Shown here: piece by piece, positions 1-64,000 of the stretch
Position numbering within the stretch: the first letter of the stretch is position 1
Layout: the number at the start of each line of letters is the position of its first letter
Assembly: GCA_944320495.1 (NCBI GenBank)
Contig: CALUHR010000006.1
Location: 31,275 to 95,274, forward strand
Direction of reading: 5' to 3'
DNA length: 64,000 bases
Source of the DNA: Candidatus Methanomethylophilaceae archaeon
GTDB lineage: Archaea > Thermoplasmatota > Thermoplasmata > Methanomassiliicoccales > Methanomethylophilaceae
The notes under the pieces: generated by a model
The model's input: only the letters and a program-made list of their open reading frames with translations
The model's database searches: none
What the model was told of the DNA's origin: nothing
Position numbers and translations under genes: made by a program

Positions 1-40
1 TCGACCCACCTTTTCTCTCATCGTTGTCAAAGGCATTCCA

Positions 41-487
41 TCGGACCAGGTCGTGCAGGCGTGCGTGGTCCCTTTTCATGGCATCGAACTCAGCATTCGG
101 ACAATTCCTTTCCAGGACCTGCAGGGCTCTCGCAACATCCCTCGGAGAGATGGCGATCATGTCCCCGCGGCCGTGGCCGTACCAGACCTGGACGCATCTC
201 GTATGCGGACTGCTCACTTCAACGACTCTCCGGATGTCGACATAGAGGACGCGACTCCTTCCCTACTGGATCGGATCACGCACAGTGATGCCGGTCCCAT
301 CGAACGCATAGCATGTCAAGGAAGGAATCATGACGAGGTAGAGCTCGATGAAGAACAGGATCCCGATCATCAGCCGACACCTCTCCGGCATTGCCAGTAT
401 CATCAGGAGCACGATGACGAGCGAGAGCACCATGCACAGATGGATTGCGGGACCTGCCCTACCTCTCAATCTGATGATGTCGGACAT
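41..487 (-). CDS. Small membrane protein with possible PH-like C-terminal domain; in-frame TAG at 263-265; ends at CGA 41-43
   Basis: ATG at 487, two hydrophobic segments. After the TAG the frame stays open with plausible sequence (GRSRVLYVDIRRVVEV...ISPRDVARALQVL). Domain call is inference. Confidence 0.5.
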
Positions 488-530
488 GGATAACCCATCT
501 TCTGTATGAGATTCGTCAGAGTCGATGTTC

Positions 531-2822
531 TCGGAAATCGAAGAGGCTGGCCTGTCTCGGGCCCGCCTCGCCCTTGCCTTCTTCCTTCTTCTCTTCGACG
601 ACGGTCTCGGAGGGTGCGTCTGCATCGCCGGGCTCCCCGTATGCGGCGGCCATCTCGTCGATCAGCGCCTCCTCCTCGGATGGGGACGTGTATCCGACCG
701 GCTCCGCCGACTTTCCCGCCTGCCTGAGCATGGCCTCCGCCATCCCTCTGCCGATCCCGGGGACCGTCGACAGCACCGACACGTCGGAGGCGGCGACCTC
801 CGCCTTGGTCCTGATCCCCCTGTCGAAGAGGGCCCTGGCCCTGGCCCTGCCGATGCCACGGAGGGACACGAGGTCCATCAGCTCCTCCTTTACGCCGTAG
901 CGTATCCTGGTGGAGAGCGGTCTGATCCTTCTGATCGCGGGCGGGTTGAAGATGTAGGCGATCTCGCCCATGGCGTAGATCATCCAGTCCATCATGTCGA
1001 TGCGGCTGCGGATGTCGCCGGGTCCGATGCCGAACCCCGAGGTCATGGTGCCCTCCGGCACCTCCGAGATCCAGTCCTCGGTGACCAAGGCGACCTTCAG
1101 GTCGCTGCCGAAGAGCTCGTACATGTAGTCGTCGCGCTCCGCCGGGTCCACCAGCAGATCATCCTCGTGCTCCGCCTCGAACGCGGACACGCGCTCCTCG
1201 TCGCACTTCTTGGGGTACATGCCGAGCACGTCGGGAGTCATGGCGGCCGCCACGAGTATCAGCAGCTCGTCCGTGTCCTCATCCATCTTCATCACGGCGT
1301 CCCTGAGGATGGAGGCGGACTCGGGGTCGATGCACAGGTCGGAGACCCTCCTCCCGAACGGGAGGACCTCAATCGTCCCTCCCTGGCGGCGGACCATCTG
1401 CTCCCTCTCCAGGAAGTCGACGACGCTCTCCACCGCGCTCTCCACTCCGAACATCTGGGACGTGGCCCCGTAGAACGTGCGGCGCAGGAACTCCACGATG
1501 GATTCCTCGGAGTCGGCGTCGCCGGTCGCGAGAACCCCAAGGATGTGCGTCCTGATGACGTTCCCGTTGAACAGCTGGGACTGCACCCTCTCCGTGTCGT
1601 GCTCGATGTAGTCCTCCCTCAGATGGCCGGCGTCGCGGACGTTCTTCGCCATGAGGACGGCCTCGCCGTAGGGGTCGTATCCCGGCCTCCCGGCGCGTCC
1701 GCACATCTGCTTGACCTCCATCACCGGGATGGGCACGCTGCCTCCGTTCTCGAAGCGGGTGGTGTCCCTCACGATGACCCTGCGGGCCGGGAGGTTGATC
1801 CCGGCGGCGAGCGTCGGCGTCGCGACGATGCACTTGATCAGCCCCGACTTGAAACCGTCCTCCACGGTGCGGCGCTGCCTGTAGGTAAGCCCCGCGTTGT
1901 GGAACGCAGCCCCTCCTGCAACGCACTGAGCCAGCTTCCTGCCGACATCGGTGGCCTCCGCATCCCCCTCGAGGGCGGACCTCTCCGCCGCCGACAGGGC
2001 CCTGCCGTGGCCATGTGCCAGCTTCTCGGCGAGACGTGATGCTGCGGCCTCTGTGGACCTGCGGGAGCTGACGAAGACCAGGCACTGCCCGCCCGAGTCC
2101 AGGGTCTGCATGACGAGAGCCTCCAGATCGTCCTTCGGATTGGGGACGTCCAGGGATGACCCGTCGTCGAAAGTGATCCTCCCGTCCAGGTAGACGCCCT
2201 CCCTAAGGGGGACCGGCCTCCATGAGCTCCTGACCAGGTCCGCGTCCAGCCAGTTGGCCAGGTCGATGGCGTTGGAGATGGTCGCCGACAGGGCGATGAT
2301 CTGGAGATCCGGGTTCCTGCCCATCATCTTGGTCAGCGTGACCTCGAGCGTGGGCCCCCTCCCCGGGTCGTGGATCATGTGGACCTCATCCGCGATGACG
2401 AGTCTCACGTCCCTCATCCAGGGGCTCCCGTGCCTGATCATGGAGTCGGCCTTCTCGGAGGTGGCGACCACCACATCGGCATCGGACAGCCCGCGGTCGT
2501 CACTGTCCAGATCCCCGGTGCTCATGTGAATCCTGAATCCCAGCCTCTCGGAGAAGACGTCGAAGTCGTCCCTCTTCTCGGCGGCGAGAGCCTTCAGCGG
2601 AACGATGTAGAGGACCTTCCCGCCGCGCTGTGCCAGCAGCTTGAGGGCGGGGACCATGCCGATGAGCGACTTCCCGCTCGCCGTCGGTATGGCGGCGACT
2701 AGGTTCCTCCCCTCAAGGGCTTTGGGTATAGCCTCGGCCTGCGGGGGATGGAGCTCCCTGAACCCTGCGGACATGAGCGCGTCCGCGACCGAGTCCGGGA
2801 TGTCCAGCTCATCGACCCTCAT
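531..2822 (-). CDS. hel308: Ski2-like SF2 helicase Hel308/Hjm
   Basis: Walker A IPTASGKS, DEVH, TPTLAAGINLPA, QMCGRAGRP, C-terminal HhH. Ends QASLFDF then CGA (531-533); standard-code ORF ends at 516. Confidence 0.95.
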
Positions 2823-2928
2823 ATCGACTGGAACCGTGGGGCATCATTTCTAGCTAACGGGTAGAGTCGGCGTTTCCGGAGCAAACCTACGCGCATCTAT
2901 AAGAAGGGGGGCATTATGGGGTGTCAGA

Positions 2929-4008
2929 ATGAGCCCCAAGAGCGTTTCTTTTCTGGCAATTGCACTCGTGGCGATACTCGCCGCGCCGGTCATGTCCGCC
3001 GTGGCGGATGCGGACGCCGGACAGAGCTCCGGATTCTACCGCGACCAGCTGGACGCCAACGGTCAGGGGCTCTACGATGAGGTCGCTGCGACCCTCGCCG
3101 CACTCGAGGAGGCCCCAGTCAACGAGGCCAAGATCTCGTACATCATGTCCTCCGTCCCATCGACAGAGGCGGACGCCGTCTCCTACGCGCAGTCCGTCGT
3201 GTCCGACGCGCTGGCCGCCCTGTACCTTTGCGACCCCTCGTACGTCTGGCTGTGGGACTACCCCATCTCGAATGTGGCGATCGGCACGTCGTCCTTCGAT
3301 CCCGTTTCCGGGACCATCGCGGTCACGTTCTCGCTGGCCGTCCCGGACAGGTACGCCGACGACCCCGAGACCGAGGCCAACGAGCTCGCGGAGACGATCG
3401 CCGACTTCAGGGGGAAGATCGAGGTCTTCGAGGGCGATGCGCTCTCGATCGTGCAGTCGGTCAACGACGTCCTCAGGGACACCAGGGTCTCGGACGACCA
3501 GGAGGCCACCGAGGATCAGGAGGCGACCGTCAGCAGTCCCCTGGACGCACTGAACGGGGAGTCCTCGTCCGCGGGCATCGCCGCGGCCTTCACCGTGCTC
3601 TGCAACGCCAGCGGTCTGGAGTGCGTAACCGTGAGGGGATACGCCCCCTCGGACGATGCCGAGGACGGGAGGGAGACCGTCTACTGGAACCTCGTCATGT
3701 ACGAGGGCGGATGGTACGGCGTGGACTGCACCCTCAACTCGGAGGAGGCCAAGAACTGCCTCCTCGCCGGGTCCTCCACCAGGATGGTCGTCGGTGGCAC
3801 CTACGAGAGGTTCGGCGGCATACGTGCGGCCGACCTCGACATGGCGGACCCGAACTCGCTCGAGGCCCCGTCCATGACCGTGGTCGGATACGAGTGGCCG
3901 GACGACAGCACCTTCCTCGAGAAGTACGGACTCTACATCATACTGGTCCTGATGTGCGCCATCATCTTCGGCGTGCTCATACACGCGATGCGCAACGGCG
4001 CACTATGA
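2929..4008 (+). CDS. Secreted, membrane-anchored transglutaminase-like protein with altered catalytic residues
   Basis: Signal peptide, C-terminal TM helix, motifs resembling G-x-C-x-GYA (here GESSSAGIA), WNLV and WYGVD. Confidence 0.7.
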   Translation: MSPKSVSFLAIALVAILAAPVMSAVADADAGQSSGFYRDQLDANGQGLYDEVAATLAALEEAPVNEAKISYIMSSVPSTEADAVSYAQSVVSDALAALYLCDPSYVWLWDYPISNVAIGTSSFDPVSGTIAVTFSLAVPDRYADDPETEANELAETIADFRGKIEVFEGDALSIVQSVNDVLRDTRVSDDQEATEDQEATVSSPLDALNGESSSAGIAAAFTVLCNASGLECVTVRGYAPSDDAEDGRETVYWNLVMYEGGWYGVDCTLNSEEAKNCLLAGSSTRMVVGGTYERFGGIRAADLDMADPNSLEAPSMTVVGYEWPDDSTFLEKYGLYIILVLMCAIIFGVLIHAMRNGAL

Positions 4009-4071
4009 ATCCGCGGGAGTTATGAATGACTATTAATACAAGAACAAACACAGTGATTTCAGGAGGATATC

Positions 4072-6177
4072 ATGGCTGAGAAGAAGGCTGAACCGAAGCT
4101 CTCGACCAGGTCCGTGGAGGAATGGGCCGAGGACCAGACGTTCACCACCACCGAGGAGATCGAGATACCCAAGCTGATGGCTGACCGTGTCATCGGCCAG
4201 GAGGATGCGGTGGAGGTCATGAGGAAGGCGGCCGGTCAGAAGAGGCATGTCATGCTCATCGGCGAGCCCGGTACCGGGAAGTCCATGCTGGCGAACTCCA
4301 TGGTCGAGTACCTTCCCAAGGAGGAGCTCCAGGACATCGTCGCCTACCACAACCCCGAGGACTTCAACGAGCCGAGGATAAGGGTTTTCCCCGCCGGCAA
4401 GGGCAAGGCAGTGGTCGCCGAGCAGAAGGCAGCCGCTGCGGCGCAGAAGAACCAGCGCAACACCGTGTACATCTACGCGTGCCTCGGGCTGGTCCTGCTC
4501 GGAGTCCTGGGCGCAATCCTGTTCAGCAACCTGACCATCGCGCTCATCGCCATGATGGCCGCATTCCTGATCCTGATCCTCTTCAGGGGGAACGGTCCGG
4601 CGCCCAGAGAGACTGCCATCGTCCCCAAGCTCCTGGTCGGCCACGATCCGGGCGACCTCCCGCCGTTCATAGACGCCACCGGCACCCATGCCGGAGCGCT
4701 GCTCGGCGACGTCAGGCACGACCCGTTCCAGTCCGGAGGACTCGAGACCCCGTCCCACGACAGGATCGAGCCAGGGGACATCCACAAGGCCAACAAGGGA
4801 GTCCTCTACATCGACGAGATCAACATGCTGAGGATGGAGTCCCAGCAGGCTCTGCTCACCGCCATGCAGGAGAAGAAGATGGCCATCACTGGCCAGTCCG
4901 AGCGCTCCTCCGGTGCGCTGGTCAAGTCCGAGCCCGTCCCCTGCGACTTCGTGCTCGTGTGCGCTGGTAATCTGGACGCGCTCCAGGGAATGCATCCCGC
5001 TCTCAGGTCGAGGATACGCGGATACGGATACGAGGTGTACATGCGCAGCACCATGCCGGACACCGAGGAGAACCGTGACAACATCACCCGTTTCGTCGCC
5101 CAGGAGGTCCGCAAGGACGGGAAGATCCCCCACTTCGACAAGTATGCCGTCGGGGAGATCCTCAGGGAGGCCCAGCGCCGCTCCGGCAGGAAGGGGGAGC
5201 TCACCCTCAGGATGAGGGAGCTCGGAGGACTCATCCGCGTCAGCGGGGACGTCGCCATCAGGCGCGGGGGCAAGTTCGTCACCGCCGCCGACGTCAATGC
5301 CGCAAGGGTCACCGCCCGCAGCCTCGAGCAGCAGATCGCGGACAGGTCCGTGGAGGCAATGAAGTCCTACTCCCTGTTCCAGACCTCCGGCACTGCGGTC
5401 GGCATGATCAACGGTCTCGCTGCGCTCAATGCCAGCTCCAACATGGCGGAGTACTCCGGAATCGTGCTCCCCCTCGTGGCCGAGGTCACCCCGTCCCAGG
5501 TCAAGCGCTCCGGGCACGTTATCGCGACCGGTCAGCTGGGGACCATCGCCAAGGAGGCGGTGGACAACATCCTGTCCGTCATCAAGAAGTACACCATGAC
5601 GAACCTGTCCGACTGCGACATCCACCTGCAGTACGTCGGCACCTACGACGGTGTCGAGGGCGACTCCGCGTCCATCACCATGGCGACCGTCATCATCTCC
5701 GCGCTGGAGAACATCCCCATCCGCCAGGACCTGGCCATGACCGGGTCCCTGAACGTCAGGGGCAAGGTCCTGCCCGTCGGGGGCGTCACCGCCAAGCTGG
5801 AGGCCGCCGCCGAGTCCGGGATCAGGATGGCGATCATCCCCAAGGACAACGCCAAGGACGTCATGATCCAGAACAGGTACTACGAGACGATGGAGATCTA
5901 CACGGTGCAGACCATCCGCGACGTGTTCGAGCTCGCCTTCGCCGACTGCCCCATGAAGCAGCAGTACCTGGACAAGCTCCAGCCGCTCATGGTCGACGGC
6001 AGGTCGACCTACGAGAGGCTAGAGCCCCCGAAGAAGATGCCCACCCTCGAGGAGCTCGAGGCGGAGCACCCGCCCGTGGAGCCCGCCGCTCCCGCCGAGG
6101 CGCCCGCGCAGGAGCCCCAGATCGAGGTCCCGGCCCCTGTCGAGACCCCGGTGCCCGGCAACCCGGCGCCCCAGTGA
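4072..6177 (+). CDS. lonB: Archaeal membrane-bound Lon protease (LonB)
   Basis: Walker A GEPGTGKS, two TM helices inside the AAA domain, GDSAS catalytic Ser, Pro/Ala-rich tail. Confidence 0.95.
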   Translation: MAEKKAEPKLSTRSVEEWAEDQTFTTTEEIEIPKLMADRVIGQEDAVEVMRKAAGQKRHVMLIGEPGTGKSMLANSMVEYLPKEELQDIVAYHNPEDFNEPRIRVFPAGKGKAVVAEQKAAAAAQKNQRNTVYIYACLGLVLLGVLGAILFSNLTIALIAMMAAFLILILFRGNGPAPRETAIVPKLLVGHDPGDLPPFIDATGTHAGALLGDVRHDPFQSGGLETPSHDRIEPGDIHKANKGVLYIDEINMLRMESQQALLTAMQEKKMAITGQSERSSGALVKSEPVPCDFVLVCAGNLDALQGMHPALRSRIRGYGYEVYMRSTMPDTEENRDNITRFVAQEVRKDGKIPHFDKYAVGEILREAQRRSGRKGELTLRMRELGGLIRVSGDVAIRRGGKFVTAADVNAARVTARSLEQQIADRSVEAMKSYSLFQTSGTAVGMINGLAALNASSNMAEYSGIVLPLVAEVTPSQVKRSGHVIATGQLGTIAKEAVDNILSVIKKYTMTNLSDCDIHLQYVGTYDGVEGDSASITMATVIISALENIPIRQDLAMTGSLNVRGKVLPVGGVTAKLEAAAESGIRMAIIPKDNAKDVMIQNRYYETMEIYTVQTIRDVFELAFADCPMKQQYLDKLQPLMVDGRSTYERLEPPKKMPTLEELEAEHPPVEPAAPAEAPAQEPQIEVPAPVETPVPGNPAPQ

Positions 6178-6290
6178 AACCATCGGCCCGAAAGGGCCAT
6201 CTCCCTTTCTTTTAGAGCTACATCAAACGTTGGGACTACCCATCCACCAGACATCTGCTTAAGTACCAATGAGCCGATGTCATGTAGGGT

Positions 6291-8531
6291 ATGGAGATGG
6301 GGGCCAATCATTCGATTCACTTGGTTATAGGAATGGTCGCGATCCTGGCGGTGGCGACGTCGTTCATCGCCATGGACTGCTCAGCGGAGGATCCGTCCGA
6401 TGCTGTCACCATCGAACAAGATGGGATTTTATACGATCTCGAAAGCAGCAATCCTTATGATCCGACGGCCTCCGTGATCGGCTTGGCCGACGGATTCGAT
6501 GGAGACAGCGTCTCGATACCGTCCGAGGTCACATACGGAGGGGATGATTACAGGGTGTGGAACGTATCCTCCGGTGCTTTCGAGGGTCAGACGGGCATCG
6601 TCTCGGTGAAGCTGCCTCAAACAATCTCATATCTGGGACCCCGCGCCTTCGCGGGATGCACCTCCCTGGTGGATATCAACATTCCTAGCAGGGTGACAGT
6701 GCTCCGCGAGACCTTTGTGGGATGCACGTCTCTCGAATCCATCATCCTCACCGGCAACTATTACACCACCTATCTCCAGGGGACCTTTGCGGGATGTGTC
6801 AACCTGAGGGACGTGGCCATATTCTGGACGGTCGAGGTCGGGGACGACACCTTTGCCGGATGCGAATCGCTGACCAACATCTCAACGAATCGCATAGCGA
6901 GCCTCGGGGACCGTTCCTTCATGGGCTGCACCTCGCTCGAAAGTCTGGACCTCGGGAGTCTGAATCTTCACGGCGGGATATCCGAGATAGGCGACAGCGC
7001 GTTCGCTGGATGTAGTTCGCTGACATCTGTCGACATACGCGATCCGAGCCATCTGAGGGTTGGGGACAGGGCCTTCGCGGACTGCATCTCGCTCTCATCC
7101 GTCAGCATAGACGAAGGAGTGGAATCTCTCGGGGACGGTGTGTTCTCTGGATGCGCCTCCCTGTCATCCATCTCGTTCCTGGACGATTCGTGTGAGGTGG
7201 GAAAGGACGTCTTCCTCGGCTACGGGTCCATCTCCCATGTTCGGATACACAGTCCGGAGGTCCTCGGTCAACTGGCTCTCGGTGACGGTCTTGTGACCCT
7301 GGCCGTCGGAGGGGGCATCACTGACATCTCCGGAACGTTGTTCCCAGCCCTCGCTAACCTCAGGACGCTCGTGATCGAGGATGGCGTCGAGTCAGTGGAC
7401 GACGGCGCATTCACAGGCTCCCACGGTCTGGAGCTCATCGCGGTCCCCGGATCCCTTGCGACTATAGGGGAATCTGCCTTCGATGTGGAGGGGCAGTGCA
7501 TGGTGGCCGGTCCGGACGGCTGCCTCGATTCGGCAGGTGTGGCCGATCCGCACTACGGGAACCTGATAGTCTACGACGTCTCCGGAAGGCCGGACATGGT
7601 GAGCCATCGTTTGTACGGCTGGGCCGAACCAGGGGACGCGGTGGTCCCCGGGATCGAGGACCTGGACGGATGCACGGTCGCTGTCACCATCGGCGAAGAG
7701 GAAGTCCGTGACGGATTCACCATGCCCGACAGCGATGTGAGCGTGAACGTCAGATACGATGATGGTCAGCGTTTTGTGGCGTACTTCGATCGCAACGTCC
7801 TCGTTTCCTATTACTGGGTGCACATCGGGGACCAGATTCCGATCCCGGAGGATCCCCACATCGCCAGTTCGGATGATTACACATACGAGTTCACCGGATG
7901 GCGCGATCTCGTTCCCGGTGACGTCGTCACGGGCAGCGTGTGGCTCAATTCCGAATACAGAGCAATCCTCACTGATGATTCTGGAGCCGAGACAATCGAC
8001 GGCATCATAGAGTTCGATGATGCGATCGACTTTCCGCTCCACATACCCGGGGATGTAGCTCACGATTTGCTCGCCAGGACGATCGTGGAGGGGGCGGACG
8101 GGGTCTCCTTCTCACTGAGCTCCGGATATAATATTGTGTGGATCACATTGGATGCCGGGGATCTGGCCAATATCGATGAAGACGGTCTGACCATCAGCAT
8201 ATCCCAGCCCGATCTCTTCCTCTATCATGTGGACCTGGATGCATCCGAAGGTGTGACTGTCGACGTAGACCTTCCATGGAGGTCGTCCGATATGACGACG
8301 ACTGTGGATCTCGTCGGAGAGGATGGTTCGCTGCAGAGGCAGGAGAGCAGCAGTGTCTGGCACGGCTGGCGCTTTGTAAGGTTCACCGTGAGCGAATCTG
8401 GAACATATCAGACGGACAACAGTGGGATAGATTCGGATCGCGGGTTCATGATCGTATTGGGGGTGTTCGTCCTCCTGGTGGCTGTTGCCACGGTTGTCTC
8501 CATCTACGTCAGGAACAGGGAGCATTCCTGA
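6291..8531 (+). CDS. BspA-type leucine-rich-repeat surface protein
   Basis: Signal peptide, repeated IGxxAFxGCxSLxSI units, C-terminal TM anchor. Confidence 0.85.
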   Translation: MEMGANHSIHLVIGMVAILAVATSFIAMDCSAEDPSDAVTIEQDGILYDLESSNPYDPTASVIGLADGFDGDSVSIPSEVTYGGDDYRVWNVSSGAFEGQTGIVSVKLPQTISYLGPRAFAGCTSLVDINIPSRVTVLRETFVGCTSLESIILTGNYYTTYLQGTFAGCVNLRDVAIFWTVEVGDDTFAGCESLTNISTNRIASLGDRSFMGCTSLESLDLGSLNLHGGISEIGDSAFAGCSSLTSVDIRDPSHLRVGDRAFADCISLSSVSIDEGVESLGDGVFSGCASLSSISFLDDSCEVGKDVFLGYGSISHVRIHSPEVLGQLALGDGLVTLAVGGGITDISGTLFPALANLRTLVIEDGVESVDDGAFTGSHGLELIAVPGSLATIGESAFDVEGQCMVAGPDGCLDSAGVADPHYGNLIVYDVSGRPDMVSHRLYGWAEPGDAVVPGIEDLDGCTVAVTIGEEEVRDGFTMPDSDVSVNVRYDDGQRFVAYFDRNVLVSYYWVHIGDQIPIPEDPHIASSDDYTYEFTGWRDLVPGDVVTGSVWLNSEYRAILTDDSGAETIDGIIEFDDAIDFPLHIPGDVAHDLLARTIVEGADGVSFSLSSGYNIVWITLDAGDLANIDEDGLTISISQPDLFLYHVDLDASEGVTVDVDLPWRSSDMTTTVDLVGEDGSLQRQESSSVWHGWRFVRFTVSESGTYQTDNSGIDSDRGFMIVLGVFVLLVAVATVVSIYVRNREHS

Positions 8532-8659
8532 TGGCAAACAAATCTGTACGACATTGGCGTACGATCGCCTCCGTCCGTGATCGCATGGTCCGGACGGAGG
8601 GTCTTCACTCCGATTTCCATCCATCAACCGTAAATAGGACGCACCCGCCTCTCTGATAC

Positions 8660-9261
8660 ATGGACCTCGAGATCGCTGCCTCCGCGCTGGAGAGCAGGGG
8701 TTACTCAGTGTCGATCCATTCGGACAGGCTTCCGCAAGGGACCACATAGTCTCTGGATGCCGGGGATGCGTGATCGGGTTCGGCGACTCCCGCACTCTGG
8801 AGGCAATGGCCCTCGGCGATGCGCTCTCAGGCTCCTGCACCGTCATCGACCCGGCCCGGACCACGGACAACGACTCATTCCTAGAGGTGGCCCGCTGGGC
8901 GATGTCCGCGGACGTGTTCGTGACATCTGTCAACGCCATGTCCGAGGACGGCGTCATCGTGAACATCGACGGCACCGGCAACAGGGTCGCCGGCTCGCTA
9001 TTCGGTCATCGCAGGATGATCTACGTCATCTCCCGCAACAAGATCGTCCCGGACTTGGATTCCGCCATCGAACGCGCCCGGAACGTCGCCGCACCCATGA
9101 ACGCCAGGAGATACGGTCTCAGGACGCCATGCGTGAGGGACGGCAGGTGTCATGACTGCCGTTCTCCTGACCGTATATGCAACGCGCTCCTCGTCCAGCT
9201 CCGTAGCATGAACGACATGGATGAGGAGGTCGTGCTGATCGACGAGGACCTGGGTTTCCGA
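8660..9261 (+). pseudogene. LUD-domain (LutC/YkgG-like) protein with a one-base frameshift near 8722-8728; ends at CGA 9259-9261
   Basis: N-terminus MDLEIAASALESRGYSV lies in a different frame from ASARDHIV...VIGFGDSRTL...NIDGTGNRVA...DEDLGF. Could be an assembly error. Confidence 0.7.
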
Positions 9262-9268
9262 GGTCCTC

Positions 9269-9742
9269 TCGCATCGATCCTATGCGGGAGTGCAGACCCT
9301 CCTCACCCCAGACGATCCTGTCCAGATCCCCGTCGTTCCTGTCAACGGTTGTGATGATGAAGGACAGCAGGGCGCGGAGGAAGTCTTCGGACGGCACGTT
9401 CCCCTGGTAGGGGCAGACGTACTCGAATGTTACCATCCCCTTGTCAGGATGGAGGACGAAGCATCCCAGTTCGACCTCGCCGTTCAGTGCATTGATCGCC
9501 CGCAGGACCTCTGTCTGCCTCTCCTCCGGGACGGTGATGCCCAGCACCGAGGAGATCGTGAGCCATCCGTTCTCCGCCGTGGCCAGCAGACCAATCTCCA
9601 TGTCATCTCCCGGGATGATGCAGTCGAGGCTCAGCCCGCTCTCATCCCTGTTGCGCTCGTCGGAGACATCCCCGATGATCCTCCAGATGGTCTCGAGCAC
9701 CATCTTGTCAATCTTTCCCTGAAAGTCGAACAGCCCTGCCAT
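9269..9742 (-). CDS. YbjN-like (type III secretion chaperone-fold) protein; ends at CGA 9269-9271
   Basis: Pattern of VLRAINALNGEVELGCFVL...GMVTFEY resembles YbjN; standard-code ORF overruns to 9119. Confidence 0.6.
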
Positions 9743-9803
9743 CGGAATCGCCTACATGTGTCGTATGCATCGTCCCTTTATAGATGGGAGCCAATCGGCA
9801 ATC

Positions 9804-10346
9804 ATGACCCGGAACAGCTACTCCGGGAACTCCCTCGTCATCGGGAGGTTCCAACCGCTCCACAACGGACATATGGAGGTCCTCATGAAGTGCGCGTCCG
9901 AGTCCGAGAGGCTCATCGTGGGCATCGGCAGCGCGCAGTACTCCCACCACCCGTCCAATCCATTCACGGCCGGGGAGCGCTACCTCATGATCGACGAGTC
10001 CCTCAGGGAGGCTGGGATAGACAACTACAGCATCGTCCCCATCGAGGACCTGAACAGATACTCGGTGTGGGTCGCCCACGTGGAGTCGATGTGCCCTCCG
10101 TTCGGCAGGGTCTACACCAACAACCCGATGACCCGCAGGCTATTCGAGGAGGCGGGGTACGAGGTCAGCAATTCCCCCATGTACGACAGGTGTCGCTATT
10201 CGGGCACCGAGATCCGGAGGAGGATCCTCGAGGGCGAGGAGTGGAGGCATCTCGTGCCAGAGGCCACGGCACGCGTCATAGACCAGATAGACGGCGTGGG
10301 GCGCATCGCGGCCATCTTCAAGGGTGATTCCGGTGCTCCCCTCCGA
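9804..10346 (+). CDS. nadM: Nicotinamide-nucleotide adenylyltransferase; ends at CGA 10344-10346
   Basis: IGRFQPLHNGH motif, SNPFTAGER, SGTEIRRRI; standard-code ORF overruns to 10853. Confidence 0.9.
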
Positions 10347-10815
10347 GGTCACCGAGCTTCTGGACATCCTGGGTTCCCGGGGGCTGACCCTCGCATGCGC
10401 CGAATCCTGCACCGGCGGGATGATCGGAGCCGCGATAACCGAGATGCCGGGCGTGTCATCGATTTTCATGGGCAGCGCCGTCACCTACAGCAACGACGCC
10501 AAGGAGTCCATTCTAGGGGTGTCCCACCGGACGCTGCTGGATCACGGCGCGGTGAGCGCCGAGACCGCCGGGGAGATGGTCCGCGGTGCGATGCGCGCCT
10601 ACGGATCGGACACCGCGATCGCGGTCACCGGCATAGCCGGCCCAGGAGGGGCCACGGCGGAGAAGCCGGTCGGGCTTGTGTACATCGCCGTCGCAGACGG
10701 GCCGAGGGTTGTCGTCTCCAGGAACGTCTTCGACGGGGACCGCGCCCATGTCCGCGCATCCACCGTGAGGGAGGCGTGCAGGCTCCTCCGCGAGCTGATC
10801 GAGGGCAGGCTGCGA
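10333..10815 (+). CDS. cinA: CinA/PncC family NMN deamidase; ends at CGA 10813-10815
   Basis: AESCTGG, AVTGIAGPGG, KPVGLVYIAV motifs; GTG start at 10324 or 10333; standard-code ORF overruns to 11553. Confidence 0.88.
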
Positions 10816-10849
10816 CGGATTCTTATCGGCGTCCGGCATCCCGCCGGAT

Positions 10850-11518
10850 ATGAGGTACGAGAGGCAGATCCCAGTCGTAACGGAGGACGGCCAGCGCAGG
10901 ATACAGTCCGCCCGCGTGGGCATCGCCGGATGCGGCGGTCTCGGCGTGAACGTCATAACCAATCTGGTCACCGCGGGGGTCACCCAGTTCGTACTCTGCG
11001 ACCACGATGTGCCGGACATCACGAACCTGAACCGCCAGTACATCTACTATCCGGGCGACATGAGGCCGAAGGCGGAGGTCGCCGCCCAGTGGGTCCTCGC
11101 CCTCAACCCCATAGCGGAGGTGGAGGCGCACGCGCAGCCGTTCTCCAAGGACACAGCATCGATGTTCCTGGGCTGCGACATCATCGTGGACTGCCTCGAC
11201 TCCTTCTCGGCGAGGATGGAGCTCAGCGACTTCGCAGCCGAGAACGACATCCCCTTGGTGCACGGGGGGATCGAGGGTCTGAACGGACAGATGTTCGTCA
11301 TGGTCCCGGGGGAGACGGCCACGCTCCGCGACGTCTACGGCGACAGGAGGGACCCGGAGGGTCCGCTTCCAGCCCTCGGGGCCGCAGTCGCCTGCATCGC
11401 CGCCATGCAGTCCGTCGAGGCCGTCAAGCTGCTCGCCGGGATGCCGTCGGAGGCCCGCGGGAAGCTGATAACCGTGGACATGGGCGGATGGTCCGTAGAG
11501 TCCGCGAGGATATCCTGA
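10850..11518 (+). CDS. ThiF/MoeB family adenylyltransferase
   Basis: RYERQI, GCGGLG, DHDVPDITNLNRQ motifs. Confidence 0.88.
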   Translation: MRYERQIPVVTEDGQRRIQSARVGIAGCGGLGVNVITNLVTAGVTQFVLCDHDVPDITNLNRQYIYYPGDMRPKAEVAAQWVLALNPIAEVEAHAQPFSKDTASMFLGCDIIVDCLDSFSARMELSDFAAENDIPLVHGGIEGLNGQMFVMVPGETATLRDVYGDRRDPEGPLPALGAAVACIAAMQSVEAVKLLAGMPSEARGKLITVDMGGWSVESARIS

Positions 11519-11567
11519 AGGCCAGCCCCTCGAATCATGTTTATAGGCGCTAAGGTTAGCACCGCTC

Positions 11568-12470
11568 ATGAAGCTCCTGATGACCGGGAAGGTCAAAGAG
11601 GTCTACGAGGTCGACGAGGACACCCTCGAGTTCGCATACACCGACAACATCTCCGTCTTCGACAAGATCATACCCTCCAAGGTCCCCCACAAGGGCGAGA
11701 CCCTCTGCAGGACCGCCAAGTACTGGTTCAACCTGATGAACCAGGAGGGCATCCACAACGACTTCCTGAGCGAGCCCTCCAAGGACAGGATGCGCGTCAG
11801 GAGGGTCAGGGTCATCCGCGACTACTCCAAGATCGACGGTACCACCACCAATTATCTGATCCCGCTGGAGGTCATCTGCAGGTACTACGCCGCCGGATCA
11901 CTCCTGGACAGGATCAAGTCCGGCAAGGTCACCCCCGAGCAGCTCGGCTTCCCCGCCGGTTACCAGGTCAAGAAGGGCGACAAGCTCCCGACCCCGTTCA
12001 TCGAGTGCACCACCAAGCTGGAGGCCCACGACGAGAACCTCACCGATGAGCAGGCCAAGGAGATGGCCGGGCTCTCCGACGCCGAGTTCCAGGAGATCAA
12101 GGACACCGTCCTCAGGATCGACGCCCTCATCGAGAGGGAGGCAGGCAAGCGCGGTCTCATCCACGTCGATGGCAAGAAGGAGTTCGGATACGACAAGGAC
12201 AGGAAGCTGATGGTCGTGGACACCTTCGGCACCCTGGACGAGGACCGCTGGTGGGACGCCGACGAGTACGCCAAGGGCAACATCGTCGAGCTCTCCAAGG
12301 AGTTCGTCCGCCAGTACTACCGCGAGACCGGCTATCACGACGCCCTCTACGACGCCCGCGAGAAGGGACTCCCCGAGCCGGACATACCCGCGCTCCCCCA
12401 GGAGATTATCGACCGCGTGAGCAAGCTCTACGTCGACATGTACGAGCGCATCACCGGCGAGAAGTTCTGA
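11568..12470 (+). CDS. purC: SAICAR synthetase
   Basis: TGKVKEVY, DNISVFD, IPLEVICRYY, DGKKEFG, SKEFVRQY. Confidence 0.95.
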   Translation: MKLLMTGKVKEVYEVDEDTLEFAYTDNISVFDKIIPSKVPHKGETLCRTAKYWFNLMNQEGIHNDFLSEPSKDRMRVRRVRVIRDYSKIDGTTTNYLIPLEVICRYYAAGSLLDRIKSGKVTPEQLGFPAGYQVKKGDKLPTPFIECTTKLEAHDENLTDEQAKEMAGLSDAEFQEIKDTVLRIDALIEREAGKRGLIHVDGKKEFGYDKDRKLMVVDTFGTLDEDRWWDADEYAKGNIVELSKEFVRQYYRETGYHDALYDAREKGLPEPDIPALPQEIIDRVSKLYVDMYERITGEKF

Positions 12471-12479
12471 TCAAACCCT

Positions 12480-12501
12480 GCCCCGTCCTCGTGGACGGGG
12501 C
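12480..12501 (+). terminator. GC hairpin after purC
   Basis: GCCCCGTCC-tcgt-GGACGGGGC perfect 9-bp stem, 10 nt after the stop. Confidence 0.55.
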
Positions 12502-12761
12502 CTCTACCATCCATCGTTGTTGTGCACCGGGGATGGTATTAGTCACATATGGGAAGTCTCGAAAACCGATTGAAGGCAACATTCGCAAAACTAATTTTGA
12601 AACGTAATTTGTAAAAAATCAATTTTTTTTTTGGAAATATGGATATCGGCAAGGGTCCGAAGTATCACTGGACCATTGCATTTCGATAGGCGGATCAGCA
12701 GGGGCCCATGGTCCCATTATAAAGCGTCGGTCGACGATCCCCGTCGCAGGAGAGTACCCGA

Positions 12762-13325
12762 ATGAAGGATCTCGGAGTGAAGCCCTACGTGTTCCCGATG
12801 CCGGTGGCCCTCATAGCCACCTACAACGACGATGGTACGGTCGATGTCATGAACATGGCCTGGGGAGGCATATGCGAGGCCGACAAGGTCGCGCTCAACC
12901 TCGACGGCGGTCACAGGACCACGGAGAACATCCGCAGGAGGAGGGCGTTCACGCTGAGTCTCCCGGATGTGGCGCACATCGCCGAGGCGGACTACTTCGG
13001 CATAGCGTCGGCCAACGACGTCTCTGACAAGTTCGAGAGGACCGGCCTGACCGCCGAGAGGAGTGCCAGGGTGGACGCGCCCGTCGTCAGGGAGTTCCCC
13101 CTGACGCTGGAATGCACCCTGCACGAGGAGCAGAAGGTCGGGAACGACGTCCGCTTCGTCGGCCGGATCGTGAACGTGCTCGCCGACGAGAGGGTCCTCG
13201 ACGACAAGGGGAACGTCGACCCGGTGAAGCTGGACCCGGTGATGTACGACACCTTCCAGAGCGGCTACTACGCCCTCGGGAGGAAGGTCGGCCAGGCCTG
13301 GGACACGGGCGGGAAGTACAATTGA
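12762..13325 (+). CDS. Flavin reductase (flavoredoxin) family protein
   Basis: PMPVALIATY, NMAWGG, VDAPVVREFPLTLEC. Confidence 0.88.
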   Translation: MKDLGVKPYVFPMPVALIATYNDDGTVDVMNMAWGGICEADKVALNLDGGHRTTENIRRRRAFTLSLPDVAHIAEADYFGIASANDVSDKFERTGLTAERSARVDAPVVREFPLTLECTLHEEQKVGNDVRFVGRIVNVLADERVLDDKGNVDPVKLDPVMYDTFQSGYYALGRKVGQAWDTGGKYN

Positions 13326-13373
13326 GAGAACAAGGAGGCCGGTCCCGCCGGACCTCCGGTTAAAACCCCCGCC

Positions 13374-13799
13374 TCAGAGGAGGTCCACGGCGACGAGCCT
13401 GTCCCCTCTGGGACACTCGACGTCTTTTCCCATCTTCGCGACCGTGTACTTCGACCCCTCGGTTTTGCCGACGGGATGGCACAGACCGTAGTTCGGGCAG
13501 CCGATCTCGTCGCACTTCGAGACTGAGTAAGTGATCGTGATGCCCTCGAGCAGACCCTTCTTCGGGAGTATCGCGGGTGTCACGGTCTTCTCGACCTCGA
13601 CCGCAACGACGGGCTCGTCCTCCAGGAGGACGCAGGCATGCTCCTGTCCCCTGACGGACGTCACCCTGAAGCGCGTGCCCGCCTCAAGGTTGTGGCAGAC
13701 GTTCCTGAGCTTGCATCCGTCGCACTCCTCGGCGGGGCCGATGTAGTAGAACTCGGACCCCTCCTTCGCTATCGCCTTCCCCACGAGAGTTATGGCCAT
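13374..13799 (-). CDS. UPF0179 family archaeal protein
   Basis: MAITLVGK...ECDGCKLRNVC...CDEIGCPNYGLC; TGATG overlap with egsA. Confidence 0.8.
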   Translation of the reverse strand: MAITLVGKAIAKEGSEFYYIGPAEECDGCKLRNVCHNLEAGTRFRVTSVRGQEHACVLLEDEPVVAVEVEKTVTPAILPKKGLLEGITITYSVSKCDEIGCPNYGLCHPVGKTEGSKYTVAKMGKDVECPRGDRLVAVDLL

Positions 13800-14863
13800 C
13801 AGATCACCCCTGTGACGGTGGCCACCCTCTCGGCGACCTCCTCGGTTATGCCGTTGTCTCCCAGGATGGTGAACCTGTCCTTCCTTATTTCGGTGGCATG
13901 GGCGAGGGAGTAGACGATCTCCTCCGCGGGAATCCCCAGTTCTTTGGCGGTGGTCGGTGCCCCGATCTCGGCCAGCGCGTCCCTTATGTGTTCCCAGTCC
14001 CCTCCGTGGAGGTACATAGTCATGATGGATCCGACACCGCACTGCTCGCCGTGGAGGGCCCTGCCGGGGCATCTGAGGTCCAGCATGTGGGAGAACATGT
14101 GCTCCGCCCCGCTGGTGGGCCTGGAGCTCCCGGCGAAGCTCATGGAGACTCCCGACATGATGATCGGCTTGATGGCGATCCAGACGCTGTCCTCCACGCC
14201 TGGCTTGATGAGGCTGGACGCGTCGAGGATCTCCTCGGCCGCGTGCTTGGAGAGCGAGTAGGCGGTGCGGCTGAAGGATTCGCCCTTCAGCCTCCTGGCG
14301 AAGTCCCAGTCCATGATCGCCGTGAGATTGGAGATGACGTCCGCGCACCCGGAGGCGAGGAGCCTGTACGGTGCCTGGCTGATGATCTCGGTATCCGCCA
14401 GGACGCCCATGGGGGACGCGGATTCGATGGATCTGGACCCTTCGGCGGATTTGAGCGAGGCCCTGTTGGAGGCTATGCCGTCGTGGGATGCGGACGTGGG
14501 GATGGCGACGAACGGGAGATGGAGCTCGTTGGAGACGACCTTGGCGAGGTCGATCTTGCTCCCCCCGCCGACGGCGAGTATGAACGATGACCCGGACTCC
14601 CTGGCCCTCCTGCAGATGAGGTCGACGTTCTCCTGGGTGGCGTCCCCGACCCTGCACATGTCCAGGTCGTAGCCGTCCATGATGTCCATCACGCGCTTCC
14701 CGGCCACCTCGGCGGTCCTGCCGCCGGTGATGATCGTGCCCGCCCCTCTGAAGTGCAGCCTCTCGCACATGCCGCGGACGTCCTCGATGACGCCATGGCC
14801 GGCCACGACGTCCCTGGGCATCTCGACGGCCTTGACCTTGCTGAAGTATCCCATCTCGCTCAC
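13799..14863 (-). CDS. egsA: sn-glycerol-1-phosphate dehydrogenase
   Basis: GGGSKID, PTSASHDGIAS, SRPTSGAEHMFSH, HGEQCG; start may be ATG 14854. Confidence 0.92.
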   Translation of the reverse strand: MSEMGYFSKVKAVEMPRDVVAGHGVIEDVRGMCERLHFRGAGTIITGGRTAEVAGKRVMDIMDGYDLDMCRVGDATQENVDLICRRARESGSSFILAVGGGSKIDLAKVVSNELHLPFVAIPTSASHDGIASNRASLKSAEGSRSIESASPMGVLADTEIISQAPYRLLASGCADVISNLTAIMDWDFARRLKGESFSRTAYSLSKHAAEEILDASSLIKPGVEDSVWIAIKPIIMSGVSMSFAGSSRPTSGAEHMFSHMLDLRCPGRALHGEQCGVGSIMTMYLHGGDWEHIRDALAEIGAPTTAKELGIPAEEIVYSLAHATEIRKDRFTILGDNGITEEVAERVATVTGVI

Positions 14864-14911
14864 GCATCCTGATGGGTGCAGATTATTAATTCAATTTCCC
14901 ATGGACGGGAT

Positions 14912-15454
14912 ATGCCAGCAGCCCTGATACTGTGCGGAAGCGCGCGCGAGGACGGAGTCACCGAGAGGATGTGCCGCACCGCATCGGAGACCCTGGAGTC
15001 GATGGGATACGACACCGTCTCCATCCGCATCACCGACGATGTCTCCCATTGCAGGGACTGCGGACTCTGCAGGGGCGGCCGTTGCGTCCTGGACGACGCG
15101 ATGTCGGGGATATACGAGGAGTTCGCGAAGGCGGACCTCCTGGTGCTGGCGACACCGGTGCACTTCAGCGGCCCGTCGTCGCTGATCAAGTCCGCCGTGG
15201 ACAGGTTCCAGCCGTACTGGTACAACAGGGGCCTGTCCCATCCGTCCGTCGCCCTGGGACTCGTCTGTGCGGGAAGCGACTCCCCCAGGTTCGGACCCAC
15301 CGAGAGCATCTTCAGGGCGTTCTGCGCAACCGTCGGGATGAGATGGCTGGGTCAGTTGGAGTTCCCCGATACCGACAGGAACGGAGGGGAGGGCGCGGCG
15401 GAGGCCGTGGAGGGATTCATCAGAAGCGCGGTCGGAGCCTCAGCGGAGCAATGA
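14912..15454 (+). CDS. NADPH-dependent FMN reductase / iron-sulfur flavoprotein family
   Basis: GSAREDGVT, CxxCxxC...C motif, ATPVHF. Confidence 0.85.
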   Translation: MPAALILCGSAREDGVTERMCRTASETLESMGYDTVSIRITDDVSHCRDCGLCRGGRCVLDDAMSGIYEEFAKADLLVLATPVHFSGPSSLIKSAVDRFQPYWYNRGLSHPSVALGLVCAGSDSPRFGPTESIFRAFCATVGMRWLGQLEFPDTDRNGGEGAAEAVEGFIRSAVGASAEQ

Positions 15455-16112
15455 GGAGGCCGGTGCAGCATCCCTCCATGGCGGACCCGTCGGTGACGAA
15501 CGGGACGCTAAGGGGATGCAGGTCGAGGACCCTCTCCCACTTGTATGCGGTCACCGAGCCGTCGGTGTCCAGGATGCACGTCCTATGGAATCCCAGATCA
15601 TCCAGGCGCCCGATCGTCTCCCTCAGGTCCGCCGGAGCGATGGAGCGGTTCACGACCTTGCCGTTCCTGACGAACACCGTCGGGATGGCGCTGTCCGACA
15701 TGGACAGGATATCCTGGAGATCATCGTCCGACGCCACCGCGTGATAGGGGAACAGAACCGACTCCGCGGTCGTGTTGAACGCGTCCATGAGGTCGTCCGC
15801 GTCCTGCACCCATGCCAGGAACCATATGTCCCGTCCGCGGAGCCTCATGCCCTTGAGGACGGCCTCGCGGAACCCGCGGGCACGTATGCTGTCCCAGTCG
15901 ACGACCACGGCGGGTTCGCGGGTCTCTCCGCGCGGGATCGATGCCGCCGCGTCGGCGAACGGGATGACGCGGTCCCCCGTCTCGGGGAGGCATCTCCCCT
16001 CGGGTACGGAGACGGCGCCGATGGCGTCCTCTCCCATCTCGACTGCGAACACGGCCGGGATCTGCATGTCATCCCCCAAGGCCAGCATCGCGTATAGCGG
16101 TTGCGGGGACAT
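15432..16112 (-). CDS. Hypothetical protein, possibly a HisA-like barrel; first CGA 15432-15434, TGA four codons later
   Basis: Coding-like codon use; fold is a weak inference. Confidence 0.5.
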
Positions 16113-16192
16113 GTAAACGGCCCTTACCAAAACGGCCTGAGAGGGAACCTTATTAACAACGTTGACAGGGATGCCGACACAGAGGTTTCCAA

Positions 16193-16567
16193 ATGAGCGC
16201 GAAATTCATCTGCGAGAAATGCGGCACCGCCGTCGAGGTTCTGTACAAGGGAGGATGCAACCCGTCCTGCTGCGGCCAGCCCATGAAGGAGGCCGAGTAC
16301 AGGACCGAGGACGCCGCCAAGGAGAAGCACGTCCCCTACATCACCCGCGAGGGCGACATGGTGCGCGTCGTCGTCGGAAAGGAGACCCTCCACCCGATGA
16401 CCGAGGAGCACTACATCGTCTACATCGAGATCGACGCCGACGGCATCCTGATGAGGAAGTACCTCAAGCCCGGAGACGCCCCCGAGGCGTGCTTCAAGAC
16501 CGATGCCGAGAACATCGTCGCCTACGAGATGTGCAACAAGCACGGGTTCTGGCAGTCCAACCAGTGA
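16193..16567 (+). CDS. Desulfoferrodoxin / superoxide reductase
   Basis: CEKCG...CCGQPM, EKHVP, HPMTEEHYI, CNKHG. Confidence 0.92.
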   Translation: MSAKFICEKCGTAVEVLYKGGCNPSCCGQPMKEAEYRTEDAAKEKHVPYITREGDMVRVVVGKETLHPMTEEHYIVYIEIDADGILMRKYLKPGDAPEACFKTDAENIVAYEMCNKHGFWQSNQ

Positions 16568-16684
16568 TCCCGGGGGCCCTCCGGGCCCCCCGACAAAACA
16601 GCGGGATTCCCACGTCCCGTGACCTTCCCCTGTTCTTGTATTTATATGGCCAAGGGTTCACCCGCCTCAGTAAAGGTGACTGCG

Positions 16685-17158
16685 ATGGCCAAGAAGATCA
16701 TCGAGACCACTGGTGACGACGCGAAAGCGAAAGCCAGGCACGCGAAGCTCGCCAGGGAGCGCGAGGAGGCCGAGGAGAAGGAGAAGAACCGCGCCTCGGA
16801 CGAGTACTGGAGGAACCGCCGCGCCAACGAGAAGCGCAAGGAGGAGATCAAGAAGCTCCCGAAGGAGGAGCGCGCCGAGGCCAAGAGGAAGCTCCGCGAG
16901 GACATCCGCGCCAACAAGGAGAACTACAAGCGCGAGAAGCGCGAGCTCCGCGAGAAGGAAAGGGCCGAGAGGGAGGCCGCGAAGAACGTCCACGCCGCCC
17001 CCGCCGAGAAGCCTGCGGAGAAGGAGGCCCCGAAGGAGGAGCCGAAGGCCGCGGAGCCCGCTCCCGAGACCCCTGAGGCGCCCGCTGCCGAGGCTCCCGC
17101 CGAGGCGCCGGCCGAGACCCCTTCGAAGGCTCCGGAAGAGCCCGACAAGAAGGATTGA
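16685..17158 (+). CDS. Lys/Glu/Arg-rich coiled-coil protein with Pro/Ala/Glu tail
   Basis: Host-like codon use, low-complexity charged sequence. Confidence 0.65.
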   Translation: MAKKIIETTGDDAKAKARHAKLAREREEAEEKEKNRASDEYWRNRRANEKRKEEIKKLPKEERAEAKRKLREDIRANKENYKREKRELREKERAEREAAKNVHAAPAEKPAEKEAPKEEPKAAEPAPETPEAPAAEAPAEAPAETPSKAPEEPDKKD

Positions 17159-17245
17159 AACCAGTTTCACGTTGTTAACCGCCCGGGGGTATCCCCTCGG
17201 GCCCATCCAGACTTCCGTTCCCAAGGTCCTGGTTTTAAGTACCTA

Positions 17246-20038
17246 TTGCAATCCCCTCACGTGGTCAAAGGTTCGATCGACACCCCAGAAGAAAGGCTCT
17301 ACCGCGCGGCGTCCACGGACGTCGACGATGTGCTGAAGGAATACGACAGCAGACCGGAAGGTCACTTCAACGAAGAGATTACAACTTCCCGTATCCAGTA
17401 TGGGAAAAACGAGGTGACGAACCACAACAGGCACGTCGTCCTGAAGAGGCTCGCCAAATCATTCGGTAACATTTTCATAATCACTCTTGCGGTCATCGAC
17501 ATCCTTTGGATGGTCCTTGAACCGGACATCATCTACTTCATCATCCTCACGACGCTCATCCTCGTCAGCGGAACCGTCACTTTCATCCAGGAGACCCGCA
17601 GCTCGAAGGCGGCGGCCCAATTGGTCAGCATGGTGACGACCATAATCACCGTCCGCCGCGAGGACATGGAGATCGAGATCGACTCCAAGGAACTCGTCGT
17701 GGGAGACATCATCATCCTGGACACCGGGGACATGGTCCCAGCCGATGTCAGGATCATCAGTTCCAATCACCTCAAGGTCGACCAGTCCGCCCTGACGGGG
17801 GAGTCGGGCGGGGTCACCAAATACTCCGAGACCTCCGATGCGGAGGACCTCCTCGAATGCAACAACATGGCCTTCATGGGCACCAACGTCGTCGGCGGTT
17901 CCGCCGAGGCCATCGTCGTCGCGGTCGGCGACGACACGGTGTTCGGCTCCATGGCCGAGAAGCTCACCGCCAAGAAGCCCTCCACCACCTACGACAAGGG
18001 CACCAAGTCCATCGTCAACGTCCTGCTGAGGATCATGTACTGCATGGTCCCGCCCGTGTTCCTGATCATGATAGTCAAGGACTATCTGAACAACGGCAGC
18101 TTCAGCGTGGACGGGGTCCTCACCGCGGTCACCTTCGCGCTCACCCTCGCCATCGGTCTGATGCCCGAGATGCTGGCCACCATAGTGTCGGCCAACCTCG
18201 CCAAGGGTTCCATCGACATGTCGAAGAAGAAGGTCATCGTCAAGGACGTGACCGCCATCCAGAACTTCGGCGCGATGGATGTCCTGTGCTCGGACAAGAC
18301 CGGCACTCTCACGCAGAACCGCATCTCCGTCGAGTCCTGCAACGATATCTACGGCAATCCCAGCCACTCCGTCGAGCTGATGTCCTGCCTCAACGCCCAC
18401 AACCTCAGGTCTGCCACCAACCAGATCGACTGGGCTCTCGACGAGTACGCCGAGGAGGAGGACGGGCTGCTGGACGAGGTCGAGCAGTACGAGTACATAG
18501 GGGACGTCCCCTTCGACTTCATCAGGAGGAGGGCGACGGTCATCGTGAAGAAGGACGAGGAGGTCAACCTCATGATCTCCAAGGGCGCCATGCCCGAGAT
18601 CCTCTCCATCTCCACAGGATACCTCGACGAGAACAGGGACATCCAGCCCCTGGACGAGAAGACGGTCAACGACATGATGGGCCTCGTGGAGTGGTACAGC
18701 TCCAAGGGGATGCGCGTCCTGGGCATCACCCACAAGTACCTCCCTGCCGGGAAGACCGAGTTCTCCGAGGCGGACGAGTGCGACCTCATCATCGCGGGAT
18801 TCCTGGTGTTCACCGACCCGGTCAAGCCCTCCGCGAAGGCCGCCATCGAGGACATGAAGGACTACGGCATCGCCGTCAAGGTCCTCACCGGCGACAACGA
18901 GTACGTCTCCCGCCACGTCTGCGACCAGATCGGCATATCCACCGAGAACATCCTCGTGGGCCCCCAGATAGACGACATGTCCGATGAGGAGCTCAAGGAT
19001 GCCGTCGAGCAGACCAGCATCTTCGCCCGCCTGAGCCCGGACGACAAGTCCAGGGTGGTCACCGCCCTGAGGGCCAACGGGCACACCGTCGGTGTCATGG
19101 GAGACGGCATCAACGACGTCGTCGCCATGAAGAACGCCGATGTCTCCATCTCGGTCGACACCGGAACGGACATCGCGAAGGAGACCGCCAGCATGATCCT
19201 CCTGGAGAAGGACCTCGGAGTCCTGAAGACCGGGGCGATCGAGGGCAGGAAGGTCTACGTCAACTCCATCAAGTACGTGAAGATGATCGGTTCGATCAAC
19301 TTCGGATACATGTTCTCTCTGATTCTCGGTTCCCTGTTCTTCAACTTCGAGCCGATGGGCGGAATAATGATCCTGATCTTCAACCTGATCAACGACTTCG
19401 CCTGCATCTTCATCATCTGGGACAAGGTGGATGATGAGTTCGTGCGCGAACCGCGGAAATGGGATGCGAAGAATCTGACGACGGTCATGTATCGGTACGG
19501 GCCGATGTGCGTCGTCACGGATCTGATCTCATGGGCGTTCTTCATATTCGTCGTGTTCGCGGCGATAGACGTCACCCTGCCGGCCGATCTCGTCGCGGCC
19601 CACCCGGAGCTCGCCGGCGTGTCCAACGCGTCCGACCTGGTCCTGGGCATGTTCGACCTCGGCAGCACGGAACCCCTCTCGGAAGGAGGTTATGCGGGAT
19701 ACCTGGTGCCCTACATGGTGCTGTTCCAGTCCCTCTGGTGCATCGAGCAGTACTGGATGCAGGTCTGGGCGATCCACATCGTCAGGACCAACAAGCTGCC
19801 GTTCTTCCAGGCCTGGTCCGCCAAGCCCCTGGTCGCGACCACGATCATCGCTCTGATCGTCGGAACCACCCTGCCGTTCACGGGACCCCTCTGGGAGGCC
19901 ATCTCCGGATGCACCGACCTCCTGCCGATCCCGCTATGGGCGCTGATCTTCATGCCCATCATCGGAGCGGTCTACTTCTTCGGCGCCCACGCCATCAAGA
20001 GGCGCGTCCTGAAGAAGTACGGGTTCTTCGCCTGCTGA
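17246..20038 (+). CDS. mgtA: Mg2+-transporting P-type ATPase
   Basis: DKTGT phosphorylation motif, TGES, PFDFIRRR, MGDGINDV, MPEML; TTG start uncertain. Confidence 0.88.
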   Translation: MQSPHVVKGSIDTPEERLYRAASTDVDDVLKEYDSRPEGHFNEEITTSRIQYGKNEVTNHNRHVVLKRLAKSFGNIFIITLAVIDILWMVLEPDIIYFIILTTLILVSGTVTFIQETRSSKAAAQLVSMVTTIITVRREDMEIEIDSKELVVGDIIILDTGDMVPADVRIISSNHLKVDQSALTGESGGVTKYSETSDAEDLLECNNMAFMGTNVVGGSAEAIVVAVGDDTVFGSMAEKLTAKKPSTTYDKGTKSIVNVLLRIMYCMVPPVFLIMIVKDYLNNGSFSVDGVLTAVTFALTLAIGLMPEMLATIVSANLAKGSIDMSKKKVIVKDVTAIQNFGAMDVLCSDKTGTLTQNRISVESCNDIYGNPSHSVELMSCLNAHNLRSATNQIDWALDEYAEEEDGLLDEVEQYEYIGDVPFDFIRRRATVIVKKDEEVNLMISKGAMPEILSISTGYLDENRDIQPLDEKTVNDMMGLVEWYSSKGMRVLGITHKYLPAGKTEFSEADECDLIIAGFLVFTDPVKPSAKAAIEDMKDYGIAVKVLTGDNEYVSRHVCDQIGISTENILVGPQIDDMSDEELKDAVEQTSIFARLSPDDKSRVVTALRANGHTVGVMGDGINDVVAMKNADVSISVDTGTDIAKETASMILLEKDLGVLKTGAIEGRKVYVNSIKYVKMIGSINFGYMFSLILGSLFFNFEPMGGIMILIFNLINDFACIFIIWDKVDDEFVREPRKWDAKNLTTVMYRYGPMCVVTDLISWAFFIFVVFAAIDVTLPADLVAAHPELAGVSNASDLVLGMFDLGSTEPLSEGGYAGYLVPYMVLFQSLWCIEQYWMQVWAIHIVRTNKLPFFQAWSAKPLVATTIIALIVGTTLPFTGPLWEAISGCTDLLPIPLWALIFMPIIGAVYFFGAHAIKRRVLKKYGFFAC

Positions 20039-20046
20039 TCAAACGT

Positions 20047-20064
20047 GGAGGGGTCCGCCCCTCC
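20047..20064 (+). terminator. Hairpin terminator after mgtA
   Basis: GGAGGGG-tccg-CCCCTCC followed by a pyrimidine tract. Confidence 0.55.
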
Positions 20065-20098
20065 CTTCCTTTATATCCCCAATCCGCATCGTCGGCAC

Positions 20099-22357
20099 AT
20101 GGTCAGATTCTCCTGGGACAGTGTGGGCTTCGTATCCCAGGGCTCACGTGTGGACAGGACATACTTCCCGGCGGACTTCTCGGAGGACATCGAGCTCCAC
20201 CGCGGGGAGGAGGGCCGCGAGTGCCCGTACGTGCCGTCCGGATACGCGAGCCCGGACTACTCCGTCCTGGGGGACGACCAGGTCAGATACTACCTGTGGT
20301 GGAGGTCCTGTGCCGAGGCCGGGGTCATAGACAGTTCCGACGAGGGGTACGCCTGGCTCTACTGCAGGGAGCTCATAGAGTCCCCCGGGGACCCGAGGGA
20401 TACGCTGTCGAGGATAGTGGCATTCACCCGCACCTGCGGCACCAGCCTGAGGCTGTCCCCCATGGTCGCCTCCCTCGCAGCCGACTACGCCATATCGAAG
20501 GGGCTGCCGCTGGACCTGGTCCCGAGGGACCGCAGCTTCGCGGCCTCCGACGCACTCATCACATGGGACCTCACCCGGTACCCTATCGGGGGGACCTTCC
20601 CCGGTGCGCTGATCCCGGCGGACGTCTACAACTGGAGGAGGCTGTTTCCGAAGCTGGGGGACGAGACAATGGAGGAGATCGTCCTTCTCAGTCTGAGGGG
20701 TATCGACGAGATCGTCCGCTCCACCGAGGGGATGGGGCTCATCAGGGCGATCGGCTGCGTCCCCGAACCGTCGGACATCGTGCCCCTGGCCAGGTTCATC
20801 CGTCCTGAGGACTACCGGACGGTGACGATGCCGGTGGTCCCGAGGGAGAGGGGCCCGTACGCGCATCTGGTGGACGCCGTGATCAGGCAGGCCGTCCGCT
20901 TCATGGTGCCTCGGGGAGGACCCTCCGTGCCGAGGACGTTCCCGAAGGGGTGGCGCCGCGCCGTGGCGGCCGCCGTGGACGCCGCGGTCAACGACTGCGG
21001 ATGGATGGCATCCATGTTCAGGGACGGCGACGAGGGGTACTGGGAGGACGACGACCTCATAGTTCGCAGGGGCGACGACCGCCCCCGCATCATCCCGCAG
21101 CAGATCGGGGTGATGGAGCCGGGACGTCCCAGGATGTCCATGCGCGAGTTCATGTCCCACTGGTCCGACGAATCCGATGTCAGGGTGGACTACGTTCCGT
21201 CCGGGAGGACGGAGACGACGTACTCGGCCATGGACGACGGACAGTTGGCGTTCTACAGGTACTGGCGCACCCAGGCCCGGAAGGGGAGGTTCCTGGACAC
21301 CGACCAGGGGTACCTCTGGCTCTTCTGTACCGAGGCCGTCAACATAGACGATGAGCCCGAGGCCATCCAGGGGATGTTCGAATCCGCCCTGGAGGCATAT
21401 GCCGGTAGCAACGGCCTCGCCCCGTTGAGGATCGCGGCCAACGACCACGCCGTGCTGCACCACATGGACACGCCCTCGGACACCGACCACAGGATGTCTC
21501 GCTACGTGGCGTACGCCAAGCTGGCGTCCGACCCCATCGGCAGGATGGACGTGGACATGGCGGACCAGCTGGCACACTATGACTCGTCGAAGTACACCTC
21601 CGCCGAGCCCGACCTCCACGGCATCGCCTTCACCGAGGCGGTCAGGGCGGTGGACTCGTACATGCTCGAGAACAATGGCAAGAGGCTCGTCGACCGCTGC
21701 ACCATGAGGGAGATGGAGGGCACCATGAGGCTCTACAAGGGCCTGTGGACCTCGGAGTCCGTGGTCCTGGGCGTGGAGTTCAAGGACGTCCTGTCGTCGA
21801 GGAGGATCGAGTCGCTGATCGACGGCATCTACCGTGTGTCCATCCGCACGGTCAACAGGAGCCTCGGCGACCCGGCACCGCGCTATCCGAAGGACCTGCC
21901 GGATGCCATGATCAAGGTGGCCGAGGATGCGGTGGCTGCCCTGATGGACCGCCGCGACATGGAGAGGGAGGACGACCTGGCCAGGATGGAGGCGTCCAGG
22001 ATGGTGCTGGACCGCGACGCCGTCGAATCAGCCGCCAGGGACCTGGAGGCCGTCACGGGCATGATGGCAGTGGACGACGATGACGACGAGATCGAGGAGG
22101 TCCCGATCGTCGCGTCCCCGGACGGGGGGTGGGACGGGCTCGTCGCCTCCCTCGACGATGCCGAGACCGCCTATCTTCACGATTCACTGACCCCCCGCGG
22201 GGCGGGCCCGTGGTCACTCGAGGGCACCGGGAGGCGCCCTTCGGAGGTGGAGGACGCGGTAAACTCAAAGGCGATGGACGCCATCGGGGACGCCATCGTG
22301 GAGGGCGGAAGGGCCGTCGAGGACTACGCCCCCGACATCGAGGGTGCTCTCAGATGA
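20099..22357 (+). CDS. TerB-N (duplicated) / TerB-C domain protein
   Basis: Two copies of the Q-x-x-(Y/F)-Y-x-x-WR...D-x-GY-x-WL motif; C-terminal VEDAVNSKAMDAIGDAIVE. Confidence 0.7.
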   Translation: MVRFSWDSVGFVSQGSRVDRTYFPADFSEDIELHRGEEGRECPYVPSGYASPDYSVLGDDQVRYYLWWRSCAEAGVIDSSDEGYAWLYCRELIESPGDPRDTLSRIVAFTRTCGTSLRLSPMVASLAADYAISKGLPLDLVPRDRSFAASDALITWDLTRYPIGGTFPGALIPADVYNWRRLFPKLGDETMEEIVLLSLRGIDEIVRSTEGMGLIRAIGCVPEPSDIVPLARFIRPEDYRTVTMPVVPRERGPYAHLVDAVIRQAVRFMVPRGGPSVPRTFPKGWRRAVAAAVDAAVNDCGWMASMFRDGDEGYWEDDDLIVRRGDDRPRIIPQQIGVMEPGRPRMSMREFMSHWSDESDVRVDYVPSGRTETTYSAMDDGQLAFYRYWRTQARKGRFLDTDQGYLWLFCTEAVNIDDEPEAIQGMFESALEAYAGSNGLAPLRIAANDHAVLHHMDTPSDTDHRMSRYVAYAKLASDPIGRMDVDMADQLAHYDSSKYTSAEPDLHGIAFTEAVRAVDSYMLENNGKRLVDRCTMREMEGTMRLYKGLWTSESVVLGVEFKDVLSSRRIESLIDGIYRVSIRTVNRSLGDPAPRYPKDLPDAMIKVAEDAVAALMDRRDMEREDDLARMEASRMVLDRDAVESAARDLEAVTGMMAVDDDDDEIEEVPIVASPDGGWDGLVASLDDAETAYLHDSLTPRGAGPWSLEGTGRRPSEVEDAVNSKAMDAIGDAIVEGGRAVEDYAPDIEGALR

Positions 22358-23616
22358 CCGCAATTCCGAAGAGGACGCTGACAACGATGATGAACGCCCT
22401 GGCGTCCGGCGTGGTCCCCCGCAGGGGGCTGGAGTACATAGCCGTCGGCAGGCGCAGGGAGACCGAGACGTTCGTCTCCGACCTGGAGGACACCGCCGAG
22501 GGCGGAGGGGCGTTCAGGTTCATCTCCGGCCGCTACGGCAACGGCAAGAGCTTCATGATCCAGATGGTCAGGAACTACGCGATGGACCGCGGGTTCATGG
22601 TCATGGACGCCGACCTCGCGATCAACAGGAGGCTGACCGGGAGCAGGGGCGAGGGCCTCAACACCTACCGCGAGCTGGTCCGCAACATGGCGGTCAAGGC
22701 CCGTCCGGACGGAGGGGCGATGGAGTCCCTCCTGCAGAACTGGCTCTATCCGATCATCGACTCGGAGGGGGATCCGGAGAGGGTGGCCTCAGCGATACGC
22801 TCCGCGACCTCGGGCATGTCGGGCATGACGTTCTACCGCGACTTCGTCACGATAGTCATCTCCTACTCCAAGGACCTGATGGACCAGCGCGACGACAGCC
22901 CCGCGCTCCGCTGGCTCAAGGGCGAGTACGACCTCAAGTCCGAGGCCAGGAGGGACCTCGATGTTTCCACCCTGATCAGCGACTCCAACTGGTACGACTA
23001 CGTCAAGCTCTGGGCGGAGCTCTCGGTCCGCGCCGGATACAGGGGGGCGGTGGTCTTCCTGGACGAGGCGGTGGTCCTGTACAAGCTGCAGAACCGCGCA
23101 TCCAGGAGCAACAACTACGAGCGCCTCCTCACAATATTCAACGACATAATGCAGGGCAAGTCCTCGCATCTCTCCATGTACGTGTGCGGGACCCCGGAGT
23201 TCATAACGGATCCCGACAGGGGCCTGTACAGCTACGAGGCGCTGAGGTCCAGGCTCGTGTCCGGGAGGTTCGAGAACGGCTACGACAACTACCTCGGTCC
23301 GGTGATCAACCTCCGTCCCCTGACCAACGAGGAGGTGTTCGTGCTCCTTCGCACGCCCCGCGGGTTGCACGAGCAGCGCTACGGCTACGAGTCCGGCATA
23401 ACGGACGACATGCTCGAGTCGTACCTCAGGACCGTGACGGCGACCATCGGAGGAAGGGACATGGTCACCCCCAGGGAGATCACCAGGGACTTCATCAGCC
23501 TCCTGGACACCCTCCACCAGAACCCCCAGACCCGCTTCTCGGACATGATCGAGGGCCATTCCGTGAAGGCCGACCGCAACCCGGACGACGACCTCATCGA
23601 CGACCTCGAGCTATGA
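22354..23616 (+). CDS. DUF2791 / BrxD-like P-loop ATPase
   Basis: LASGVVPRRGL, Walker A GRYGNGKS, FLDEAV; ATGA overlap with the upstream gene. Confidence 0.85.
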   Translation: MTAIPKRTLTTMMNALASGVVPRRGLEYIAVGRRRETETFVSDLEDTAEGGGAFRFISGRYGNGKSFMIQMVRNYAMDRGFMVMDADLAINRRLTGSRGEGLNTYRELVRNMAVKARPDGGAMESLLQNWLYPIIDSEGDPERVASAIRSATSGMSGMTFYRDFVTIVISYSKDLMDQRDDSPALRWLKGEYDLKSEARRDLDVSTLISDSNWYDYVKLWAELSVRAGYRGAVVFLDEAVVLYKLQNRASRSNNYERLLTIFNDIMQGKSSHLSMYVCGTPEFITDPDRGLYSYEALRSRLVSGRFENGYDNYLGPVINLRPLTNEEVFVLLRTPRGLHEQRYGYESGITDDMLESYLRTVTATIGGRDMVTPREITRDFISLLDTLHQNPQTRFSDMIEGHSVKADRNPDDDLIDDLEL

Positions 23617-25730
23617 CCGACTTCCTGGAGAGGATGCCGCCGTTCCTCAGGGAGCGGATACACGCCGAGGGCTGGAGGTCCTGGCGCGGTGTCCAGGAGG
23701 ACTCCTTCCGGGTGCTCTTCGATTCGGGGGACCATCTTCTGATCTCGGCCGGCACGTCTTCCGGCAAGACGGAGGCTGCCATGATCCCGGTGATATCATC
23801 GCTGGCACTGGATCCGCCGGAGGGCGTCGGCGCGATCTACGTGGGGCCGACCAAGGCGCTCATCGACGACCAGTTCGCCCGCCTGGACAGGATGCTGAGG
23901 GACTCCCCCGTGGAGGTCACCGGTTGGCACGGCGACATATCCCAGGCGTCCAAGGAGAGGCTGAGGAGGGATCCCAGGGGGATCCTTCAGATCACACCGG
24001 AGTCCCTCCAGGGCGTGGTCTGCGACCGCGACCTCGTCGGGAGGATGTTCCCGGACCTCCGCTTCGTCGTCATAGACGAGGTCCACGCATTCATGGCGTC
24101 GGACCGCGGGCTCCAGCTCCTGTGCGAGCTGGACGCCATCGAGCGCATCGCCGGGTGCTCGCCCAGGAGGATAGGGCTGTCCGCCACCCTCTCGGACACG
24201 GAGGGGGCCGAGGCGTGGCTCCGCGCCGGCACTGACCGCGGCATAAGGACGGTGTCCTCGAATGACGGCGTGCCGTGCAGGGTCGGTGTCAAGTACATGC
24301 GCATCCCCGCGGAGGGAGACGCCCGCAAGCTCGCGGTGCTCTCGTACTACAGGGAGCTGAACCGTCTCACCGACCCGTACTCGTGCATCGTGTTCACCAA
24401 CAGCCGCGCCTCCGCCGAGAGGACCGCCCGGTCCCTGGACAGGGTGGCGCGCTCCGAGGGGTCCGGGAACCCGGTGAGGATCCACCACGGTTCCCTCGCC
24501 GCCTCCGTCCGCAGGGACGCGGAGGCGGATCTGAAGGAGGGCAGGCATCCCACCGTGGTGGCCACCTCCACCCTGGAGCTGGGCATGGACATCGGGGGCC
24601 TGGACCGCGTGGTCCAGATCGGCGCCCCCTACACCTGCTCGTCCATGCTCCAGCGCATGGGCCGCACCGGGCGCCGCGGGGGCAGGAGGGAGATGATCGT
24701 CTTCTGCACCGACGACGAGTCGAAGTGGTCCCCCTCCCCGCCGGGGACCTCCATGGACCTGGTCCGCGCCATCGCGGTCAAGGAGCTGGCCGTCGGAGAG
24801 GGATGGACGGAGCCGATCGAGCCGAACCCTCTGCCGTTCGGTCTGCTGTACCATCAGACGCTGGCATACCTGAAGGGCGCCGACCACGACGTCAGGTGGC
24901 CGGAGCTGAGGGACACGTTGCTCGCGATGTGGCCGTTCAGGAACATCTCCGGCGAGGAGTACAGGGAGCTGGCCATGCACATGCTGTCCCTGGGGCACCT
25001 GCAGAGGATGGAGGACGGCACCCTGCTCATAGGGCTGAAGGGCGAGCCCATCGCCAACGGCAGGGACTTCGCCTCCACCTTCGAGGTCCAGGAGTCCGTG
25101 GAGATACGCTCCGGCGGGGAGGTCCTGGGGACGGTGCAGGGCAGGCCGAGCGAGGGGAAGCTGGTCTCGCTGGCGGGCAAGGTGTGGCAGGTGATACGCG
25201 TCGGGGACGGATGGGCGGATGTCAGGGAGGTTCCCGAGGGCTCCGCCGAGTCTAAGTGGGAGTCGATGCCGCCGGATGTCAGCGACGAGGTCGCCGCCCG
25301 GATGAGGGAGGTGCTGGGCGGGGACTCCGCGTACCCGTACCTGGACTCGTCGGCGAGGGCGGAGCTGGAGGAGACATGCGCCGTGTTCCGCGAGAAGGGG
25401 TACAGCGGCGCGGTGGAGACGTCCGACGGGTTCATCCTGTTCCCCTGGGTGGGGACCCGCATGTTCGAGACGATCCGGAGGGCGCTGATGTGCATCGGAG
25501 CGCAGGTGCCCATGCACGCGTCGCCACTGTGGATGCGCGTGGTGACCGACCTCACCTGGGAGGAGGCCAGCGTGATGATCGCAGAGTACATCCGGTCGGT
25601 GGAGCCTGAGGATCTGGTTCTTCTGGAGGATGTGGAGGACATGGGGAAGTACGAGAGGTTCGTCCCCGAGGGGCTGAGGGCGAGGGAGTTCGCGGCGCAC
25701 AGGCTGGATGTTAAGAAGCTAGTCCAGTGA
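23613..25730 (+). CDS. Lhr-like / BrxHI-like DEAD/DEAH-box helicase
   Basis: AGTSSGKTEAA, DEVH, LSATL, TSTLELGMDIG, QRMGRTGRR; ATGA overlap. Confidence 0.88.
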   Translation: MTDFLERMPPFLRERIHAEGWRSWRGVQEDSFRVLFDSGDHLLISAGTSSGKTEAAMIPVISSLALDPPEGVGAIYVGPTKALIDDQFARLDRMLRDSPVEVTGWHGDISQASKERLRRDPRGILQITPESLQGVVCDRDLVGRMFPDLRFVVIDEVHAFMASDRGLQLLCELDAIERIAGCSPRRIGLSATLSDTEGAEAWLRAGTDRGIRTVSSNDGVPCRVGVKYMRIPAEGDARKLAVLSYYRELNRLTDPYSCIVFTNSRASAERTARSLDRVARSEGSGNPVRIHHGSLAASVRRDAEADLKEGRHPTVVATSTLELGMDIGGLDRVVQIGAPYTCSSMLQRMGRTGRRGGRREMIVFCTDDESKWSPSPPGTSMDLVRAIAVKELAVGEGWTEPIEPNPLPFGLLYHQTLAYLKGADHDVRWPELRDTLLAMWPFRNISGEEYRELAMHMLSLGHLQRMEDGTLLIGLKGEPIANGRDFASTFEVQESVEIRSGGEVLGTVQGRPSEGKLVSLAGKVWQVIRVGDGWADVREVPEGSAESKWESMPPDVSDEVAARMREVLGGDSAYPYLDSSARAELEETCAVFREKGYSGAVETSDGFILFPWVGTRMFETIRRALMCIGAQVPMHASPLWMRVVTDLTWEEASVMIAEYIRSVEPEDLVLLEDVEDMGKYERFVPEGLRAREFAAHRLDVKKLVQ

Positions 25731-25846
25731 ACGAGTGGATCTATTGATTGTCAAAATACAAAGATAACAAACATTACAAGTAATACAATTATTACAAGAA
25801 TAACAGCGAGCATCATATATTTGGATATCCGCTGCGATTCCCTATC

Positions 25847-28609
25847 ATGGAATCCTCTGGAGAACGGGCCTCCAATCTGTCGGTGAGGGCGAGATCCCTT
25901 TGGGCGAAGGTCTCGAATCAGAGAGGTAGCTCCGATTGGCTATCGCTTCCAACCCACATGAGCGACTCATGTATGGTATGCAGGGAGATCTGGAATGATT
26001 GGGTCAGTCCGGCTGTGAAAAGCATCATTGTTCGTGGGATTAGCATGTCCGACGGTTCCGATGCTTCTTTGGAAACGGCAGAGGGATTGGCATTGTTTCT
26101 TGCCGCCGCTCACGATCTTGGCAAAGCGTCCCCCGCGTTCCAATGTAGGATCATACCATCCAATCTTGATATTCAGGAGGAATGTCGTCAGAGGCTGGCA
26201 GGTTCAGGTCTTGAATTGAATCTAAATCTAAGCCAGTCTCATTCCCCGAAGCACGCTATCATCTCGGAGATGATCCTTGAGAGGAATGGAATCGACCGTA
26301 CCATTGGTGTGGTTCTAGGAGGGCATCATGGTAAGCCGCCGGGTTTTGCGGATCTCGAGAATCTCAGCGCTTACAGCGGACACACGGGATCGAAATCGAA
26401 GTCATGGGTAGAGGTGCAGGACGAGCTCCTGGTTTTCGCATGCCAGCTGTCATCATTCGATCTCGGGATGGTGCGCCAAATAAGACTGGATCTCCAATCG
26501 CAGGCTGTACTGACAGGTCTCGTGATAATGTCCGATTGGATGGCCAGCGATGAGACTCTCTTCCCCTATTCGGAGGATGGGATCGGACAGTCGACATCCG
26601 AGCGCATCGGGGAGGCATGGGCCAGCATAGGTATCAGGAGATGGGATGCGGAAGACGAATGGTCGTCATATGACCTCTACGAGGGAAGGTTCGGATTCAC
26701 GGCCAGGCCATTCCAGAGAGCAGTGGCGGATGTCGCAGCCAATGTCTTCGGACCATGTATGATTGTGATCGAGGCACCGATGGGTGAAGGTAAGACAGAA
26801 GCTGCCCTGGTGGCCGCAGAGACGCTGGCGAGCAGATTCGGGGATGGGGGAGTGGTATTTGCGCTGCCTACACAAGCCACCGCTGACGGGATATTCAAGA
26901 GATTCCTGGATTGGGCAGAGAAGGCGTCCCCTGGTTTCGATCGTCATTCGATATTCCTCGCTCATGGGAAATCCAGATTCAACAATCAGTTCAACAGGCT
27001 CAGATCTTCAAATATGAGGGTCGGGGGCGAAGATGGCAACTTGGTGTCAGGCAACATCGTAGCCATGGATTGGTTCAGCGGTCGCAAGAAGGGGCTGTTG
27101 TCCGATTTCGTCGTAGGGACTGTTGATCAGGTTCTAATGGCTGGTCTTAAGCAGAGGCATCTGGCCTTGAGGCATCTGGCCTTGTCAGGCAAGGTCGTGG
27201 TGATTGACGAATGTCATGCTTATGATGCTTACATGGGCAGTTATCTCTCACTCGTGCTGCGTTGGCTGGGGTCTTACAGAGTGCCCGTCATACTGATGTC
27301 TGCCACTCTTCCCTCGGGGACCCGTAGGATGCTCATGGAGTCCTACTCCAACAGTAGCGTCGATCAAACCGAAGAGGATTCCATGGCGTATCCGAGGATT
27401 TCCGTAGTGGATGGAAACGAGACATCCTATGTATTTCCCGGTTCTTCATCAAGAAGGTATGATGTCAGAATCGAGCGCGTCACGGATTCGGAGATGATGG
27501 ACAAGCTGCATGCATTTCTGCAGAACGGGGGATGTGCCGGTGTTATAGTCAATACCGTTGCCCGTGCACAGGGATTCTACGAGAAACTGAAGTCAGAATA
27601 CCCAGATGATCGTGTAATTCTCATCCATTCTGCGTTCACCGGAACCGATCGTTCGGTCATAGAGTCGGATGTCATGGATGCTCTGCATGAGGCCCACAAC
27701 ACTCAGCAGACGAGGACGATCGTTGTCGGGACACAAGTGTTGGAGCAATCCCTGGACATTGACTTCGATTTGCTGGTCAGCGACATTTGTCCCATGGATC
27801 TGCTGATCCAGCGTATCGGACGTCTGCACAGGCATGACAACCCGCGTTCCTCCAAGATGGCCGAAGCGACATGTCTGGTCCTCGACACAGATAGTGAGGA
27901 ATTCGAGAAGGGTTCGGAGGCCGTCTACGGCAGATTCCATCTGATGAATGCCCGTCTGCTCCTTCCGGAATCCCTGAACATACCGGACGATATCCCGAGG
28001 TTGGTCGAATCCGCTTACGATCCATCCGGGATCCCATGGGGGACGGAAGTCTTCGAGGATTATCTCGATGCCAAAAGGGATGATAGTGACCTGATATCAA
28101 TCGAGAGGAGGAAGGCAAGGGCTTTCCAGATCTGTCGTCCGGACAGGTCTCCGGAAGGCGATGGCAGTCTGGTGGGATGGCTAGAGATGGCCCTGTCGGA
28201 CAAAACCGAAAGAATGGCGGAATGCACAGTCAGGGATGCAGATCCGTCGGTGGAGGTCATCCTGGTATGTCGCGATCATGCGGGGAATTTCAGAACTTTG
28301 CCCTGGGTGGGGGAGACCGGAGGTTCGATCATACCTCCGGATTCCTGTCCGGATGTCGGATTGGCATACGAGATGGCAGGGTGCAAGATACGCCTGCCGG
28401 GCAGATTGACCCGCAGGTACAACATAGATGAGACTGTGAATAAACTAGAGTACATTATATAGCAAAACATCATACCTCAGGTGTGGCAGGAGTCCCATTG
28501 GCTCGCAGGGGAACTCTTCCTCCTGTTGGATGAGGACCTGACGGTGACGTTCGAGGGGCTCAGGATGAGGTACGACAGGGAGTATGGAATGAGGGTTTGC
28601 GATGATCGA
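25847..28609 (+). CDS. cas3: Type I-E Cas3 (HD nuclease-helicase); in-frame TAG at 28460-28462; ends at CGA 28607-28609
   Basis: HD motif (AHDLGK), APMGEGKTE, DECH, QRIGRLHRH. A Cas3-like C-terminus (WQESHWLAGELFLLLD...YDREYG) continues in frame past the TAG. Confidence 0.9.
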
Positions 28610-30152
28610 GAAAGAATTCAACCTGATCCGCGAGAAGTGGATACCGGTGATGAAAGAGGATGGGACGATCGAGGAGGTGGGTCTGGAGGATGTGCTGGTC
28701 CATGCCCACGAGTATCTCCGCATATCGAGTGAACTTCCTACCTTGGACTATGCTCTGATGAGGCTTCTGATGGCAACGGCCTATGCCGCCAACCGCGGAT
28801 GGCTGGATGGGATCGATGATGTGGGGTCCGCCACATCATCATGGAAGCAGGTCATGGATGCCGGCAGATTCGACGAGTCCGCCATCAGAGGATATCTGGA
28901 TAGGTACGAGGACAGGTTCTACCTGTTCCATCCGACGCGTCCATTCTACCAGGCCCCGATCGACAAAGGGACGGAGTACTCCGCAGCCAAGCTGATAGGG
29001 ACGCTTTCCGAGAGTTCCAACAAACCGAGGTTCTTCCAGATGGTGAGCGGTGTTGCCAAGGAGAGCATAAGCTATCCGGAGGCGGCCAGATGGCTACTCC
29101 ATGTAATCGCCTATGATGATACCTCGGCCAAGCCGACCGTTCCAAAATCCGGGCTCCCATCGCCAGGTGCGGGATGGGTTGGCAAGATCGGGCCAGTGTA
29201 TTTCGCAGGGGACAACCTCTTCCAGACGCTGCTCCTGAACATGCCGTTCTACAATATGATCCTGAACGAGCCGTTCACTGATGGCGTGGCAACGTGGGAA
29301 CCAGAGGTCGCGAACGTCACAGAACGCAGGGAGATCCCCCTGCCGGGAAGCCCCATCGAACTTCTGACCATCCAGTCCAGAAGGATACTCCTGAAGAGGA
29401 ACGGGGAGAGAGTCACAGGATTCCTTCTGCTCGGCGGGGACTTCTTCCAGAAGGAGAACGCGTTCATCGAACAGATGACGGCTTGGCATCGCACCAAGGA
29501 GGGAGGATGGGTGCCGTCGAGGCACGATCCTGCCCGGTTCATCTGGCGTGATTTCAATCCGCTCCTCTTGGAGCGTGATGAGGACAACAACCCTGGCGTG
29601 GTGAAGTGGGTGTCCCGTCTGGCGAGCCGTGGAATCATAGCGAAGGGCAATGTCAGGCTGACCACCACTGCCGTGACCTATGGCGACAAGGATTTCGTAG
29701 CAACGGGTGTGGTAAACGATGCCCTGTCGCTGAATTCCCAGATTCTCTCCGATCTCGGCAGGAACTGGAGGGTCCGCATCTCGGATTCCCTCGACTCCAC
29801 TGATCAATGTGTCATGGCATTCGGGAGATTCGTACAGAACCTGGCCGTGGCCGAAGGGGAGGATGAGAAGTCATTGGACCTGCCGAAGTTGCGTTCCGTG
29901 GCCATGGAGCAGGCTTACTTCAGACTCGACAAACCGTTCAGGGTCTGGCTCTCAGCCATCGATCCCGATTCGGATTCAGAAGACGACAGGATCGCCGAGT
30001 GGGAGCGTCAGATGCGCTCCCTGCTCTTCTCCATGGCCGATGACATGGTGAACGGATGCAGTATCAAGGCGATCACTGGTCGCGATATGGAGAGGAACGC
30101 ATTCAGCAGACTTCAGTTCTTCAAAAACACGGTCAACAAGATCCTGAGGTGA
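28602..30152 (+). CDS. cse1: Type I-E large subunit Cas8e/Cse1
   Basis: FNLIREKWIPV, RFYLFHPTRPFYQ, position after cas3. Confidence 0.88.
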   Translation: MIEKEFNLIREKWIPVMKEDGTIEEVGLEDVLVHAHEYLRISSELPTLDYALMRLLMATAYAANRGWLDGIDDVGSATSSWKQVMDAGRFDESAIRGYLDRYEDRFYLFHPTRPFYQAPIDKGTEYSAAKLIGTLSESSNKPRFFQMVSGVAKESISYPEAARWLLHVIAYDDTSAKPTVPKSGLPSPGAGWVGKIGPVYFAGDNLFQTLLLNMPFYNMILNEPFTDGVATWEPEVANVTERREIPLPGSPIELLTIQSRRILLKRNGERVTGFLLLGGDFFQKENAFIEQMTAWHRTKEGGWVPSRHDPARFIWRDFNPLLLERDEDNNPGVVKWVSRLASRGIIAKGNVRLTTTAVTYGDKDFVATGVVNDALSLNSQILSDLGRNWRVRISDSLDSTDQCVMAFGRFVQNLAVAEGEDEKSLDLPKLRSVAMEQAYFRLDKPFRVWLSAIDPDSDSEDDRIAEWERQMRSLLFSMADDMVNGCSIKAITGRDMERNAFSRLQFFKNTVNKILR

Positions 30153-30157
30153 ATGAT

Positions 30158-30757
30158 ATGTATGATACTGCAGACGCAGTCCACAGATTCGTGAAGGGGA
30201 GGATAGCCGTCCTGCAGACGGACGATCCTCAGAACAAGGCGAGGCTCGCCGTCCTCAGGCGCGGTCTCGGAAAGGACCCTGCGGATTCCGCGGAGGTCTG
30301 GTCGATAACCATGGAAGGCATCCCAGATGAGCTTACCGCTAAGGGCAGCGGCATCATCCAGGCCACCGATGCGGAATGGGCCATCCATACTGCCCTCACA
30401 CTCTACGCGCTGCACAGGCAGGGCTCGAATGCCCAGATGAGTACATCCGAACGCTCTTTCGCATCGGCCATCCGTCTTCTCACGGACCCGTCCGATGAGT
30501 CAGGCGGACCCGTGAAGAAGCGCTTCGATGCGCTGGTGACCTCGGAGAGCATCACGGAGGTCGCCAATCATGCGCGCAGGATCGTGCAGCTTCTCAAGGC
30601 GTCGGACAGGCCCATAGCATTCGACTATCCAGCCCTTGCACGCGATATCTATCTCTATGGGATGCCGGGCGGCAGGCGCGCCGTACGTCTCAGATGGGGC
30701 CAGGACTATTTCAGGGCAGAGAAAGCAGACAGGAATGAGGAGAACAAGGAGGAATGA
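30158..30757 (+). CDS. cse2: Type I-E small subunit Cas11/Cse2
   Basis: LAVLRRGLGK, AIHTALTLYALH, FDYPALARD, RWGQDYF. Confidence 0.88.
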   Translation: MYDTADAVHRFVKGRIAVLQTDDPQNKARLAVLRRGLGKDPADSAEVWSITMEGIPDELTAKGSGIIQATDAEWAIHTALTLYALHRQGSNAQMSTSERSFASAIRLLTDPSDESGGPVKKRFDALVTSESITEVANHARRIVQLLKASDRPIAFDYPALARDIYLYGMPGGRRAVRLRWGQDYFRAEKADRNEENKEE

Positions 30758-31860
30758 AAATGGGAAACAACAAGAGAATGTACATAGACATACATGTGAT
30801 TCAGACGATTCCGCCCAGCTGCGTGAACCGCGATGACACAGGCAGCCCGAAGACGTGCACATATGGGGGCACCAACCGTTCGAGGGTGTCGTCCCAGAGC
30901 TGGAAGAGGGCTGTCAGGGAGTATTTCAAAGGAACAGTTGATGAAGGGGAGCTCGGAACCAGGACGAAGAAGATTGTCGAGCTCGTGTACGAGGAGATAG
31001 TCAGGCAGGACCCTTCTATCCCCGAGGCAAATGCACAGAAGATGGCCGTGGACGTCCTGACTGCAGCCGGCATCCAGATTGCGAAGAAGAAGGGCAAGGA
31101 TGACGATGGGGATGATGTCCCGGAGGCCAAGGCTCTGTTCTTCATGAGCAGGAAGCAGGCGGAGAACGTAGCCGCTCTCGCGATTGCAGGGGGTTACGAC
31201 AAGAAGAAGGCCCAGGCCGCCCTAAACGCCGGTACCGGCATCGACATAGCCCTCTTCGGTCGCATGGTGGCCGATGATCCTAGCATGAACGCTGATGCCT
31301 CGGCGCAGGTGGCACACGCCATCTCCACCCATCGTGTCACGAACGAGTTCGACTACTACACGGCGGTGGACGAGAGATCCCCTGCCGACAATCCCGGTGC
31401 AGGGATGATCGGTACCATCGAGTTCAATTCGTCGACGATGTACCGCTATGCCACGGTGGCCGTCCATGATCTCGAGAGGCAGCTGTCAGATGACCCATCG
31501 GTAACTGCCATCGCCGTGAGGGAGTTCGTCAGGGCGTTCATACTGTCCATGCCCACCGGAAAGATGAACACGTTCGCCAACAGGACGATCCCCGAGTACG
31601 TGCTAATCGAGCTCCGCGATGATCAGCCGGTCAACTGCGCCGCGGCCTTCGAGACCCCGGTTCAGCCTGGAAGGGACAAGGGCGGATACTCGGAGAACTC
31701 CGTCAAGGCTCTAGAATCATATGTCTATTCGATACGTAGCTTCGTTCCGCCGGCAATCAGGGAATGGCGTATCAGCGGAGGCGTGGACACGGATGCAGAG
31801 ACCGTCAGTCTCCAGGCGGCCCTTGATCAGATCGTGTCAGCGATCTCCGAGGAGCAGTGA
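30754..31860 (+). CDS. cas7: Type I-E Cas7
   Basis: IHVIQTIPPSCVNRDDTGSPK, DIALFGRMVA, EFDYYTAVD. Confidence 0.93.
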   Translation: MKMGNNKRMYIDIHVIQTIPPSCVNRDDTGSPKTCTYGGTNRSRVSSQSWKRAVREYFKGTVDEGELGTRTKKIVELVYEEIVRQDPSIPEANAQKMAVDVLTAAGIQIAKKKGKDDDGDDVPEAKALFFMSRKQAENVAALAIAGGYDKKKAQAALNAGTGIDIALFGRMVADDPSMNADASAQVAHAISTHRVTNEFDYYTAVDERSPADNPGAGMIGTIEFNSSTMYRYATVAVHDLERQLSDDPSVTAIAVREFVRAFILSMPTGKMNTFANRTIPEYVLIELRDDQPVNCAAAFETPVQPGRDKGGYSENSVKALESYVYSIRSFVPPAIREWRISGGVDTDAETVSLQAALDQIVSAISEEQ

Positions 31861-31861
31861 G

Positions 31862-32575
31862 ATGCCTACCGTGCTGCTGAGGCTGGCCGCGCCCATGCAG
31901 TCATGGGGTGTGGACAGTGTATACAACACGAGATCCTCGGGCGTGATGCCATCTAAGAGTGCCGTGATAGGGCTTGTGGCCTCCGCCATGGGGCGCTCGA
32001 GGCGTGATGTGCTGGACGATCTCAGCGACCTCAGGTTCGGTGTCAGGGCGGATCAGCCCGGAAGGATGATGAGGGATTACCAAACGGTCGGGAATCCGAA
32101 GAAGGACGAGGTCATGTTCACCATCGACCGTTACTATCTGTCGGACGCCATATTCCTGGCAGGTCTGGAAGGGGATGCGGGCATCGTAGGGGACATAGAC
32201 GCAGCTCTAAAGAGCCCCATGTTCCCGCCGTTCCTCGGCAGGCGCTCATGTCCTCCCACCCAGCCTCTGTCGTTGGGCGTCCGTGATTTCGGATTGACAG
32301 AGGCGCTGTCACAGGAGGGGTGGCAGGCATCCGCATGGTACAGACGCAAGTCCCTGCCGAAGGTCAGCCTGGAGGCGGTCATGGATTCCGATGCCGAAGG
32401 GGCGGATTCCATGGTGCGCGATGTGCCGGAATCGTTCGATCCCAGGCGTCGCGAGTACGGATACCGCCAGGTGCGTCATGTTCTCGATTTCGTATCGTTC
32501 GATAATCCGGACAGTCGCAGAAAACCGATCGTCACGGATCACGACCCCATTTCAGTGATCAGGGGGTCCAGCCGA
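31862..32575 (+). CDS. cas5: Type I-E Cas5; ends at CGA 32573-32575 in a CGATG overlap with cas6e
   Basis: LLRLAAPMQSWG, PSKSAVIGL, FLGRRSCPP; standard-code ORF ends at 32629. Confidence 0.92.
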
Positions 32576-33225
32576 TGTATCTCTCTCGTGTGGAGGTCAA
32601 TCCGCGCAGACGCAGCACCCTGTCGATGATGGAGTCCCAGCAGCGCATGCACGCCGCGGTCATGGCCAGCTTCCCATCCTTCGGTCCGGGGGAGACTGAC
32701 AGGGTGTTGTGGAGGGTGGACCATCTCGGTCCATCGACCTACTTCCTCGTCCAGAGCTCCAGGAAACCGGACTTCAGCCATATGGTGGACCAGTACGGAT
32801 GGCCCGAGTCGGAACAGGGGTGGGACGTCCTGGAGTATGACGGATTCCTGTCACGCATCGAGAGCGGACAGGAATGGAGGTTCCGCCTAACGGCCAATCC
32901 CGTCCACAGCGTCCACACAGGCGGCAGCCGCGGGAAGGTGATGCCACATGTCACGGTATCGCAGCAGAAGGGTTGGTTGCAGGGCCGTGCAGCTTCATGC
33001 GGTTTCGAGATCGCCGGCTCGCCTCAGGGCGAACCGGCATTCGATATCGTGGAGAGGCATATCCGCAAGTTCGACAGGAACGGTTCCCTCGTAACGATAA
33101 GCATGGTGACGTTCGAGGGAACACTGAGGGTCACGGATGCGGATCTGCTGAGGAATGCGATGACATCCGGAATCGGCAGGGCGAAGGCCTACGGTTGCGG
33201 CTTGCTTACGCTGGCAGGACTATGA
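32575..33225 (+). CDS. cas6e: Type I-E Cas6e
   Basis: MYLSRV, FRLTANP, GIGRAKAYGCGLL. Confidence 0.93.
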   Translation: MYLSRVEVNPRRRSTLSMMESQQRMHAAVMASFPSFGPGETDRVLWRVDHLGPSTYFLVQSSRKPDFSHMVDQYGWPESEQGWDVLEYDGFLSRIESGQEWRFRLTANPVHSVHTGGSRGKVMPHVTVSQQKGWLQGRAASCGFEIAGSPQGEPAFDIVERHIRKFDRNGSLVTISMVTFEGTLRVTDADLLRNAMTSGIGRAKAYGCGLLTLAGL

Positions 33226-34166
33226 CCAAGGTCCCGGGTGCGGATAGGCCGGACATCCAGGAGCTGCCGAGGATTCGTGACCGCATATCGTTCCTGTATC
33301 TGAGCCATTGCAAGGTCAACCGCTCGGACAGCGCGATATCGGTCACGGATTCGAGAGGGGTCGCCTGCATCCCGGTCGCCACCATCGGGGCGATCCTTCT
33401 CGGACCCGGAACAACCATTACCCATCGCGCGATGGAGCTGCTCGGGGATGCCGGGGCCTCGGTGCTGTGGGTCGGGGATGACGGTGTCAGGTACTACGCA
33501 CACGGTAGGCCCCTGACCCATTCCTCGTCCCTGTTGATGAAGCAGGCAGCGGCTGCGACCAACACAAGGTCGCGCATAGACGTGGCCCGCAGGATGTATG
33601 GGATGCGCTTCCCGGGGGAGGACGTGTCTCGTCTGACCATGCAGCAACTCCGCGGCAGGGAGGGTTCCAGGATCAGGTCCGCGTATGCCAGAGCATCGAG
33701 GGAGACCGGAGTGGAATGGTCTGGGAGGGATTACGACCCATCCGACTTCACAGCCAGCGATCCCGTGAACCAGTCGTTGACCGTGGCGAACTCATGTCTG
33801 TACGGGGCCGCACACAGCGTCATAGTGGCTATGGGGTGTTCGCCTGGTCTCGGATTCATTCACTGCGGTCACGAGCGTTCTTTCGTCTATGATGTCGCCG
33901 ATCTCTACAAGGCGGAAATCTGCATACCTCTCGCATTCCGTTTAGCATCCGAGGGTTGTGCCGACATTTCGTCAGCGACCAGACATGCTATGAGGGACGC
34001 CATCCGCAGGAACCACGTAATGGAGAGGATGGTGCGGGATATACGTTATCTTCTCGATGCCGACGATCCAGACCAGGAGGTGAACGTGCTCTATCTGTGG
34101 GACGATGACGGAGGAACCGTGACCAGCGGCGTCTCGTACACGGAGTTCGGGGAGGACGACGGATGA
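33222..34166 (+). CDS. cas1: Type I-E Cas1
   Basis: RISFLYL, LLGPGTTITH, SFVYDVADLYK. Confidence 0.95.
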   Translation: MTKVPGADRPDIQELPRIRDRISFLYLSHCKVNRSDSAISVTDSRGVACIPVATIGAILLGPGTTITHRAMELLGDAGASVLWVGDDGVRYYAHGRPLTHSSSLLMKQAAAATNTRSRIDVARRMYGMRFPGEDVSRLTMQQLRGREGSRIRSAYARASRETGVEWSGRDYDPSDFTASDPVNQSLTVANSCLYGAAHSVIVAMGCSPGLGFIHCGHERSFVYDVADLYKAEICIPLAFRLASEGCADISSATRHAMRDAIRRNHVMERMVRDIRYLLDADDPDQEVNVLYLWDDDGGTVTSGVSYTEFGEDDG

Positions 34167-34919
34167 TAGTGGTGGTCCTCTCCTGCTGTCCTCCTTCGCT
34201 ACGCGGGGATCTCACGAAATGGCTCTTCGAGATCAGCACCGGGGTGTATGTCGGCCATATCGCCGCCCGTGTCCGCGATTCGCTCTGGGAGCGCATAGTT
34301 TCCAGCGTTGGTTCCGGAAGGGCGATCATGGCGTTCTCGGCAGATAACGATCAGAAGTTCGATATCCGCGTCCACAACACGGAATGGGGTCTCGAGGAGA
34401 TTGATGGGATCAAGGTGATGATGCGCCAGGGGGTCGGAGACACGATGAGAGGCGGGTTCAGCAACGCCAGCCGCATGCGCAGAGCGATGAATCCCAAAAC
34501 GGACAGGCAGGACTCCTGTTACACCGCAGTTCATGTAGGCTACAGCTCCCCCTCCCTCGAGATCGGACGCATCACAGAGGTGGATTTTACGACCGTCCGC
34601 AACGGACGCATCGTGGAAAGGGGACAATGGAGGGAGGGACAGTCCGATGTTCTGCTCAAGGAATCGCTGGATGCGATCTCGCGGTCGGAGAGGGTGGTCA
34701 TGTATCGTGCGGGGAGGCAGGTGCAGTTCCTTGCAGGATCAGTCAACACACGTCCTGGATCGGGAACGTGTAACGGATGTGTCCGAGTTGGTGAAGGGGA
34801 GACTACATAATCTCGGGGATACAGGTCTGGAATCCGTGTGCAGGAATCTTGGTATAGATCCAGATGAGAGGTCCTGTAGCGGTTCGATAGTCCGGATTTA
34901 TGAATCATTGCATAAACGA
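34163..34919 (+). CDS. cas2: Type I-E Cas2 fused to a degenerate, frameshifted DnaQ/DEDDh-like domain
   Basis: LRGDLTKWLFEISTGVYVG (Cas2), then GFSNASRMRR linker. The DnaQ-like tail continues in another frame after about 34730 and reaches CGA at 34917-34919. Confidence 0.8.
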
Positions 34920-35025
34920 TATTATTTTGGCATCAGAATGTTGATAGACAACTAAATTTTTATCGTCCTTTTGGTGATAATCCCGTGAGAGGTTCCGCGC
35001 GTCTGGCTCATCCATTTATTTTGGT
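34920..35025 (+). promoter_or_regulatory. CRISPR leader
   Basis: AT-rich stretch between cas2 and the first perfect repeat. Confidence 0.65.
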
Positions 35026-35662
<637 letters not shown>

Positions 35663-35747
35663 ATGAGCATTCTCCATGAATAATGCTCAGGTCTTTGTGA
35701 AGTCAGAGGCAATGCCAACCCAAAAGTACTGGTTCATGCTCCGGATA

Positions 35748-35836
35748 TTCATTCCACGCCTTGCGTGGGTGTTCCTTAGAGCACATTGTATCAAGGGTGT
35801 GTCAAAGAGTGCTCCCCGCATTCGCGGGGTCTTCAT
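35748..35836 (+). CRISPR. Divergent repeat - 33-nt spacer - divergent repeat unit downstream of the array
   Basis: 35748-35775 (CCACGC-ctt-GCGTGG...GTGTTCC) and 35809-35836 (GTGCTCCCCGC-attc-GCGGGG) are exactly 33 nt apart. Confidence 0.55.
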
Positions 35837-35972
35837 AGAAGAGCCTAAATAGTGTCCATTCATCCACGTTTCACCGTCAGAGGTCATCAAGATGATCTGC
35901 AACGTTCACACCCCGCTTCTGCTCCTTCTGCAGTGAATAGTGTGAGCTAAAGACGGGTTTGAGGTGTTGAAA

Positions 35973-37562
35973 ATGGAATCTCAGACCAGTGATAACGCTA
36001 GCAAGCGTGCGATGTTGGCAGTCAGCCCCTACAACCAGGTCGCCCTGCCGAAGCTGCCTGAGGGTCGCGGACCGATCCAGATATTCGACACCACGCTCCG
36101 CGACGGCGAGCAGGCTCCGGGCATCGCACTCAGCGCCGAGGAGAAGGTACGCATAGCCGCGGCCCTCAACGACCTCGGCGTGGACTACATCGAGGCGGGA
36201 TTCGCAGTCTCGTCCGACATCGAACGCAAGACCATCAGGGAGATCGTTGACGCTGGTCCGCATGCGACGGTCGTCAGCCTCGCCAGGTCCGTGCGCAAGG
36301 ACATCGACGCCGCCGTGGAGACAGGGGTCCCGTGCATCCACACGTTCATCGGCACGAGCCCCCTCCATAGGGAATACAAGCTCAAGATGACCAAGGAGGA
36401 GATTGTCGAGAGGGCCGTCGACACCGTCGAGTATGCCCGTTCAAGAGGGGTGGATGTGCAGTTCTCCTGCGAGGACGCGACCCGCACCGAGCTCGACTAC
36501 CTCCTCGAGGTCTACAAGGCGGTCGTTGATGCCGGTGCTTGCGCCATCAACGTCCCCGATACCGTAGGCGTCATCGTGCCCCAGGGCATGAGCTATCTCA
36601 TCGGCGAGATCGCCAAGGTCATCAAGGTCCCGATCTCCGTCCACTGCCACAACGACATGGGTCTCGCGGTCGCCAACAGCATCGCCGCCGTGGAGGCGGG
36701 AGCGACAATCTGTCAGGCCACCATCAATGGCATCGGCGAGAGGACCGGCAACGCGTCCCTCGAGGAGATCGCGGTCAACCTCTTCGCCAACTACAACGTT
36801 GAGACCATTGACCTCTCCAAGATCGGACCCGTCTGCAGGACCGTGGAGCGCATCACAGGGTTCCCTGTCGCGTACAACAAGCCGATCAGCGGCCGCAACG
36901 CCTTCGCCCACGAGTCCGGTATCCACGTCCACGGGGTGATGGCCAACTCGGCCACCTACGAGCCGTTCCTTCCGGAGCTCGTCGGCGTGGACAGGCACAT
37001 CGTCATCGGCAAGCACTCCGGAGAGCACTCCGTCCGCGGAAGGCTCGATGCGCTCGGCATCAAGATGCCTGAGGAGCGCATGCCCGAGCTCATGGCCGCC
37101 ATCAAGGAGGCCGCCATCGGCGACAAGGAGATCGACGACGCGGAGCTCAGGGCCATCGTCGACCATATCCTCTACAGCTCCGTCATAGGTGACCCCGCCG
37201 TCATCCTGGATGGCGTCGCCGTCATGACCGGAAAGGGGATCACCAGCACGGCGACCGTCAACCTCAGGGTCAAGGGAGAGTCCCGCAGCGTCGCGGAGGT
37301 CGGCGTCGGACCCGTGGATGCGGCCATGAGGGCGATCGCCGAGGCCGTCGGCGGTGGGTACACCCTCGGGGAGTACAAGCTCGCCGCGATCAACGGGCTC
37401 TCGGACTCGCTCTGCGAGGCCACGGTCATGGTCCGCAACGCGGAGCGTGAAGGCACCGGACTCGTGGTCGGGAAGGCCGTCGGTACCGATGTGGTCCAGA
37501 CTTCCATCGATGCGATGATCTCGGCCATAAACCGCGACTTCGCCAGATATGACAATCAGTGA
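35973..37562 (+). CDS. leuA: 2-isopropylmalate synthase (LeuA/CimA family)
   Basis: FDTTLRDGEQ, HCHNDMG, GIGERTGNA, FAHESGIH, regulatory domain GVGPVDA. Confidence 0.9.
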   Translation: MESQTSDNASKRAMLAVSPYNQVALPKLPEGRGPIQIFDTTLRDGEQAPGIALSAEEKVRIAAALNDLGVDYIEAGFAVSSDIERKTIREIVDAGPHATVVSLARSVRKDIDAAVETGVPCIHTFIGTSPLHREYKLKMTKEEIVERAVDTVEYARSRGVDVQFSCEDATRTELDYLLEVYKAVVDAGACAINVPDTVGVIVPQGMSYLIGEIAKVIKVPISVHCHNDMGLAVANSIAAVEAGATICQATINGIGERTGNASLEEIAVNLFANYNVETIDLSKIGPVCRTVERITGFPVAYNKPISGRNAFAHESGIHVHGVMANSATYEPFLPELVGVDRHIVIGKHSGEHSVRGRLDALGIKMPEERMPELMAAIKEAAIGDKEIDDAELRAIVDHILYSSVIGDPAVILDGVAVMTGKGITSTATVNLRVKGESRSVAEVGVGPVDAAMRAIAEAVGGGYTLGEYKLAAINGLSDSLCEATVMVRNAEREGTGLVVGKAVGTDVVQTSIDAMISAINRDFARYDNQ

Positions 37563-37578
37563 CATTCCAAGTGATACA

Positions 37579-38841
37579 ATGGCAGGCAAAACGATAGCAG
37601 AGAAGATCCTCTCCGCCCATTCGGGGAAGGACGCCCGCGCGGGGCAGATCGTCGTCGCGGACATAGACTACGTGATGGTCAACGACGTCACCGGACCGAT
37701 CGCGTTCCGCGAGTACGACAAGCTCGGCAGGGACACCATGTTCAAGGACCGCATGGTCCTCATCCCCGACCACTACGTCCCCGCGAAGGACGTGGACTCC
37801 GCCGCCCAGGCGAAGGAGATGCGCGAGTTCGCCCAGAAGCACCAGCTCCCCAACTACTTCGAGATCGGGAAGAGCGGCGTGTGCCACCAGCTGATGGTCG
37901 AGGAGGGCTTCGCCGCCCCCGGAAGGCTCATCGTCGGAGCGGACTCCCACACCTGCACCTACGGTGCGGTCAACGCACTGTCCACCGGCATCGGGTCCAC
38001 CGAGGCCGCCGCGGCGTTCGCCACCGGCAAGCTCTGGTTCAAGGTCCCCGAGACCATCCGTGTCAATCTGAAGGGGAAATTCGGCAAGTACGTCGGCGGC
38101 AAGGATCTCATCCTGAGGATCATCACCGACATCGGCGTCGACGGGGCCAACTACAAGGCCCTCGAGTTCCACGGGGATATCCAGAACGTCTCCGTCCCGG
38201 ACAGGCTCGCCGTGTCCAACATGGCCATCGAGTGCGGCGGAAAGGCCGGCATCTGGCCCTGCGACGACCTCACCTGCGAGTACATCAAGGACACCGTCCG
38301 CGGGGAGTACACCCCTGTCGACGCCGACGAGGACGCGGTCTACTGCCAGACCCTGGAGTACGACCTCTCCGAGATCGAGCCCTTCGTCTCCTACCCCCAC
38401 CTCCCGAGCAACGGACGCCCCGTCAAGGATGCGGACGTGACGATCGAGCAGGCGTATCTCGGATCGTGCACCAACGGCAGGATCGAGGACATGCGCATCG
38501 GCGCCGAGATCCTCAAGGGACGCCACGTGGCCCCCGGCGTGAGGATGATCGTCGTCCCCGCATCGCAGCGCGTCATGCGCCAGATGGCGGACGAGGGGCT
38601 CATCGACATCTTCCTCGACGCCGGCGCCTTCGTCTCCGGGCCCACCTGCGGCGCCTGCCTCGGCGGATACATGGGCATCCTCGCCCCCGGCGAGAGGGCA
38701 GTGGCATCCACTAACCGTAACTTCATCGGCAGGATGGGCGCGAAGGACTCGTACGTGTACCTGGCCGGACCGGCCGTCGTGGCCGCTTCCGCCGTGGCGG
38801 GGAGGATCGTCACCCCCGACCAGCTTCCGGAGGTGCAGTGA
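37579..38841 (+). CDS. leuC: 3-isopropylmalate dehydratase large subunit
   Basis: GKTIAEKIL, GADSHTCT, GSCTNGR, CGACLG, STNRNFIGRMG. Confidence 0.93.
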   Translation: MAGKTIAEKILSAHSGKDARAGQIVVADIDYVMVNDVTGPIAFREYDKLGRDTMFKDRMVLIPDHYVPAKDVDSAAQAKEMREFAQKHQLPNYFEIGKSGVCHQLMVEEGFAAPGRLIVGADSHTCTYGAVNALSTGIGSTEAAAAFATGKLWFKVPETIRVNLKGKFGKYVGGKDLILRIITDIGVDGANYKALEFHGDIQNVSVPDRLAVSNMAIECGGKAGIWPCDDLTCEYIKDTVRGEYTPVDADEDAVYCQTLEYDLSEIEPFVSYPHLPSNGRPVKDADVTIEQAYLGSCTNGRIEDMRIGAEILKGRHVAPGVRMIVVPASQRVMRQMADEGLIDIFLDAGAFVSGPTCGACLGGYMGILAPGERAVASTNRNFIGRMGAKDSYVYLAGPAVVAASAVAGRIVTPDQLPEVQ

Positions 38842-39321
38842 ATGGAGCAGATCAAGGGAAGGGTCTGGGTCTTCGGCGACAACGTGGACACGGACCAGAT
38901 CATACCGGCGGAGAGGCTCGTCGCGGCGAACCTCGACCACCTCAACGACTACATATTCGAGAAGGTCAGGCCCGGATTCGGGCAGCAGGTGCAGAAGGGC
39001 GACATCCTCATCGCCGGACGCAACTTCGGATGCGGTTCCAGCAGGGAGCACGCGCCCCTCTCGCTCCGCGAGGCCGGCTTCTCGTGCATCATCGCCGAGA
39101 GCTTCGCCAGGATCTTCTACCGCAACTCGTTCAACACCGGGCTCCTCCTGGTGGAGTGCAAGGTGGACGCGAAGGAGGGCGACACCGCCACCGTCGACGT
39201 CGACAAGGGGACGGTGGAGTGCGGGGGCAGGGAGTACACCTTCCCCGAGTACCCGCCGTTCATCACCGAGCTCATCCGCTCCGGCGGGCTCATGAACCTC
39301 ATCAAGGAGGGGAAGTTCCGA
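38842..39321 (+). CDS. leuD: 3-isopropylmalate dehydratase small subunit; ends CGA-TGA overlapping the leuB ATG
   Basis: GDNVDTDQIIP, NFGCGSSREHA. Confidence 0.93.
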
Positions 39322-40445
39322 TGAAGCATCTCGCGATCATCCCCGGCGACGGCATCGGCAAGGAGGTCATCGCGGCCGGTATGGATGTGCTGAACGCGGT
39401 CTCCGAGATCTCCTCGTTCCAGTTCGACCCCGAGTACGTGGACATCGGTTCCGAGAGGTACCTCCGCACCGGCGAGCTCCTCACCGACGACGACGTGAAG
39501 CTCCTGAAGTCCAAGGACGCCATCTACTTCGGAGCGATCGGGGACCCCCGGGTCAAGCCCGGCGTGCTGGAGCAGGGCATCCTGCTGAAGATGCGCGCGG
39601 TCTTCGACCAGTACATCAACCTCAGGCCCGTCACGTCCTGGTTCCCGCTGGTCCCCCTGAAGAGGGAGGTCCCCTTCGACATCCACTTCCTCAGGGAGAA
39701 CACCGAGGACTTCTACATGGGCGCCAACGGAACCTTCGGACCGAGCTCCGGTGGCGACAGGGCGCACGTCCACGTCAAGAGGGAGCTCTACGACCTGGAC
39801 ATCGACCTGGAGGCCCACTCCTCGAACGGCGACGACTTCGCCTTCGAGATCGGTCTGCTGTCGAAGACGGCGGTCACCAGGTTCGCCGACTACGCCTGCA
39901 GGTACGCCCTCTCCCGCGGGGACGGGAAGGTCACCCTGGTGGACAAGGCCAACGTCATCACCCGCAACTACGGCATGCAGCGCGAGATCTTCCAGGAGAA
40001 GACCAGGGAGTACGGCCTGGACCTGGAGTTCATGTTCGTCGACGCCATGGCCATGGCCATGATCGTCCGCCCGGAGACATTCGGCACCGTCGCCGTGCCC
40101 AACCTGTTCGGCGACATCCTCACCGACCTGGGCGCCCAGCTCCAGGGAGGTCTCGGCATGGGCGGAAGCGGTAACATCAACCCCGAGGGCGTCAGCATGT
40201 TCGAGCCCATCCACGGGTCCGCTCCGGACATCGCCGGTCGCGGCATCGCCAACCCCATCGCCGCCGTCCTGGCGGCGCAGATGCTCCTGGAGAACCAGGG
40301 CTTCCCCGAGGAGGGCAGGATGCTGCACGACGCGGTCAGGCGCTCCCTGGACGAGGGTCTCACCACCCCCGACTTGGGCGGCAAGCTGTCCACGGCCGAG
40401 GTCGGGCGCGAGATCGCCGACTTCGTCCGCTCCCAGAGGAAGTGA
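39321..40445 (+). CDS. leuB: 3-isopropylmalate dehydrogenase
   Basis: IPGDGIGKEV, RENTED, NLFGDILTD, EPIHGSAPDIAG. Confidence 0.93.
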   Translation: MKHLAIIPGDGIGKEVIAAGMDVLNAVSEISSFQFDPEYVDIGSERYLRTGELLTDDDVKLLKSKDAIYFGAIGDPRVKPGVLEQGILLKMRAVFDQYINLRPVTSWFPLVPLKREVPFDIHFLRENTEDFYMGANGTFGPSSGGDRAHVHVKRELYDLDIDLEAHSSNGDDFAFEIGLLSKTAVTRFADYACRYALSRGDGKVTLVDKANVITRNYGMQREIFQEKTREYGLDLEFMFVDAMAMAMIVRPETFGTVAVPNLFGDILTDLGAQLQGGLGMGGSGNINPEGVSMFEPIHGSAPDIAGRGIANPIAAVLAAQMLLENQGFPEEGRMLHDAVRRSLDEGLTTPDLGGKLSTAEVGREIADFVRSQRK

Positions 40446-40452
40446 TCCCCTC

Positions 40453-40686
40453 ATGCTGACCCTGGAGCTCGAGGTCGACTATCCGGACGAGGCCACCGCC
40501 CGGGCGGTGATATCCTCTCTGGATCCCGACAACACGGGGTACGTCGAGTCCGAGCTCCGGGGCTCAAAACTCCTTTTCCACATGTCCTCGGAGTCGGCCG
40601 GCACCCTCCGGAGCACGGCGGACGACCTCATGGCCTGTCTCAAGACGGCGGAGGAGGCCTGCGGCGTGGCCGGGTCCCGCCAATGA
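40453..40686 (+). CDS. pcc1: KEOPS complex subunit Pcc1
   Basis: 77 aa; ARAVISSLDPDN...LRSTADDLMACLKTAE. Confidence 0.75.
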   Translation: MLTLELEVDYPDEATARAVISSLDPDNTGYVESELRGSKLLFHMSSESAGTLRSTADDLMACLKTAEEACGVAGSRQ

Positions 40687-40715
40687 GTTTGTTAACGGCG
40701 TTACTCATGCTCGTG

Positions 40716-40770
40716 CTTGTGCTCGAGCACAAGTAGAGCACAAGTAGAGCACAAGTAGAGCACAAGTAGA
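40716..40770. repeat. 18-bp perfect palindrome CTTGTGCTCGAGCACAAG merging into 4 tandem copies of GAGCACAAGTA
   Basis: Read directly: palindrome 40716-40733; 11-mers at 40725, 40736, 40747, 40758. Confidence 0.9.
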
Positions 40771-40876
40771 TTGTAGGAAATTGTTCCTGGAATGCTTCCG
40801 GATTCGTCCGATTGCTGAATCTTCTTTATAAATGGTTTATAAATGCGGCTGATTCTGTCCTATAATTCCGGGGTCG

Positions 40877-40948
40877 GCACAAGCACAAGCACAAGCACAA
40901 GCACAAGCACAAGCACAAGCACAAGCACAAGCACAAGCACAAGCACAA
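40877..40948. repeat. Simple sequence repeat (GCACAA)x12
   Basis: 12 perfect hexamers ending 24 nt before the ATG at 40973. Confidence 0.95.
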
Positions 40949-40972
40949 GTACTTCTGAACATATGACGAGTC

Positions 40973-42508
40973 ATGGAGCTCGGGATACTCCCAATAAACA
41001 TCGGCAAGATACTGGACGGAAGGACTGTAGAGAATAGCCGTCTTGAATACAAGGAGGGTTGGAATCCTGAACGTATCCTCCACACGATATGTGCGTTTGC
41101 CAACGATTATGACAACATGGGAGGTGGATACATAATCATAGGGATAAGGGAGGATGGCGGTCTCCCTGCCGAGTTTCCAGGCGTGACCCCCGAGGAGATT
41201 TCCAAGATAGACAGAGAGTTGACGAGATTATGCAATCTTCTTGAGCCGAGGTATATGCCAAGGATGTCCCAGGAAACCTATAGGGGTACCACCCTCTGTG
41301 TGATATGGGCACCTCCGGGCGAAAGCCGTCCGTACACCTGTCCAGTATCGGTAGGAGATGGAAAATCCAAGGAAAGGGCGTACTACATCAGAAGGCTGTC
41401 CAACACGGTCCGTGCGGATCACGATGAGGAGGTCGCGCTGATCAGGGGGTCATCGAGCAAAACCACCTTCGATAACAGTGTGAATGGCACGGCTACGATA
41501 ACCGATATCTCGTGGCCGTATGTGAGTGAGTATCTGACGTCTGTGGGAAGCAACATCGACGTTGAGACGGCATCCGCCATCTCCGTGTACAGGGCCATGG
41601 GGATAGTCCGTGGTCCCAGCGACCTCCCGCGTCCGGTGAACGTCGGTCTGATGATGTTCTCGATGCATCCTGAGGAGTTCTTTCCGAAGACATATGCCGA
41701 GGTGTCCGTGATTGATCAGGCTTCAGGCGAGGTGATGCGTGATGTGAGGTTCACGGGGCCGGTCGCCTACCAGATCCAGCAGATGATGATGTTCCTCAAT
41801 AACGGCATCATAGGTACGATCACGAGGAAGAGATTCGACAGAATCGAGGCCGAGACCGTGGTCAACTATCCGGTGGCGGCATTGAGGGAGGTCGTGGTGA
41901 ATGCCTACTTCCACAGGGACTACGAGATCCAGGAGCCGGTGAAGGTGAGGATCTACAGCGACATGATCGCCGTGATAAACTATCCCGGTCTTGACAGGAG
42001 CATCACCCGGGAGAACATGGACCGTGGTGATTTCCGTTGTGACTATTGTCGTAACAGCCGTCTCGGGGACTATCTGAAGGAAATGGATCTTGCGGAGATG
42101 CGCAACAGCGGGATACCGATGATATTCAAAGCGATGAGGGATAACGGATCCCCTCCGCCGAGATTCATAACGGATGATGACCGTAGATCGATACGTGTGG
42201 AGCTTCCCATACATCCGTATTTCTTGGAAGAGGAGTCGCCCTCGGACGATTCAATAACGACCGTCGATGGGGCTGCCGGTAGAACCCGGACACCCGATGA
42301 GATAAAGGACGGCATCCTGGAGGTTCTGAGGGAGAGGGGGTGCACGTCGTCATCGGAGATCTCGAAGGCACTCGGCTATTCCAGAATCACAGGGGCCTTC
42401 CGTCGTTGTCTGAATGAGTTGATGGATCAGGGATTGGTAGAGTACAAGTATCCGGATAAGCCGAACGACAAGAGACAGAAGATCTGTCTCGTCAGCAGAC
42501 ATTCATGA
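40973..42508 (+). CDS. Schlafen/AlbA_2 domain + RecG-C-like (HATPase_c_4) + winged-helix protein
   Basis: ENSRLEYKEGW...ICAFAND...GGYIIIG; NYPVAALREVVVNAYFHRDY; RNSRLGDYL; C-terminal HTH. Confidence 0.85.
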   Translation: MELGILPINIGKILDGRTVENSRLEYKEGWNPERILHTICAFANDYDNMGGGYIIIGIREDGGLPAEFPGVTPEEISKIDRELTRLCNLLEPRYMPRMSQETYRGTTLCVIWAPPGESRPYTCPVSVGDGKSKERAYYIRRLSNTVRADHDEEVALIRGSSSKTTFDNSVNGTATITDISWPYVSEYLTSVGSNIDVETASAISVYRAMGIVRGPSDLPRPVNVGLMMFSMHPEEFFPKTYAEVSVIDQASGEVMRDVRFTGPVAYQIQQMMMFLNNGIIGTITRKRFDRIEAETVVNYPVAALREVVVNAYFHRDYEIQEPVKVRIYSDMIAVINYPGLDRSITRENMDRGDFRCDYCRNSRLGDYLKEMDLAEMRNSGIPMIFKAMRDNGSPPPRFITDDDRRSIRVELPIHPYFLEEESPSDDSITTVDGAAGRTRTPDEIKDGILEVLRERGCTSSSEISKALGYSRITGAFRRCLNELMDQGLVEYKYPDKPNDKRQKICLVSRHS

Positions 42509-43014
42509 GAGGTCTTATCGATGTCCGGGGACATCCGGTTCGCATGCAGCAGAGGATGATCGACCACCGGATGGGGGAGGACGATGTGTGGGGGCTTCTC
42601 GAGAGGGCCAAGGTGGCGGCCATCGCCACCGTCAACGATGACGGTACCCCGTACGTCACGCCCGTCCATTTCGCATGCCTCGATGGGAGGATCTACTTCC
42701 ACGGCCTCGGCAAGGGGCAGAAGATCGGGAACATGATCGCGAGGCCCAGTGTGTCGATGACCGTCTGGGAGATGGGTTCCCTGATCATCGAGGGGGAGAC
42801 CCCATGCAACGTGAACACAGGCTACGGGAGCGTCGTCGTCTCCGGCAAGGCGACCATCGTCGGGGACATGGTCGAGAAGGATGCCGCGCTCAGGGCGCTC
42901 ATAAGGAAGTACGTCCCCCATATGTGCGATCGGCGGATGCCGGAGGCATCCGTCAGGAACACGGCAGTGGTGCGGGTGGATCCGGAGAGCGTCACGGGCA
43001 AGACCCACCCGTGA
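42505..43014 (+). CDS. Pyridoxamine 5'-phosphate oxidase-like (NimA-type) flavin-binding protein
   Basis: GTPYVTPVHF, IYFHGLGKGQK, YGSVVVSG, VTGK. Confidence 0.85.
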   Translation: MRGLIDVRGHPVRMQQRMIDHRMGEDDVWGLLERAKVAAIATVNDDGTPYVTPVHFACLDGRIYFHGLGKGQKIGNMIARPSVSMTVWEMGSLIIEGETPCNVNTGYGSVVVSGKATIVGDMVEKDAALRALIRKYVPHMCDRRMPEASVRNTAVVRVDPESVTGKTHP

Positions 43015-43039
43015 CGCTGTGGAAGCGGTGATGGTGTTA

Positions 43040-43465
43040 TCGGGCCAGGTACTCGTCCAGGACGTTCAGGGCATCCTTGACCATGTCGACCTTCATCTTG
43101 ATGTTGTGGTACATGAACCCCATGCCGCTTGCGGTGCTGTCCACGACGCCTCCGGTCTCGGCGAGGTGCTCGTTGCCGATGTTCCTGACGCCGTTCATCC
43201 TACCTGTGGTGGATTCGATGTACTCCTCCAGGTCGTCCCTGCAGGTCCTCGGGTCCTCCCTCGGGCCGTCCGCATCGTAGAGGAGGACGTTCCTGGATCC
43301 GCAGTACGGGCAGGTGTCGAGTCTCATGTCCATTTCCGGGAGGGAGAGGCGGCTGTCCTTGCACACGAACACCTCCGCGTTGTACTGTGTCAGGAGGCGC
43401 TGGCAGCAGCACAGGACCATCCTGTCGTCGATCATCAGCAGTTTGCCGATGGGGGCTCTGAGCAT
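43040..43465 (-). CDS. Hypothetical protein with a CPYCGS Zn-ribbon; ends CGA-TAA
   Basis: CCC and CPYC motifs, host-like codons; start ATG 43465 inferred. Confidence 0.6.
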
Positions 43466-44083
43466 GGGTCGGGCGAGATGCATGGATGATAATAGAATTA
43501 ACGACGGAGTTGCGGTCAGCTCCATCCGTCTGACGAGGGGCGCGATCCGATTTTGTTCCTGTTATCAATGTATCGGACCGTCCTCCGATCGGTTTTCTGG
43601 ATGGATTAGATTCATGGGAGCAGATGTTGGGTCAACCAATCAGATATCTCCAGACTATCAAACACGACACGACTGGTCTTCGAAATCCAACGATGGTCTG
43701 TAACATTCAAGCACAGGATCAGATACATTCACATCGGTATGGTTATACATTCGAATGAGAACCTGATATTGAGCTACATCTGTACTGTAATCCGTATGTA
43801 TCGATTTGAATCATTCCGGGAATGGTAGCCGTGAAGATCCTATTCCAACTCACAGAAATCGACTATATCAACATGAATGGGTATGTCTGTAACCATGGGA
43901 AGAAGGATCGACTTATAATCATGATAATATCATATTATATTATTGAGATACTTTAGTTAATATTTAACTATTATCTTAATCAAATAAATTAAATAATTGA
44001 TATTATTATTTTAATATACTGCCGAATGGCAGGAATTCGAGATAGGGAATGGTGATTCGAAAATCGGATCTTAGGAGGTAGGT

Positions 44084-44620
44084 ATGGAGAAGAAGGAAGT
44101 GGCGATAATTCTCGGAGTTCTCGCCATCGTGATCGTTGCGATCGTGTTGCTTTCGACATCGAGCGATAACAACAGGATCCTATACATAAACGATGGCTTG
44201 ATTGAGACCGATCACTTCGATCTCACGACGGAGGAGGGTTCCATCGCGAATGGAACCATATTCTACATCGATGAAGGCGAGGATCTGCGGGCCTTGATTG
44301 TTGCAGATTTGCATATCGTTCCAGATACATACTACATGGGCCTATACATGTATCTGGAAGGGGGCATAATCCCCGAGACATTCTACAGCGAGTACAATCT
44401 GGGAACTCCTGGGGTTTCACATGTATATAGAGCCTCGGAAAAGGATGAAGATGGATATCCAGTAAGCTATACTCTGTGGGTCGATCGTCATGCTATTGGC
44501 GGATCTGGTGCGATAGTCATTGATTGTGCTATCAAACCTACATTCGAAAGAGGCGTAGACACGATAAAGATTGTCATTCAACTTGGTAGTGTCAGTGAAC
44601 ATTTTACACAAACACTGTGA
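44084..44620 (+). CDS. Membrane-anchored hypothetical protein (low-GC island)
   Basis: RBS AGGAGG, N-terminal TM helix. Confidence 0.7.
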   Translation: MEKKEVAIILGVLAIVIVAIVLLSTSSDNNRILYINDGLIETDHFDLTTEEGSIANGTIFYIDEGEDLRALIVADLHIVPDTYYMGLYMYLEGGIIPETFYSEYNLGTPGVSHVYRASEKDEDGYPVSYTLWVDRHAIGGSGAIVIDCAIKPTFERGVDTIKIVIQLGSVSEHFTQTL

Positions 44621-44634
44621 AAGGAGAATTTCAA

Positions 44635-46641
44635 ATGTCAACGAATGCTATCACCAGATTTGGTTGCATTATTGTTGCCATTCTACTTCTGGCTACAGTT
44701 GCAACCGGTGTGGCTGAATCCGCACCATCTGACAACTCATCATCGAACAGTGATGAGGTAAAGCCCAATCCACTAAATTTGCCTGCTATGTGCTATTCCA
44801 ATGAAGCTCATGCACAGACAAAGTTTGGCTATGCATATGCAACAACGGCTATTGGCACATGGAGAGGAACATGGACCGATAGCGGACATTGGATGTATGA
44901 ATACGGATTGACTGGAATTGGTTCGTATGATGCAAGCCGTATTTTTGGAGCCAAGTTTGAAGTCAAGGAGATTGAAAATCCTTCTGCAATGACACTGTAT
45001 CTGGGTGTCGATGAGGGGGGTGTCTGGAGCACTAATGGTTCAGATGGCTCACAAATGGCTATCAGTAATGCAGCTGAGGCGATAATTGGTGTGGCTATTT
45101 CAGCAATAGGTGGGCATATCGATTCTGCTTGGACTGCTGTAACGACAATAATTGATCTAATGAAGTCAGGGGCTTCTCATACTGAAGCCCAATATTCAGA
45201 TTTGTTGAGTTGGAATTGGTTGGTAGGGGTTGAAGAGACTGGTCAGTATTCCTCTTTCGTTGTCCAAGTGGATGCCGATAATACAGCCTCAATATCGACA
45301 GAGTACTCCATCTACTATGGAAGCACAGAAGCCGATATAAAGTGGCTGTCAACAGGAGTGTTCGAATTCCAAATGCCTGCCACTGGCAATCCCAACACCA
45401 TGACCGAAGAGGAAAGGATCGAGAACAATATCATAACCGTACCAAGAGACCAGATTGCGTATAAGGCGGCCGAACTGGACATATCCCCGTCTCAGGTGAA
45501 GTCTCTCATAGAGTCTGACCAGGATGAGTTCTACTTCATAGGAACGTCTCCGATCTGTCTTTCACATGATGTACAGGAGATGCAGTCAGTTCCGGTTTCT
45601 AACGAATCATATATGACATCTCAGGTTCCGGAAACCACCGAACTCGTCGTTCTTTCCGACTCGGATGCAACCATCTCATCTATAGAGATGCCATGCAACG
45701 TATCCATCCAAACGACATTCGATTCGATCGGCAGGGACGACATCGTTCTCATCGACGGAGATTGGGCAACCACGGTGGAGCGTCATCAGTTGAACTCCAA
45801 GGTTCGTGATCTCGTAGACAGTGGTAATGCCGTTCTGTTGATGTCCGAGTCTTCGGAACTCATCTCTTCAGAGAACACAGGGTATTCGACGGCTTTTGCT
45901 ACCGATGCAGATGTGTATGGGATACGTCACGATCCTCTATCAGGTGCCACGTACTGCTATAGCTATGTTGGAATGGATGCAGAAGACTCCATGCTGACCG
46001 CATACGAGTGGGCCGAATCATACAAGACGGCCAATATCACGAGAAATGCTACCACTGACCCTCCGATTCTATACGCCTTCACCAAGGTCAATCAAGGAGG
46101 GCTCGGAGAGATGGTCATCGAGACCAAGTACACCAAGAGTAGCACCGACGACTGGGAAGTGAATCTGATATTGACCGAGTACAGTCTCACCGGAACCCCA
46201 TATCCGGATTCCTCCCTCTTCGAGAACAATAAGGCCATTGCCGACATGACGATATCATGCGAACATGTGAACTCGGAGCTTCTGGACTATGGTCCTTCAT
46301 TCTCATCCAGTACACTTGAAAACCACACTGTCGATTTGGAAGCGTTACAGTCCACTGTGCACGTCGAAAAGAACTGGGACTATACGATTCTGGAATGCGA
46401 GACCACCGTCAACGTACAGGGTGATTCCTTCGAGATACACTACGACACTGACGAATATGGTAGCCACAAGACAGAATCAAAGACTGCGAGACCAGGAACT
46501 ATATGTTTGGCAACGAATGAAGGACCATACTGCTATCAGGAAACTGAGTACTACTCGGTGAACTATCTGTTGGACAAGGCATGGTCATTGGAGGACACAT
46601 ACACACTCGATGAATGCTCGATGGTCGTGTCCATATTCCGA
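44635..46641 (+). CDS. Large secreted Ser/Thr/acidic-rich protein (low-GC island); first CGA 46639-46641
   Basis: RBS AAGGAG, signal peptide; ...VVSIF-CGA-TGG-TGA. Confidence 0.7.
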
Positions 46642-46939
46642 TGGTGACAGAAGGATCGATGAAAGCAATCCAGTCAATCCGTCGACATGATCGGGGAAAC
46701 TTCCTCGCGAGACGGGTGTGAAACAAAGCCCTGTGAACAAACAGCCCCTTCCAGACAATGGAAGGGGCACATCCTCATCAGTATGTTGGGATCTTAGAAA
46801 CAATCTTCATTCGAGTTGGTAGGGTCCCCACCCCACAAAACTATCACGATTGGGCTGAATCTTACATCCAACCATCCATCTCGAACGCATCCTTGAATGG
46901 GCCGACAGAGAACTTCCTGTCAGTCGAACCATGCCTCGC

Positions 46940-48490
46940 TCGATGCCTCAGGGTCATCATCGGCGATTTCGGCAGCTGCGCATCCAATGCGGAGAGGATC
47001 CTGCGCGTCCTGGGCGTGGCGCCCACGGTCTGCCAGACTATGCCGTCCCCGCGGGCCAGTATGGTGTCCAGCCACCGTATAACATCGACCAGGGGATCCG
47101 AGTAACCGGCATCGGAGAGACGGTTCGACATCTCGCACCATAGGATCAGTGCGATGAAGCGGATCATGGACATCCCGTGCTCCTTCTCCTCCAGCAGGTT
47201 GATCCTGTCGATCATCAGGTCCTCCCTGAGCATCGATATCGCCTCATCGAACGCACGTCCGTTCTCGAGGCAGTCCATGACATCCTCCCATGTCTCGAAC
47301 CCGCGGGTGTAGAGGACCTTCACACCGTTGAGGGCCACATCCAGCTCGTCCTGTTTCACCGAGATCCGAAGGCGCCCGTCCCTGATGCCGATGTCGAAGA
47401 ACCGTGCGTAGCGTCCTGCGACGTCCCTGAACTGCTTGATGGCCTCCGCCGGATCGAGCTTCCTGAGATGTCTCTCGATGACGGTTATGCGGGCCATCAG
47501 GCGTTCGGGTTCCTCGACGTCGTCGTCCTCGCGTCTGAATGCCCAGACGGTTATGCGGTCCTGTGGGCGGGAGGTGTGGATCTTCGGATCCCCCTCGGAG
47601 ACGATCTCCATGGTTTCCGTGTCATCGGTCCTCTCGGGTGCCTCACGGAGTCCGCGGATGTGTTTCGATACGATGCCCGCCTCGACCGAGCATACTCTGT
47701 ACCTCTTGCCGTGACGCTCGTGCAGCTCGCCATCGTCGACCATCCCCGCGACCTTCACGGCACACGGCGTGTCCGGCAGCGCGGTGGTGATGAACTCCGC
47801 CCCGCGCTCCACCATCCTCTCGATCCATGCGGCGCTTCCGGGGTAGGTGCGTTCGTAGATGTAGGTGCATCTGTCGGCTCCGAGCTCACGCATGATCTTC
47901 ATGTAGTTGATCATCTCCATCTCCCTCAGGGACTTGTAGATGTCAATGGTGAAATGGACGGGGATGCCATTCCTGTCGTTCTCGAACATTATCACAAGGT
48001 CCGCATCGCCGAACACGGTGCTGCCGTCCTCGCCCACGATGCTGCTGTCATACGAGTATACCTGGGGGGCCCTCGCGACGCGGAGGCAGAAAAGCTCCCC
48101 GCGCCCATCGGCATCCGATCCCAGGTGCTCCAGCAGCTCGTCTATCATCGACGGATGGAAGACGTCCTCGATCCCGAGGAGCTCCCGGGACATGTTGCCC
48201 TCCATCTCCTCCTTGAATGATGTGGGATACGCACAGGATTGGAGCAGCGATACGGCACTGGCCAGTGCCCAGTCGCCGTATTGGCCGTAGGCCTTGCGCA
48301 GATCCTCCCTGAGGCCGCAAGATTCCGATATGCGGATCAGGGCGTGGCAGGAACCGAACTTCTTCGCCGTGAGTATGCCGGCGCCAACCGTGTACGGTCT
48401 CATCCTGAGCCTGGTCTCCTCGAGGGACCTGTCGATGTCCCTCGTCATCCTGTTGATGCGGTCGTAATCGTCGATCGGTCCTTCGCTCAT
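46940..48490 (-). mobile_element. IS1634-like transposase-derived gene, probably inactive; ends at CGA 46940-46942
   Basis: FGSCHALIRISESCGLREDL, RELLG, GIPVHF, WCEM...LSDAG; paralogous to the neighbour; standard-code ORF ends at 46862. Confidence 0.6.
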
Positions 48491-48491
48491 C

Positions 48492-50225
48492 TCACATCCT
48501 CCACTTATCCGGGTCCTGCGATCCGGTCTGTCTGGTCATCATGTCGGTGGTGCGCATCCCGGGGGCGTACTCATACGGGGCTGACGGGATGCTCGGTCCG
48601 GGCAATGGCACATGGAGGGCCTCGTAGATCCTACGATGTGCAGGGGATATGTCGCTGATCCTCCAGGTCGATTCGTCTCCGATCGCCATCACCGTGTCCA
48701 GTATCTGCATGGCTGTGGATACGGGCATCTCTATGCCAGATTCGGAGAGGCGCTTCGTGCACAGGCTCCACAGCGTCAGTGCGCAGAATTTCACCGCCAT
48801 GCTCTCCATTATGGAGGGCGTCCTCCCGTTGACCGTCCCGGTGGTCAGGTTGGTCTGCATGACGTTCAGCTCCTTCTGGAAGATGCCGCGGCATCTCGCG
48901 CATCTCATCATGTCGCTCCAGCTCCTCACGCCGTGGGACATGACCACGAATATGCCTTCGCGGTTGAGTGCGGCGGACACGCCCTTCTGTCTAACCTTGA
49001 TCTCGAGCTCCCCTTCGACGACCCTCATATCCAGATATCTGCTGAACTCCCCTGCGATGTCCCTGACCCTGTCGACCGCGTCGTACGGGTCCATGGATCT
49101 GAGCTGATCCTCTATGTCGGCGAGCCGGCGGGACATCCTCTCGCGCCCATCGTCTGAGCCCGAACCGTATTCCAGGCAAGCCCATGCCGATATGCGCAGA
49201 TCCAGGGGGACCGAGAAGAAGCGCTGGTCGGTCGGGAGTATGATCTCGAACTCCGGAGTCTCGTTGTCCTCCTCACGACAATCGATCCTGCGTTGGATCT
49301 TGCGGGGTACGATGGCAACCTCCGAATCGTAGCCCACGTACGTCTTCCCGTCGAAGTGCCTGATCGAGCTCTGGTCGGTCCTGTTCTTGACCACCTGGCT
49401 CATCATGTTCTTGACGAAGGGGGTCCTCCTCAGGGCAGGGATGGCGTAGTCCATATCGACGCATCTGGACAGGTTGTCCGCATGTCCGGAGTCGGATTCC
49501 AGGATGACTACGCATCTGGGGCACCCGTTGTCGATCATCCACCTGTGGATCTCCATCATCCTGGATCTCGGAAGGCGGATGTCGTACGTGGGTTCCATGA
49601 ACAGGGGCGCACCATCCCCGTCGGTCACGATGCAGAAGCGATGCTCCGGGGATGTGCCAGATCCCTGATTTATCCAGTCGTTGGATATGTCCGGGTCCGG
49701 GTCGTAGGTCTTTTCGAAAACATATGCCTCGGATGTGCGGGCGATGCGGTTCCTGTAGAGCGCCTGTATTGAGTCGGCATCCTCGCAGGCCCTTTCGGTG
49801 GTGTTCAGGACGTCATCGGTCGTCTATGTGCCGCCCATGCCGAGAAGCTCCCTGACCATGTTGGTGTCTATCTCCGGTTCGAGGAAGTACATGGGTCCGC
49901 CTGTCAGTATGACCGATATGGCGGTCGCGAGTATGCAGTCCCCGTCGCGGCCGAATGCCGAATGGAGGTCCTCGCGCAGCCTGCAGGATTCGGACAGGGA
50001 GACCAGCGCATGGCTGGCACCGTAGCTTCTGACGACTCCGTTGTTGGGGATGATCTGGACGGGCTTGGCCCTGGACTTCTTCTTTATGATGTCCCCTGTG
50101 TCCGGGTCTATCTTGCCGATGTATTCCGTGACGGTGCGCTTACGGTGGGTCTTGGCGTCGTAGACGGAGGTGCTCCTGTACACATACTGCCTCCCGTCCT
50201 TCTCGACTATGAAATTCTCCGCCAA
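48492..50225 (-). mobile_element. IS1634-like transposase-derived gene with in-frame TAG at 49824-49826
   Basis: N-terminus YVYRSTSVYD...EYIGKID typical of IS1634 transposases. ORF pieces 49824-50225 and 48492-49628 are in one frame, separated only by the TAG. Confidence 0.7.
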
Positions 50226-50379
50226 GACAGAGCACCCCTGCCCGCAGATGGGCTGTACATATTTAAGGGTGAATAATCAGAATCCAAAGTGCCAGACAGT
50301 AGGATTTGCATCTAAGGTTTATATGTACACGGCATTGACGGGTCGAAGTCCGCCGGACCGGCGGCCGGGTGGAACACGC

Positions 50380-51783
50380 ATGGCAGAGGAGTACTTCACA
50401 AGGATGGGCGACGGTCGCCGCATATTCATGACACGCCAGTGCATCATGGACGACATCCACGATGGCGTATACGATGCAGTGGACGCCGCGGGCGTCCCGG
50501 CCCTCTCCGAGGACGACATGGAGTACATCTGCGACGTCATCTGCATGAAGAGCAGGATCGTCGGCGTGGAGCCCGGCGATGAGGCCGTCCTCTCGAACGA
50601 CGGAGGGCAGCTCAAGATAACCCAGGACAGCGGCGGATCGGGCGTCGGGATCGACATGAGCCGTCTCGAGGCCATCCTCATGCACGAGCGCGGTTTCGCC
50701 CATGACTCATTCGAACTTGGATGGACCGACTACTCGATCAAGGCGATCAAACCGATCATCGCCAACGAGATGCAGGCCATAGAGCAGTTCAACCTGACGA
50801 CGACAATCCCGCTCCTCTATGGTGCGATGCCCAACATGGGTGCATATTACGCTCCGGACGGTCCATACGGGAACCCCACGGACCTGATGAGGAACTTCAA
50901 GATAGAGGAGGCGAAGGAGCAGGCTGAGAGGGCGACCGAACATGTCGCTCGCGACATAACCTACGTGACGACCCTCCTGGATTCCGCTGGATGCGAGGGG
51001 TTCAACCTCGATACGGTGGGATCCGCCGGGGACGGGGACTTCGTCGCGGCCCTCCGCGGATGCGAGGCGTACCGCAAGGCCTGCCCCAACGCCTACATCA
51101 ACATCGGGATGTCGTCAGAGACGGTCCTCGGGATCCACGGATCCCTGGAGTACGACGGGAAGGTTGTCGCAGGGATGTATCCCCACGACCAGGTGAAGAT
51201 GGCCGCCAAGGCCGGAGCGAACGTCTTCGGGGTGTCGGTTAACACCAACACCTCCATGAGCTACGCATGGAACGTCGCCCGCGCCGCATGCATGATCAAG
51301 GAGTGCGTCAGGCAGTCCCCGATACCGGTGCATGCCGATCTGGGTATGGGCGTCGGCGGGGTTCCGATGCACGAGACCCCTCCTGTGGACGCGACATCCC
51401 GCAGCACCAAGATAATGTCGGAGCTGGCGCACGTCGACGGCATATAGGTCGGGGTCGGGGACCCCATCGGCATGGCCGCCACCCACTCCCTCGCTGGAGG
51501 GATGGGCGGGATGAGGGCCGCCGGGGACCTCGTCGCCAGGATGATGTTCGGCAGGAGCATGAAGCTGAGGGATGCCAAGGAGTACGTGGCGAAGAAGCTG
51601 GGCGTGACCACTCTGGACCTCGTGGATGTGAATGTCATGAGGGAGCTCCGCGAGGAGCTGGGCCTCGGGACCATAACCGCCCTGCCCGGCACCCCCAAGG
51701 GGATGCCGGCCAAGCTCAACATCGAGAAGCTCCTGGATGTGACCATCAACAGCTGCGAGCACTACAGGTCTCTCCTGAACTGA
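50380..51783 (+). CDS. mtbB: Dimethylamine:corrinoid methyltransferase, Pyl at codon 356 (TAG 51445-51447)
   Basis: YFTRMGDG start; VDGI-TAG-VGVGDP; the frame continues to a MtbB-like end ([15 protein letters not shown]). Confidence 0.95.
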
Positions 51784-51795
51784 GGATGTGCCAGC

Positions 51796-52296
51796 ATGGA
51801 TGACCGCCGCAACATGAGGCTCGAACTGCTGGTCGGGATCTATTCGAAGATCGGCACCGCCGAGCGCATCGATGACGGCGAGCTGATCGCCCGTGCGGAG
51901 TACCATCACGAGGACGAGAAGCAGTACGGGATCCAGAGCATGAACCTCTGGGGTCTGCAGGACCATGAGATAACGTTCATCTACTCCGGTGGAAGGCTGG
52001 ACCTCGAGACCTACGGGTCCAACATGAGGCGTTCGGTCGAGGAGGCCGGGGATTCCGTCAAACCCGGCAGGAAGCTGAGGAGCGCCACCGTGACCTCGAT
52101 CATGGTCTACGACTCCGCCGATGACGATGTTGTCGCCGCGGTCGAGGTGCACAATGACAAGACGGTCCATAAGATGTCCCTGAACGGTTGGACGATCAAC
52201 CGCGTGGCCCTCGTCCTCACGGATGATCGCAGGGTGGTCGTCGACAGGAGGGGATCATCCCTCTCGCGCAGACTCACCCGCATCGCGGAGATCTGA
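51796..52296 (+). CDS. Hypothetical protein
   Basis: 12 nt after mtbB, coding-like codon use. Confidence 0.6.
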   Translation: MDDRRNMRLELLVGIYSKIGTAERIDDGELIARAEYHHEDEKQYGIQSMNLWGLQDHEITFIYSGGRLDLETYGSNMRRSVEEAGDSVKPGRKLRSATVTSIMVYDSADDDVVAAVEVHNDKTVHKMSLNGWTINRVALVLTDDRRVVVDRRGSSLSRRLTRIAEI

Positions 52297-52310
52297 GACG
52301 GACTCAGATC

Positions 52311-52808
52311 TCAATCCCGGCTGGATCCCAGGTTCCGGATGAAGTCTTCCATCCCCTCGGGGCATTCGTCCTTCGGTATCAGGGCGACGGTGTTCTTGTC
52401 GATCATTATGTAGAACGCCGTCTCGACCTCGTAGACGTTGTAGAGGTCGGCGTACCTCACCGAGTAGCGGGTGCCTGTCGGGGTGTCCACATCGAAGCGG
52501 TCGGCATAGAAGCGGTAGGTGACGGGCATGGACCTCGTCTCCTGCCTGTAGACCCTGTCGTCGATGCGCTTCTGGGACCAGAGCATGTATGCATCCATCA
52601 GGACGCCGAGGAGTGCGAATGGGGCCACATAGATCCAGTCGTCCAGGACGTATGAGATCGATGCGCCGATTATCAGCGATATGACGATGTAGAAGACGAG
52701 CTTCGCGGGTGTCTTCTTCAGGGCGATCTTGTAGAAGTCGAAGAACTTCTGATACTCGTCCCTGGTGTATGTCAGTTCCAGTCTGTACAGGGGTTGTTCC
52801 GGAGACAT
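52311..52808 (-). CDS. YcxB-like membrane protein
   Basis: Two TMs, then VTYRFYADRF...RYADLYNVYEVETAFYI...LIPK. Confidence 0.75.
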   Translation of the reverse strand: MSPEQPLYRLELTYTRDEYQKFFDFYKIALKKTPAKLVFYIVISLIIGASISYVLDDWIYVAPFALLGVLMDAYMLWSQKRIDDRVYRQETRSMPVTYRFYADRFDVDTPTGTRYSVRYADLYNVYEVETAFYIMIDKNTVALIPKDECPEGMEDFIRNLGSSRD

Positions 52809-52925
52809 GGTATCACTATTGGCCGCTCGGACCGGACGCTCCGGGGAGCGCCGTGCGGTCCCGAGGAGATGTGGGTCAGCCCCCATTCCGATAGGAGGAG
52901 AGATGCCGAGTTGCGGGGGCTGATC

Positions 52926-52947
52926 CCCTGCGGCCTTGGCCGCAGGG
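52926..52947 (-). terminator. Hairpin after the mtbC-mtbB-TSUP operon
   Basis: CCCTGCGGCC-tt-GGCCGCAGGG 10-bp stem. Confidence 0.55.
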
Positions 52948-52962
52948 TGGGGTTTGTGAGGA

Positions 52963-53967
52963 TCAGGATGCAGCCTTCTCCTCGGGGTGGGCGGCGAGAT
53001 ACTCGGCCTTGAGCCTGTCGAACTCAGCGTCCTCCTCGTCAGCCAGGGAGTCCTGCTTCTTCTTGATGCCCTGGTAGAGCATCTGGATGGCGATGATGAC
53101 GATCACCGCGGAGACGAGCCACTTGATGTAGTCCATGGGGAAGTTGTCGGTGACGTACAGGATGACGAAGCATCCGAGGGCTCCACCGATGGTTCCGGCG
53201 AAGGTCGAGATGACTGCGGTCTTCCTGTCGTACTGGGGCTTCTCCGCGTGGACGGACTGCCTGATGAACGAGATGGCTGCGGTCGGGATGAGGAAGGCGC
53301 AGCTTCCCATCATGATGGGGTATGCGACGTCGATGTTCATTCCCATGATGGCGACGGTGGCCATCAGCGGCGCGTAGATTCCGATTCCGATGGTCATCAG
53401 GGCTCCGAAGATGAAGCTGATCAGGGTGATCACGATGAGCTTCCATCCGCTGAGTCCTGTGGCGTTGCCGACCTGGTTTCCGATGACCCCGGTCAGCTGC
53501 AGGATCATGACGGCCGCGACGACGATGAGCGCGGCACCGACGACGATACGGGTCATGTTCAGGTTGAGCCTGGAGACGAGACCTCCGCCGATGTACGCTC
53601 CGATGGTCGATGCCACGATGCAGCACACGAGGGTGAGGGTGTCCACCTCGACGTTCGTGATGAAGATGATCGACGCGACCATCTGGTAGGCGACGGTGCA
53701 GACCTGGAGGGTTCCGGGGATGTACTTGTCGCGGAGGATCTTGAACGTCTTGAATCCGGCGGTCAGGGGGCCGTAGGATCCGATTCCGATACCATCCCAG
53801 AACAGGCAGAACGCGGTCCATGCCGCGGCCTTGATCGTCTTCGCGTTGCCTCCGACCTTCATCTGGACCTTGAAATCCACCCTGTTCTGGCGGATGTCGT
53901 AGACCATGTATCCGAGGGCGGCGACGCTGATGACGACGACCAGGATGTCGATGATCAGCACTTCCAT
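52963..53967 (-). CDS. TauE/SafE (TSUP) family transporter
   Basis: Multiple TMs, GIGSYGP, IPGTL, MTIGIGIYAP. Confidence 0.8.
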   Translation of the reverse strand: MEVLIIDILVVVISVAALGYMVYDIRQNRVDFKVQMKVGGNAKTIKAAAWTAFCLFWDGIGIGSYGPLTAGFKTFKILRDKYIPGTLQVCTVAYQMVASIIFITNVEVDTLTLVCCIVASTIGAYIGGGLVSRLNLNMTRIVVGAALIVVAAVMILQLTGVIGNQVGNATGLSGWKLIVITLISFIFGALMTIGIGIYAPLMATVAIMGMNIDVAYPIMMGSCAFLIPTAAISFIRQSVHAEKPQYDRKTAVISTFAGTIGGALGCFVILYVTDNFPMDYIKWLVSAVIVIIAIQMLYQGIKKKQDSLADEEDAEFDRLKAEYLAAHPEEKAAS

Positions 53968-54031
53968 AGATACCATATTTTCACCTTATTCCTTCTACAG
54001 AGGAAAGGTGGGGGCGTGCCCCCGTTTTCAA

Positions 54032-55438
54032 TCACTTCTTGAGCTGGTTCCTGTAGTGCTCGCAGTTGCTGATCGTGATTCCGAGGACCTTCTCGATGTT
54101 CATCTTGGCGGGGAGTCCCTTGGGGCTGTTGGGCTGGCCGGTGACGACTCCGAGGCCCTCCTTGTCCCTGATGTCCCTGATGAAGTTCTCCTCGGTGAGC
54201 TGGAACGGGTCGATCTCGAGCTTGTCGGCGACGTACTTCTTGGCGGCGTCGATCTTCATGTTCTTGGCGAACTGCATCCTGCAGACCAGATCGCCGGTGG
54301 TCCTCATTCCGCCCATTCCGGAGCAGAGGCCGTGGGCAACCGCCATGGAGGCGATGTCCCCGGATCCGACCTATATTCCGTCGATGTTGGCGATCTCGAT
54401 GAGGATCTTCGCGGCCCTCCCGGTGATGTCGGTGGGAGGAAGCTCGCACATCGGGATTCCGCCGACACCCATTCCCATGTTGGCGTGGACGGGGATGTTG
54501 GCGACCTTGACGCATTCCTTGGTGATGACGGCGGAGCGGGCGGCGTTCCAGGCGAAGCTCTTGGAGGTGTTGGTGTTGACGACGGATCCGAAGATGTTGA
54601 CTCCGGCCTTCTCGCACAGCTTGACCTGCTCGTGGGGGTACATTCCGGCGACGACCTTGCCGTCGTACTCCATCCCGCCGTGGATTCCCAGGACGGTCTC
54701 CGCGGACATTCCGCACTCGATGTAGGCGTTGGGGTTGGACTTCCTGTAGTTCTCCATTCCCTTCAGGGTGGCGACGAACTCGGCGTCTCCGGCGGAGGCG
54801 ACGGTGTCGAAGTTGAATCCCTCGCAGCCGACCTTGTCGATCTCCTGGCAGACGTATCCGATGTCCCTGGTGAGGTGCTCGGCGGCAGCCTCGGAGGCGG
54901 CCATGGACTCCTCGATCTTGAACTCCCTCATGAGGTCGGTGGGGTTCGCGTAGGGTCCGTCGGGGGCGTAGTAGAGACCCATGTTGGGCATGGCTCCCAT
55001 GACGAGAGGCAGGGTGGTCAGCATGGCCATCTGCTCGTAGTTGGAGGTCTCGCAGTTGATGACGGCCTTCACGGGCTTGATGGAGTAGTCCATCCAGGCG
55101 AGCTCCATGGAGTCGAAGGTGAGGGACCTCTCGTAGACGAGGAGACCCTCGAGCCTGCCCATGCAGGGGATGGCGTTCCCGCTTCCGCCGTTGTCCTGGT
55201 TGAATTTGATGGCACCGGCGTCCTTGGAGAGGCAGACCTCCCTTCCGGGCTCGATGCTGGTGATCTTGCTCTTGTCGCAGACGATCTCGTAGATGCGCTC
55301 CATCTCGTCCTGGGAGAGCTCAGGGACCTGGGCGGCGTCGGCACCGTCAGCCATACCAGCGACGATGTCGGACATGATCTGCTCCTTGGTCATCCTGACC
55401 CTTCTGCCGTCTCCCATCCTCGTTATGTAGTCTTCCAT
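54032..55438 (-). CDS. mtbB: Second dimethylamine methyltransferase, Pyl at codon 356 (TAG 54371-54373)
   Basis: MEDYITRMGDG; IDGI-TAG-VGSGD; in frame with 54032-54346. Confidence 0.95.
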
Positions 55439-55473
55439 TTCAGATACCTCCTCTCAAATGAATCCTAAGAAAA

Positions 55474-56118
55474 TCATCCCCTGATGGCCTTGGCCTTCTC
55501 GGTGGTCTCGGAGGCGGACTCCCCGTAGAGGTCGGCACCGATCTTGTCGCAGTAGGCCTGGGTGACGGGAGCGCCGCCGACCATGACGGTGACGCTGTCC
55601 CTGAGGTTGTCGTTCTTGAGCATCTCGATGACGTCCTTCATGACGGCCATGGTGGTGGTCATGAGGGCGGACATCCCGAGGTAGGTGCATCCGCCCTTGA
55701 CCTCGTCGATGAAGTTCTGGGAGGGTACGTCCCTTCCCAGGTCGTGGACCTCGAATCCGGCGCACTGGAGCATGGTGGAGCAGATGGACTTGCCGATGTC
55801 GTGGACGTCTCCCTCGACGGTTCCCATGACGACGGAGGCCTGCTTCGCGTCCTGCACCTTGTTCTTCTCGAGCTCGGGTCCGAGGATGTCCATGGCGCTC
55901 TTCATTCCAGCGGCCGCGGAGAGGACGTGGGGGAGGAACAGCTTGCCCCTCTCGAACATGACTCCGACGTCGGACATGGCGGCACCCATGGTGTTGATGA
56001 TGTCGGTCGCAGGCATTCCCGCGGCGTGGGCCTCATCGACGGCCTTCTTGATCTCGGGCACCTTGCACCCGACGATGGCTTTCTTCAGCGCTTCCTCATG
56101 AGCTTCGAATCCAGTCAT
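55474..56118 (-). CDS. mtbC: Methylamine corrinoid protein
   Basis: B12-binding DVHDIGK, MSALMTTTM, VMVGGAPVT; upstream of mtbB. Confidence 0.9.
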   Translation of the reverse strand: MTGFEAHEEALKKAIVGCKVPEIKKAVDEAHAAGMPATDIINTMGAAMSDVGVMFERGKLFLPHVLSAAAGMKSAMDILGPELEKNKVQDAKQASVVMGTVEGDVHDIGKSICSTMLQCAGFEVHDLGRDVPSQNFIDEVKGGCTYLGMSALMTTTMAVMKDVIEMLKNDNLRDSVTVMVGGAPVTQAYCDKIGADLYGESASETTEKAKAIRG

Positions 56119-56730
56119 TTTCTCTGATTCCTGGTCCCTAAGGACTGGAAAAACGATTTTTTTACTGATGATATAAGAAGTAATGCTATTGAGGCGATTT
56201 TCGGGCTATTTTTGATGAAATGTGGCGAAATACCCAAAAAACAGGGCAATATATTGAATATACCAACAAATACAGTTAAATACAAGAATTTGAGGGATTG
56301 GTTTTGCCCGATAATTCGTACTCAGAAATGTCACTTTTTTCCAGGGTATTTTGGGGTCGTTTCAAGGGTTCACGGCGTTAATGATGTCAAATGGCAATCG
56401 TTTTCACCGACGGGCCGGAATCCCGCATCGGCGGGTCTCAAAAAGTGTCCGAAACATGCCATATAGACATTTGATCCGAGGGTGGTGTTTCCCGATTCTA
56501 GCGTCTATCTTTCGGGGGACGGTCCCTGTCTATGCAATATACCAATATCGGGATTTGGACGTCCGACTGGGCATGGAAGACGTCGGAAAGCGATGCCAAT
56601 CCCGACGGATGTATGCCTCGTCACCTGGAGAAAACGGCATATACGGAAGTGGTGAGAAGGTCGGGAAGTTCCATGCTTCGGTTGGTGTTTGGGTCCGGAC
56701 GGGAACTCCGATCCCGTCCGGATAGTTCCG

Positions 56731-58188
56731 TCACTCGGACGCGTTGTTGGCCTTGGCGGCCTCGATCTCCTCGGGGTCCGCCTCCTTTCCGAAGTATTCG
56801 CCGTACTTCCTCTTGCAGTGGATCGCGAAGTAGATACCGACGATGCTCCAGGCGAGGACCAGGAGCCACTCCTCCCATCCGAGGGTGGAGCCGGATCCGG
56901 GCAGCAGGTACATGAAGACCATGAATCCGGACATGATCGCGGCCAGGACTCCGATGAGCTTCCCATGGCTGACCTTGTAGGGTCTGGGCATGTCGGGCTC
57001 CGTCTTCCTGAGCTTCAGGAACGTGATTGACACGATGAAGTATGCGACGCAGCAACCCAGGTTGGCGGCGTTGACGACCCATGTGAGCATCTCCCTTCCG
57101 AAGAAGGGCGCCAGCAGGGCCAGCAGTCCGAAGAGCAGCAGGGCGTTGACAGGGGTCTTGTACTTCTCGTGGATCTTGGCGAACCTGTGGGGGATCATGT
57201 TGGAGGCTGCCAGGGAATAGAGCGATCTGCTCCCACCCATGAGGAAGGAGTTCCAGGTGGTGATGACTCCGCACAGTCCACCCAGTAACACGACGCTCGC
57301 CAACGCCTCGCTGTTGAATGCGAACTTGATCGCATCCGCCGTCACCAGGCCACTGTGCCCCATCGAGTATATGATGTCCTCTGGGGTCATCAGAAGTCCG
57401 ATCGCGAGGATGATCAAAACGTAGAATATGACCGCCACCATGATCGAGATGACCATGATCATACCGATCTTCTTGAACGGCACCTTGATCTCCTCGGCCG
57501 TCTGAGGGATGACATCGAATCCTATGAAGAAGAACGGCGTCAGCATCATGACTGTGAGGGTTCCCTTGATCGCCAGGTCGCCTTCTCCGGCGAACAGCTG
57601 GTTCTCTATGTTCGCGGTGTCACCGGCGTAAAGTCCGGAGGCGATCATGAACACGCCGACGCCGACGATGATCAGCGTCATGACGGTTTGGAAGATTGCT
57701 GCGGTCTTGATCCCGCGGATATTGATGTAAGTAATGGCGAGTCCGATGAGGACCGCGGACACGATCCATGTCACATAGACATCGAATCCGGCAATAGTGT
57801 AAAGGTATCCCTGAAGGAAGTTGGGCCAGATGTAGCTGATGCACAGAGGGATGGTACATGCCTCGAAGCATGTGACTCCCAGATATCCGAGCACGATGGC
57901 CCATGTGCATATGAACGACCCCGTTGGCCCGAAGGCACGCATGGCGAAGACATGTTCTCCGCCGCACTTCGGCATCGCCGACGTGAGCTCGGCGTAGGTG
58001 AGTCCGACGAAGAACACCATCAATCCACCGCAGGCGAATCCGATCGCCGCTCCGGCGACACCGCCCGATTCAATCCAGCTCCCAGAGGACACGACCCAGC
58101 CCCAGCCGATCATGGCTCCCAGGGCCAGAACGATAATGTCCCAACGATTCAATACACGCTCGAACTTGGAATCATCACCTTCATTCAT
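56731..58188 (-). CDS. APC-family permease (possible methylamine permease)
   Basis: LALGAMIGWGW, YAELTSAMPKCGG, FIGFD, about 12 TMs. Confidence 0.85.
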   Translation of the reverse strand: MNEGDDSKFERVLNRWDIIVLALGAMIGWGWVVSSGSWIESGGVAGAAIGFACGGLMVFFVGLTYAELTSAMPKCGGEHVFAMRAFGPTGSFICTWAIVLGYLGVTCFEACTIPLCISYIWPNFLQGYLYTIAGFDVYVTWIVSAVLIGLAITYINIRGIKTAAIFQTVMTLIIVGVGVFMIASGLYAGDTANIENQLFAGEGDLAIKGTLTVMMLTPFFFIGFDVIPQTAEEIKVPFKKIGMIMVISIMVAVIFYVLIILAIGLLMTPEDIIYSMGHSGLVTADAIKFAFNSEALASVVLLGGLCGVITTWNSFLMGGSRSLYSLAASNMIPHRFAKIHEKYKTPVNALLLFGLLALLAPFFGREMLTWVVNAANLGCCVAYFIVSITFLKLRKTEPDMPRPYKVSHGKLIGVLAAIMSGFMVFMYLLPGSGSTLGWEEWLLVLAWSIVGIYFAIHCKRKYGEYFGKEADPEEIEAAKANNASE

Positions 58189-58938
58189 AACGAATCACCA
58201 GTCGAATTCCATTTCACCGGATGCTGCATGGACGAACGGGTCGAAACCTCCGGTAGAGGCTTATGGCATACTGAACGGGATACCCCCGTTGATAACTAAC
58301 CATCGCATTCGTTTTGCATTTCACACCCTCCCGGCTCACCCTCTACGGGCACTAGCCGGAAATCTCGGGAGGCTCAGGATCTCTGCGCCCATCCAGTGAT
58401 TTGCTGATTGAAACGACAAGACATGGGTTTTTAAAACAATGTATTAACGGCGTTGATTTAGAGAGTTAAACTGTAATCGTTTGGATTAAATTGTTAAATA
58501 AATTAGTATGAACTCGGGATTGGATGGAATCTAAGAAAAAATTAAATATAAGTGTATGAACGTGAAAAATATTGAATTAATTTTCATCAGTAGTGTTTAC
58601 AGTATGACATAATTTCGGCAGTTGTGTGGATAAAAAGACATTTAATGTAGATTCATACGCAGGTTAACTAATTCCTCGATTCGAACAATGTTCATTTTCG
58701 GATATTGGAGATAGCGGATAACATCAGTCATCATCCCATTGGAAGCAGGTCCGTATTTCAGACCCGAGGGGAACGATCATTGATGGAGGTCGAGGGAATC
58801 GTACGTACTGTCGATCGATATGAGGTGAGGAATTAGGTCTCTATTTTTCTTGTTATAATATATGGGGCGAGTAGGATTGTTAAATTATTTTATATAATCC
58901 GTACGGGATGGAAAGATGCCCTTGACGGAGATGCCGAC

Positions 58939-60927
58939 ATGAGGATTGGACTTGGTCTCGATACCGGAGGTACGTACACAGATGCTGTCATAATGGATCT
59001 TGAGAGGGGGGAGGTCCTCTCCAAGGCTAAGTCCATGACGACGTACGAGGATCTGACGATCGGCATTGAGGGGGCCATCGATAGGCTGGACCAGTCCCTT
59101 CTGGGGTCCCTGGGGGTCGTCGCGCTCTCATCCACGTTGGCCACCAACTCGGTCGTCGAGGGAAAGGGTTGTCGTGTCGGCCTGATATGCATCGGAGGCG
59201 AGTACGATCGCACCCTCGGTGCGGACTACATGATCTCCGTCAGAGGCGGGAACGACATACACGGGGATGAACTGGAGCCGTTGGGCGTCAAGGAGGCCGA
59301 GGAGTTCATGCGCTCCATAGTCGGCAAGGTGGAGGGTCTGGCGATATCCGGGTACCTGTCGGTCAGGAACCCGGCCCAGGAGAAGAGGCTCAAGGAGATG
59401 GCCAAGGCGATCCTAGATGTCCCCGTCGTGTGCGGGTACGAGCTGACCTCCGAGCTGGGGTTCAACGAGCGCACCACCACCTGTATCATGAACAGCAGGC
59501 TCATTCCGATAATGGACGAGCTCATACGCTCCGTCCGCAAGGCTCTCGATGAGAGAGGTATCAGGGCACCGCTGATGATATCCCGCGGAGACGGGAGCAT
59601 GATGACCGATGCGGTAGCACGTGAGCGTCCGGTGGAGACGATCCTCTCGGGTCCTGCGGCTAGTCTCATGGGTGCCATGCACATGACGGGCATTAGGGAC
59701 GCTGTTGTCATGGACATGGGCGGGACGACCACCGATATCGGGATCCTCAGGGATGGTCGCCCCAGCCTGGACCGTGAGGGCGCCATCATAGACGGGAAGA
59801 GGACCAGGGTGATGGCTGCGAGGGTGTATACATCGGGCATCGGAGGCGACAGTCGCATAGTGGTGAATCCCGGGAGCGTCATTCTCACGCCACAGAGGGT
59901 GATCCCGCTGTGCGTGGCCGCCCACAGGTGGTCGGAAGTGGCGGAGGGTGTCAGGACCCTCACACAGAAGCTTCCGCATCATCTCACGCGCCCTCTGAGC
60001 AGGCCGGAGCTCCAGAACTTCGATTACGAGTACTTCCATACGGTCAAGGACCCGTCCGAATCATTCGTCATGGGTGAGTACGACAGGAGGTTCCTGAGGC
60101 TCGCGAAGGAGCGTCCGGTCACCCTGAGGATCGCCACCATGGAGCTTGGATGCAACACGTACGACATCCAGATTCAGAGGATGGAGGAACTCGGACTCAT
60201 ACAGAGGGTTGGCATAACACCGACCGACATCCTCCATGTGGAGGGAAGCTACAGGGAGTTCGATTCGACGGCATCCGAAATCGGAGTGAGGTATCTCGCA
60301 TCACTCGTCGATGTAAACGTCGACCAGTTCGTCACCATCGCCAAGCGTGCCATACGCAACAAGTTGTGCGTGGAGCTTATGAAGGCCCTGATCACCGAGG
60401 ACTCCGGCGAACCCAACCTTGGGACCACGGGAATGGACCTGCTCATGAAGGGGATAACCTCCCGTCTAGGCAAGGACTTCGGGTGCTCCATCATCCTGTC
60501 GAAGCCTATCATCGGCATCGGTGCCCCTTCGGGGGTCTACATGAGATGGGTGGGGGAGGCCCTGCACACCGATGTGATGATCTCGGTCGATTCCGATGTC
60601 GGTAATGCCGTCGGGGCCGTGTGCGCATCCATATCGGAGTCGGTGAAGTACGTCATCAGGCCGATGGTCCCACGCCGGGAGGGTGCGGTCTACGAGGTGT
60701 TCTCCAAGATGGGTCGCAAGTGGTTCGCCACCCTGGAGGAGGCCATGGAGTCTTGCGAATCAGAGGCCAGGGAATACGTCACGGAGGCGGCGCTCGAGAA
60801 CAACGCGGACGTCGTCGAGATATCCGTGGACCTGGACAGGAAGCCGTACATATATATCCCGGGCGAGGGACGTCTGGACGAGGTCACGATGGTCGTGACC
60901 GCGGCGGGGAAGCCAAGGATGTTCCGA
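58939..60927 (+). CDS. Hydantoinase/oxoprolinase family (ASKHA ATPase) protein; ends at CGA 60925-60927
   Basis: GLDTGGTYTDA, ALSSTLATNS, ETILSGPAAS, DMGGTTTDI; standard-code ORF ends at 60951. Confidence 0.88.
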
Positions 60928-61242
60928 TGTCCGAGTGACACATGGTTCTAAAAAATTAAACATAATTAACTCTCTATATTATTCTGGGGTGTTTCACGAG
61001 AAGAATGGGAGGTGTTGGATGTAACCCCATCCAACCCCCATTCGATTCTTTGGCGATTCTCAGAGCTTCCGAATGCACAGAATCATCCGAAATCCAAGGA
61101 AAATATCCTCTATTTTTTGAATGAAACGTGGAAAAATAGGATTTTCTGTCGCGAGAAAAACAATTAAAATTTCTTAACTAATGAAAACTTTAATATATTT
61201 AATAAAATAATTTTAACCATACCCCAATGGAGGGGAGTGAAT

Positions 61243-62700
61243 ATGAGGAGACCAAAGCTAGAGATTCTTTCTAAATCCGAGATTCTCGACATCGATGCTG
61301 CAAGTAAAAAGGTGCTCGAGGAAGTCGGACTCATGGTCAACCACGAGAAAGCTAGGCAGATGTTCAAGGCTGCCGGCTGCGAGGTTGACGAGAAGACCAA
61401 GGTTGTCAAGATCCCCGAGTCTCTCGTCGTCGAGGCTATGTCTAGCACCCCGACTAACTACAAGTACTACAGCCGTGACGGAAAGCACGACTGCACTCTG
61501 GTCGGAGACGGATCCAAGACCCTCTTCGCGCCTCTTGGAATCGCAACCAACGTTACCGACTACGTCTCTCCTGGTGTCTTCAAGAAGAGGCCCTCCACCC
61601 TCAAAGACATCCAGAACATGTCCACCATCGTTGATGCGTGCCCGAACATCGACCACATGATTCAGGGAGTCTCCGCCATGGATCTCATGACGGTCACTGA
61701 CCAGAACCGCCGTGTCCGTGAGTTCGATGCTCTGCTCACCGGTACCTCGAAGCCCTTCATGTGGGACTCAGACTACAGGTACAACGAGGACTGCTTCAAG
61801 ATCGAGGCCGCATGCTACAGCGGTGACGAGGAGGAGGCCAGGAAGAAGCCCTTCTACATGAACGTCAGCTGTACCACCAGCCCTCTCCAGCTGGACTACG
61901 CCCTGTGCGACCTGTGCCTGACCTCTGCTGAGTTCAACGTCCCCATGATGGTCATGACCATGGGAATGTGTGGAACCTCCGCTCCGATCCACATCGCCGG
62001 AACCCTCGTCGAGAACAATGCCGAGGTTCTGGGAGGACTTATCCTGTCCCAGCTGGCCAACAAGGGTGCACCCAACCTCTACGGAAGCTGCACCACCTCC
62101 TTCGACTTCCACTGCAACAGCGCTCCCTGGGGAACCCCCGAGGGAAGCCTGATCAGCGCTTGTGTTGGTCAGCTCGCCAACTACTACGGCGTTCCCTCCA
62201 TCGTCATGGGAACCGCCTCCGACTCCAAGATGCCCGACATCCAGTGCGGACACGAGGAGACCATGAACATGATGATGCCCACCCTCGCCGGTGCCACCAA
62301 CCTCACCGGTGCCGGAATGATGGAGCTGGGAATGTCCCACTCCTTCGAGAAGATGGTCATCGACAACGACCTGTTCGGCGTCATGAACAGGATCATGGAG
62401 GGAGTCGAGGTCACCAAGGAGACCATGATGGTCGATGACATCATCGCCGTCGGTCCCTTCGGAGACTACGTCGCCCACCCCTCCACCCTCGAGAACTTCG
62501 GAATGATCAACCACTCCGACTGCCTCGACCACAACATGTACGACGAGTGGGTCGCCGGTGGCAGCAAGGCCGCCCTCGACCTCGCCCACGAGCGCGTCCT
62601 CGACATCCTGGCCAACCACCAGGTCACCCCGATCGAGAACGACGTCCGCAAGTCCATCGATGCTATCATCAAGGAGGCCGACGCTAAGTACAAGGCATGA
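61243..62700 (+). CDS. MttB (trimethylamine methyltransferase) superfamily protein without pyrrolysine
   Basis: SPLQLD, APIHIAGTLV, SDSKMPDIQCGHE, GAG-M-MELG at the usual Pyl site; no internal TAG. Confidence 0.9.
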   Translation: MRRPKLEILSKSEILDIDAASKKVLEEVGLMVNHEKARQMFKAAGCEVDEKTKVVKIPESLVVEAMSSTPTNYKYYSRDGKHDCTLVGDGSKTLFAPLGIATNVTDYVSPGVFKKRPSTLKDIQNMSTIVDACPNIDHMIQGVSAMDLMTVTDQNRRVREFDALLTGTSKPFMWDSDYRYNEDCFKIEAACYSGDEEEARKKPFYMNVSCTTSPLQLDYALCDLCLTSAEFNVPMMVMTMGMCGTSAPIHIAGTLVENNAEVLGGLILSQLANKGAPNLYGSCTTSFDFHCNSAPWGTPEGSLISACVGQLANYYGVPSIVMGTASDSKMPDIQCGHEETMNMMMPTLAGATNLTGAGMMELGMSHSFEKMVIDNDLFGVMNRIMEGVEVTKETMMVDDIIAVGPFGDYVAHPSTLENFGMINHSDCLDHNMYDEWVAGGSKAALDLAHERVLDILANHQVTPIENDVRKSIDAIIKEADAKYKA

Positions 62701-62754
62701 GTGATCCCCCTCCATTGCGACAAGCAATGAGCTGATTGCTTCAACCACATTTCC

Positions 62755-62774
62755 GCCGCCCCGCGAGGGGCGGC
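62755..62774 (+). terminator. Intra-operon hairpin
   Basis: GCCGCCCC-gcga-GGGGCGGC. Confidence 0.45.
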
Positions 62775-62799
62775 ATTCTCAAATCGTGAGTTGATACAA

Positions 62800-63780
62800 A
62801 TGGACACAGTCGTATTGGTTCTGGATATCCTGGTCTGCATCGCCATCGCCCTGGGTATCTACTACATGGTCAGGGACATGGCCAAGCACAAGGAACAGAC
62901 CCTGGCCGAGCTCAAGGTCGGCGGATGGTCCAAGACCATCAAGACCATCATCATCTCCACCGTGTTCCTCTTCCTGGACATGTTCGGAATCGGTTCCTAC
63001 GGACCCCACATGGCCTGCTGGAAGATCTTCAAGGTCACCCGTGACGAGTGGATCCCCGGAACCCTCAACGTGTGCATGCTGACCGCTACCCTGGTCGAGA
63101 CCCTCTACCTGGTCAACACCGTCAATGTCGAGATGACCACCCTCATCCCGTGCATCATCGCTGCCACCCTCGGATCCTGGCTCGGAGGCGGAATCGTCGT
63201 CAAGCTGAACGTCAACAAGATCCGTCTCGCCGTCGGAATCGCTCTGGCCGTCGTCGGTATCGTCCTCATCCTCCAGCTCACTGGCATCATGCCCACTGGA
63301 ACCAACGGAGAGGGAACCCACGGACTCAGTGGAATCAGTCTCGTCATCATCGTTCTGATCAGCCTGCTGTTCGGTGCCCTGATGACCATCGGTATCGGAA
63401 TCTACGCCCCTCTCCTGGCCTGCGCCAGCCTGCTGGGAATGGATCCCCTGTACGCTACCCCCATCATGCTCGGAACCTGCGCTTTCATCTGCCCCGCCGC
63501 AGCCATCCGCTTCGCCAAGGCTAGCTACGACTCTGACAAGCCCAGGTATGACAGGAAGATTGCCGTCGTCGTCACCCTCACCGGATGGATCGGACCCGTC
63601 ATTGCTTCCAACGTCATCCTGAGTCTCCCGACCACCGCCATGAAGTGGATCGTCGTGTGCGTCATGTTCATCGTGTCCGCCATGATGCTCTACCAGTGGT
63701 ACCACAAGTCCGGTGACGCTGTCGCGGAGAAGGAGGATGCCGAGCTCGCTTCCATAGAAGCGGAATCGTCGTCCGAATGA
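62800..63780 (+). CDS. TauE/SafE (TSUP) family transporter, paralogue of 52963-53967
   Basis: GIGSYGP, IPGTL, MTIGIGIYAP, KPRYDRK motifs shared with the first copy. Confidence 0.8.
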   Translation: MDTVVLVLDILVCIAIALGIYYMVRDMAKHKEQTLAELKVGGWSKTIKTIIISTVFLFLDMFGIGSYGPHMACWKIFKVTRDEWIPGTLNVCMLTATLVETLYLVNTVNVEMTTLIPCIIAATLGSWLGGGIVVKLNVNKIRLAVGIALAVVGIVLILQLTGIMPTGTNGEGTHGLSGISLVIIVLISLLFGALMTIGIGIYAPLLACASLLGMDPLYATPIMLGTCAFICPAAAIRFAKASYDSDKPRYDRKIAVVVTLTGWIGPVIASNVILSLPTTAMKWIVVCVMFIVSAMMLYQWYHKSGDAVAEKEDAELASIEAESSSE

Positions 63781-63852
63781 CGAAGCGATCGCCAAATCAA
63801 GATCAACAAACCTCTTCCAAACCTCTTATCTAAAAAGAAGGGAGAAGACCAA

Positions 63853-64000
63853 ATGAGTCAGGAAGAAGTCAACCAGAAAGCGAAACAGGCAGTCCTCAAA
63901 TACGATGTCAACGGCGCCAAGGCCGCCGCCCAGCAGGCCATCGCCGAGGGTCTGGACCCCGTCCAGGTCATCAACGAGGGATTCACCGCCGGTATCCAGG
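63853..64000 (+). CDS. Corrinoid protein N-terminus (truncated by the window edge)
   Basis: AKQAVLKYD...AIAEGLDPVQVINEGFTAGI, typical of the MttC/MtbC cap domain. Confidence 0.75.
   Translation, partial: MSQEEVNQKAKQAVLKYDVNGAKAAAQQAIAEGLDPVQVINEGFTAGIQ

What the first reader, a model, noticed from the sequence alone, without database searches (positions are those of the whole stretch)
41..60927. CGA behaves as a stop codon: candidate new genetic code
Seen: in the genes I read codon by codon (hel308, nadM, cinA, thiF, purC, mgtA, most of the TerB gene, all cas genes, leuA, the AlbA gene, both transposase-like genes, mtbB, hydantoinase) I found no internal in-frame CGA, although CGT, CGC, CGG, AGA and AGG are all used. 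The first in-frame CGA instead falls at the expected C-terminus: hel308 QASLFDF-CGA (531), LUD DEDLGF-CGA (9259), YbjN-like (9269), nadM (10344), cinA (10813), 15432, cas3 (28607, 8-nt overlap with the cse1 ATG), cas5 (32573, CGATG), cas2 tail (34917), leuD (39319, CGATGA), 43040 (CGA-TAA), 46639, 46940, hydantoinase KPRMF-CGA (60925) and 41. Reading CGA as stop removes implausible overlaps of 55 to about 700 nt. About 37 other genes end in TGA; none uses TAA or TAG as primary stop. Established: archaea read the CGN box with separate GCG, UCG and CCG anticodon tRNAs, so losing tRNA-Arg(UCG) would free CGA alone. Inference: CGA was reassigned from Arg to termination (altered aRF1, stall-and-rescue, or C-to-U editing), alongside UAG=Pyl. 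I know of no prokaryotic CGA=stop code.
Basis: partly seen in the sequence, partly recalled or inferred. Interest (0 to 1): 0.97.

Follow-up and report, generated by a model that had tools for sequence, protein, structure and literature searches.

The report
CGA used as a stop codon
In this gut methanogen (family Methanomethylophilaceae, the genus that holds Candidatus Methanoprimaticola) the arginine codon CGA ends about a fifth to a quarter of all genes and has almost vanished from inside genes, and I found no published description of such a sense-to-stop change in a free-living prokaryote.

Summary
All 15 reported sites are in-frame CGAs.

- **Frame specificity.** Only 4 in-frame CGAs in about 430,000 codons of 1,334 predicted genes have coding signal on both sides. 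About 38,000 out-of-frame CGAs inside the same genes are not depleted.
- **Gene ends.** Third-position GC falls from 0.83 to 0.55 exactly at the first CGA near a gene's end.
- **Orthologues.** They carry TGA, TAA or TAG within two codons of the window genome's CGA. nadM alternates CGA and TGA at one codon across 12 species. A near-identical Hel308 ends ...FDF-TGA where the window has ...FDF-CGA.
- **Not a spike-in.** The public NCBI protein matches the read-through Hel308 exactly.

The change is not a clean reassignment. The tRNA-Arg(UCG) gene is kept, but its anticodon arm is defective in every genome of the genus I checked. The release-factor gene aRF1 has exactly one in-frame CGA, at conserved Arg78, in all 31 genus genomes.

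My best reading: aRF1 out-competes a weakened tRNA at CGA, and a few programmed sites are still read as Arg, possibly to autoregulate aRF1. This part is inferred. No RNA or protein data could be obtained. I found no paper describing it. First-stage readers flagged the same thing on eight other windows of this genome.

The parts
531..533 (-). CGA terminator of hel308 (gene 531-2822), 4 codons before a TGA
   Evidence: 770 codons upstream are open with no stop or CGA. A strain at least 90% identical ends ...CTC TTC GAT TTC TGA at this exact codon. The read-through form is the public NCBI protein.
9259..9261 (+). CGA terminator of the LUD-domain gene (8770-9261); 30-codon tail to the next TGA
   Evidence: My caller places the end of coding signal here. 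The Pfam LUD domain matches residues 3-146, and the CGA is codon 164.
9269..9271 (-).
   Evidence: It has no Pfam match, so it rests on the coding signal alone.
10344..10346 (+). CGA terminator of nadM (9804-10346); 168-codon Arg-rich tail over cinA
   Evidence: The Pfam cytidylyltransferase domain is complete at residues 12-140. The tail is out-of-frame junk. In 12 species of the genus this same codon is CGA in 6 and TGA in 6. Other families of the order have open frames close to the protein's length.
10813..10815 (+). CGA terminator of cinA (10333-10815); 245-codon tail over the next gene
   Evidence: Pfam CinA matches profile positions 7-154 of 155 at residues 8-155. The CGA is codon 161 and nothing matches the tail.
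15432..15434 (-). CGA terminator of gene 15432-16088, 3 codons before a TGA
   Evidence: The tail is short, so this site is weak on its own.
28607..28609 (+). CGA terminator of cas3 (25847-28609), overlapping the cse1 ATG at 28602
   Evidence: With the TAG at 28460 read through, the Pfam Cas3_C domain (profile 1-107 of 107) covers residues 796-915. It spans the TAG (residue 872) and ends 6 codons before the CGA at residue 921.
32573..32575 (+). CGA terminator of cas5 (CGATG overlap with the next gene's start)
   Evidence: The Pfam Cas5 domain is complete (1-217 of 217) at residues 50-252, before the CGA at codon 285.
34917..34919 (+). In-frame CGA at the tail of the cas2-region ORF; 11 codons to TAA
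   Evidence: only. The region has low codon bias, so this is not independently supported.
39319..39321 (+). CGA directly followed by TGA at the end of leuD (38842-39321), with the next gene starting in CGATGA
   Evidence: It is a tandem CGA-TGA, so it cannot discriminate between the two as the stop.
43040..43042 (-). CGA directly followed by TAA at the end of gene 43040-43465
   Evidence: It is a tandem CGA-TAA, so it cannot discriminate on its own.
46639..46641 (+). CGA 1 codon before the TGA of gene 44617-46647
   Evidence: 680 codons upstream are open without a CGA. The tail is short.
46940..46942 (-). CGA terminator of gene 46940-48490; 25-codon tail to TAA
   Evidence: Coding signal ends here. 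It has no Pfam match.
60925..60927 (+). CGA terminator of the hydantoinase/oxoprolinase gene (58993-60927); 7 codons to TAA
41..43 (-). In-frame CGA near the end of a gene that runs off the window's left edge
   Evidence: The gene is cut by the window edge, so this was not evaluated further.

Best explanation
In this archaeon and its genus, CGA ends translation at the natural ends of roughly 17-26% of genes and has been purged from gene interiors. The genus belongs to Methanomethylophilaceae and includes Candidatus Methanoprimaticola sp. MG2.

The likely mechanism is competition at the ribosomal A site. The single release factor aRF1 wins at CGA, which differs from UGA only in its first base. 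It wins because tRNA-Arg(UCG) has been weakened: its anticodon stem has only four pairs, or it carries C33.

The tRNA is kept because a few programmed in-frame CGAs must still be read as Arg. The clearest is Arg78 of the aRF1 gene itself. That site would give negative feedback like the in-frame UGA of bacterial prfB: abundant aRF1 terminates its own synthesis, and scarce aRF1 lets the tRNA read through.

Shown by sequence: CGA marks the end of coding, aligns with orthologues' stop codons, and is frame-specific; the tRNA is altered; the aRF1 CGA is conserved.

Inferred: that aRF1 is the agent of release, that the tRNA is weak, and that there is autoregulation.
For: 1. **End of coding.** The sharp GC3 step at CGA is not seen at any of 14 other codons tested, most of them rare.
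2. **Purge from interiors.** 4 interior CGAs in about 430,000 codons, against about 38,000 undepleted out-of-frame CGAs.
3. **Stop-position test.** Genes that end in CGA in this genome have orthologues ending within two codons. In the genus these are TGA 30 and CGA 9. In other genera of the family, TGA 12 and TAA 3. In other families, TGA 7, TAA 3 and TAG 2. nadM is 6 CGA and 6 TGA at one codon. Hel308 is TGA against CGA.
4. **Real public sequence.** The read-through Hel308 is an exact NCBI protein on a 95,274-base contig. The relatives come from many independent assemblies and one culture-level genome.
5. **tRNA-Arg(UCG).** In 11 aligned species the acceptor, T and upper anticodon stems pair fully, 6 pairs change on both sides, and pair 31-39 is mismatched in 11 of 11. 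G091 shows the same mismatch. G008 and G015 have C33 and a 27-43 mismatch. Seven outgroup genomes have normal 5-pair stems.
6. **aRF1.** There is one copy plus Pelota. It has exactly one CGA, at Arg78, in 31 of 31 genus genomes, flanked by invariant [G/T]CT and CTN while neighbouring synonymous sites vary. The Arg is conserved in solved aRF1 structures. 'CT' is the rarest context after real stops, at about 1%.
7. **Weak-terminator signs.** The CGA-stop share falls from 45% in the lowest codon-bias quartile to 5% in the highest. A backup standard stop lies within 5 codons in 25% of cases, against 16% after TGA.
8. **Precedent.** Yeast eRF1 can act on CGA (PMC7379694, abstract only).
Against: - There is no RNA, ribosome-profiling or protein evidence.
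- The aRF1 decoding motifs NIKS and YxCxxxF are unchanged. Only six genus-specific substitutions were found, none in those motifs or in the GTS-loop equivalent, so nothing in aRF1 explains recognition of C at the first codon position.
- A tRNA with anticodon UCG is present, so some read-through of every CGA stop is possible.
- No conserved RNA structure supports programmed read-through at aRF1 codon 78.
- My gene caller is home-made. Low-bias spurious ORFs may inflate the 26% figure and the quartile trend.
- CGA-stop use is uneven within the genus, from 0 to 24% in samples of 33 to 100 kb.
Confidence: 0.85

Rival explanations
1. CGA is an effectively unassigned, 'hungry' codon. Ribosomes stall there and are freed by a rescue pathway (Pelota/ABCE1 splitting and peptidyl-tRNA hydrolase). 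Genes end at CGA without aRF1 ever recognising the codon.
For: The aRF1 decoding motifs are unchanged. The tRNA looks crippled. CGA stops are concentrated in low-bias genes, as expected for a costly way to finish. Pelota is present.
Against: Use at about a fifth of genes, many without a backup stop (median 22 codons to the next one), is a heavy load for a rescue pathway. The conserved single CGA inside aRF1, rather than inside Pelota or a hydrolase gene, points to aRF1 as the sensor.
Confidence: 0.1
2. Site-specific C-to-U editing of the mRNA turns the terminal CGA into UGA, so the code itself stays standard.
For: CGA and TGA differ by one transition and interchange at orthologous stops. CGA stops have a preferred 3' context, with T at +4 in 54%, which could serve as a recognition motif.
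Against: An editing enzyme does not know the reading frame. About 38,000 out-of-frame CGAs lie in coding sequence. They include 7,830 NCG|A sites where editing would change the amino acid, and they are not depleted (0.92 of expectation). In-frame interior CGA is almost absent. Editing the aRF1 codon 78 would destroy the release factor. From my own knowledge, mRNA C-to-U editing is not known in archaea.
Confidence: 0.03
3. CGA is only a very rare Arg codon. Proteins carry the tails up to the next standard stop, or the CGAs are assembly or base-calling errors for TGA.
For: A tRNA-Arg(UCG) gene exists. Annotation under table 11 gives the extended proteins, and these are in public databases. CGA is demonstrably read as Arg in aRF1.
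Against: The tails have non-coding composition from the first codon. They run up to hundreds of codons over neighbouring genes in other frames, for example 168 and 245 codons. They have no Pfam match and are not conserved between species. The same pattern appears in dozens of independently assembled genomes and at a conserved Arg in aRF1, which rules out a TGA-to-CGA error.
Confidence: 0.02

Closest known systems
Sense-to-stop codes of organelles (from my own knowledge): AGA/AGG in vertebrate mitochondria (NCBI table 2), TCA in Scenedesmus mitochondria (table 22), TTA in Thraustochytrium mitochondria (table 23)
   Same: A sense codon, an arginine codon in table 2, disappears from ORFs and is found at gene ends.
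   Different: Those are tiny organelle genomes with about 13-40 genes and only a handful of such stops. Here a free-living archaeon with about 1,300+ predicted genes uses CGA at hundreds of gene ends. The cognate tRNA gene is retained.
Arginine-codon reassignments found by Codetta and KACI (PMC8629427; bioRxiv 10.64898/2026.04.02.715157)
   Same: CGA and CGG are the codons most often reassigned in prokaryotes. The 2026 preprint notes two hydrothermal-vent archaeal assemblies with no CGA in HMM-aligned regions and no tRNA-UCG. It raises, without testing, the possibility that CGA is a stop there.
   Different: Those cases are sense-to-sense changes (to Trp, Gln, Met or Ala), or an untested remark on a different lineage that also has CGG=Trp. 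As the preprint itself says, these methods cannot infer stops. Here the stop function is tested by position, CGG stays in use as an in-frame codon, and the tRNA is retained.
Autoregulated release-factor genes: the in-frame UGA with +1 frameshift in bacterial prfB (RF2)
   Same: The gene for the factor that reads a codon carries that codon in frame. Output of full-length factor therefore depends on the factor's own activity.
   Different: Here recoding would be read-through by a near-defunct cognate tRNA at a conserved Arg, not a frameshift. No stimulatory structure was found. The feedback is inferred, not shown.
Dual-meaning stop codons: UAG=Pyl/stop in methanogens (PMC12626013) and context-dependent stops in ciliates (PMC4967479)
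   Same: One codon both terminates and encodes an amino acid, and the outcome is set by competition and context.
   Different: The direction is reversed. Here a sense codon has become mainly a stop and keeps a residual sense reading at two to four sites per genome.
tRNAs with 4-base-pair anticodon stems in codon reassignment (PMC13092985)
   Same: A shortened anticodon stem accompanies a change in the meaning of a codon one base away from UGA.
   Different: In those cases the short stem lets tRNA-Trp(CCA) read UGA, a gain of decoding. Here I propose that it weakens reading of the tRNA's own cognate codon. Its real effect is untested.

Membership tests
Variant genetic code with CGA as a terminator | The codon is absent or nearly absent from conserved interior positions of genes | tested here: met
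   4 interior CGAs in about 430,000 codons. There are 0 in 12,262 homology-aligned window codons. Other genomes of the genus have 0.08-0.75 per 1,000 homology-aligned codons (0.08-0.39 in the samples of 60-100 kb), against 2.0-7.6 in other families.
Variant genetic code with CGA as a terminator | The codon aligns with the stop codons of orthologues | tested here: met
   66 of 94 orthologue ends lie within two codons of the CGA, and 57 of them are TGA, TAA or TAG. See also nadM and hel308.
Variant genetic code with CGA as a terminator | Coding signal stops at the codon | tested here: met
   GC3 falls from 0.83 to 0.55 between the five codons before and the five after. Pfam domains are complete before it.
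Variant genetic code with CGA as a terminator | Loss of the cognate tRNA | tested here: not met
   The tRNA-Arg(UCG) gene is present at C13:413317-413390 and in relatives, with compensatory changes. It does have a 31-39 mismatch, or C33, in every genome of the genus examined.
Variant genetic code with CGA as a terminator | The release factor is altered in its codon-recognition motifs | tested here: not met
   NIKS and YxCxxxF are intact. The genus-specific changes are at positions 17, 142, 217, 250, 270 and 299 only.
Variant genetic code with CGA as a terminator | Proteins end at the codon (peptides, ribosome footprints) | not testable with these tools
Autoregulated release-factor gene (prfB-like logic) | An in-frame copy of the factor's own target codon, conserved across species | tested here: met
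   CGA at Arg78 in 31 of 31 genus genomes, with invariant flanks. All 80 aRF1 genes fetched from the family have at least one CGA, and 66 have exactly one.
Autoregulated release-factor gene (prfB-like logic) | Factor level controls recoding efficiency | not testable with these tools
   This needs reporter or in vitro assays.
aRF1 (archaeal class-I release factor) | Full-length similarity to solved aRF1/eRF1 structures, with the eRF1 domain present | tested here: met
   4af1 at E = 4e-108 over residues 5-408. PF03463 scores above its cut-off.

The most novel reading that the evidence does not exclude
This would be the first sense-to-stop codon change in a free-living prokaryote. In the genus that holds Candidatus Methanoprimaticola, CGA is a working terminator read by aRF1, with a residual, programmed Arg reading. 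The aRF1 gene senses its own activity through a conserved in-frame CGA. That 'one CGA in aRF1' rule extends across the whole family Methanomethylophilaceae, where CGA is already almost purged. If so, the family shows successive stages of a codon being captured by the release factor.
Probability: 0.6. Interest if true: 0.97.

Novelty: new variant of a known kind. Interest (0 to 1): 0.93.

Why it matters
**Annotation.** Under table 11 roughly a fifth of the genes in these gut and rumen methanogens are wrong. They carry false C-terminal tails of up to hundreds of residues, and fused or suppressed neighbours. Public databases already hold such products: the 768-residue Hel308 of this genome is one, and the 1,180-residue members of its cluster look like further cases.

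**Code evolution.** The family would offer living intermediates of sense-codon capture by a release factor.
- Other families of the order use CGA as Arg.
- Most sister genera have purged it but do not use it as a stop.
- Species of this genus use it as a stop at 0 to about 25% of genes.

**Decoding mechanism.** It raises a testable question about how an eRF1-type factor tells U from C at the first codon position.

**Synthetic biology.** It would be a natural example of a fourth stop codon, with a built-in feedback on release-factor dosage.

Tried and rejected
- **Planted or altered sequence:** rejected. The read-through Hel308 is an exact public NCBI protein.
- **tRNA loss:** rejected.
- **Global CGA-to-UGA editing:** disfavoured by the dicodon counts.
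- **A stimulatory RNA structure at aRF1 codon 78:** none found. The covariation term is about 0 and no pair is compensatory.
- **Motif changes in aRF1:** none in NIKS or YxCxxxF. A G-to-S change in the GTS-loop equivalent occurs only in this genome and its near-twin G018. G010 has a similar CGA-stop share without it.
- **A second aRF1 paralogue:** not found with PF03463 in this 90.6%-complete genome.
- **CGA stops in sister genera of the family:** a few candidates with 7-8-codon tails and one with 141. I could not establish them from 100-kb samples.
- **Look-alike windows of other genomes in the scan's earlier notes:** none.
- **Interior CGA on contig C8 at 98213:** an ordinary stop, with an ATG three codons later in the same frame.

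Full report
**What the window is.** The window is G000:C6:31275-95274 of a 1.77-Mb, 14-contig assembly with about 61% G+C. Real genes have third-position G+C (GC3) near 0.87. Record titles of close relatives place it in Methanomassiliicoccales, family Methanomethylophilaceae. The genus includes 'Candidatus Methanoprimaticola sp. MG2' and many human-gut and ruminant MAGs.

**Checking the observation.**
- All 15 coordinates hold an in-frame CGA.
- CGA is the commonest CGN trinucleotide in the DNA, with 1,727 on the + strand. Yet the long real ORFs of the window have none inside them.
- I took 644 stop-to-stop ORFs of at least 300 codons with coding-type composition. In them, GC3 is 0.83-0.90 in every five-codon bin before the first CGA of the last 150 codons. 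It is 0.55-0.65 in every bin after it. CGG gives no step, and 13 other codons, most of them rare, show only a slight decline.
- I then used a codon log-odds model that ignores CGA. Among 1,334 predicted genes (about 430,000 codons), only four in-frame CGAs have coding signal on both sides.
- In the same genes, out-of-frame CGAs are plentiful and not depleted. NCG|A occurs 7,830 times (0.92 of expectation) and NNC|GA 30,511 times (0.97).
- The phenomenon is therefore frame-specific, so it acts at decoding.
- Predicted terminators are 342 CGA, 926 TGA, 37 TAA and 29 TAG. The long-ORF set gives a more conservative figure of about 17-20% CGA.

**Is the sequence real?** The table-11 read-through Hel308 (768 residues, ending ...FDFREHRL) is an exact entry in the public collection, from NCBI, on a contig of 95,274 bases, which is the length of C6. 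The form truncated at the CGA is not in the collection. Members of the same 90% cluster from other assemblies have 763 residues. In one of them the DNA reads ...CTC TTC GAT TTC TGA where the window reads ...CTC TTC GAT TTC CGA.

**Comparative evidence.**
- nadM was recovered from 12 species of the genus. The codon after the last conserved residues (...APL or ...API) is CGA in six and TGA in six. Downstream sequence is unrelated between species.
- In the other families of the order sampled, the nadM open frame is about the length of the protein.
- For genes of this genome that end in CGA and whose alignments reach the end, orthologues terminate within two codons in 66 of 94 cases. In the genus these are TGA 30 and CGA 9. 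In other genera of the family, TGA 12 and TAA 3. In other families, TGA 7, TAA 3 and TAG 2.
- Pfam domains are complete before the CGA and nothing matches the tails.
The Cas3_C domain spans the in-frame TAG at 28460, and the gene ends at CGA 28607.

**Distribution.**
- CGA per 1,000 homology-aligned codons is 0.08-0.75 in eight other genomes of the genus (0.75 in the small 33-kb G010 sample).
- It is 0.14-0.36 in three sister genera (g10, g13, g14), 0.8 in g12 and 1.3 in g15.
- It is 2.0-7.6 in three other families, where CGA aligns mainly with Arg.
- The share of genes ending in CGA varies within the genus: about 20-22% here, 24% in G010, 8% in G004 and G013, 2-7% in G002, G008, G015 and G091, and 0 of 109 in G090. 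These come from samples of 33 to 100 kb.
- I could not establish CGA stops in sister genera.

**The tRNA.** ARAGORN finds tRNA-Arg with anticodons GCG, CCG, UCG, UCU and CCU.
- The UCG gene is retained. An alignment of 11 species shows fully paired acceptor and T stems, six pairs with changes on both sides, and an anticodon stem that covaries (TCAG/CTGA, CTAG/CTAG, TTGG/CCAA). Pair 31-39 is a mismatch in 11 of 11.
- A covariance model recovered the gene in complete genomes. G091 has the same mismatch. G008 and G015 instead have C33, where U33 is near-universal (my own knowledge), plus a 27-43 mismatch.
- Seven outgroup genomes (four sister genera with low CGA, g15 and two other families) have ordinary five-pair stems.
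- The gene is therefore under selection, but its anticodon arm is abnormal in every member of the genus I looked at.

**The release factor.** The genome has one aRF1 (C2:85936-87165, minus strand, 410 residues) and one Pelota.
- The best solved match is 4af1, at E = 4e-108.
- NIKS and YxCxxxF are intact. The genus-specific substitutions lie elsewhere.
- The aRF1 gene contains the only clearly interior CGA of the genome. It sits at codon 78, an Arg conserved in all 28 outgroup sequences and in the solved archaeal structures.
- The same codon is CGA in all 31 genus genomes examined. It is always preceded by GCT or TCT and followed by CTN, while neighbouring synonymous positions vary freely.
- 'CT' is the rarest dinucleotide after real CGA and TGA stops, at about 1% each. 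CGA stops prefer T at +4 (54%; CGATG 23%, CGATC 24%).
- aRF1 cannot work if cut at residue 77, between NIKS and YxCxxxF. So this CGA must be read as an amino acid, presumably Arg through the retained tRNA.
- Across 80 aRF1 genes of the family, every one has at least one CGA and 66 have exactly one. It always lies at an Arg column, but the column differs between groups (78, 25, 11, 123, 50).
- In sister genera, CGA makes up 0.3-0.6% of Arg codons. The chance expectation is therefore about 0.1 CGA per aRF1 gene (my arithmetic).
- I read this as selection for one CGA in aRF1 and propose autoregulation. That is inference.

**Other interior CGAs.**
- The gmhA-gmhB junction is a single open frame. 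Its junction codon is AAA (Lys) in two genomes of another family and AGA in two species of the genus. It is CGA in 10 species, with G011 carrying CGA one codon earlier, and TAG in one. In two species it is TAA followed by a frame change. No start codon follows the CGA here. This looks like a second programmed leaky stop.
- A third CGA, on C5 at 178733, has the context CGA CTG. It lies where two homologues have Phe and the protein continues into a membrane helix. Its meaning is unclear.
- The fourth is an ordinary stop with an ATG three codons later.

**Signs that CGA is a weaker stop than TGA.**
- The CGA share falls from 45% in the lowest codon-bias quartile to 5% in the highest.
- A standard stop follows within five codons in 25% of cases, against 16% after TGA. 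Still, the median distance is 22 codons.
- The quartile trend may be inflated by spurious low-bias ORFs.

**Literature.** Full-text searches found no paper on CGA or the genetic code of Methanoprimaticola or Methanomethylophilaceae. The nearest is a 2026 preprint. It notes, for two hydrothermal-vent archaeal assemblies with CGG=Trp and no tRNA-UCG, that CGA might be a stop, and it says its method cannot test this. A yeast study reports eRF1 acting on CGA (PMC7379694). First-stage readers flagged CGA stops on eight other windows of this same genome. My genome-wide counts cover those regions, but I did not check their individual sites.

**Verdict.** What remains unproven is the molecular agent (aRF1 release or rescue), how leaky CGA stops are, and the proposed aRF1 feedback. 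No expression or protein data were available to me.

Noticed in passing
window 28460-28462 (+), inside cas3 (25847-28609): An in-frame TAG lies inside the Pfam Cas3_C domain. That domain covers residues 796-915 of the read-through product, and the TAG is residue 872. So TAG appears to be read through, as Pyl or otherwise, in a non-methyltransferase gene.
   Followed up: partly
window 50380-51783 (+) and 54032-55438 (-): Two ORFs that stop at TAG run on in frame into a further ORF. The lengths are 355+103 and 355+104 residues either side of the TAG, with eight codons between the TAG and the next called start.
   Followed up: no
G000:C13:193621-194700 (-), locus L278/L279: gmhA and gmhB form one open frame whose junction codon varies between genomes: CGA in 10 species of the genus (G011 carries CGA one codon earlier), AGA in 2, TAG in 1, TAA plus a frame change in 2, and AAA in another family. 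This is a candidate programmed leaky stop that would yield both GmhA and a GmhA-GmhB fusion.
   Followed up: partly
G000:C5:178733 (+), locus L276: An in-frame CGA with the same 'CGA CTN' context as the aRF1 site. Two homologues have Phe at this position, and the protein continues into a membrane helix. It is either read through or a truncated copy.
   Followed up: partly
loci L196-L275 (aRF1 genes of 80 Methanomethylophilaceae genomes): Every aRF1 gene has at least one CGA and 66 have exactly one. It always lies at an Arg column, but the column differs between groups (78, 25, 11, 123, 50). This holds even though most of these genomes have almost no other in-frame CGA.
   Followed up: partly
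G000:C2:85936-87165 (-), aRF1 residue 28: This genome and its near-twin G018 have GRST where all other aRF1 sequences examined have GRGT, in the equivalent of the eukaryotic GTS loop. G010 has a similar share of CGA stops without this change.
   Followed up: partly
window 25847-35000 (cas operon): The cas genes have atypical codon usage, with more AGA and CGT and low scores in my codon model. They still contain no internal in-frame CGA.
   Followed up: no
G000:C1:21187-22227 (+), Pelota (locus L025:1486-2526): The Pelota gene itself ends ...ILRYRL-CGA and runs on in the same frame into the next gene, giving an 858-codon open frame.
   Followed up: no

Follow-up and report, generated by a model that had tools for sequence, protein, structure and literature searches.

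Gene content of the window

The window, that is, the whole stretch of 64,000 nucleotides analysed here, belongs to a 1.77 Mb draft metagenome-assembled genome (G000; 14 contigs, 90.6% complete), and it contains two dimethylamine methyltransferase genes (mtbB), a cas3 gene next to cse1, a CRISPR array, two adjoining transposase-like paralogues and the gene of a small membrane protein (Table 1). For comparison we mainly used a genome of the same genus (G008) and that of a sister species (G018). The sequence-only reading of the window had reported an in-frame TAG in five genes, namely both mtbB copies, cas3, the IS1634-like gene and the membrane gene, and all five codons were found where it had placed them, with same-frame homology crossing each one. 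Its observation that no gene ends in TAG is true for the window as well, where our own calls end at TGA (32), CGA (10) or TAG (3), the three TAGs all being internal. An ORF of 228 amino acids on the reverse strand (34952-35638) that seemed to end at TAG was rejected, as it is the translated CRISPR array.

Table 1. Features of the window discussed in the text, with the position of in-frame TAG codons.
Feature	Position	Strand	Remarks
Small two-helix membrane protein gene, 147 codons	44-487	-	TAG 263-265 (codon 75); CGA end at 44-46
cas3, type I-E-like, HD + helicase + Cas3_C	25847-28609	+	TAG 28460-28462 (codon 872)
cse1 (cas8e), intact CRISPR partner gene	28602-30152	+	Pfam CRISPR_Cse1, 1.4e-95
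CRISPR array	34950-35640	.	Translation is a peptide repeat (ITPAFAGST / DHPRIRGEH / GSPPHSRGA), period ~60 codons
IS1634-like paralogue without TAG	46940-48490	-	CGA end; adjoins the TAG-bearing copy
IS1634-like gene, 577 codons	48492-50225	-	TAG 49824-49826 (codon 134)
mtbB (dimethylamine methyltransferase)	50380-51783	+	TAG 51445-51447 (codon 356); Dimeth_Pyl 4-464 against profile 2-462 of 463
mtbB, second copy	54032-55438	-	TAG 54371-54373 (codon 356); Dimeth_Pyl 3-465 against profile 2-463 of 463
Corrinoid (B12-binding) protein gene, adjoins mtbB	55474-56118	-	
MttB-superfamily methyltransferase gene, non-Pyl type	61237-62700	+	No in-frame TAG; Pfam MTTB, 3e-86

No stop interrupts the homologues of the membrane protein (P0005, 95% identity; P0006, 74%), in which the TAG column is occupied by Leu, and the similarity to them extends as far as the CGA. 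For the IS1634-like gene, the adjacent paralogue aligns over residues 48-542, unbroken across the TAG (E = 3e-58), and the coding scores are 70 on the 5' side of this codon and 146 on the 3' side. The NCBIfam profile NF033559 matches only the C-terminal part of the protein, with 27.7 bits against a cut-off of 100, and a Pfam search gave no match; the name IS1634-like denotes resemblance rather than family membership.

In cas3, the arrangement typical of type I-E, with an HD nuclease, a DEAD/DEAH helicase and a C-terminal domain in one frame next to cse1, is present only if the TAG is read through. Pfam Cas3_C aligns with residues 796-915 over its whole length (1-107 of 107), so that the TAG lies within the domain, and the frame ends at a CGA (28607-28609) in the same place as the homologues do, with cse1 starting 5 bases 5' of this codon. 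Alignments with homologues in two genomes (G038 and G002, 46-48% identity) reach residues 916-921 and contain no stop. The conserved block W.ES.WL..EL, identified by eye 3' of the TAG, is present in all three aligned homologues, which have K, Q and N at the TAG column.

The methyltransferase TAGs lie at the canonical position, which is codon 356 in the two mtbB genes and codons 203 and 206 in two mtmB genes. In all four genes the sequence is complete before and after the TAG, and the methyltransferases of G008 have TAG at the same columns. The MttB-superfamily gene of the window is 36% identical to the MttB of G008, with no stop, and a Pyl-type mttB was not found in the assembly.

Stop codon usage and TAG at gene ends

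When CGA is counted as a stop, gene ends consist of TGA (71%), CGA (25%) and TAA (3%). The stop set of UGA and CGA, with UAA as a possible member, had been proposed from the window and holds for the genome, where TAA belongs to it with certainty. Of 1,656 genes, 18 have TAG as the first stop; this TAG is internal in 14 of them and at the natural end in 4. At about 440 positions where G008 orthologues stop, this genome has TGA in 373 cases, CGA in 47, TAA in 11 and a terminal TAG in 1. Genes ending at TAG where their homologues end, which would speak against a sense reading of UAG, are thus nearly absent from both the orthologue ends and the gene calls. Gene calls made under the standard code, in which 65-97 genes appear to end in TAG, were rejected as a measure because many of them have, 5' of the TAG, an in-frame CGA where the orthologue ends. 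The apparent TAG ends, 4-6% under the standard code, fall to ~0.2% of genes with CGA as a stop.

The next CGA or TGA follows the four terminal TAGs after 0, 1, 4 and 20 codons. Selection for back-up stops was considered and set aside, as the signal is too weak: a further stop lies within 4 codons of three of the four, where the background is 28% (P ~0.07). Because three or four conserved genes carry TAG at their natural C-terminus, one of them (an AAA_18 gene) at the same codon in G008, UAG may keep some terminator function.

In-frame TAG codons across the genome

Our gene calls, made with a simple codon-score finder that missed atypical genes such as cas3, contain 28 in-frame TAGs in 453,801 codons, compared with 2,442 and 345 in the other two frames. 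TAG interrupts about 15 well-supported genes, four of which encode methylamine methyltransferases; among the other 11 are those of TatD, two giant surface proteins and an SF1 helicase. The TAG is crossed by homology or by a Pfam domain in the two mtbB and two mtmB genes, cas3, TatD, the SF1 helicase, an aldo-keto reductase/Fe-S protein, the IS1634-like gene, the membrane protein and a 465-aa conserved protein, and more weakly in a 2,301-aa surface protein. In a small gene (C13:187296) the TAG is spanned in the tblastn comparison with G008, whose codon is TGG.

Homology spanning a stop was assessed genome-wide by tblastn against G008, with the subject's codons checked. It crosses 6 of 14 testable TAGs, against 0 of 351 TGA, 0 of 74 CGA and 0 of 16 TAA codons (0 of 441 for the other stops). 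This excess lies beyond chance and is specific to TAG among the stops. Together with the near absence of TAG ends, it supports the proposal of the sequence-only reading that amber is read as sense across the proteome. An earlier tblastn count, with 200 TGA cases spanned, was rejected, as these were syntenic adjacent genes in the same frame. A scan of the local coding score around every TAG was dropped in favour of the gene calls, its 436 matches being mostly antisense shadow frames. Five multi-TAG ORFs (C8:22226, C2:91628, C3:138907, C13:432037 and C13:109660) are start-codon over-extensions whose Pfam domains start 3' of the TAGs, and five small multi-TAG ORFs gave no match in a Pfam search.

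There is no frameshift or second stop 3' of the in-frame TAGs. In the closest relatives these sites are occupied by GAG (G018, G008), by Leu or, in one gene, by Trp (TGG in G008), and the TAGs outside the methyltransferases are private to this genome. TatD, the only gene for which the substitution pattern 3' of the TAG was comparable with G018, has 16 differences there, all 16 of them synonymous; DNA searches of G018 returned nothing usable for the mtbB/IS region or for either of the giant TAG genes. Among the private TAGs, some might have arisen very recently as inactivating mutations, or might be variants present in the sampled population.

The pyl genes and the loss of pylB

A sense reading of UAG calls for pylTSBCD in the genome, and the genome has four of these genes (pylT, pylS, pylC and pylD), all intact and maintained by purifying selection, whereas pylB is deleted. 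pylT is a tRNA with a CUA anticodon just upstream of pylS that folds as a cloverleaf. In this genome it escaped both Aragorn and an Rfam search of the pyl locus; it was recognised by eye, and its fold and the two relatives bear it out, as it resembles the tRNA-Pyl called by Aragorn in G008, with a compensatory change in the D-stem, and is 100% identical in G018. PylS reaches 260 bits with TIGR02367 (cut-off 178) and, at 276 aa, has no N-terminal domain, as in Methanomassiliicoccales. PylC and PylD reach 302 bits with TIGR03909 (cut-off 248) and 182 bits with TIGR03911 (cut-off 150), respectively. Between G000 and G018, the ratio of synonymous to non-synonymous codon differences is 17:4 in pylS, 48:18 in pylC and 21:1 in pylD.

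For pylB, the best profile match in the 90.6%-complete assembly has 66 bits against a cut-off of 348, and when the PylB of G008 was used as a tblastn query against the assembly, the sole hit was a weak one to a different gene (26% identity). The deletion is clean, with pylC coming immediately after pylS; the same junction is found in G018, and the loss is older than the split from that species. Of 61 other genomes in the genus, 58 carry pylB, and a copy located elsewhere, outside the assembly, is unlikely.

Interpretation and alternative explanations

We consider it likely that UAG is mainly a sense codon in this archaeon, decoded by tRNA(Pyl), with almost no role as a terminator. An amber-suppressor tRNA(Pyl), charged by the PylRS that lacks the N-terminal domain, would mainly place an amino acid at UAG, and termination would rely on UGA (~71%), CGA (~25%) and UAA (~3%). 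With UAG under permanent suppression, a point mutation to TAG (from GAG, TTG or TGG) would act as missense rather than nonsense, and new TAGs would drift into ordinary genes (cas3, TatD, the helicase, the transposase-like gene and the surface proteins) at variable positions, the TAGs of mtbB and mtmB being the old, functionally required ones. Read-through itself and its efficiency are what we infer here from the DNA. The inserted residue is presumed to be genuine pyrrolysine and, because pylB is deleted, may differ from it: without PylB, the cell would have to take up 3-methyl-D-ornithine or pyrrolysine, or else use PylC and PylD to make desmethylpyrrolysine from D-ornithine.

The absence of pylB counts against this explanation, as do two experimental results from Methanosarcina acetivorans, in which deletion of pylBCD abolishes read-through and UAG is ambiguous, truncated and extended products both having been shown (Shalvarjian et al. 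2025, PNAS, PMC12626013). Were UAG still ambiguous here, as in Methanosarcina, release factors would frequently terminate at it, and the TAG genes other than the methyltransferases would yield mostly truncated products, inactive in part or entirely, and be turning into pseudogenes. We hold this to be unlikely. It is in keeping with the dual reading in M. acetivorans, with the three or four natural-end TAGs and with TAGs that are private to the genome and so recent, but it would make TAG nonsense as rare as that of TGA, TAA and CGA, contrary to the tblastn result; moreover, the purge of terminator TAG to ~0.2% of genes points to strong, constant suppression, and the in-frame TAGs are without downstream frameshifts or second stops.

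It seems very improbable that the Pyl system died through the loss of pylB and that UAG is now an ordinary stop, with the TAG genes, mtbB and mtmB among them, as relics. Purifying selection on pylS, pylC and pylD after the divergence from G018 (86 synonymous and 23 non-synonymous differences), a pylT identical in both genomes and four methyltransferase genes intact on either side of the TAG argue for a living system, although the clean deletion of pylB common to G018 and the lack of a Pyl-type mttB in the assembly would suit a dead one. An ordinary stop TAG would also be expected back at gene ends, yet it stands at ~0.2% against 3% for TAA. Assembly or consensus errors, which a draft metagenome-assembled genome in 14 contigs might contain, are a scarcely credible source of the in-frame TAGs: they have no reason to favour TAG over TGA, TAA or CGA, the methyltransferase TAGs are at canonical Pyl codons common to G008, and G008 shares the AAA_18 gene's terminal TAG as well.

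Beyond the mainly-sense reading that we prefer, UAG might have been wholly lost as a stop and have become a dedicated 21st sense codon, with CGA taking a quarter of the gene ends. We put this forward tentatively and regard it as rather doubtful. Because pylB was lost before the sister-species split, the inserted residue would then be desmethylpyrrolysine, for which PylC and PylD would use D-ornithine, or one made from a scavenged precursor.

Comparison with other pyrrolysine-decoding organisms

That UAG serves this family as a general sense codon was already published in 2014, for 'Ca. Methanomethylophilus alvus', in which 1.6% of stops are TAG and 16 non-methyltransferase Pyl proteins, including Cas1, are predicted; a new in-frame TAG was explained there as a stable mutation under constant suppression (Borrel et al. 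2014, BMC Genomics 15:679, PMC4153887). The present archaeon is of the same family and is like 'Ca. M. alvus' in its PylRS without an N-terminal domain, in the great rarity of TAG as a stop and in having a CRISPR protein among the predicted Pyl proteins. It differs in that TAG ends amount to ~0.2% with CGA as a stop, in the deletion of pylB and in the genes affected, which here are cas3, TatD, the SF1 helicase, the transposase-like gene and surface proteins.

With M. acetivorans it has in common pylTS and pylCD, the predicted occurrence of Pyl in methylamine methyltransferases and a few probably drift-acquired proteins, and a reduced number of TAG stops. About 5% of genes end in TAG in Methanosarcina, whereas TAG termination is close to nil here. 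The median for Pyl+ Methanomethylophilaceae is 4.1% TAG stops (PMC12626013); for this genome, a standard-code figure near 4.1% is mostly CGA read through.

E. coli supplied with pylTSCD and D-ornithine inserts at UAG either desmethylpyrrolysine or pyrroline-carboxy-lysine (Cellitti 2011 and Gaston 2011, as cited in PMC11467909). According to that account, the same gene set without pylB is enough for a Pyl analogue, given a D-ornithine-type precursor. E. coli pylTSCD is a laboratory construct; a natural archaeon that lacks pylB might do likewise, or might instead import methylornithine or Pyl. Acetohalobium arabaticum, as cited in PMC4153887 (Prat et al. 2012), also decodes UAG with a Pyl cassette but keeps 20-30% TAG stops and turns the cassette on only with trimethylamine, unlike the present genome, in which TAG is purged from gene ends.

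Implications for annotation and for the genus

Standard annotation of this genome is wrong in that TAG genes (cas3, TatD, the helicase, the two giant surface proteins and the methyltransferases) are split or truncated, and in that CGA-ended genes are extended to the next TGA, TAA or TAG; most of the apparent TAG stops therefore come from this run-on. The correction for CGA bears on whether Pyl-decoding archaea keep UAG ambiguous or drop it as a stop. The loss of pylB, with pylT, pylS, pylC and pylD under selection, raises the question of where this gut archaeon obtains its pyrrolysine, or whether it inserts an analogue. If UAG were indeed a dedicated sense codon, this would be a natural organism that is auxotrophic for a genetically encoded amino acid, or that uses an analogue of it, and the TAG-stop percentages published for the genus would be artefacts of unrecognised CGA stops.

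In-frame TAG codons in the window and across the genome

The genome under study (G000) is a draft of 1.77 Mb in 14 contigs, with ~61% G+C and 90.6% completeness, and the window corresponds to G000:C6:31275-95274. Its assignment to Methanomethylophilaceae follows from the pair of mtbB genes, from the pyl genes and from the relatives identified. Genes were called by a purpose-built codon-score gene finder, and a complete genome of the same genus (G008, 1,664,211 bp) served as the orthologue reference. A sequence-only reading had proposed that UAG is a general sense codon, citing five genes of the window with an in-frame TAG, and all five were confirmed by homology or domain continuity across each codon. 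Apart from the two mtbB copies and the membrane gene (see table), these include cas3, in which the whole Pfam Cas3_C profile matches residues 796-915 and spans TAG codon 872. Homologues from G038 and G002 (46-48% identity) reach residues 916-921 without a stop, and a conserved block follows the TAG, at whose column homologues show K, Q or N. The cas3 frame reaches a CGA that coincides precisely with the end of a homologue and sits 5 bases past the ATG of cse1; the gene scores poorly under the G000 codon model. The IS1634-like gene, whose match to the IS1634 model falls below the cut-off, aligns with its adjoining paralogue over residues 48-542, across TAG codon 134 (E = 3e-58). Around these two paralogues and neighbouring ORFs, G+C drops to ~50% at window positions 44000-48000, which suggests acquired DNA.

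Gene calls in the window end at TGA 32 times, at CGA 10 times and at TAG three times, all three TAGs being internal, so that the claim that no gene there ends in TAG also held. An ORF on the minus strand (34952-35638) that apparently ended at TAG was rejected as a translated CRISPR array. The 90.6% complete assembly yielded no Pyl-type mttB, and trimethylamine use may thus be missing or unassembled in this organism.

Of the 453,801 codons of confident genes, 28 are in-frame TAGs, compared with 2,442 and 345 TAGs in frames 2 and 3. When CGA is counted as a stop, 18 genes reach TAG before any other stop; in 14 of them it is internal, with 55 to 1,635 codons of coding beyond it, and in four it is terminal. 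Where an ORF carried multiple TAGs close to its 5' end, it proved to be a start-codon over-extension. As a control, we required at least 25 aligned columns and at least 32% identity on each side of a stop, with no nearby G008 stop codon. Homology to G008 crosses two of the 14 testable TAGs, and four more have TAG at the same G008 column (methyltransferases), whereas it crosses none of 351 TGA, 74 CGA or 16 TAA stops. The in-frame interruption is therefore specific to TAG, which counts against ordinary pseudogenes and assembly error.

Location of the features discussed and evidence at each TAG codon (bare coordinates are window positions)
Feature	Location	TAG	Observation
mtbB, two copies	window	codon 356 in both	full-length Pfam Dimeth_Pyl match, TAG read as residue
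Small membrane gene	47-487 (-)	internal	homologues of 95% and 74% identity uninterrupted; Leu at TAG column
cas3, CGA end	28607-28609		
CRISPR array	34950-35640		downstream of the type I-E cas genes, of which cse1 lies at 28602; minus-strand translation gives a 228-aa false ORF
Two perfect short tandem repeats	40725-40949		11-nt unit, 4.2 copies; GCACAA, 12.2 copies; directly upstream of Schlafen/AlbA_2 gene (40973-42508)
MttB-superfamily gene	61237-62700 (+)	none in frame	36% identical to Pyl-type MttB of G008
Two mtmB genes		internal	full-length match
TatD hydrolase		codon 148	spanned by domain 9-276; GAG in sister species G018 and in G008
SF1 helicase		codon 334	spanned by AAA_11 domain
Aldo-keto reductase with C-terminal 4Fe-4S domain		internal	between both domains
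2,301-aa protein, Listeria-Bacteroides repeats		codon 666	spanned by DUF7846
3,475-aa surface protein		internal	coding score alone
465-aa conserved protein		internal	Trp at TAG column in relatives of 96-97% identity
Weaker internal candidates	C13:187296; C2:57320	internal	TGG in G008 at the former
DUF6506 protein		terminal	complete at TAG (Pfam 1-95/96); CGA is next codon
Metallo-beta-lactamase-fold protein		terminal	TAG-GCG-TGA
AAA_18 kinase-like gene	G000:C13:221853-222401; G008:572423-572971	terminal, codon 178	four codons, then CGA, in both species
148-aa protein		terminal	20 codons, then CGA
pylS-pylC junction	G000:C9:67834-67852 (~7835-7853 of L006, the stretch with the pyl genes)		pylB cleanly deleted
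aRF1 gene (L150)	G000:C2:85942-87135		single copy in G000 and G018

TAG and CGA at gene ends

Under the standard code, 65-97 genes apparently end at TAG; tabulated against the ends of homologues, terminal TAG proved nearly absent. At ~440 aligned ends, the codon at the stop of the G008 orthologue is TGA in 373 cases, CGA in 47, TAA in 11 and TAG in seven, and of these seven, four are internal methyltransferase Pyl codons, two lie past the gene's own TGA and one is truly terminal. The AAA_18 kinase-like gene, with ~63% protein identity between G000 and G008, may represent either an old TAG stop that was retained or a conserved five-residue tail containing Pyl.

The proposed stop set, UGA and CGA with UAA as a possible addition, was supported, and for CGA the evidence came from several sides. 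CGA is nearly absent from conserved columns of the alignment of G000 and G008 (11 and 9, respectively, in 206,384), and the coding score collapses downstream of it just as after TGA. With CGA taken as a stop, gene calls end at TGA (1,177-1,197), CGA (408-425) and TAA (53-55), and ~25% of calls end at CGA, compared with ~3% in G008. In the window, such ends include that of cas3, one at 44-46 and those of ten gene calls. CGA thus behaves as a terminator in this genome, which nevertheless retains a gene for tRNA-Arg(UCG).

In G000 and G018, the single aRF1 (L150 and L149) carries GRSTEL, in contrast to GRGTEL in the 29 other relatives of the alignment; the stretch corresponds to the GTS loop of eRF1, involved in stop-codon reading. 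Next to the NIKS motif, the whole genus has QASNIKSKTTM, and other families show SSNIKSKSTR-like sequences. These changes could be a candidate link to UAG or CGA reading.

Pyrrolysine genes and the loss of pylB

The search for pyl genes located pylT, pylS, pylC and pylD, with pylB missing. On contig 9, a pylS that consists of the C-terminal domain alone is clustered with pylC and pylD, each of the three scoring above its NCBIfam cut-off, and ramA follows. Directly upstream of pylS lies a 72-nt cloverleaf with anticodon CUA, for which aragorn and Rfam made no call; it resembles the aragorn-called tRNA-Pyl of G008, with a compensatory D-stem change, and is identical in G018. The best score in the pylB family search was 66 bits (cut-off 348), and tblastn with G008 PylB returned just a weak match (26% identity) to a different gene. 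The order pylT-S-B-C-D of G008 is replaced in G000 by pylC directly after pylS, and the same junction is carried by G018, at 95.7% identity over 7.3 kb, the split between the two postdating the loss. Since that split, synonymous codon differences have exceeded non-synonymous ones in pylS (17:4), pylC (48:18) and pylD (21:1), which indicates that purifying selection still acts on these three genes of the remaining pyl system.

Of the 61 further genomes in the genus, 58 carry pylB and 57 carry pylD. One of the genus (G076, 98% complete) lacks both, so a Pyl-minus member seems to be present. In G075 and G077, pylB itself holds one in-frame TAG, as does PylB of M. acetivorans (PMC12626013).

Without PylB, the cell cannot convert lysine to 3-methyl-D-ornithine. 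From D-ornithine, PylC and PylD can produce desmethylpyrrolysine, which is accepted by PylRS (PMC11467909); an alternative source would be a precursor taken up from other gut methanogens.

Origin and meaning of the in-frame TAG codons

The non-methyltransferase TAGs are private to G000 and fall mostly at variable positions. Where readable, the codons of relatives at these sites are one base from TAG (GAG, TGG), and the other residues found there (Leu, Trp, Lys, Gln) also fit a one-base change. TatD shows 16 differences beyond its TAG, every one of them synonymous; because the pylB-less G018 has GAG at this site, the TAG arose after pylB was lost, and this one dated case implies that UAG was still tolerated afterwards. 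In 'Ca. M. alvus', Borrel et al. (2014) described a new amber codon under constant suppression as a stable, near-neutral mutation (PMC4153887), a view that the pattern of codon changes in G000 matches. Homology across TAGs, codon statistics and the gene content and conservation of the pyl locus together support UAG as a general sense codon, and we infer that ribosomes read it through efficiently and that the inserted residue is pyrrolysine.

At 4-6%, the standard-code TAG stops of G000 agree with the median of 4.1% for Pyl+ Methanomethylophilaceae (Shalvarjian et al. 2025, PMC12626013), but they stem mostly from reading through CGA. UAG is read both ways in M. acetivorans (Shalvarjian et al. 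2025, PMC12626013), and for 'Ca. M. alvus' a TAG-stop share of 1.6% has been reported, along with 16 Pyl proteins other than methyltransferases, Cas1 among them (PMC4153887). The probable general sense reading of UAG in G000 is another case of the pattern known from 'Ca. M. alvus'; what it adds to known amber usage is that hardly any gene ends at TAG when CGA is included among the stops, and that a pyl cluster without pylB has stayed under selection.

Follow-up and report, generated by a model that had tools for sequence, protein, structure and literature searches.

An in-frame amber codon, probably read as pyrrolysine, in the type I-E cas3 gene of a Methanomethylophilaceae archaeon

For the order Methanomassiliicoccales, published work already describes Cas3 and Cas1 genes with amber codons, and the cas3 gene described here is a further example. 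In ISO4-H5, a Cas3 of this kind (AR505_1089) was described in 2016, among 46 amber-containing genes (PMC5011839); ISO4-H5 belongs to the same order as the genome studied here, its cas3 is likewise interrupted only by TAG, and its genome holds a pyl gene cluster (PMC5011839). In Cas1 of 'Candidatus Methanomethylophilus alvus', pyrrolysine (Pyl) was predicted in 2014, and its presence was read as the outcome of amber mutations fixed under constitutive suppression (PMC4153887). A Pyl peptide of M. alvi Cas1 has since been detected by targeted proteomics in methanol-grown cells, according to a preprint whose relevant passage describes a 'Genetic Code 34', in which all TAG codons of some Pyl archaea stand for Pyl, with proteomic support that includes Cas1 (bioRxiv 10.1101/2024.09.30.615893). 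The same passage refers to earlier predictions of Pyl in Cas1 and Cas3 and adds Cas2, Cas4, Cas8e and Cas10, and the genus of the genome studied here is absent from the genera that it names (bioRxiv 10.1101/2024.09.30.615893).

The present locus lies in a stretch of 64,000 nucleotides (the window) from a metagenome-assembled genome, in which cas3 carries a single in-frame TAG. Like M. alvus Cas1, its product is a CRISPR-associated protein of the same methanogen family with a predicted Pyl at an in-frame TAG; unlike M. alvus Cas1, which is a different protein of a different CRISPR type and has protein-level evidence, it is known from sequence. With the Code 34 archaea, as the preprint passage portrays them, the genome shares many TAG codons inside conserved genes and hardly any need for TAG termination (bioRxiv 10.1101/2024.09.30.615893). 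Unlike the ISO4-H5 report, which is without population data (PMC5011839), the present case comes with population data, a Lys/Pyl polymorphic site and a CGA gene end; the new elements are the Lys/Pyl polymorphism at one codon and its consequences for annotation.

Outside the CRISPR systems, a close parallel is Thg1 of Methanosarcina acetivorans, which is said, in work attributed to Heinemann et al. in 2009, to have acquired Pyl by neutral evolution. The Pyl of Thg1 reportedly occupies a dispensable site in a protein other than a methyltransferase, as would that of the window Cas3, but M. acetivorans differs in lineage, the protein is another one and TAG there is said to serve still also as a stop.

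The cas3 gene and its in-frame TAG

The cas3 frame runs through 871 sense codons from its ATG to the TAG, beyond which it continues, in frame, with the peptide QNIIPQVWQESHW...YDREYGMRV (Table 1). The initial annotation had noticed this TAG and quoted the peptide after it exactly, and its description of the frame as ending at a CGA 8 nt into cse1 is correct too. The Pfam architecture is Cas3_HD, DEAD, Cas3-like_C_2 and Cas3_C: the HD domain occupies residues 19-239 (PF18019, E = 1.3e-39), both profiles of the SF2 helicase core (PF00270 and PF22590) are matched, and the conserved residues of the helicase core are invariant in a 42-sequence alignment. The TAG falls within the last domain, Cas3_C (PF18395, 107 positions), of which profile positions 1-65 correspond to Cas3 residues 796-868, upstream of TAG, and positions 69-107 are found in the post-TAG piece (E = 2.6e-9 for the piece alone). 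A single in-frame TAG thus divides one Cas3_C domain, whose matches lie far above chance, and only read-through of the TAG makes the domain complete, up to the usual C-terminus of the family; the resulting length of 920 aa is the same as in a relative (P0002). Apart from the TAG, no disabling mutation was found in cas3, and none in the other seven cas genes of the window, which make up a complete type I-E operon in the order cse1-cse2-cas7-cas5-cas6e-cas1-cas2, followed by an array of I-E type.

Table 1. Positions of the features discussed, counted from the first nucleotide of the window
Feature	Coordinates	Strand	Remarks
Type I-E cas3	25847-28609	+	920 sense codons including TAG as codon 872; opens with ATG 25847; final triplet CGA
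In-frame TAG, codon 872 of cas3	28460-28462	+	predicted to be read as pyrrolysine
Post-TAG stretch of cas3, 48 codons	28463-28606	+	last helix and four beta-strands of the C-terminal domain
CGA at the cas3 stop position	28607-28609	+	overlaps the cse1 start; TGA there in L034 and L041
cse1 (cas8e), 516 aa	28602-30152	+	PF09481, E = 1.4e-95
cse2 (cas11), 199 aa	30158-30757	+	PF09485; start set to match 199-aa calls in relatives
cas7 (CT1975-like), 368 aa	30754-31860	+	PF09344, E = 1.7e-118
cas5, 237 codons	31862-32575	+	PF09704
cas6e, 216 aa	32575-33225	+	PF08798
cas1, 314 aa	33222-34166	+	PF01867
cas2 ORF	34163-34810	+	PF09707; 215 residues, of which 1-84 form the Cas2 domain; codon 208 is an in-frame CGA
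CRISPR array	35026-35602	+	nine identical 28-nt repeats and one degenerate terminal repeat; 33-nt spacers
leuA	35964-37562		HMGL-like and LeuA_dimer domains
mtbB with in-frame TAG	50380-51780	+
mtbB with in-frame TAG	54032-55432	-

An AlphaFold2 model of the full-length protein, built on the 42-sequence alignment, reaches a pLDDT of 85 and a pTM of 0.86 and resembles type I-E Cas3 of known structure over its whole length, with a TM score of 0.81 to 4Q2C from T. terrenum (Foldseek E = 2e-52) and of 0.76-0.78 to 4QQW. The whole-length fold is thus shared with 4Q2C and with 4QQW / 6C66 from T. fusca (TM 0.72-0.81), which come from the same type of operon as that of the window but are without a recoded codon and have 25-29% sequence identity to the window Cas3. 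In the model, residue 872 closes helix 860-872; beyond it, residues 873-920 fold into a short helix (878-882) followed by four strands (891-917), with a pLDDT of 78-94. A stop at TAG would cost Cas3 roughly 40% of its C-terminal domain, judging from the model, whereas read-through would set Pyl at the end of a helix, beside a one-residue indel of the family alignment. The 106 nt 3' of the TAG showed no significant PYLIS-like stem-loop (-38.4 kcal/mol, z = -1.03 against shuffled sequences); a signal of the PYLIS type is unnecessary for Pyl insertion (PMC4153887).

UAG decoding and gene ends in the genome

The window spans positions 31275-95274 of contig 6 in an assembly that comprises 1.77 Mb in 14 contigs, with 61% G+C and 90.6% completeness. 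Genes for pylS (261 bits, TIGR02367), pylC (302 bits) and pylD (182 bits) are contiguous on contig 9, the latter two with profile scores that exceed the cut-off, and a tRNA with anticodon CTA, which is pylT, lies directly upstream of pylS; ARAGORN finds this tRNA only with the relaxed option -ps95, and both default ARAGORN and Rfam miss it. The order pylT-pylS-pylC-pylD is that of the pylTSCD genes described for M. alvus, in which pylB lies 0.7 Mb away (PMC3941956). No pylB was found in the 90.6%-complete assembly; since the gene is seen in 28 of the 30 genomes of the genus, its absence here is probably an assembly gap. The part of the initial annotation according to which full-length Cas3 needs UAG decoding is supported by the presence of pylT, pylS, pylC and pylD, and with in-frame TAG codons in the mtbB and mtmB genes.

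Codons of this kind, lying inside or between full-length Pfam domains, are found in two mtbB genes, two mtmB genes, a TatD gene, a gene for an SF1 helicase and an aldo-keto-reductase/ferredoxin gene. Stop-codon tallies taken from the longest ORFs were set aside because antisense ORFs contaminate them in a genome of such G+C content, and an iterated codon-usage model was employed instead, a home-made and crude one with TGA, TAA and CGA as terminators, which gave 1676 ORFs ending in TGA (1198), CGA (424) or TAA (54). With these ends, TAG is required to terminate almost none of the confident genes, and the rare gene-terminal TAGs are followed by another terminator 0-20 codons further on; the pattern is less clean when the standard set of stops is used. 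UAG is most likely decoded as sense by Pyl-tRNA(CUA) throughout the genome, which in this respect fits M. alvus, where TAG is hardly used as a stop (1.6%; PMC4153887). It is from the sequence that we infer the actual translation of UAG as Pyl in this organism, as well as the efficiency of that translation, and some truncated Cas3 may be made by partial termination at UAG, through competition from a release factor.

In the standard code, the cas3 frame stays open past its CGA as far as a TGA at 28730-28732, and this creates a 131-nt out-of-frame overlap with cse1. Such a read-through overlap corresponds to Category 4 as set out in the Code 34 preprint passage (bioRxiv 10.1101/2024.09.30.615893), and it is gone only if CGA ends the gene. 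None of the 63 Arg codons within cas3 is CGA, and in-frame CGA is likewise absent from cse1, cas7, cas6e and cas1 of the window; cas5 terminates at CGA 32573-32575, which overlaps the cas6e ATG as CGATG. Genome-wide, 263 of the 1393 confident ORFs contain an in-frame CGA, mostly within their final 30 codons, and the mean coding score is +0.64 before the first in-frame CGA and -0.42 after it, a drop that the AGG control does not have. The codon at the cas3/cse1 junction is TGA in two of the relatives compared below (L034 and L041) and in most orthologues, and CGA in the window, in L031-L033, L035-L039, L010, L015 and L016. Among the cas3 orthologues, those of the window's genus and of the sister genus lack internal CGA, whereas more distant ones have 2-6. 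On the evidence of the junction, of cas5 and of the genome-wide scores, CGA 28607-28609 was taken as the end of cas3; it would be a sensible one, with a predicted product of 920 residues ending ...GMRVCDD. Another idea, in which this CGA is a lost stop that adds a 44-residue out-of-frame tail (an even longer one in the Lys alleles) and the TAG is a compensating new stop, was dropped because cas3 has no other CGA, cas5 ends in CGATG and coding potential collapses after CGA. A tRNA with anticodon TCG is present in the genome.

The TAG codon among alleles and orthologues

The Cas3 cluster at 90% identity, drawn from ENA, from Logan assemblies and from the NCBI call for the window's contig, has 16 members of 829-1037 aa, and DNA from eleven places (L031-L041) was aligned to the window for the comparison of alleles. 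At codons 872-873 the window has TAG CAA, and L031 and L032 have TAG CAG; these two represent a separate allele, with a synonymous divergence of 0.29 from the window over the gene, and come from independent assemblies of other samples (ERZ16268284 and ERZ16268088, respectively); four more members of the cluster terminate at the same residue as L031. In L033, elsewhere near-identical to L031, the two codons are AAA TAG, the TAG being one step from CAG. The remaining strains have AAA CAG (L034, L039 and L040) or AAG CAG (L035-L038), and a 77%-identical relative (L041) has AGA ATG. The comparison with related Cas3 genes that the initial annotation had called for shows that the TAG is not private to one strain: it recurs in L031 and L032, and gives way to Lys (AAA or AAG) in other strains and to Arg in the 77%-identical relative. 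Lys in the sister strains and Arg in L041 point to a basic ancestral residue at 872, and a single transversion leads from AAG to TAG.

Over the 43 post-TAG codons 873-915, the window differs from the L031/L032 allele by five synonymous and two non-synonymous changes, and pN/pS is 0.10, against 0.13 in the 829 pre-TAG codons (Fisher p = 0.004 against neutrality, that is, equal rates), a test that has just seven substitutions, presumes that all of them arose in the presence of the TAG, and gives a low pN/pS that recombination from Lys alleles could mimic or add to. The post-TAG codons appear to be under purifying selection, which is the pattern of a translated segment. Two independent TAGs side by side, at codons 872 and 873 of a single population, exceed the expectation under simple drift: by a rough estimate, about one in five cas3 codons is one step from TAG, which puts the chance that two TAGs are adjacent at ~1%. 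The simplest reason for the adjacency is a very tolerant loop.

Beyond the population, 201 genomes of the order yielded 15 full-length Cas3 orthologues with 42-51% identity. In-frame stops are found in 5 of these 15, the window copy included, and every one of them is TAG; TGA or TAA in frame occurs in none of the 15. One TAG column, near the N-terminus of the HD domain, is common to two species of one genus, and two orthologues, L017 and, in the window's own genus, L019, have two in-frame TAGs each. All these TAGs stand at variable columns flanked by conserved blocks; at the column of the window's TAG no other orthologue has TAG, and R, M, L, S, Q, K, H, T or V is found instead. PylS is encoded in each of the four other genomes whose orthologue is interrupted, and also in a further genome (G056) in which a partial Cas3 match also has a TAG. 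Altogether, there are seven independent interruption events (L033 counted), all of them TAG, for which p is ~5e-4 if the three stops are equally used. In a control set of Cas3 genes, mostly bacterial, returned by an alignment-based search, an in-frame stop of any kind occurs in only 2 of the 76 bacterial orthologues. In the two species with a TAG close to the N-terminus, ~870 codons remain intact beyond it, which is hard to explain other than by translation through the TAG.

Explanations for the TAG codon

The cas3 TAG is probably a near-neutral substitution of Pyl for Lys under genome-wide decoding of TAG as Pyl. UAG would be read by Pyl-tRNA(CUA) across the genome of this Methanomethylophilaceae (order Methanomassiliicoccales) methanogen, an AAG codon for Lys would have become TAG and drifted, nearly neutrally, into a variable C-terminal stretch of Cas3, and a full-length Cas3 of 920 residues would be made, its residue 872 being pyrrolysine. 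On this reading the TAG is no dedicated immune switch, and the dependence of interference on Pyl is trivial, as for the other TAG-containing genes. The case would be a further one of pyrrolysine spreading into ordinary proteins of the Methanomassiliicoccales, and a codon that is Lys or TAG by strain, with a second TAG next door, offers direct population-level evidence of amber drift into tolerant sites where UAG has become a sense codon.

The initial annotation had put forward, as an alternative, a nonsense mutation that inactivates Cas3. The usual marks of a nonsense pseudogene are missing: selection is not relaxed downstream, the operon has no further defects, and the TAG is common to at least two diverged alleles. 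A more elaborate form of the same idea is a truncation allele, in which UAG mostly terminates and yields a Cas3 of 871 residues that lacks the last helix and four strands, so that interference is lost or weakened, perhaps under selection because Cas3 is costly. Recurrent selection for a stop would suit the independent TAGs at neighbouring codons in one population, and the NCBI annotation does give an 829-aa product ending at the TAG. The array provides a possible motive, as the oldest spacer (spacer 9) resembles the adjacent leuA, and it had been proposed that attenuation by the TAG guards against autoimmunity. A leuA-like spacer does exist, but the match covers only 27 of 33 bases, its six mismatches include spacer positions 2 and 4, the 29-nt core has a BLAST E-value of 0.44, and spacers 1-8 have no genome match longer than 18 nt, which leaves the rationale weak. 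Truncation is also at odds with a codon on which the rest of the genome does not rely for termination and which sits inside other conserved domains, with the persistence of purifying selection after the TAG, and with the lack of any further disabling mutation in cas3 and the other seven cas genes in L031-L033 as in the window; moreover, selection for loss would yield varied stops and frameshifts along cas3, not TAG alone. A truncation allele is for these reasons considered unlikely. That the TAG is a one-base error of sequencing or assembly, as might be suspected of a metagenome-assembled genome in 14 contigs, is hardly credible, because the same TAG is present in L031 and L032, from independent assemblies of other samples, and further members of the cluster end at that residue.

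The coupling of immunity to methylamine metabolism, also suggested at the outset, would require conditional read-through, in which the supply of Pyl-tRNA tunes the amount of full-length Cas3. Pyl-tRNA is formally required for the full-length protein, and the recurrence of TAG at 872/873 could mean that a codon read slowly or leakily was favoured near the 3' end. Yet TAG behaves as a general sense codon in this genome, used in TatD, helicase and other genes, all of which a Pyl shortage would strike as well; sister strains have plain Lys codons, other Cas3 orthologues have their TAGs at unrelated sites, and no significant structure follows the TAG. The literature, in addition, takes a low usage of TAG as a stop to indicate constitutive Pyl decoding (PMC4153887), and the Cas1 Pyl peptide described in the preprint passage came from M. 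alvi grown on methanol (bioRxiv 10.1101/2024.09.30.615893). Conditional read-through finds no specific support in these data and is highly improbable, and only a very slight chance is given to a related view, in which selection, and not neutral drift, accounts for the TAG: decoded slowly or leakily, it could adjust, through the supply of Pyl-tRNA, how much of the Cas3 is full-length and how much truncated, or how well cse1, 140 nt further on, is translated. If true, a selected TAG would tie CRISPR interference to the Pyl status of the cell.

Whether the substitution is near-neutral, as preferred here, or not, it bears on annotation. In TAG strains, standard procedures cut Cas3 short, at 829 or 871 aa; in Lys strains they over-extend it, the alleles being called as proteins of 990-1037 aa because no standard stop follows ...GMRVCDD. 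As neither TAG as Pyl nor a CGA gene end is modelled, Cas3 is misannotated, and loci like this one will be wrongly scored as defective when the integrity of CRISPR systems is surveyed in these gut methanogens.

CGA at gene ends and its lineage distribution

CGA in the window's own genome assembly behaves as the end of genes. Genome-wide, 263 of its 1,393 ORFs contain an in-frame CGA, with a coding score that falls from +0.64 before the first such codon to –0.42 after it, and once CGA is counted as a terminator, 424 of 1,676 ORFs end in it. In the window, CGA closes both cas3 and cas5 (see table), and in-frame CGA is absent from cas3, cse1, cas7, cas6e and cas1. A tRNA with anticodon TCG is nonetheless present in the assembly. 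The use of CGA at stop positions is confined to certain lineages, judging from the cas3 orthologues of Methanomassiliicoccales (L010, L015 and L016 vs. L006, L007 and L009): internal CGA is absent from those of the window's genus and of its sister genus, several of which terminate in it, whereas those of three more distant genera carry 2–6 internal CGA codons and have TGA at the end.

Coordinates of the features discussed (window positions unless a contig of the assembly or a codon is given)
Feature	Position	Strand	Remark
CGA at cas3 end	28607–28609	+	TGA in relatives at the same place
CGA at cas5 end	32573–32575	+	overlaps the next gene's start as CGATG
tRNA, anticodon TCG	C13: 413317–413390
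pylT-pylS-pylC-pylD	contig 9: 65898–68755		contiguous
ORF with in-frame TAG	48492–50222	–
ORF with in-frame TAG (L044)	C13: 128295–129665
Bacterial cas3 with TAG	codon 300		Eubacteriales MAG
Bacterial cas3 with TAG	codon 849		Arthrobacter nanjingensis
cas2 ORF	34163–34810		215 codons
Oldest spacer	35542–35574		adjoins degenerate terminal repeat
leuA	35964–37562
Spacer-like segment in leuA	37439–37471		same strand as spacer

Other in-frame TAG codons and the pyl genes

In the sister strain L033 (ENA ERZ16268295, scaffold_8228), codon 872 of cas3 encodes Lys, and the next codon, 873, is a separate TAG that arose from CAG. This strain is nearly identical to L031 outside the region of these two codons, where its haplotype is similar to that of L034 and L039, suggesting that a short tract there has been exchanged by recombination. 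Among 76 bacterial Cas3 orthologues, an in-frame stop occurs in two (L073 and L101), one in each and both TAG. Each of two further ORFs of the assembly, one of them in the window, contains one in-frame TAG with coding potential both before and after it; neither has a clear Pfam family.

The assembly, 90.6% complete, carries a pylTSCD cluster, and pylB (TIGR03910) was not found on any of its contigs; since the gene occurs in 28 of 30 genomes from this genus, its absence is probably an assembly gap.

Origin of the I-E system, array and cas2

Outside Methanomassiliicoccales, the nearest relatives of the window Cas3 are bacterial (about 40% identity; Clostridia, Selenomonadaceae and Christensenellales, within L061–L138), which suggests that the I-E system was gained from gut Firmicutes.

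The oldest spacer of the array equals the neighbouring leuA at 27 of 33 bases, with mismatches that include spacer positions 2 and 4. The core of the match has E = 0.44, and the similarity could be a coincidence or a decayed self-match. In the cas2 ORF, the Cas2 domain covers only residues 1–84 and a CGA lies in frame at codon 208; the extension past the domain is of about 120 residues.
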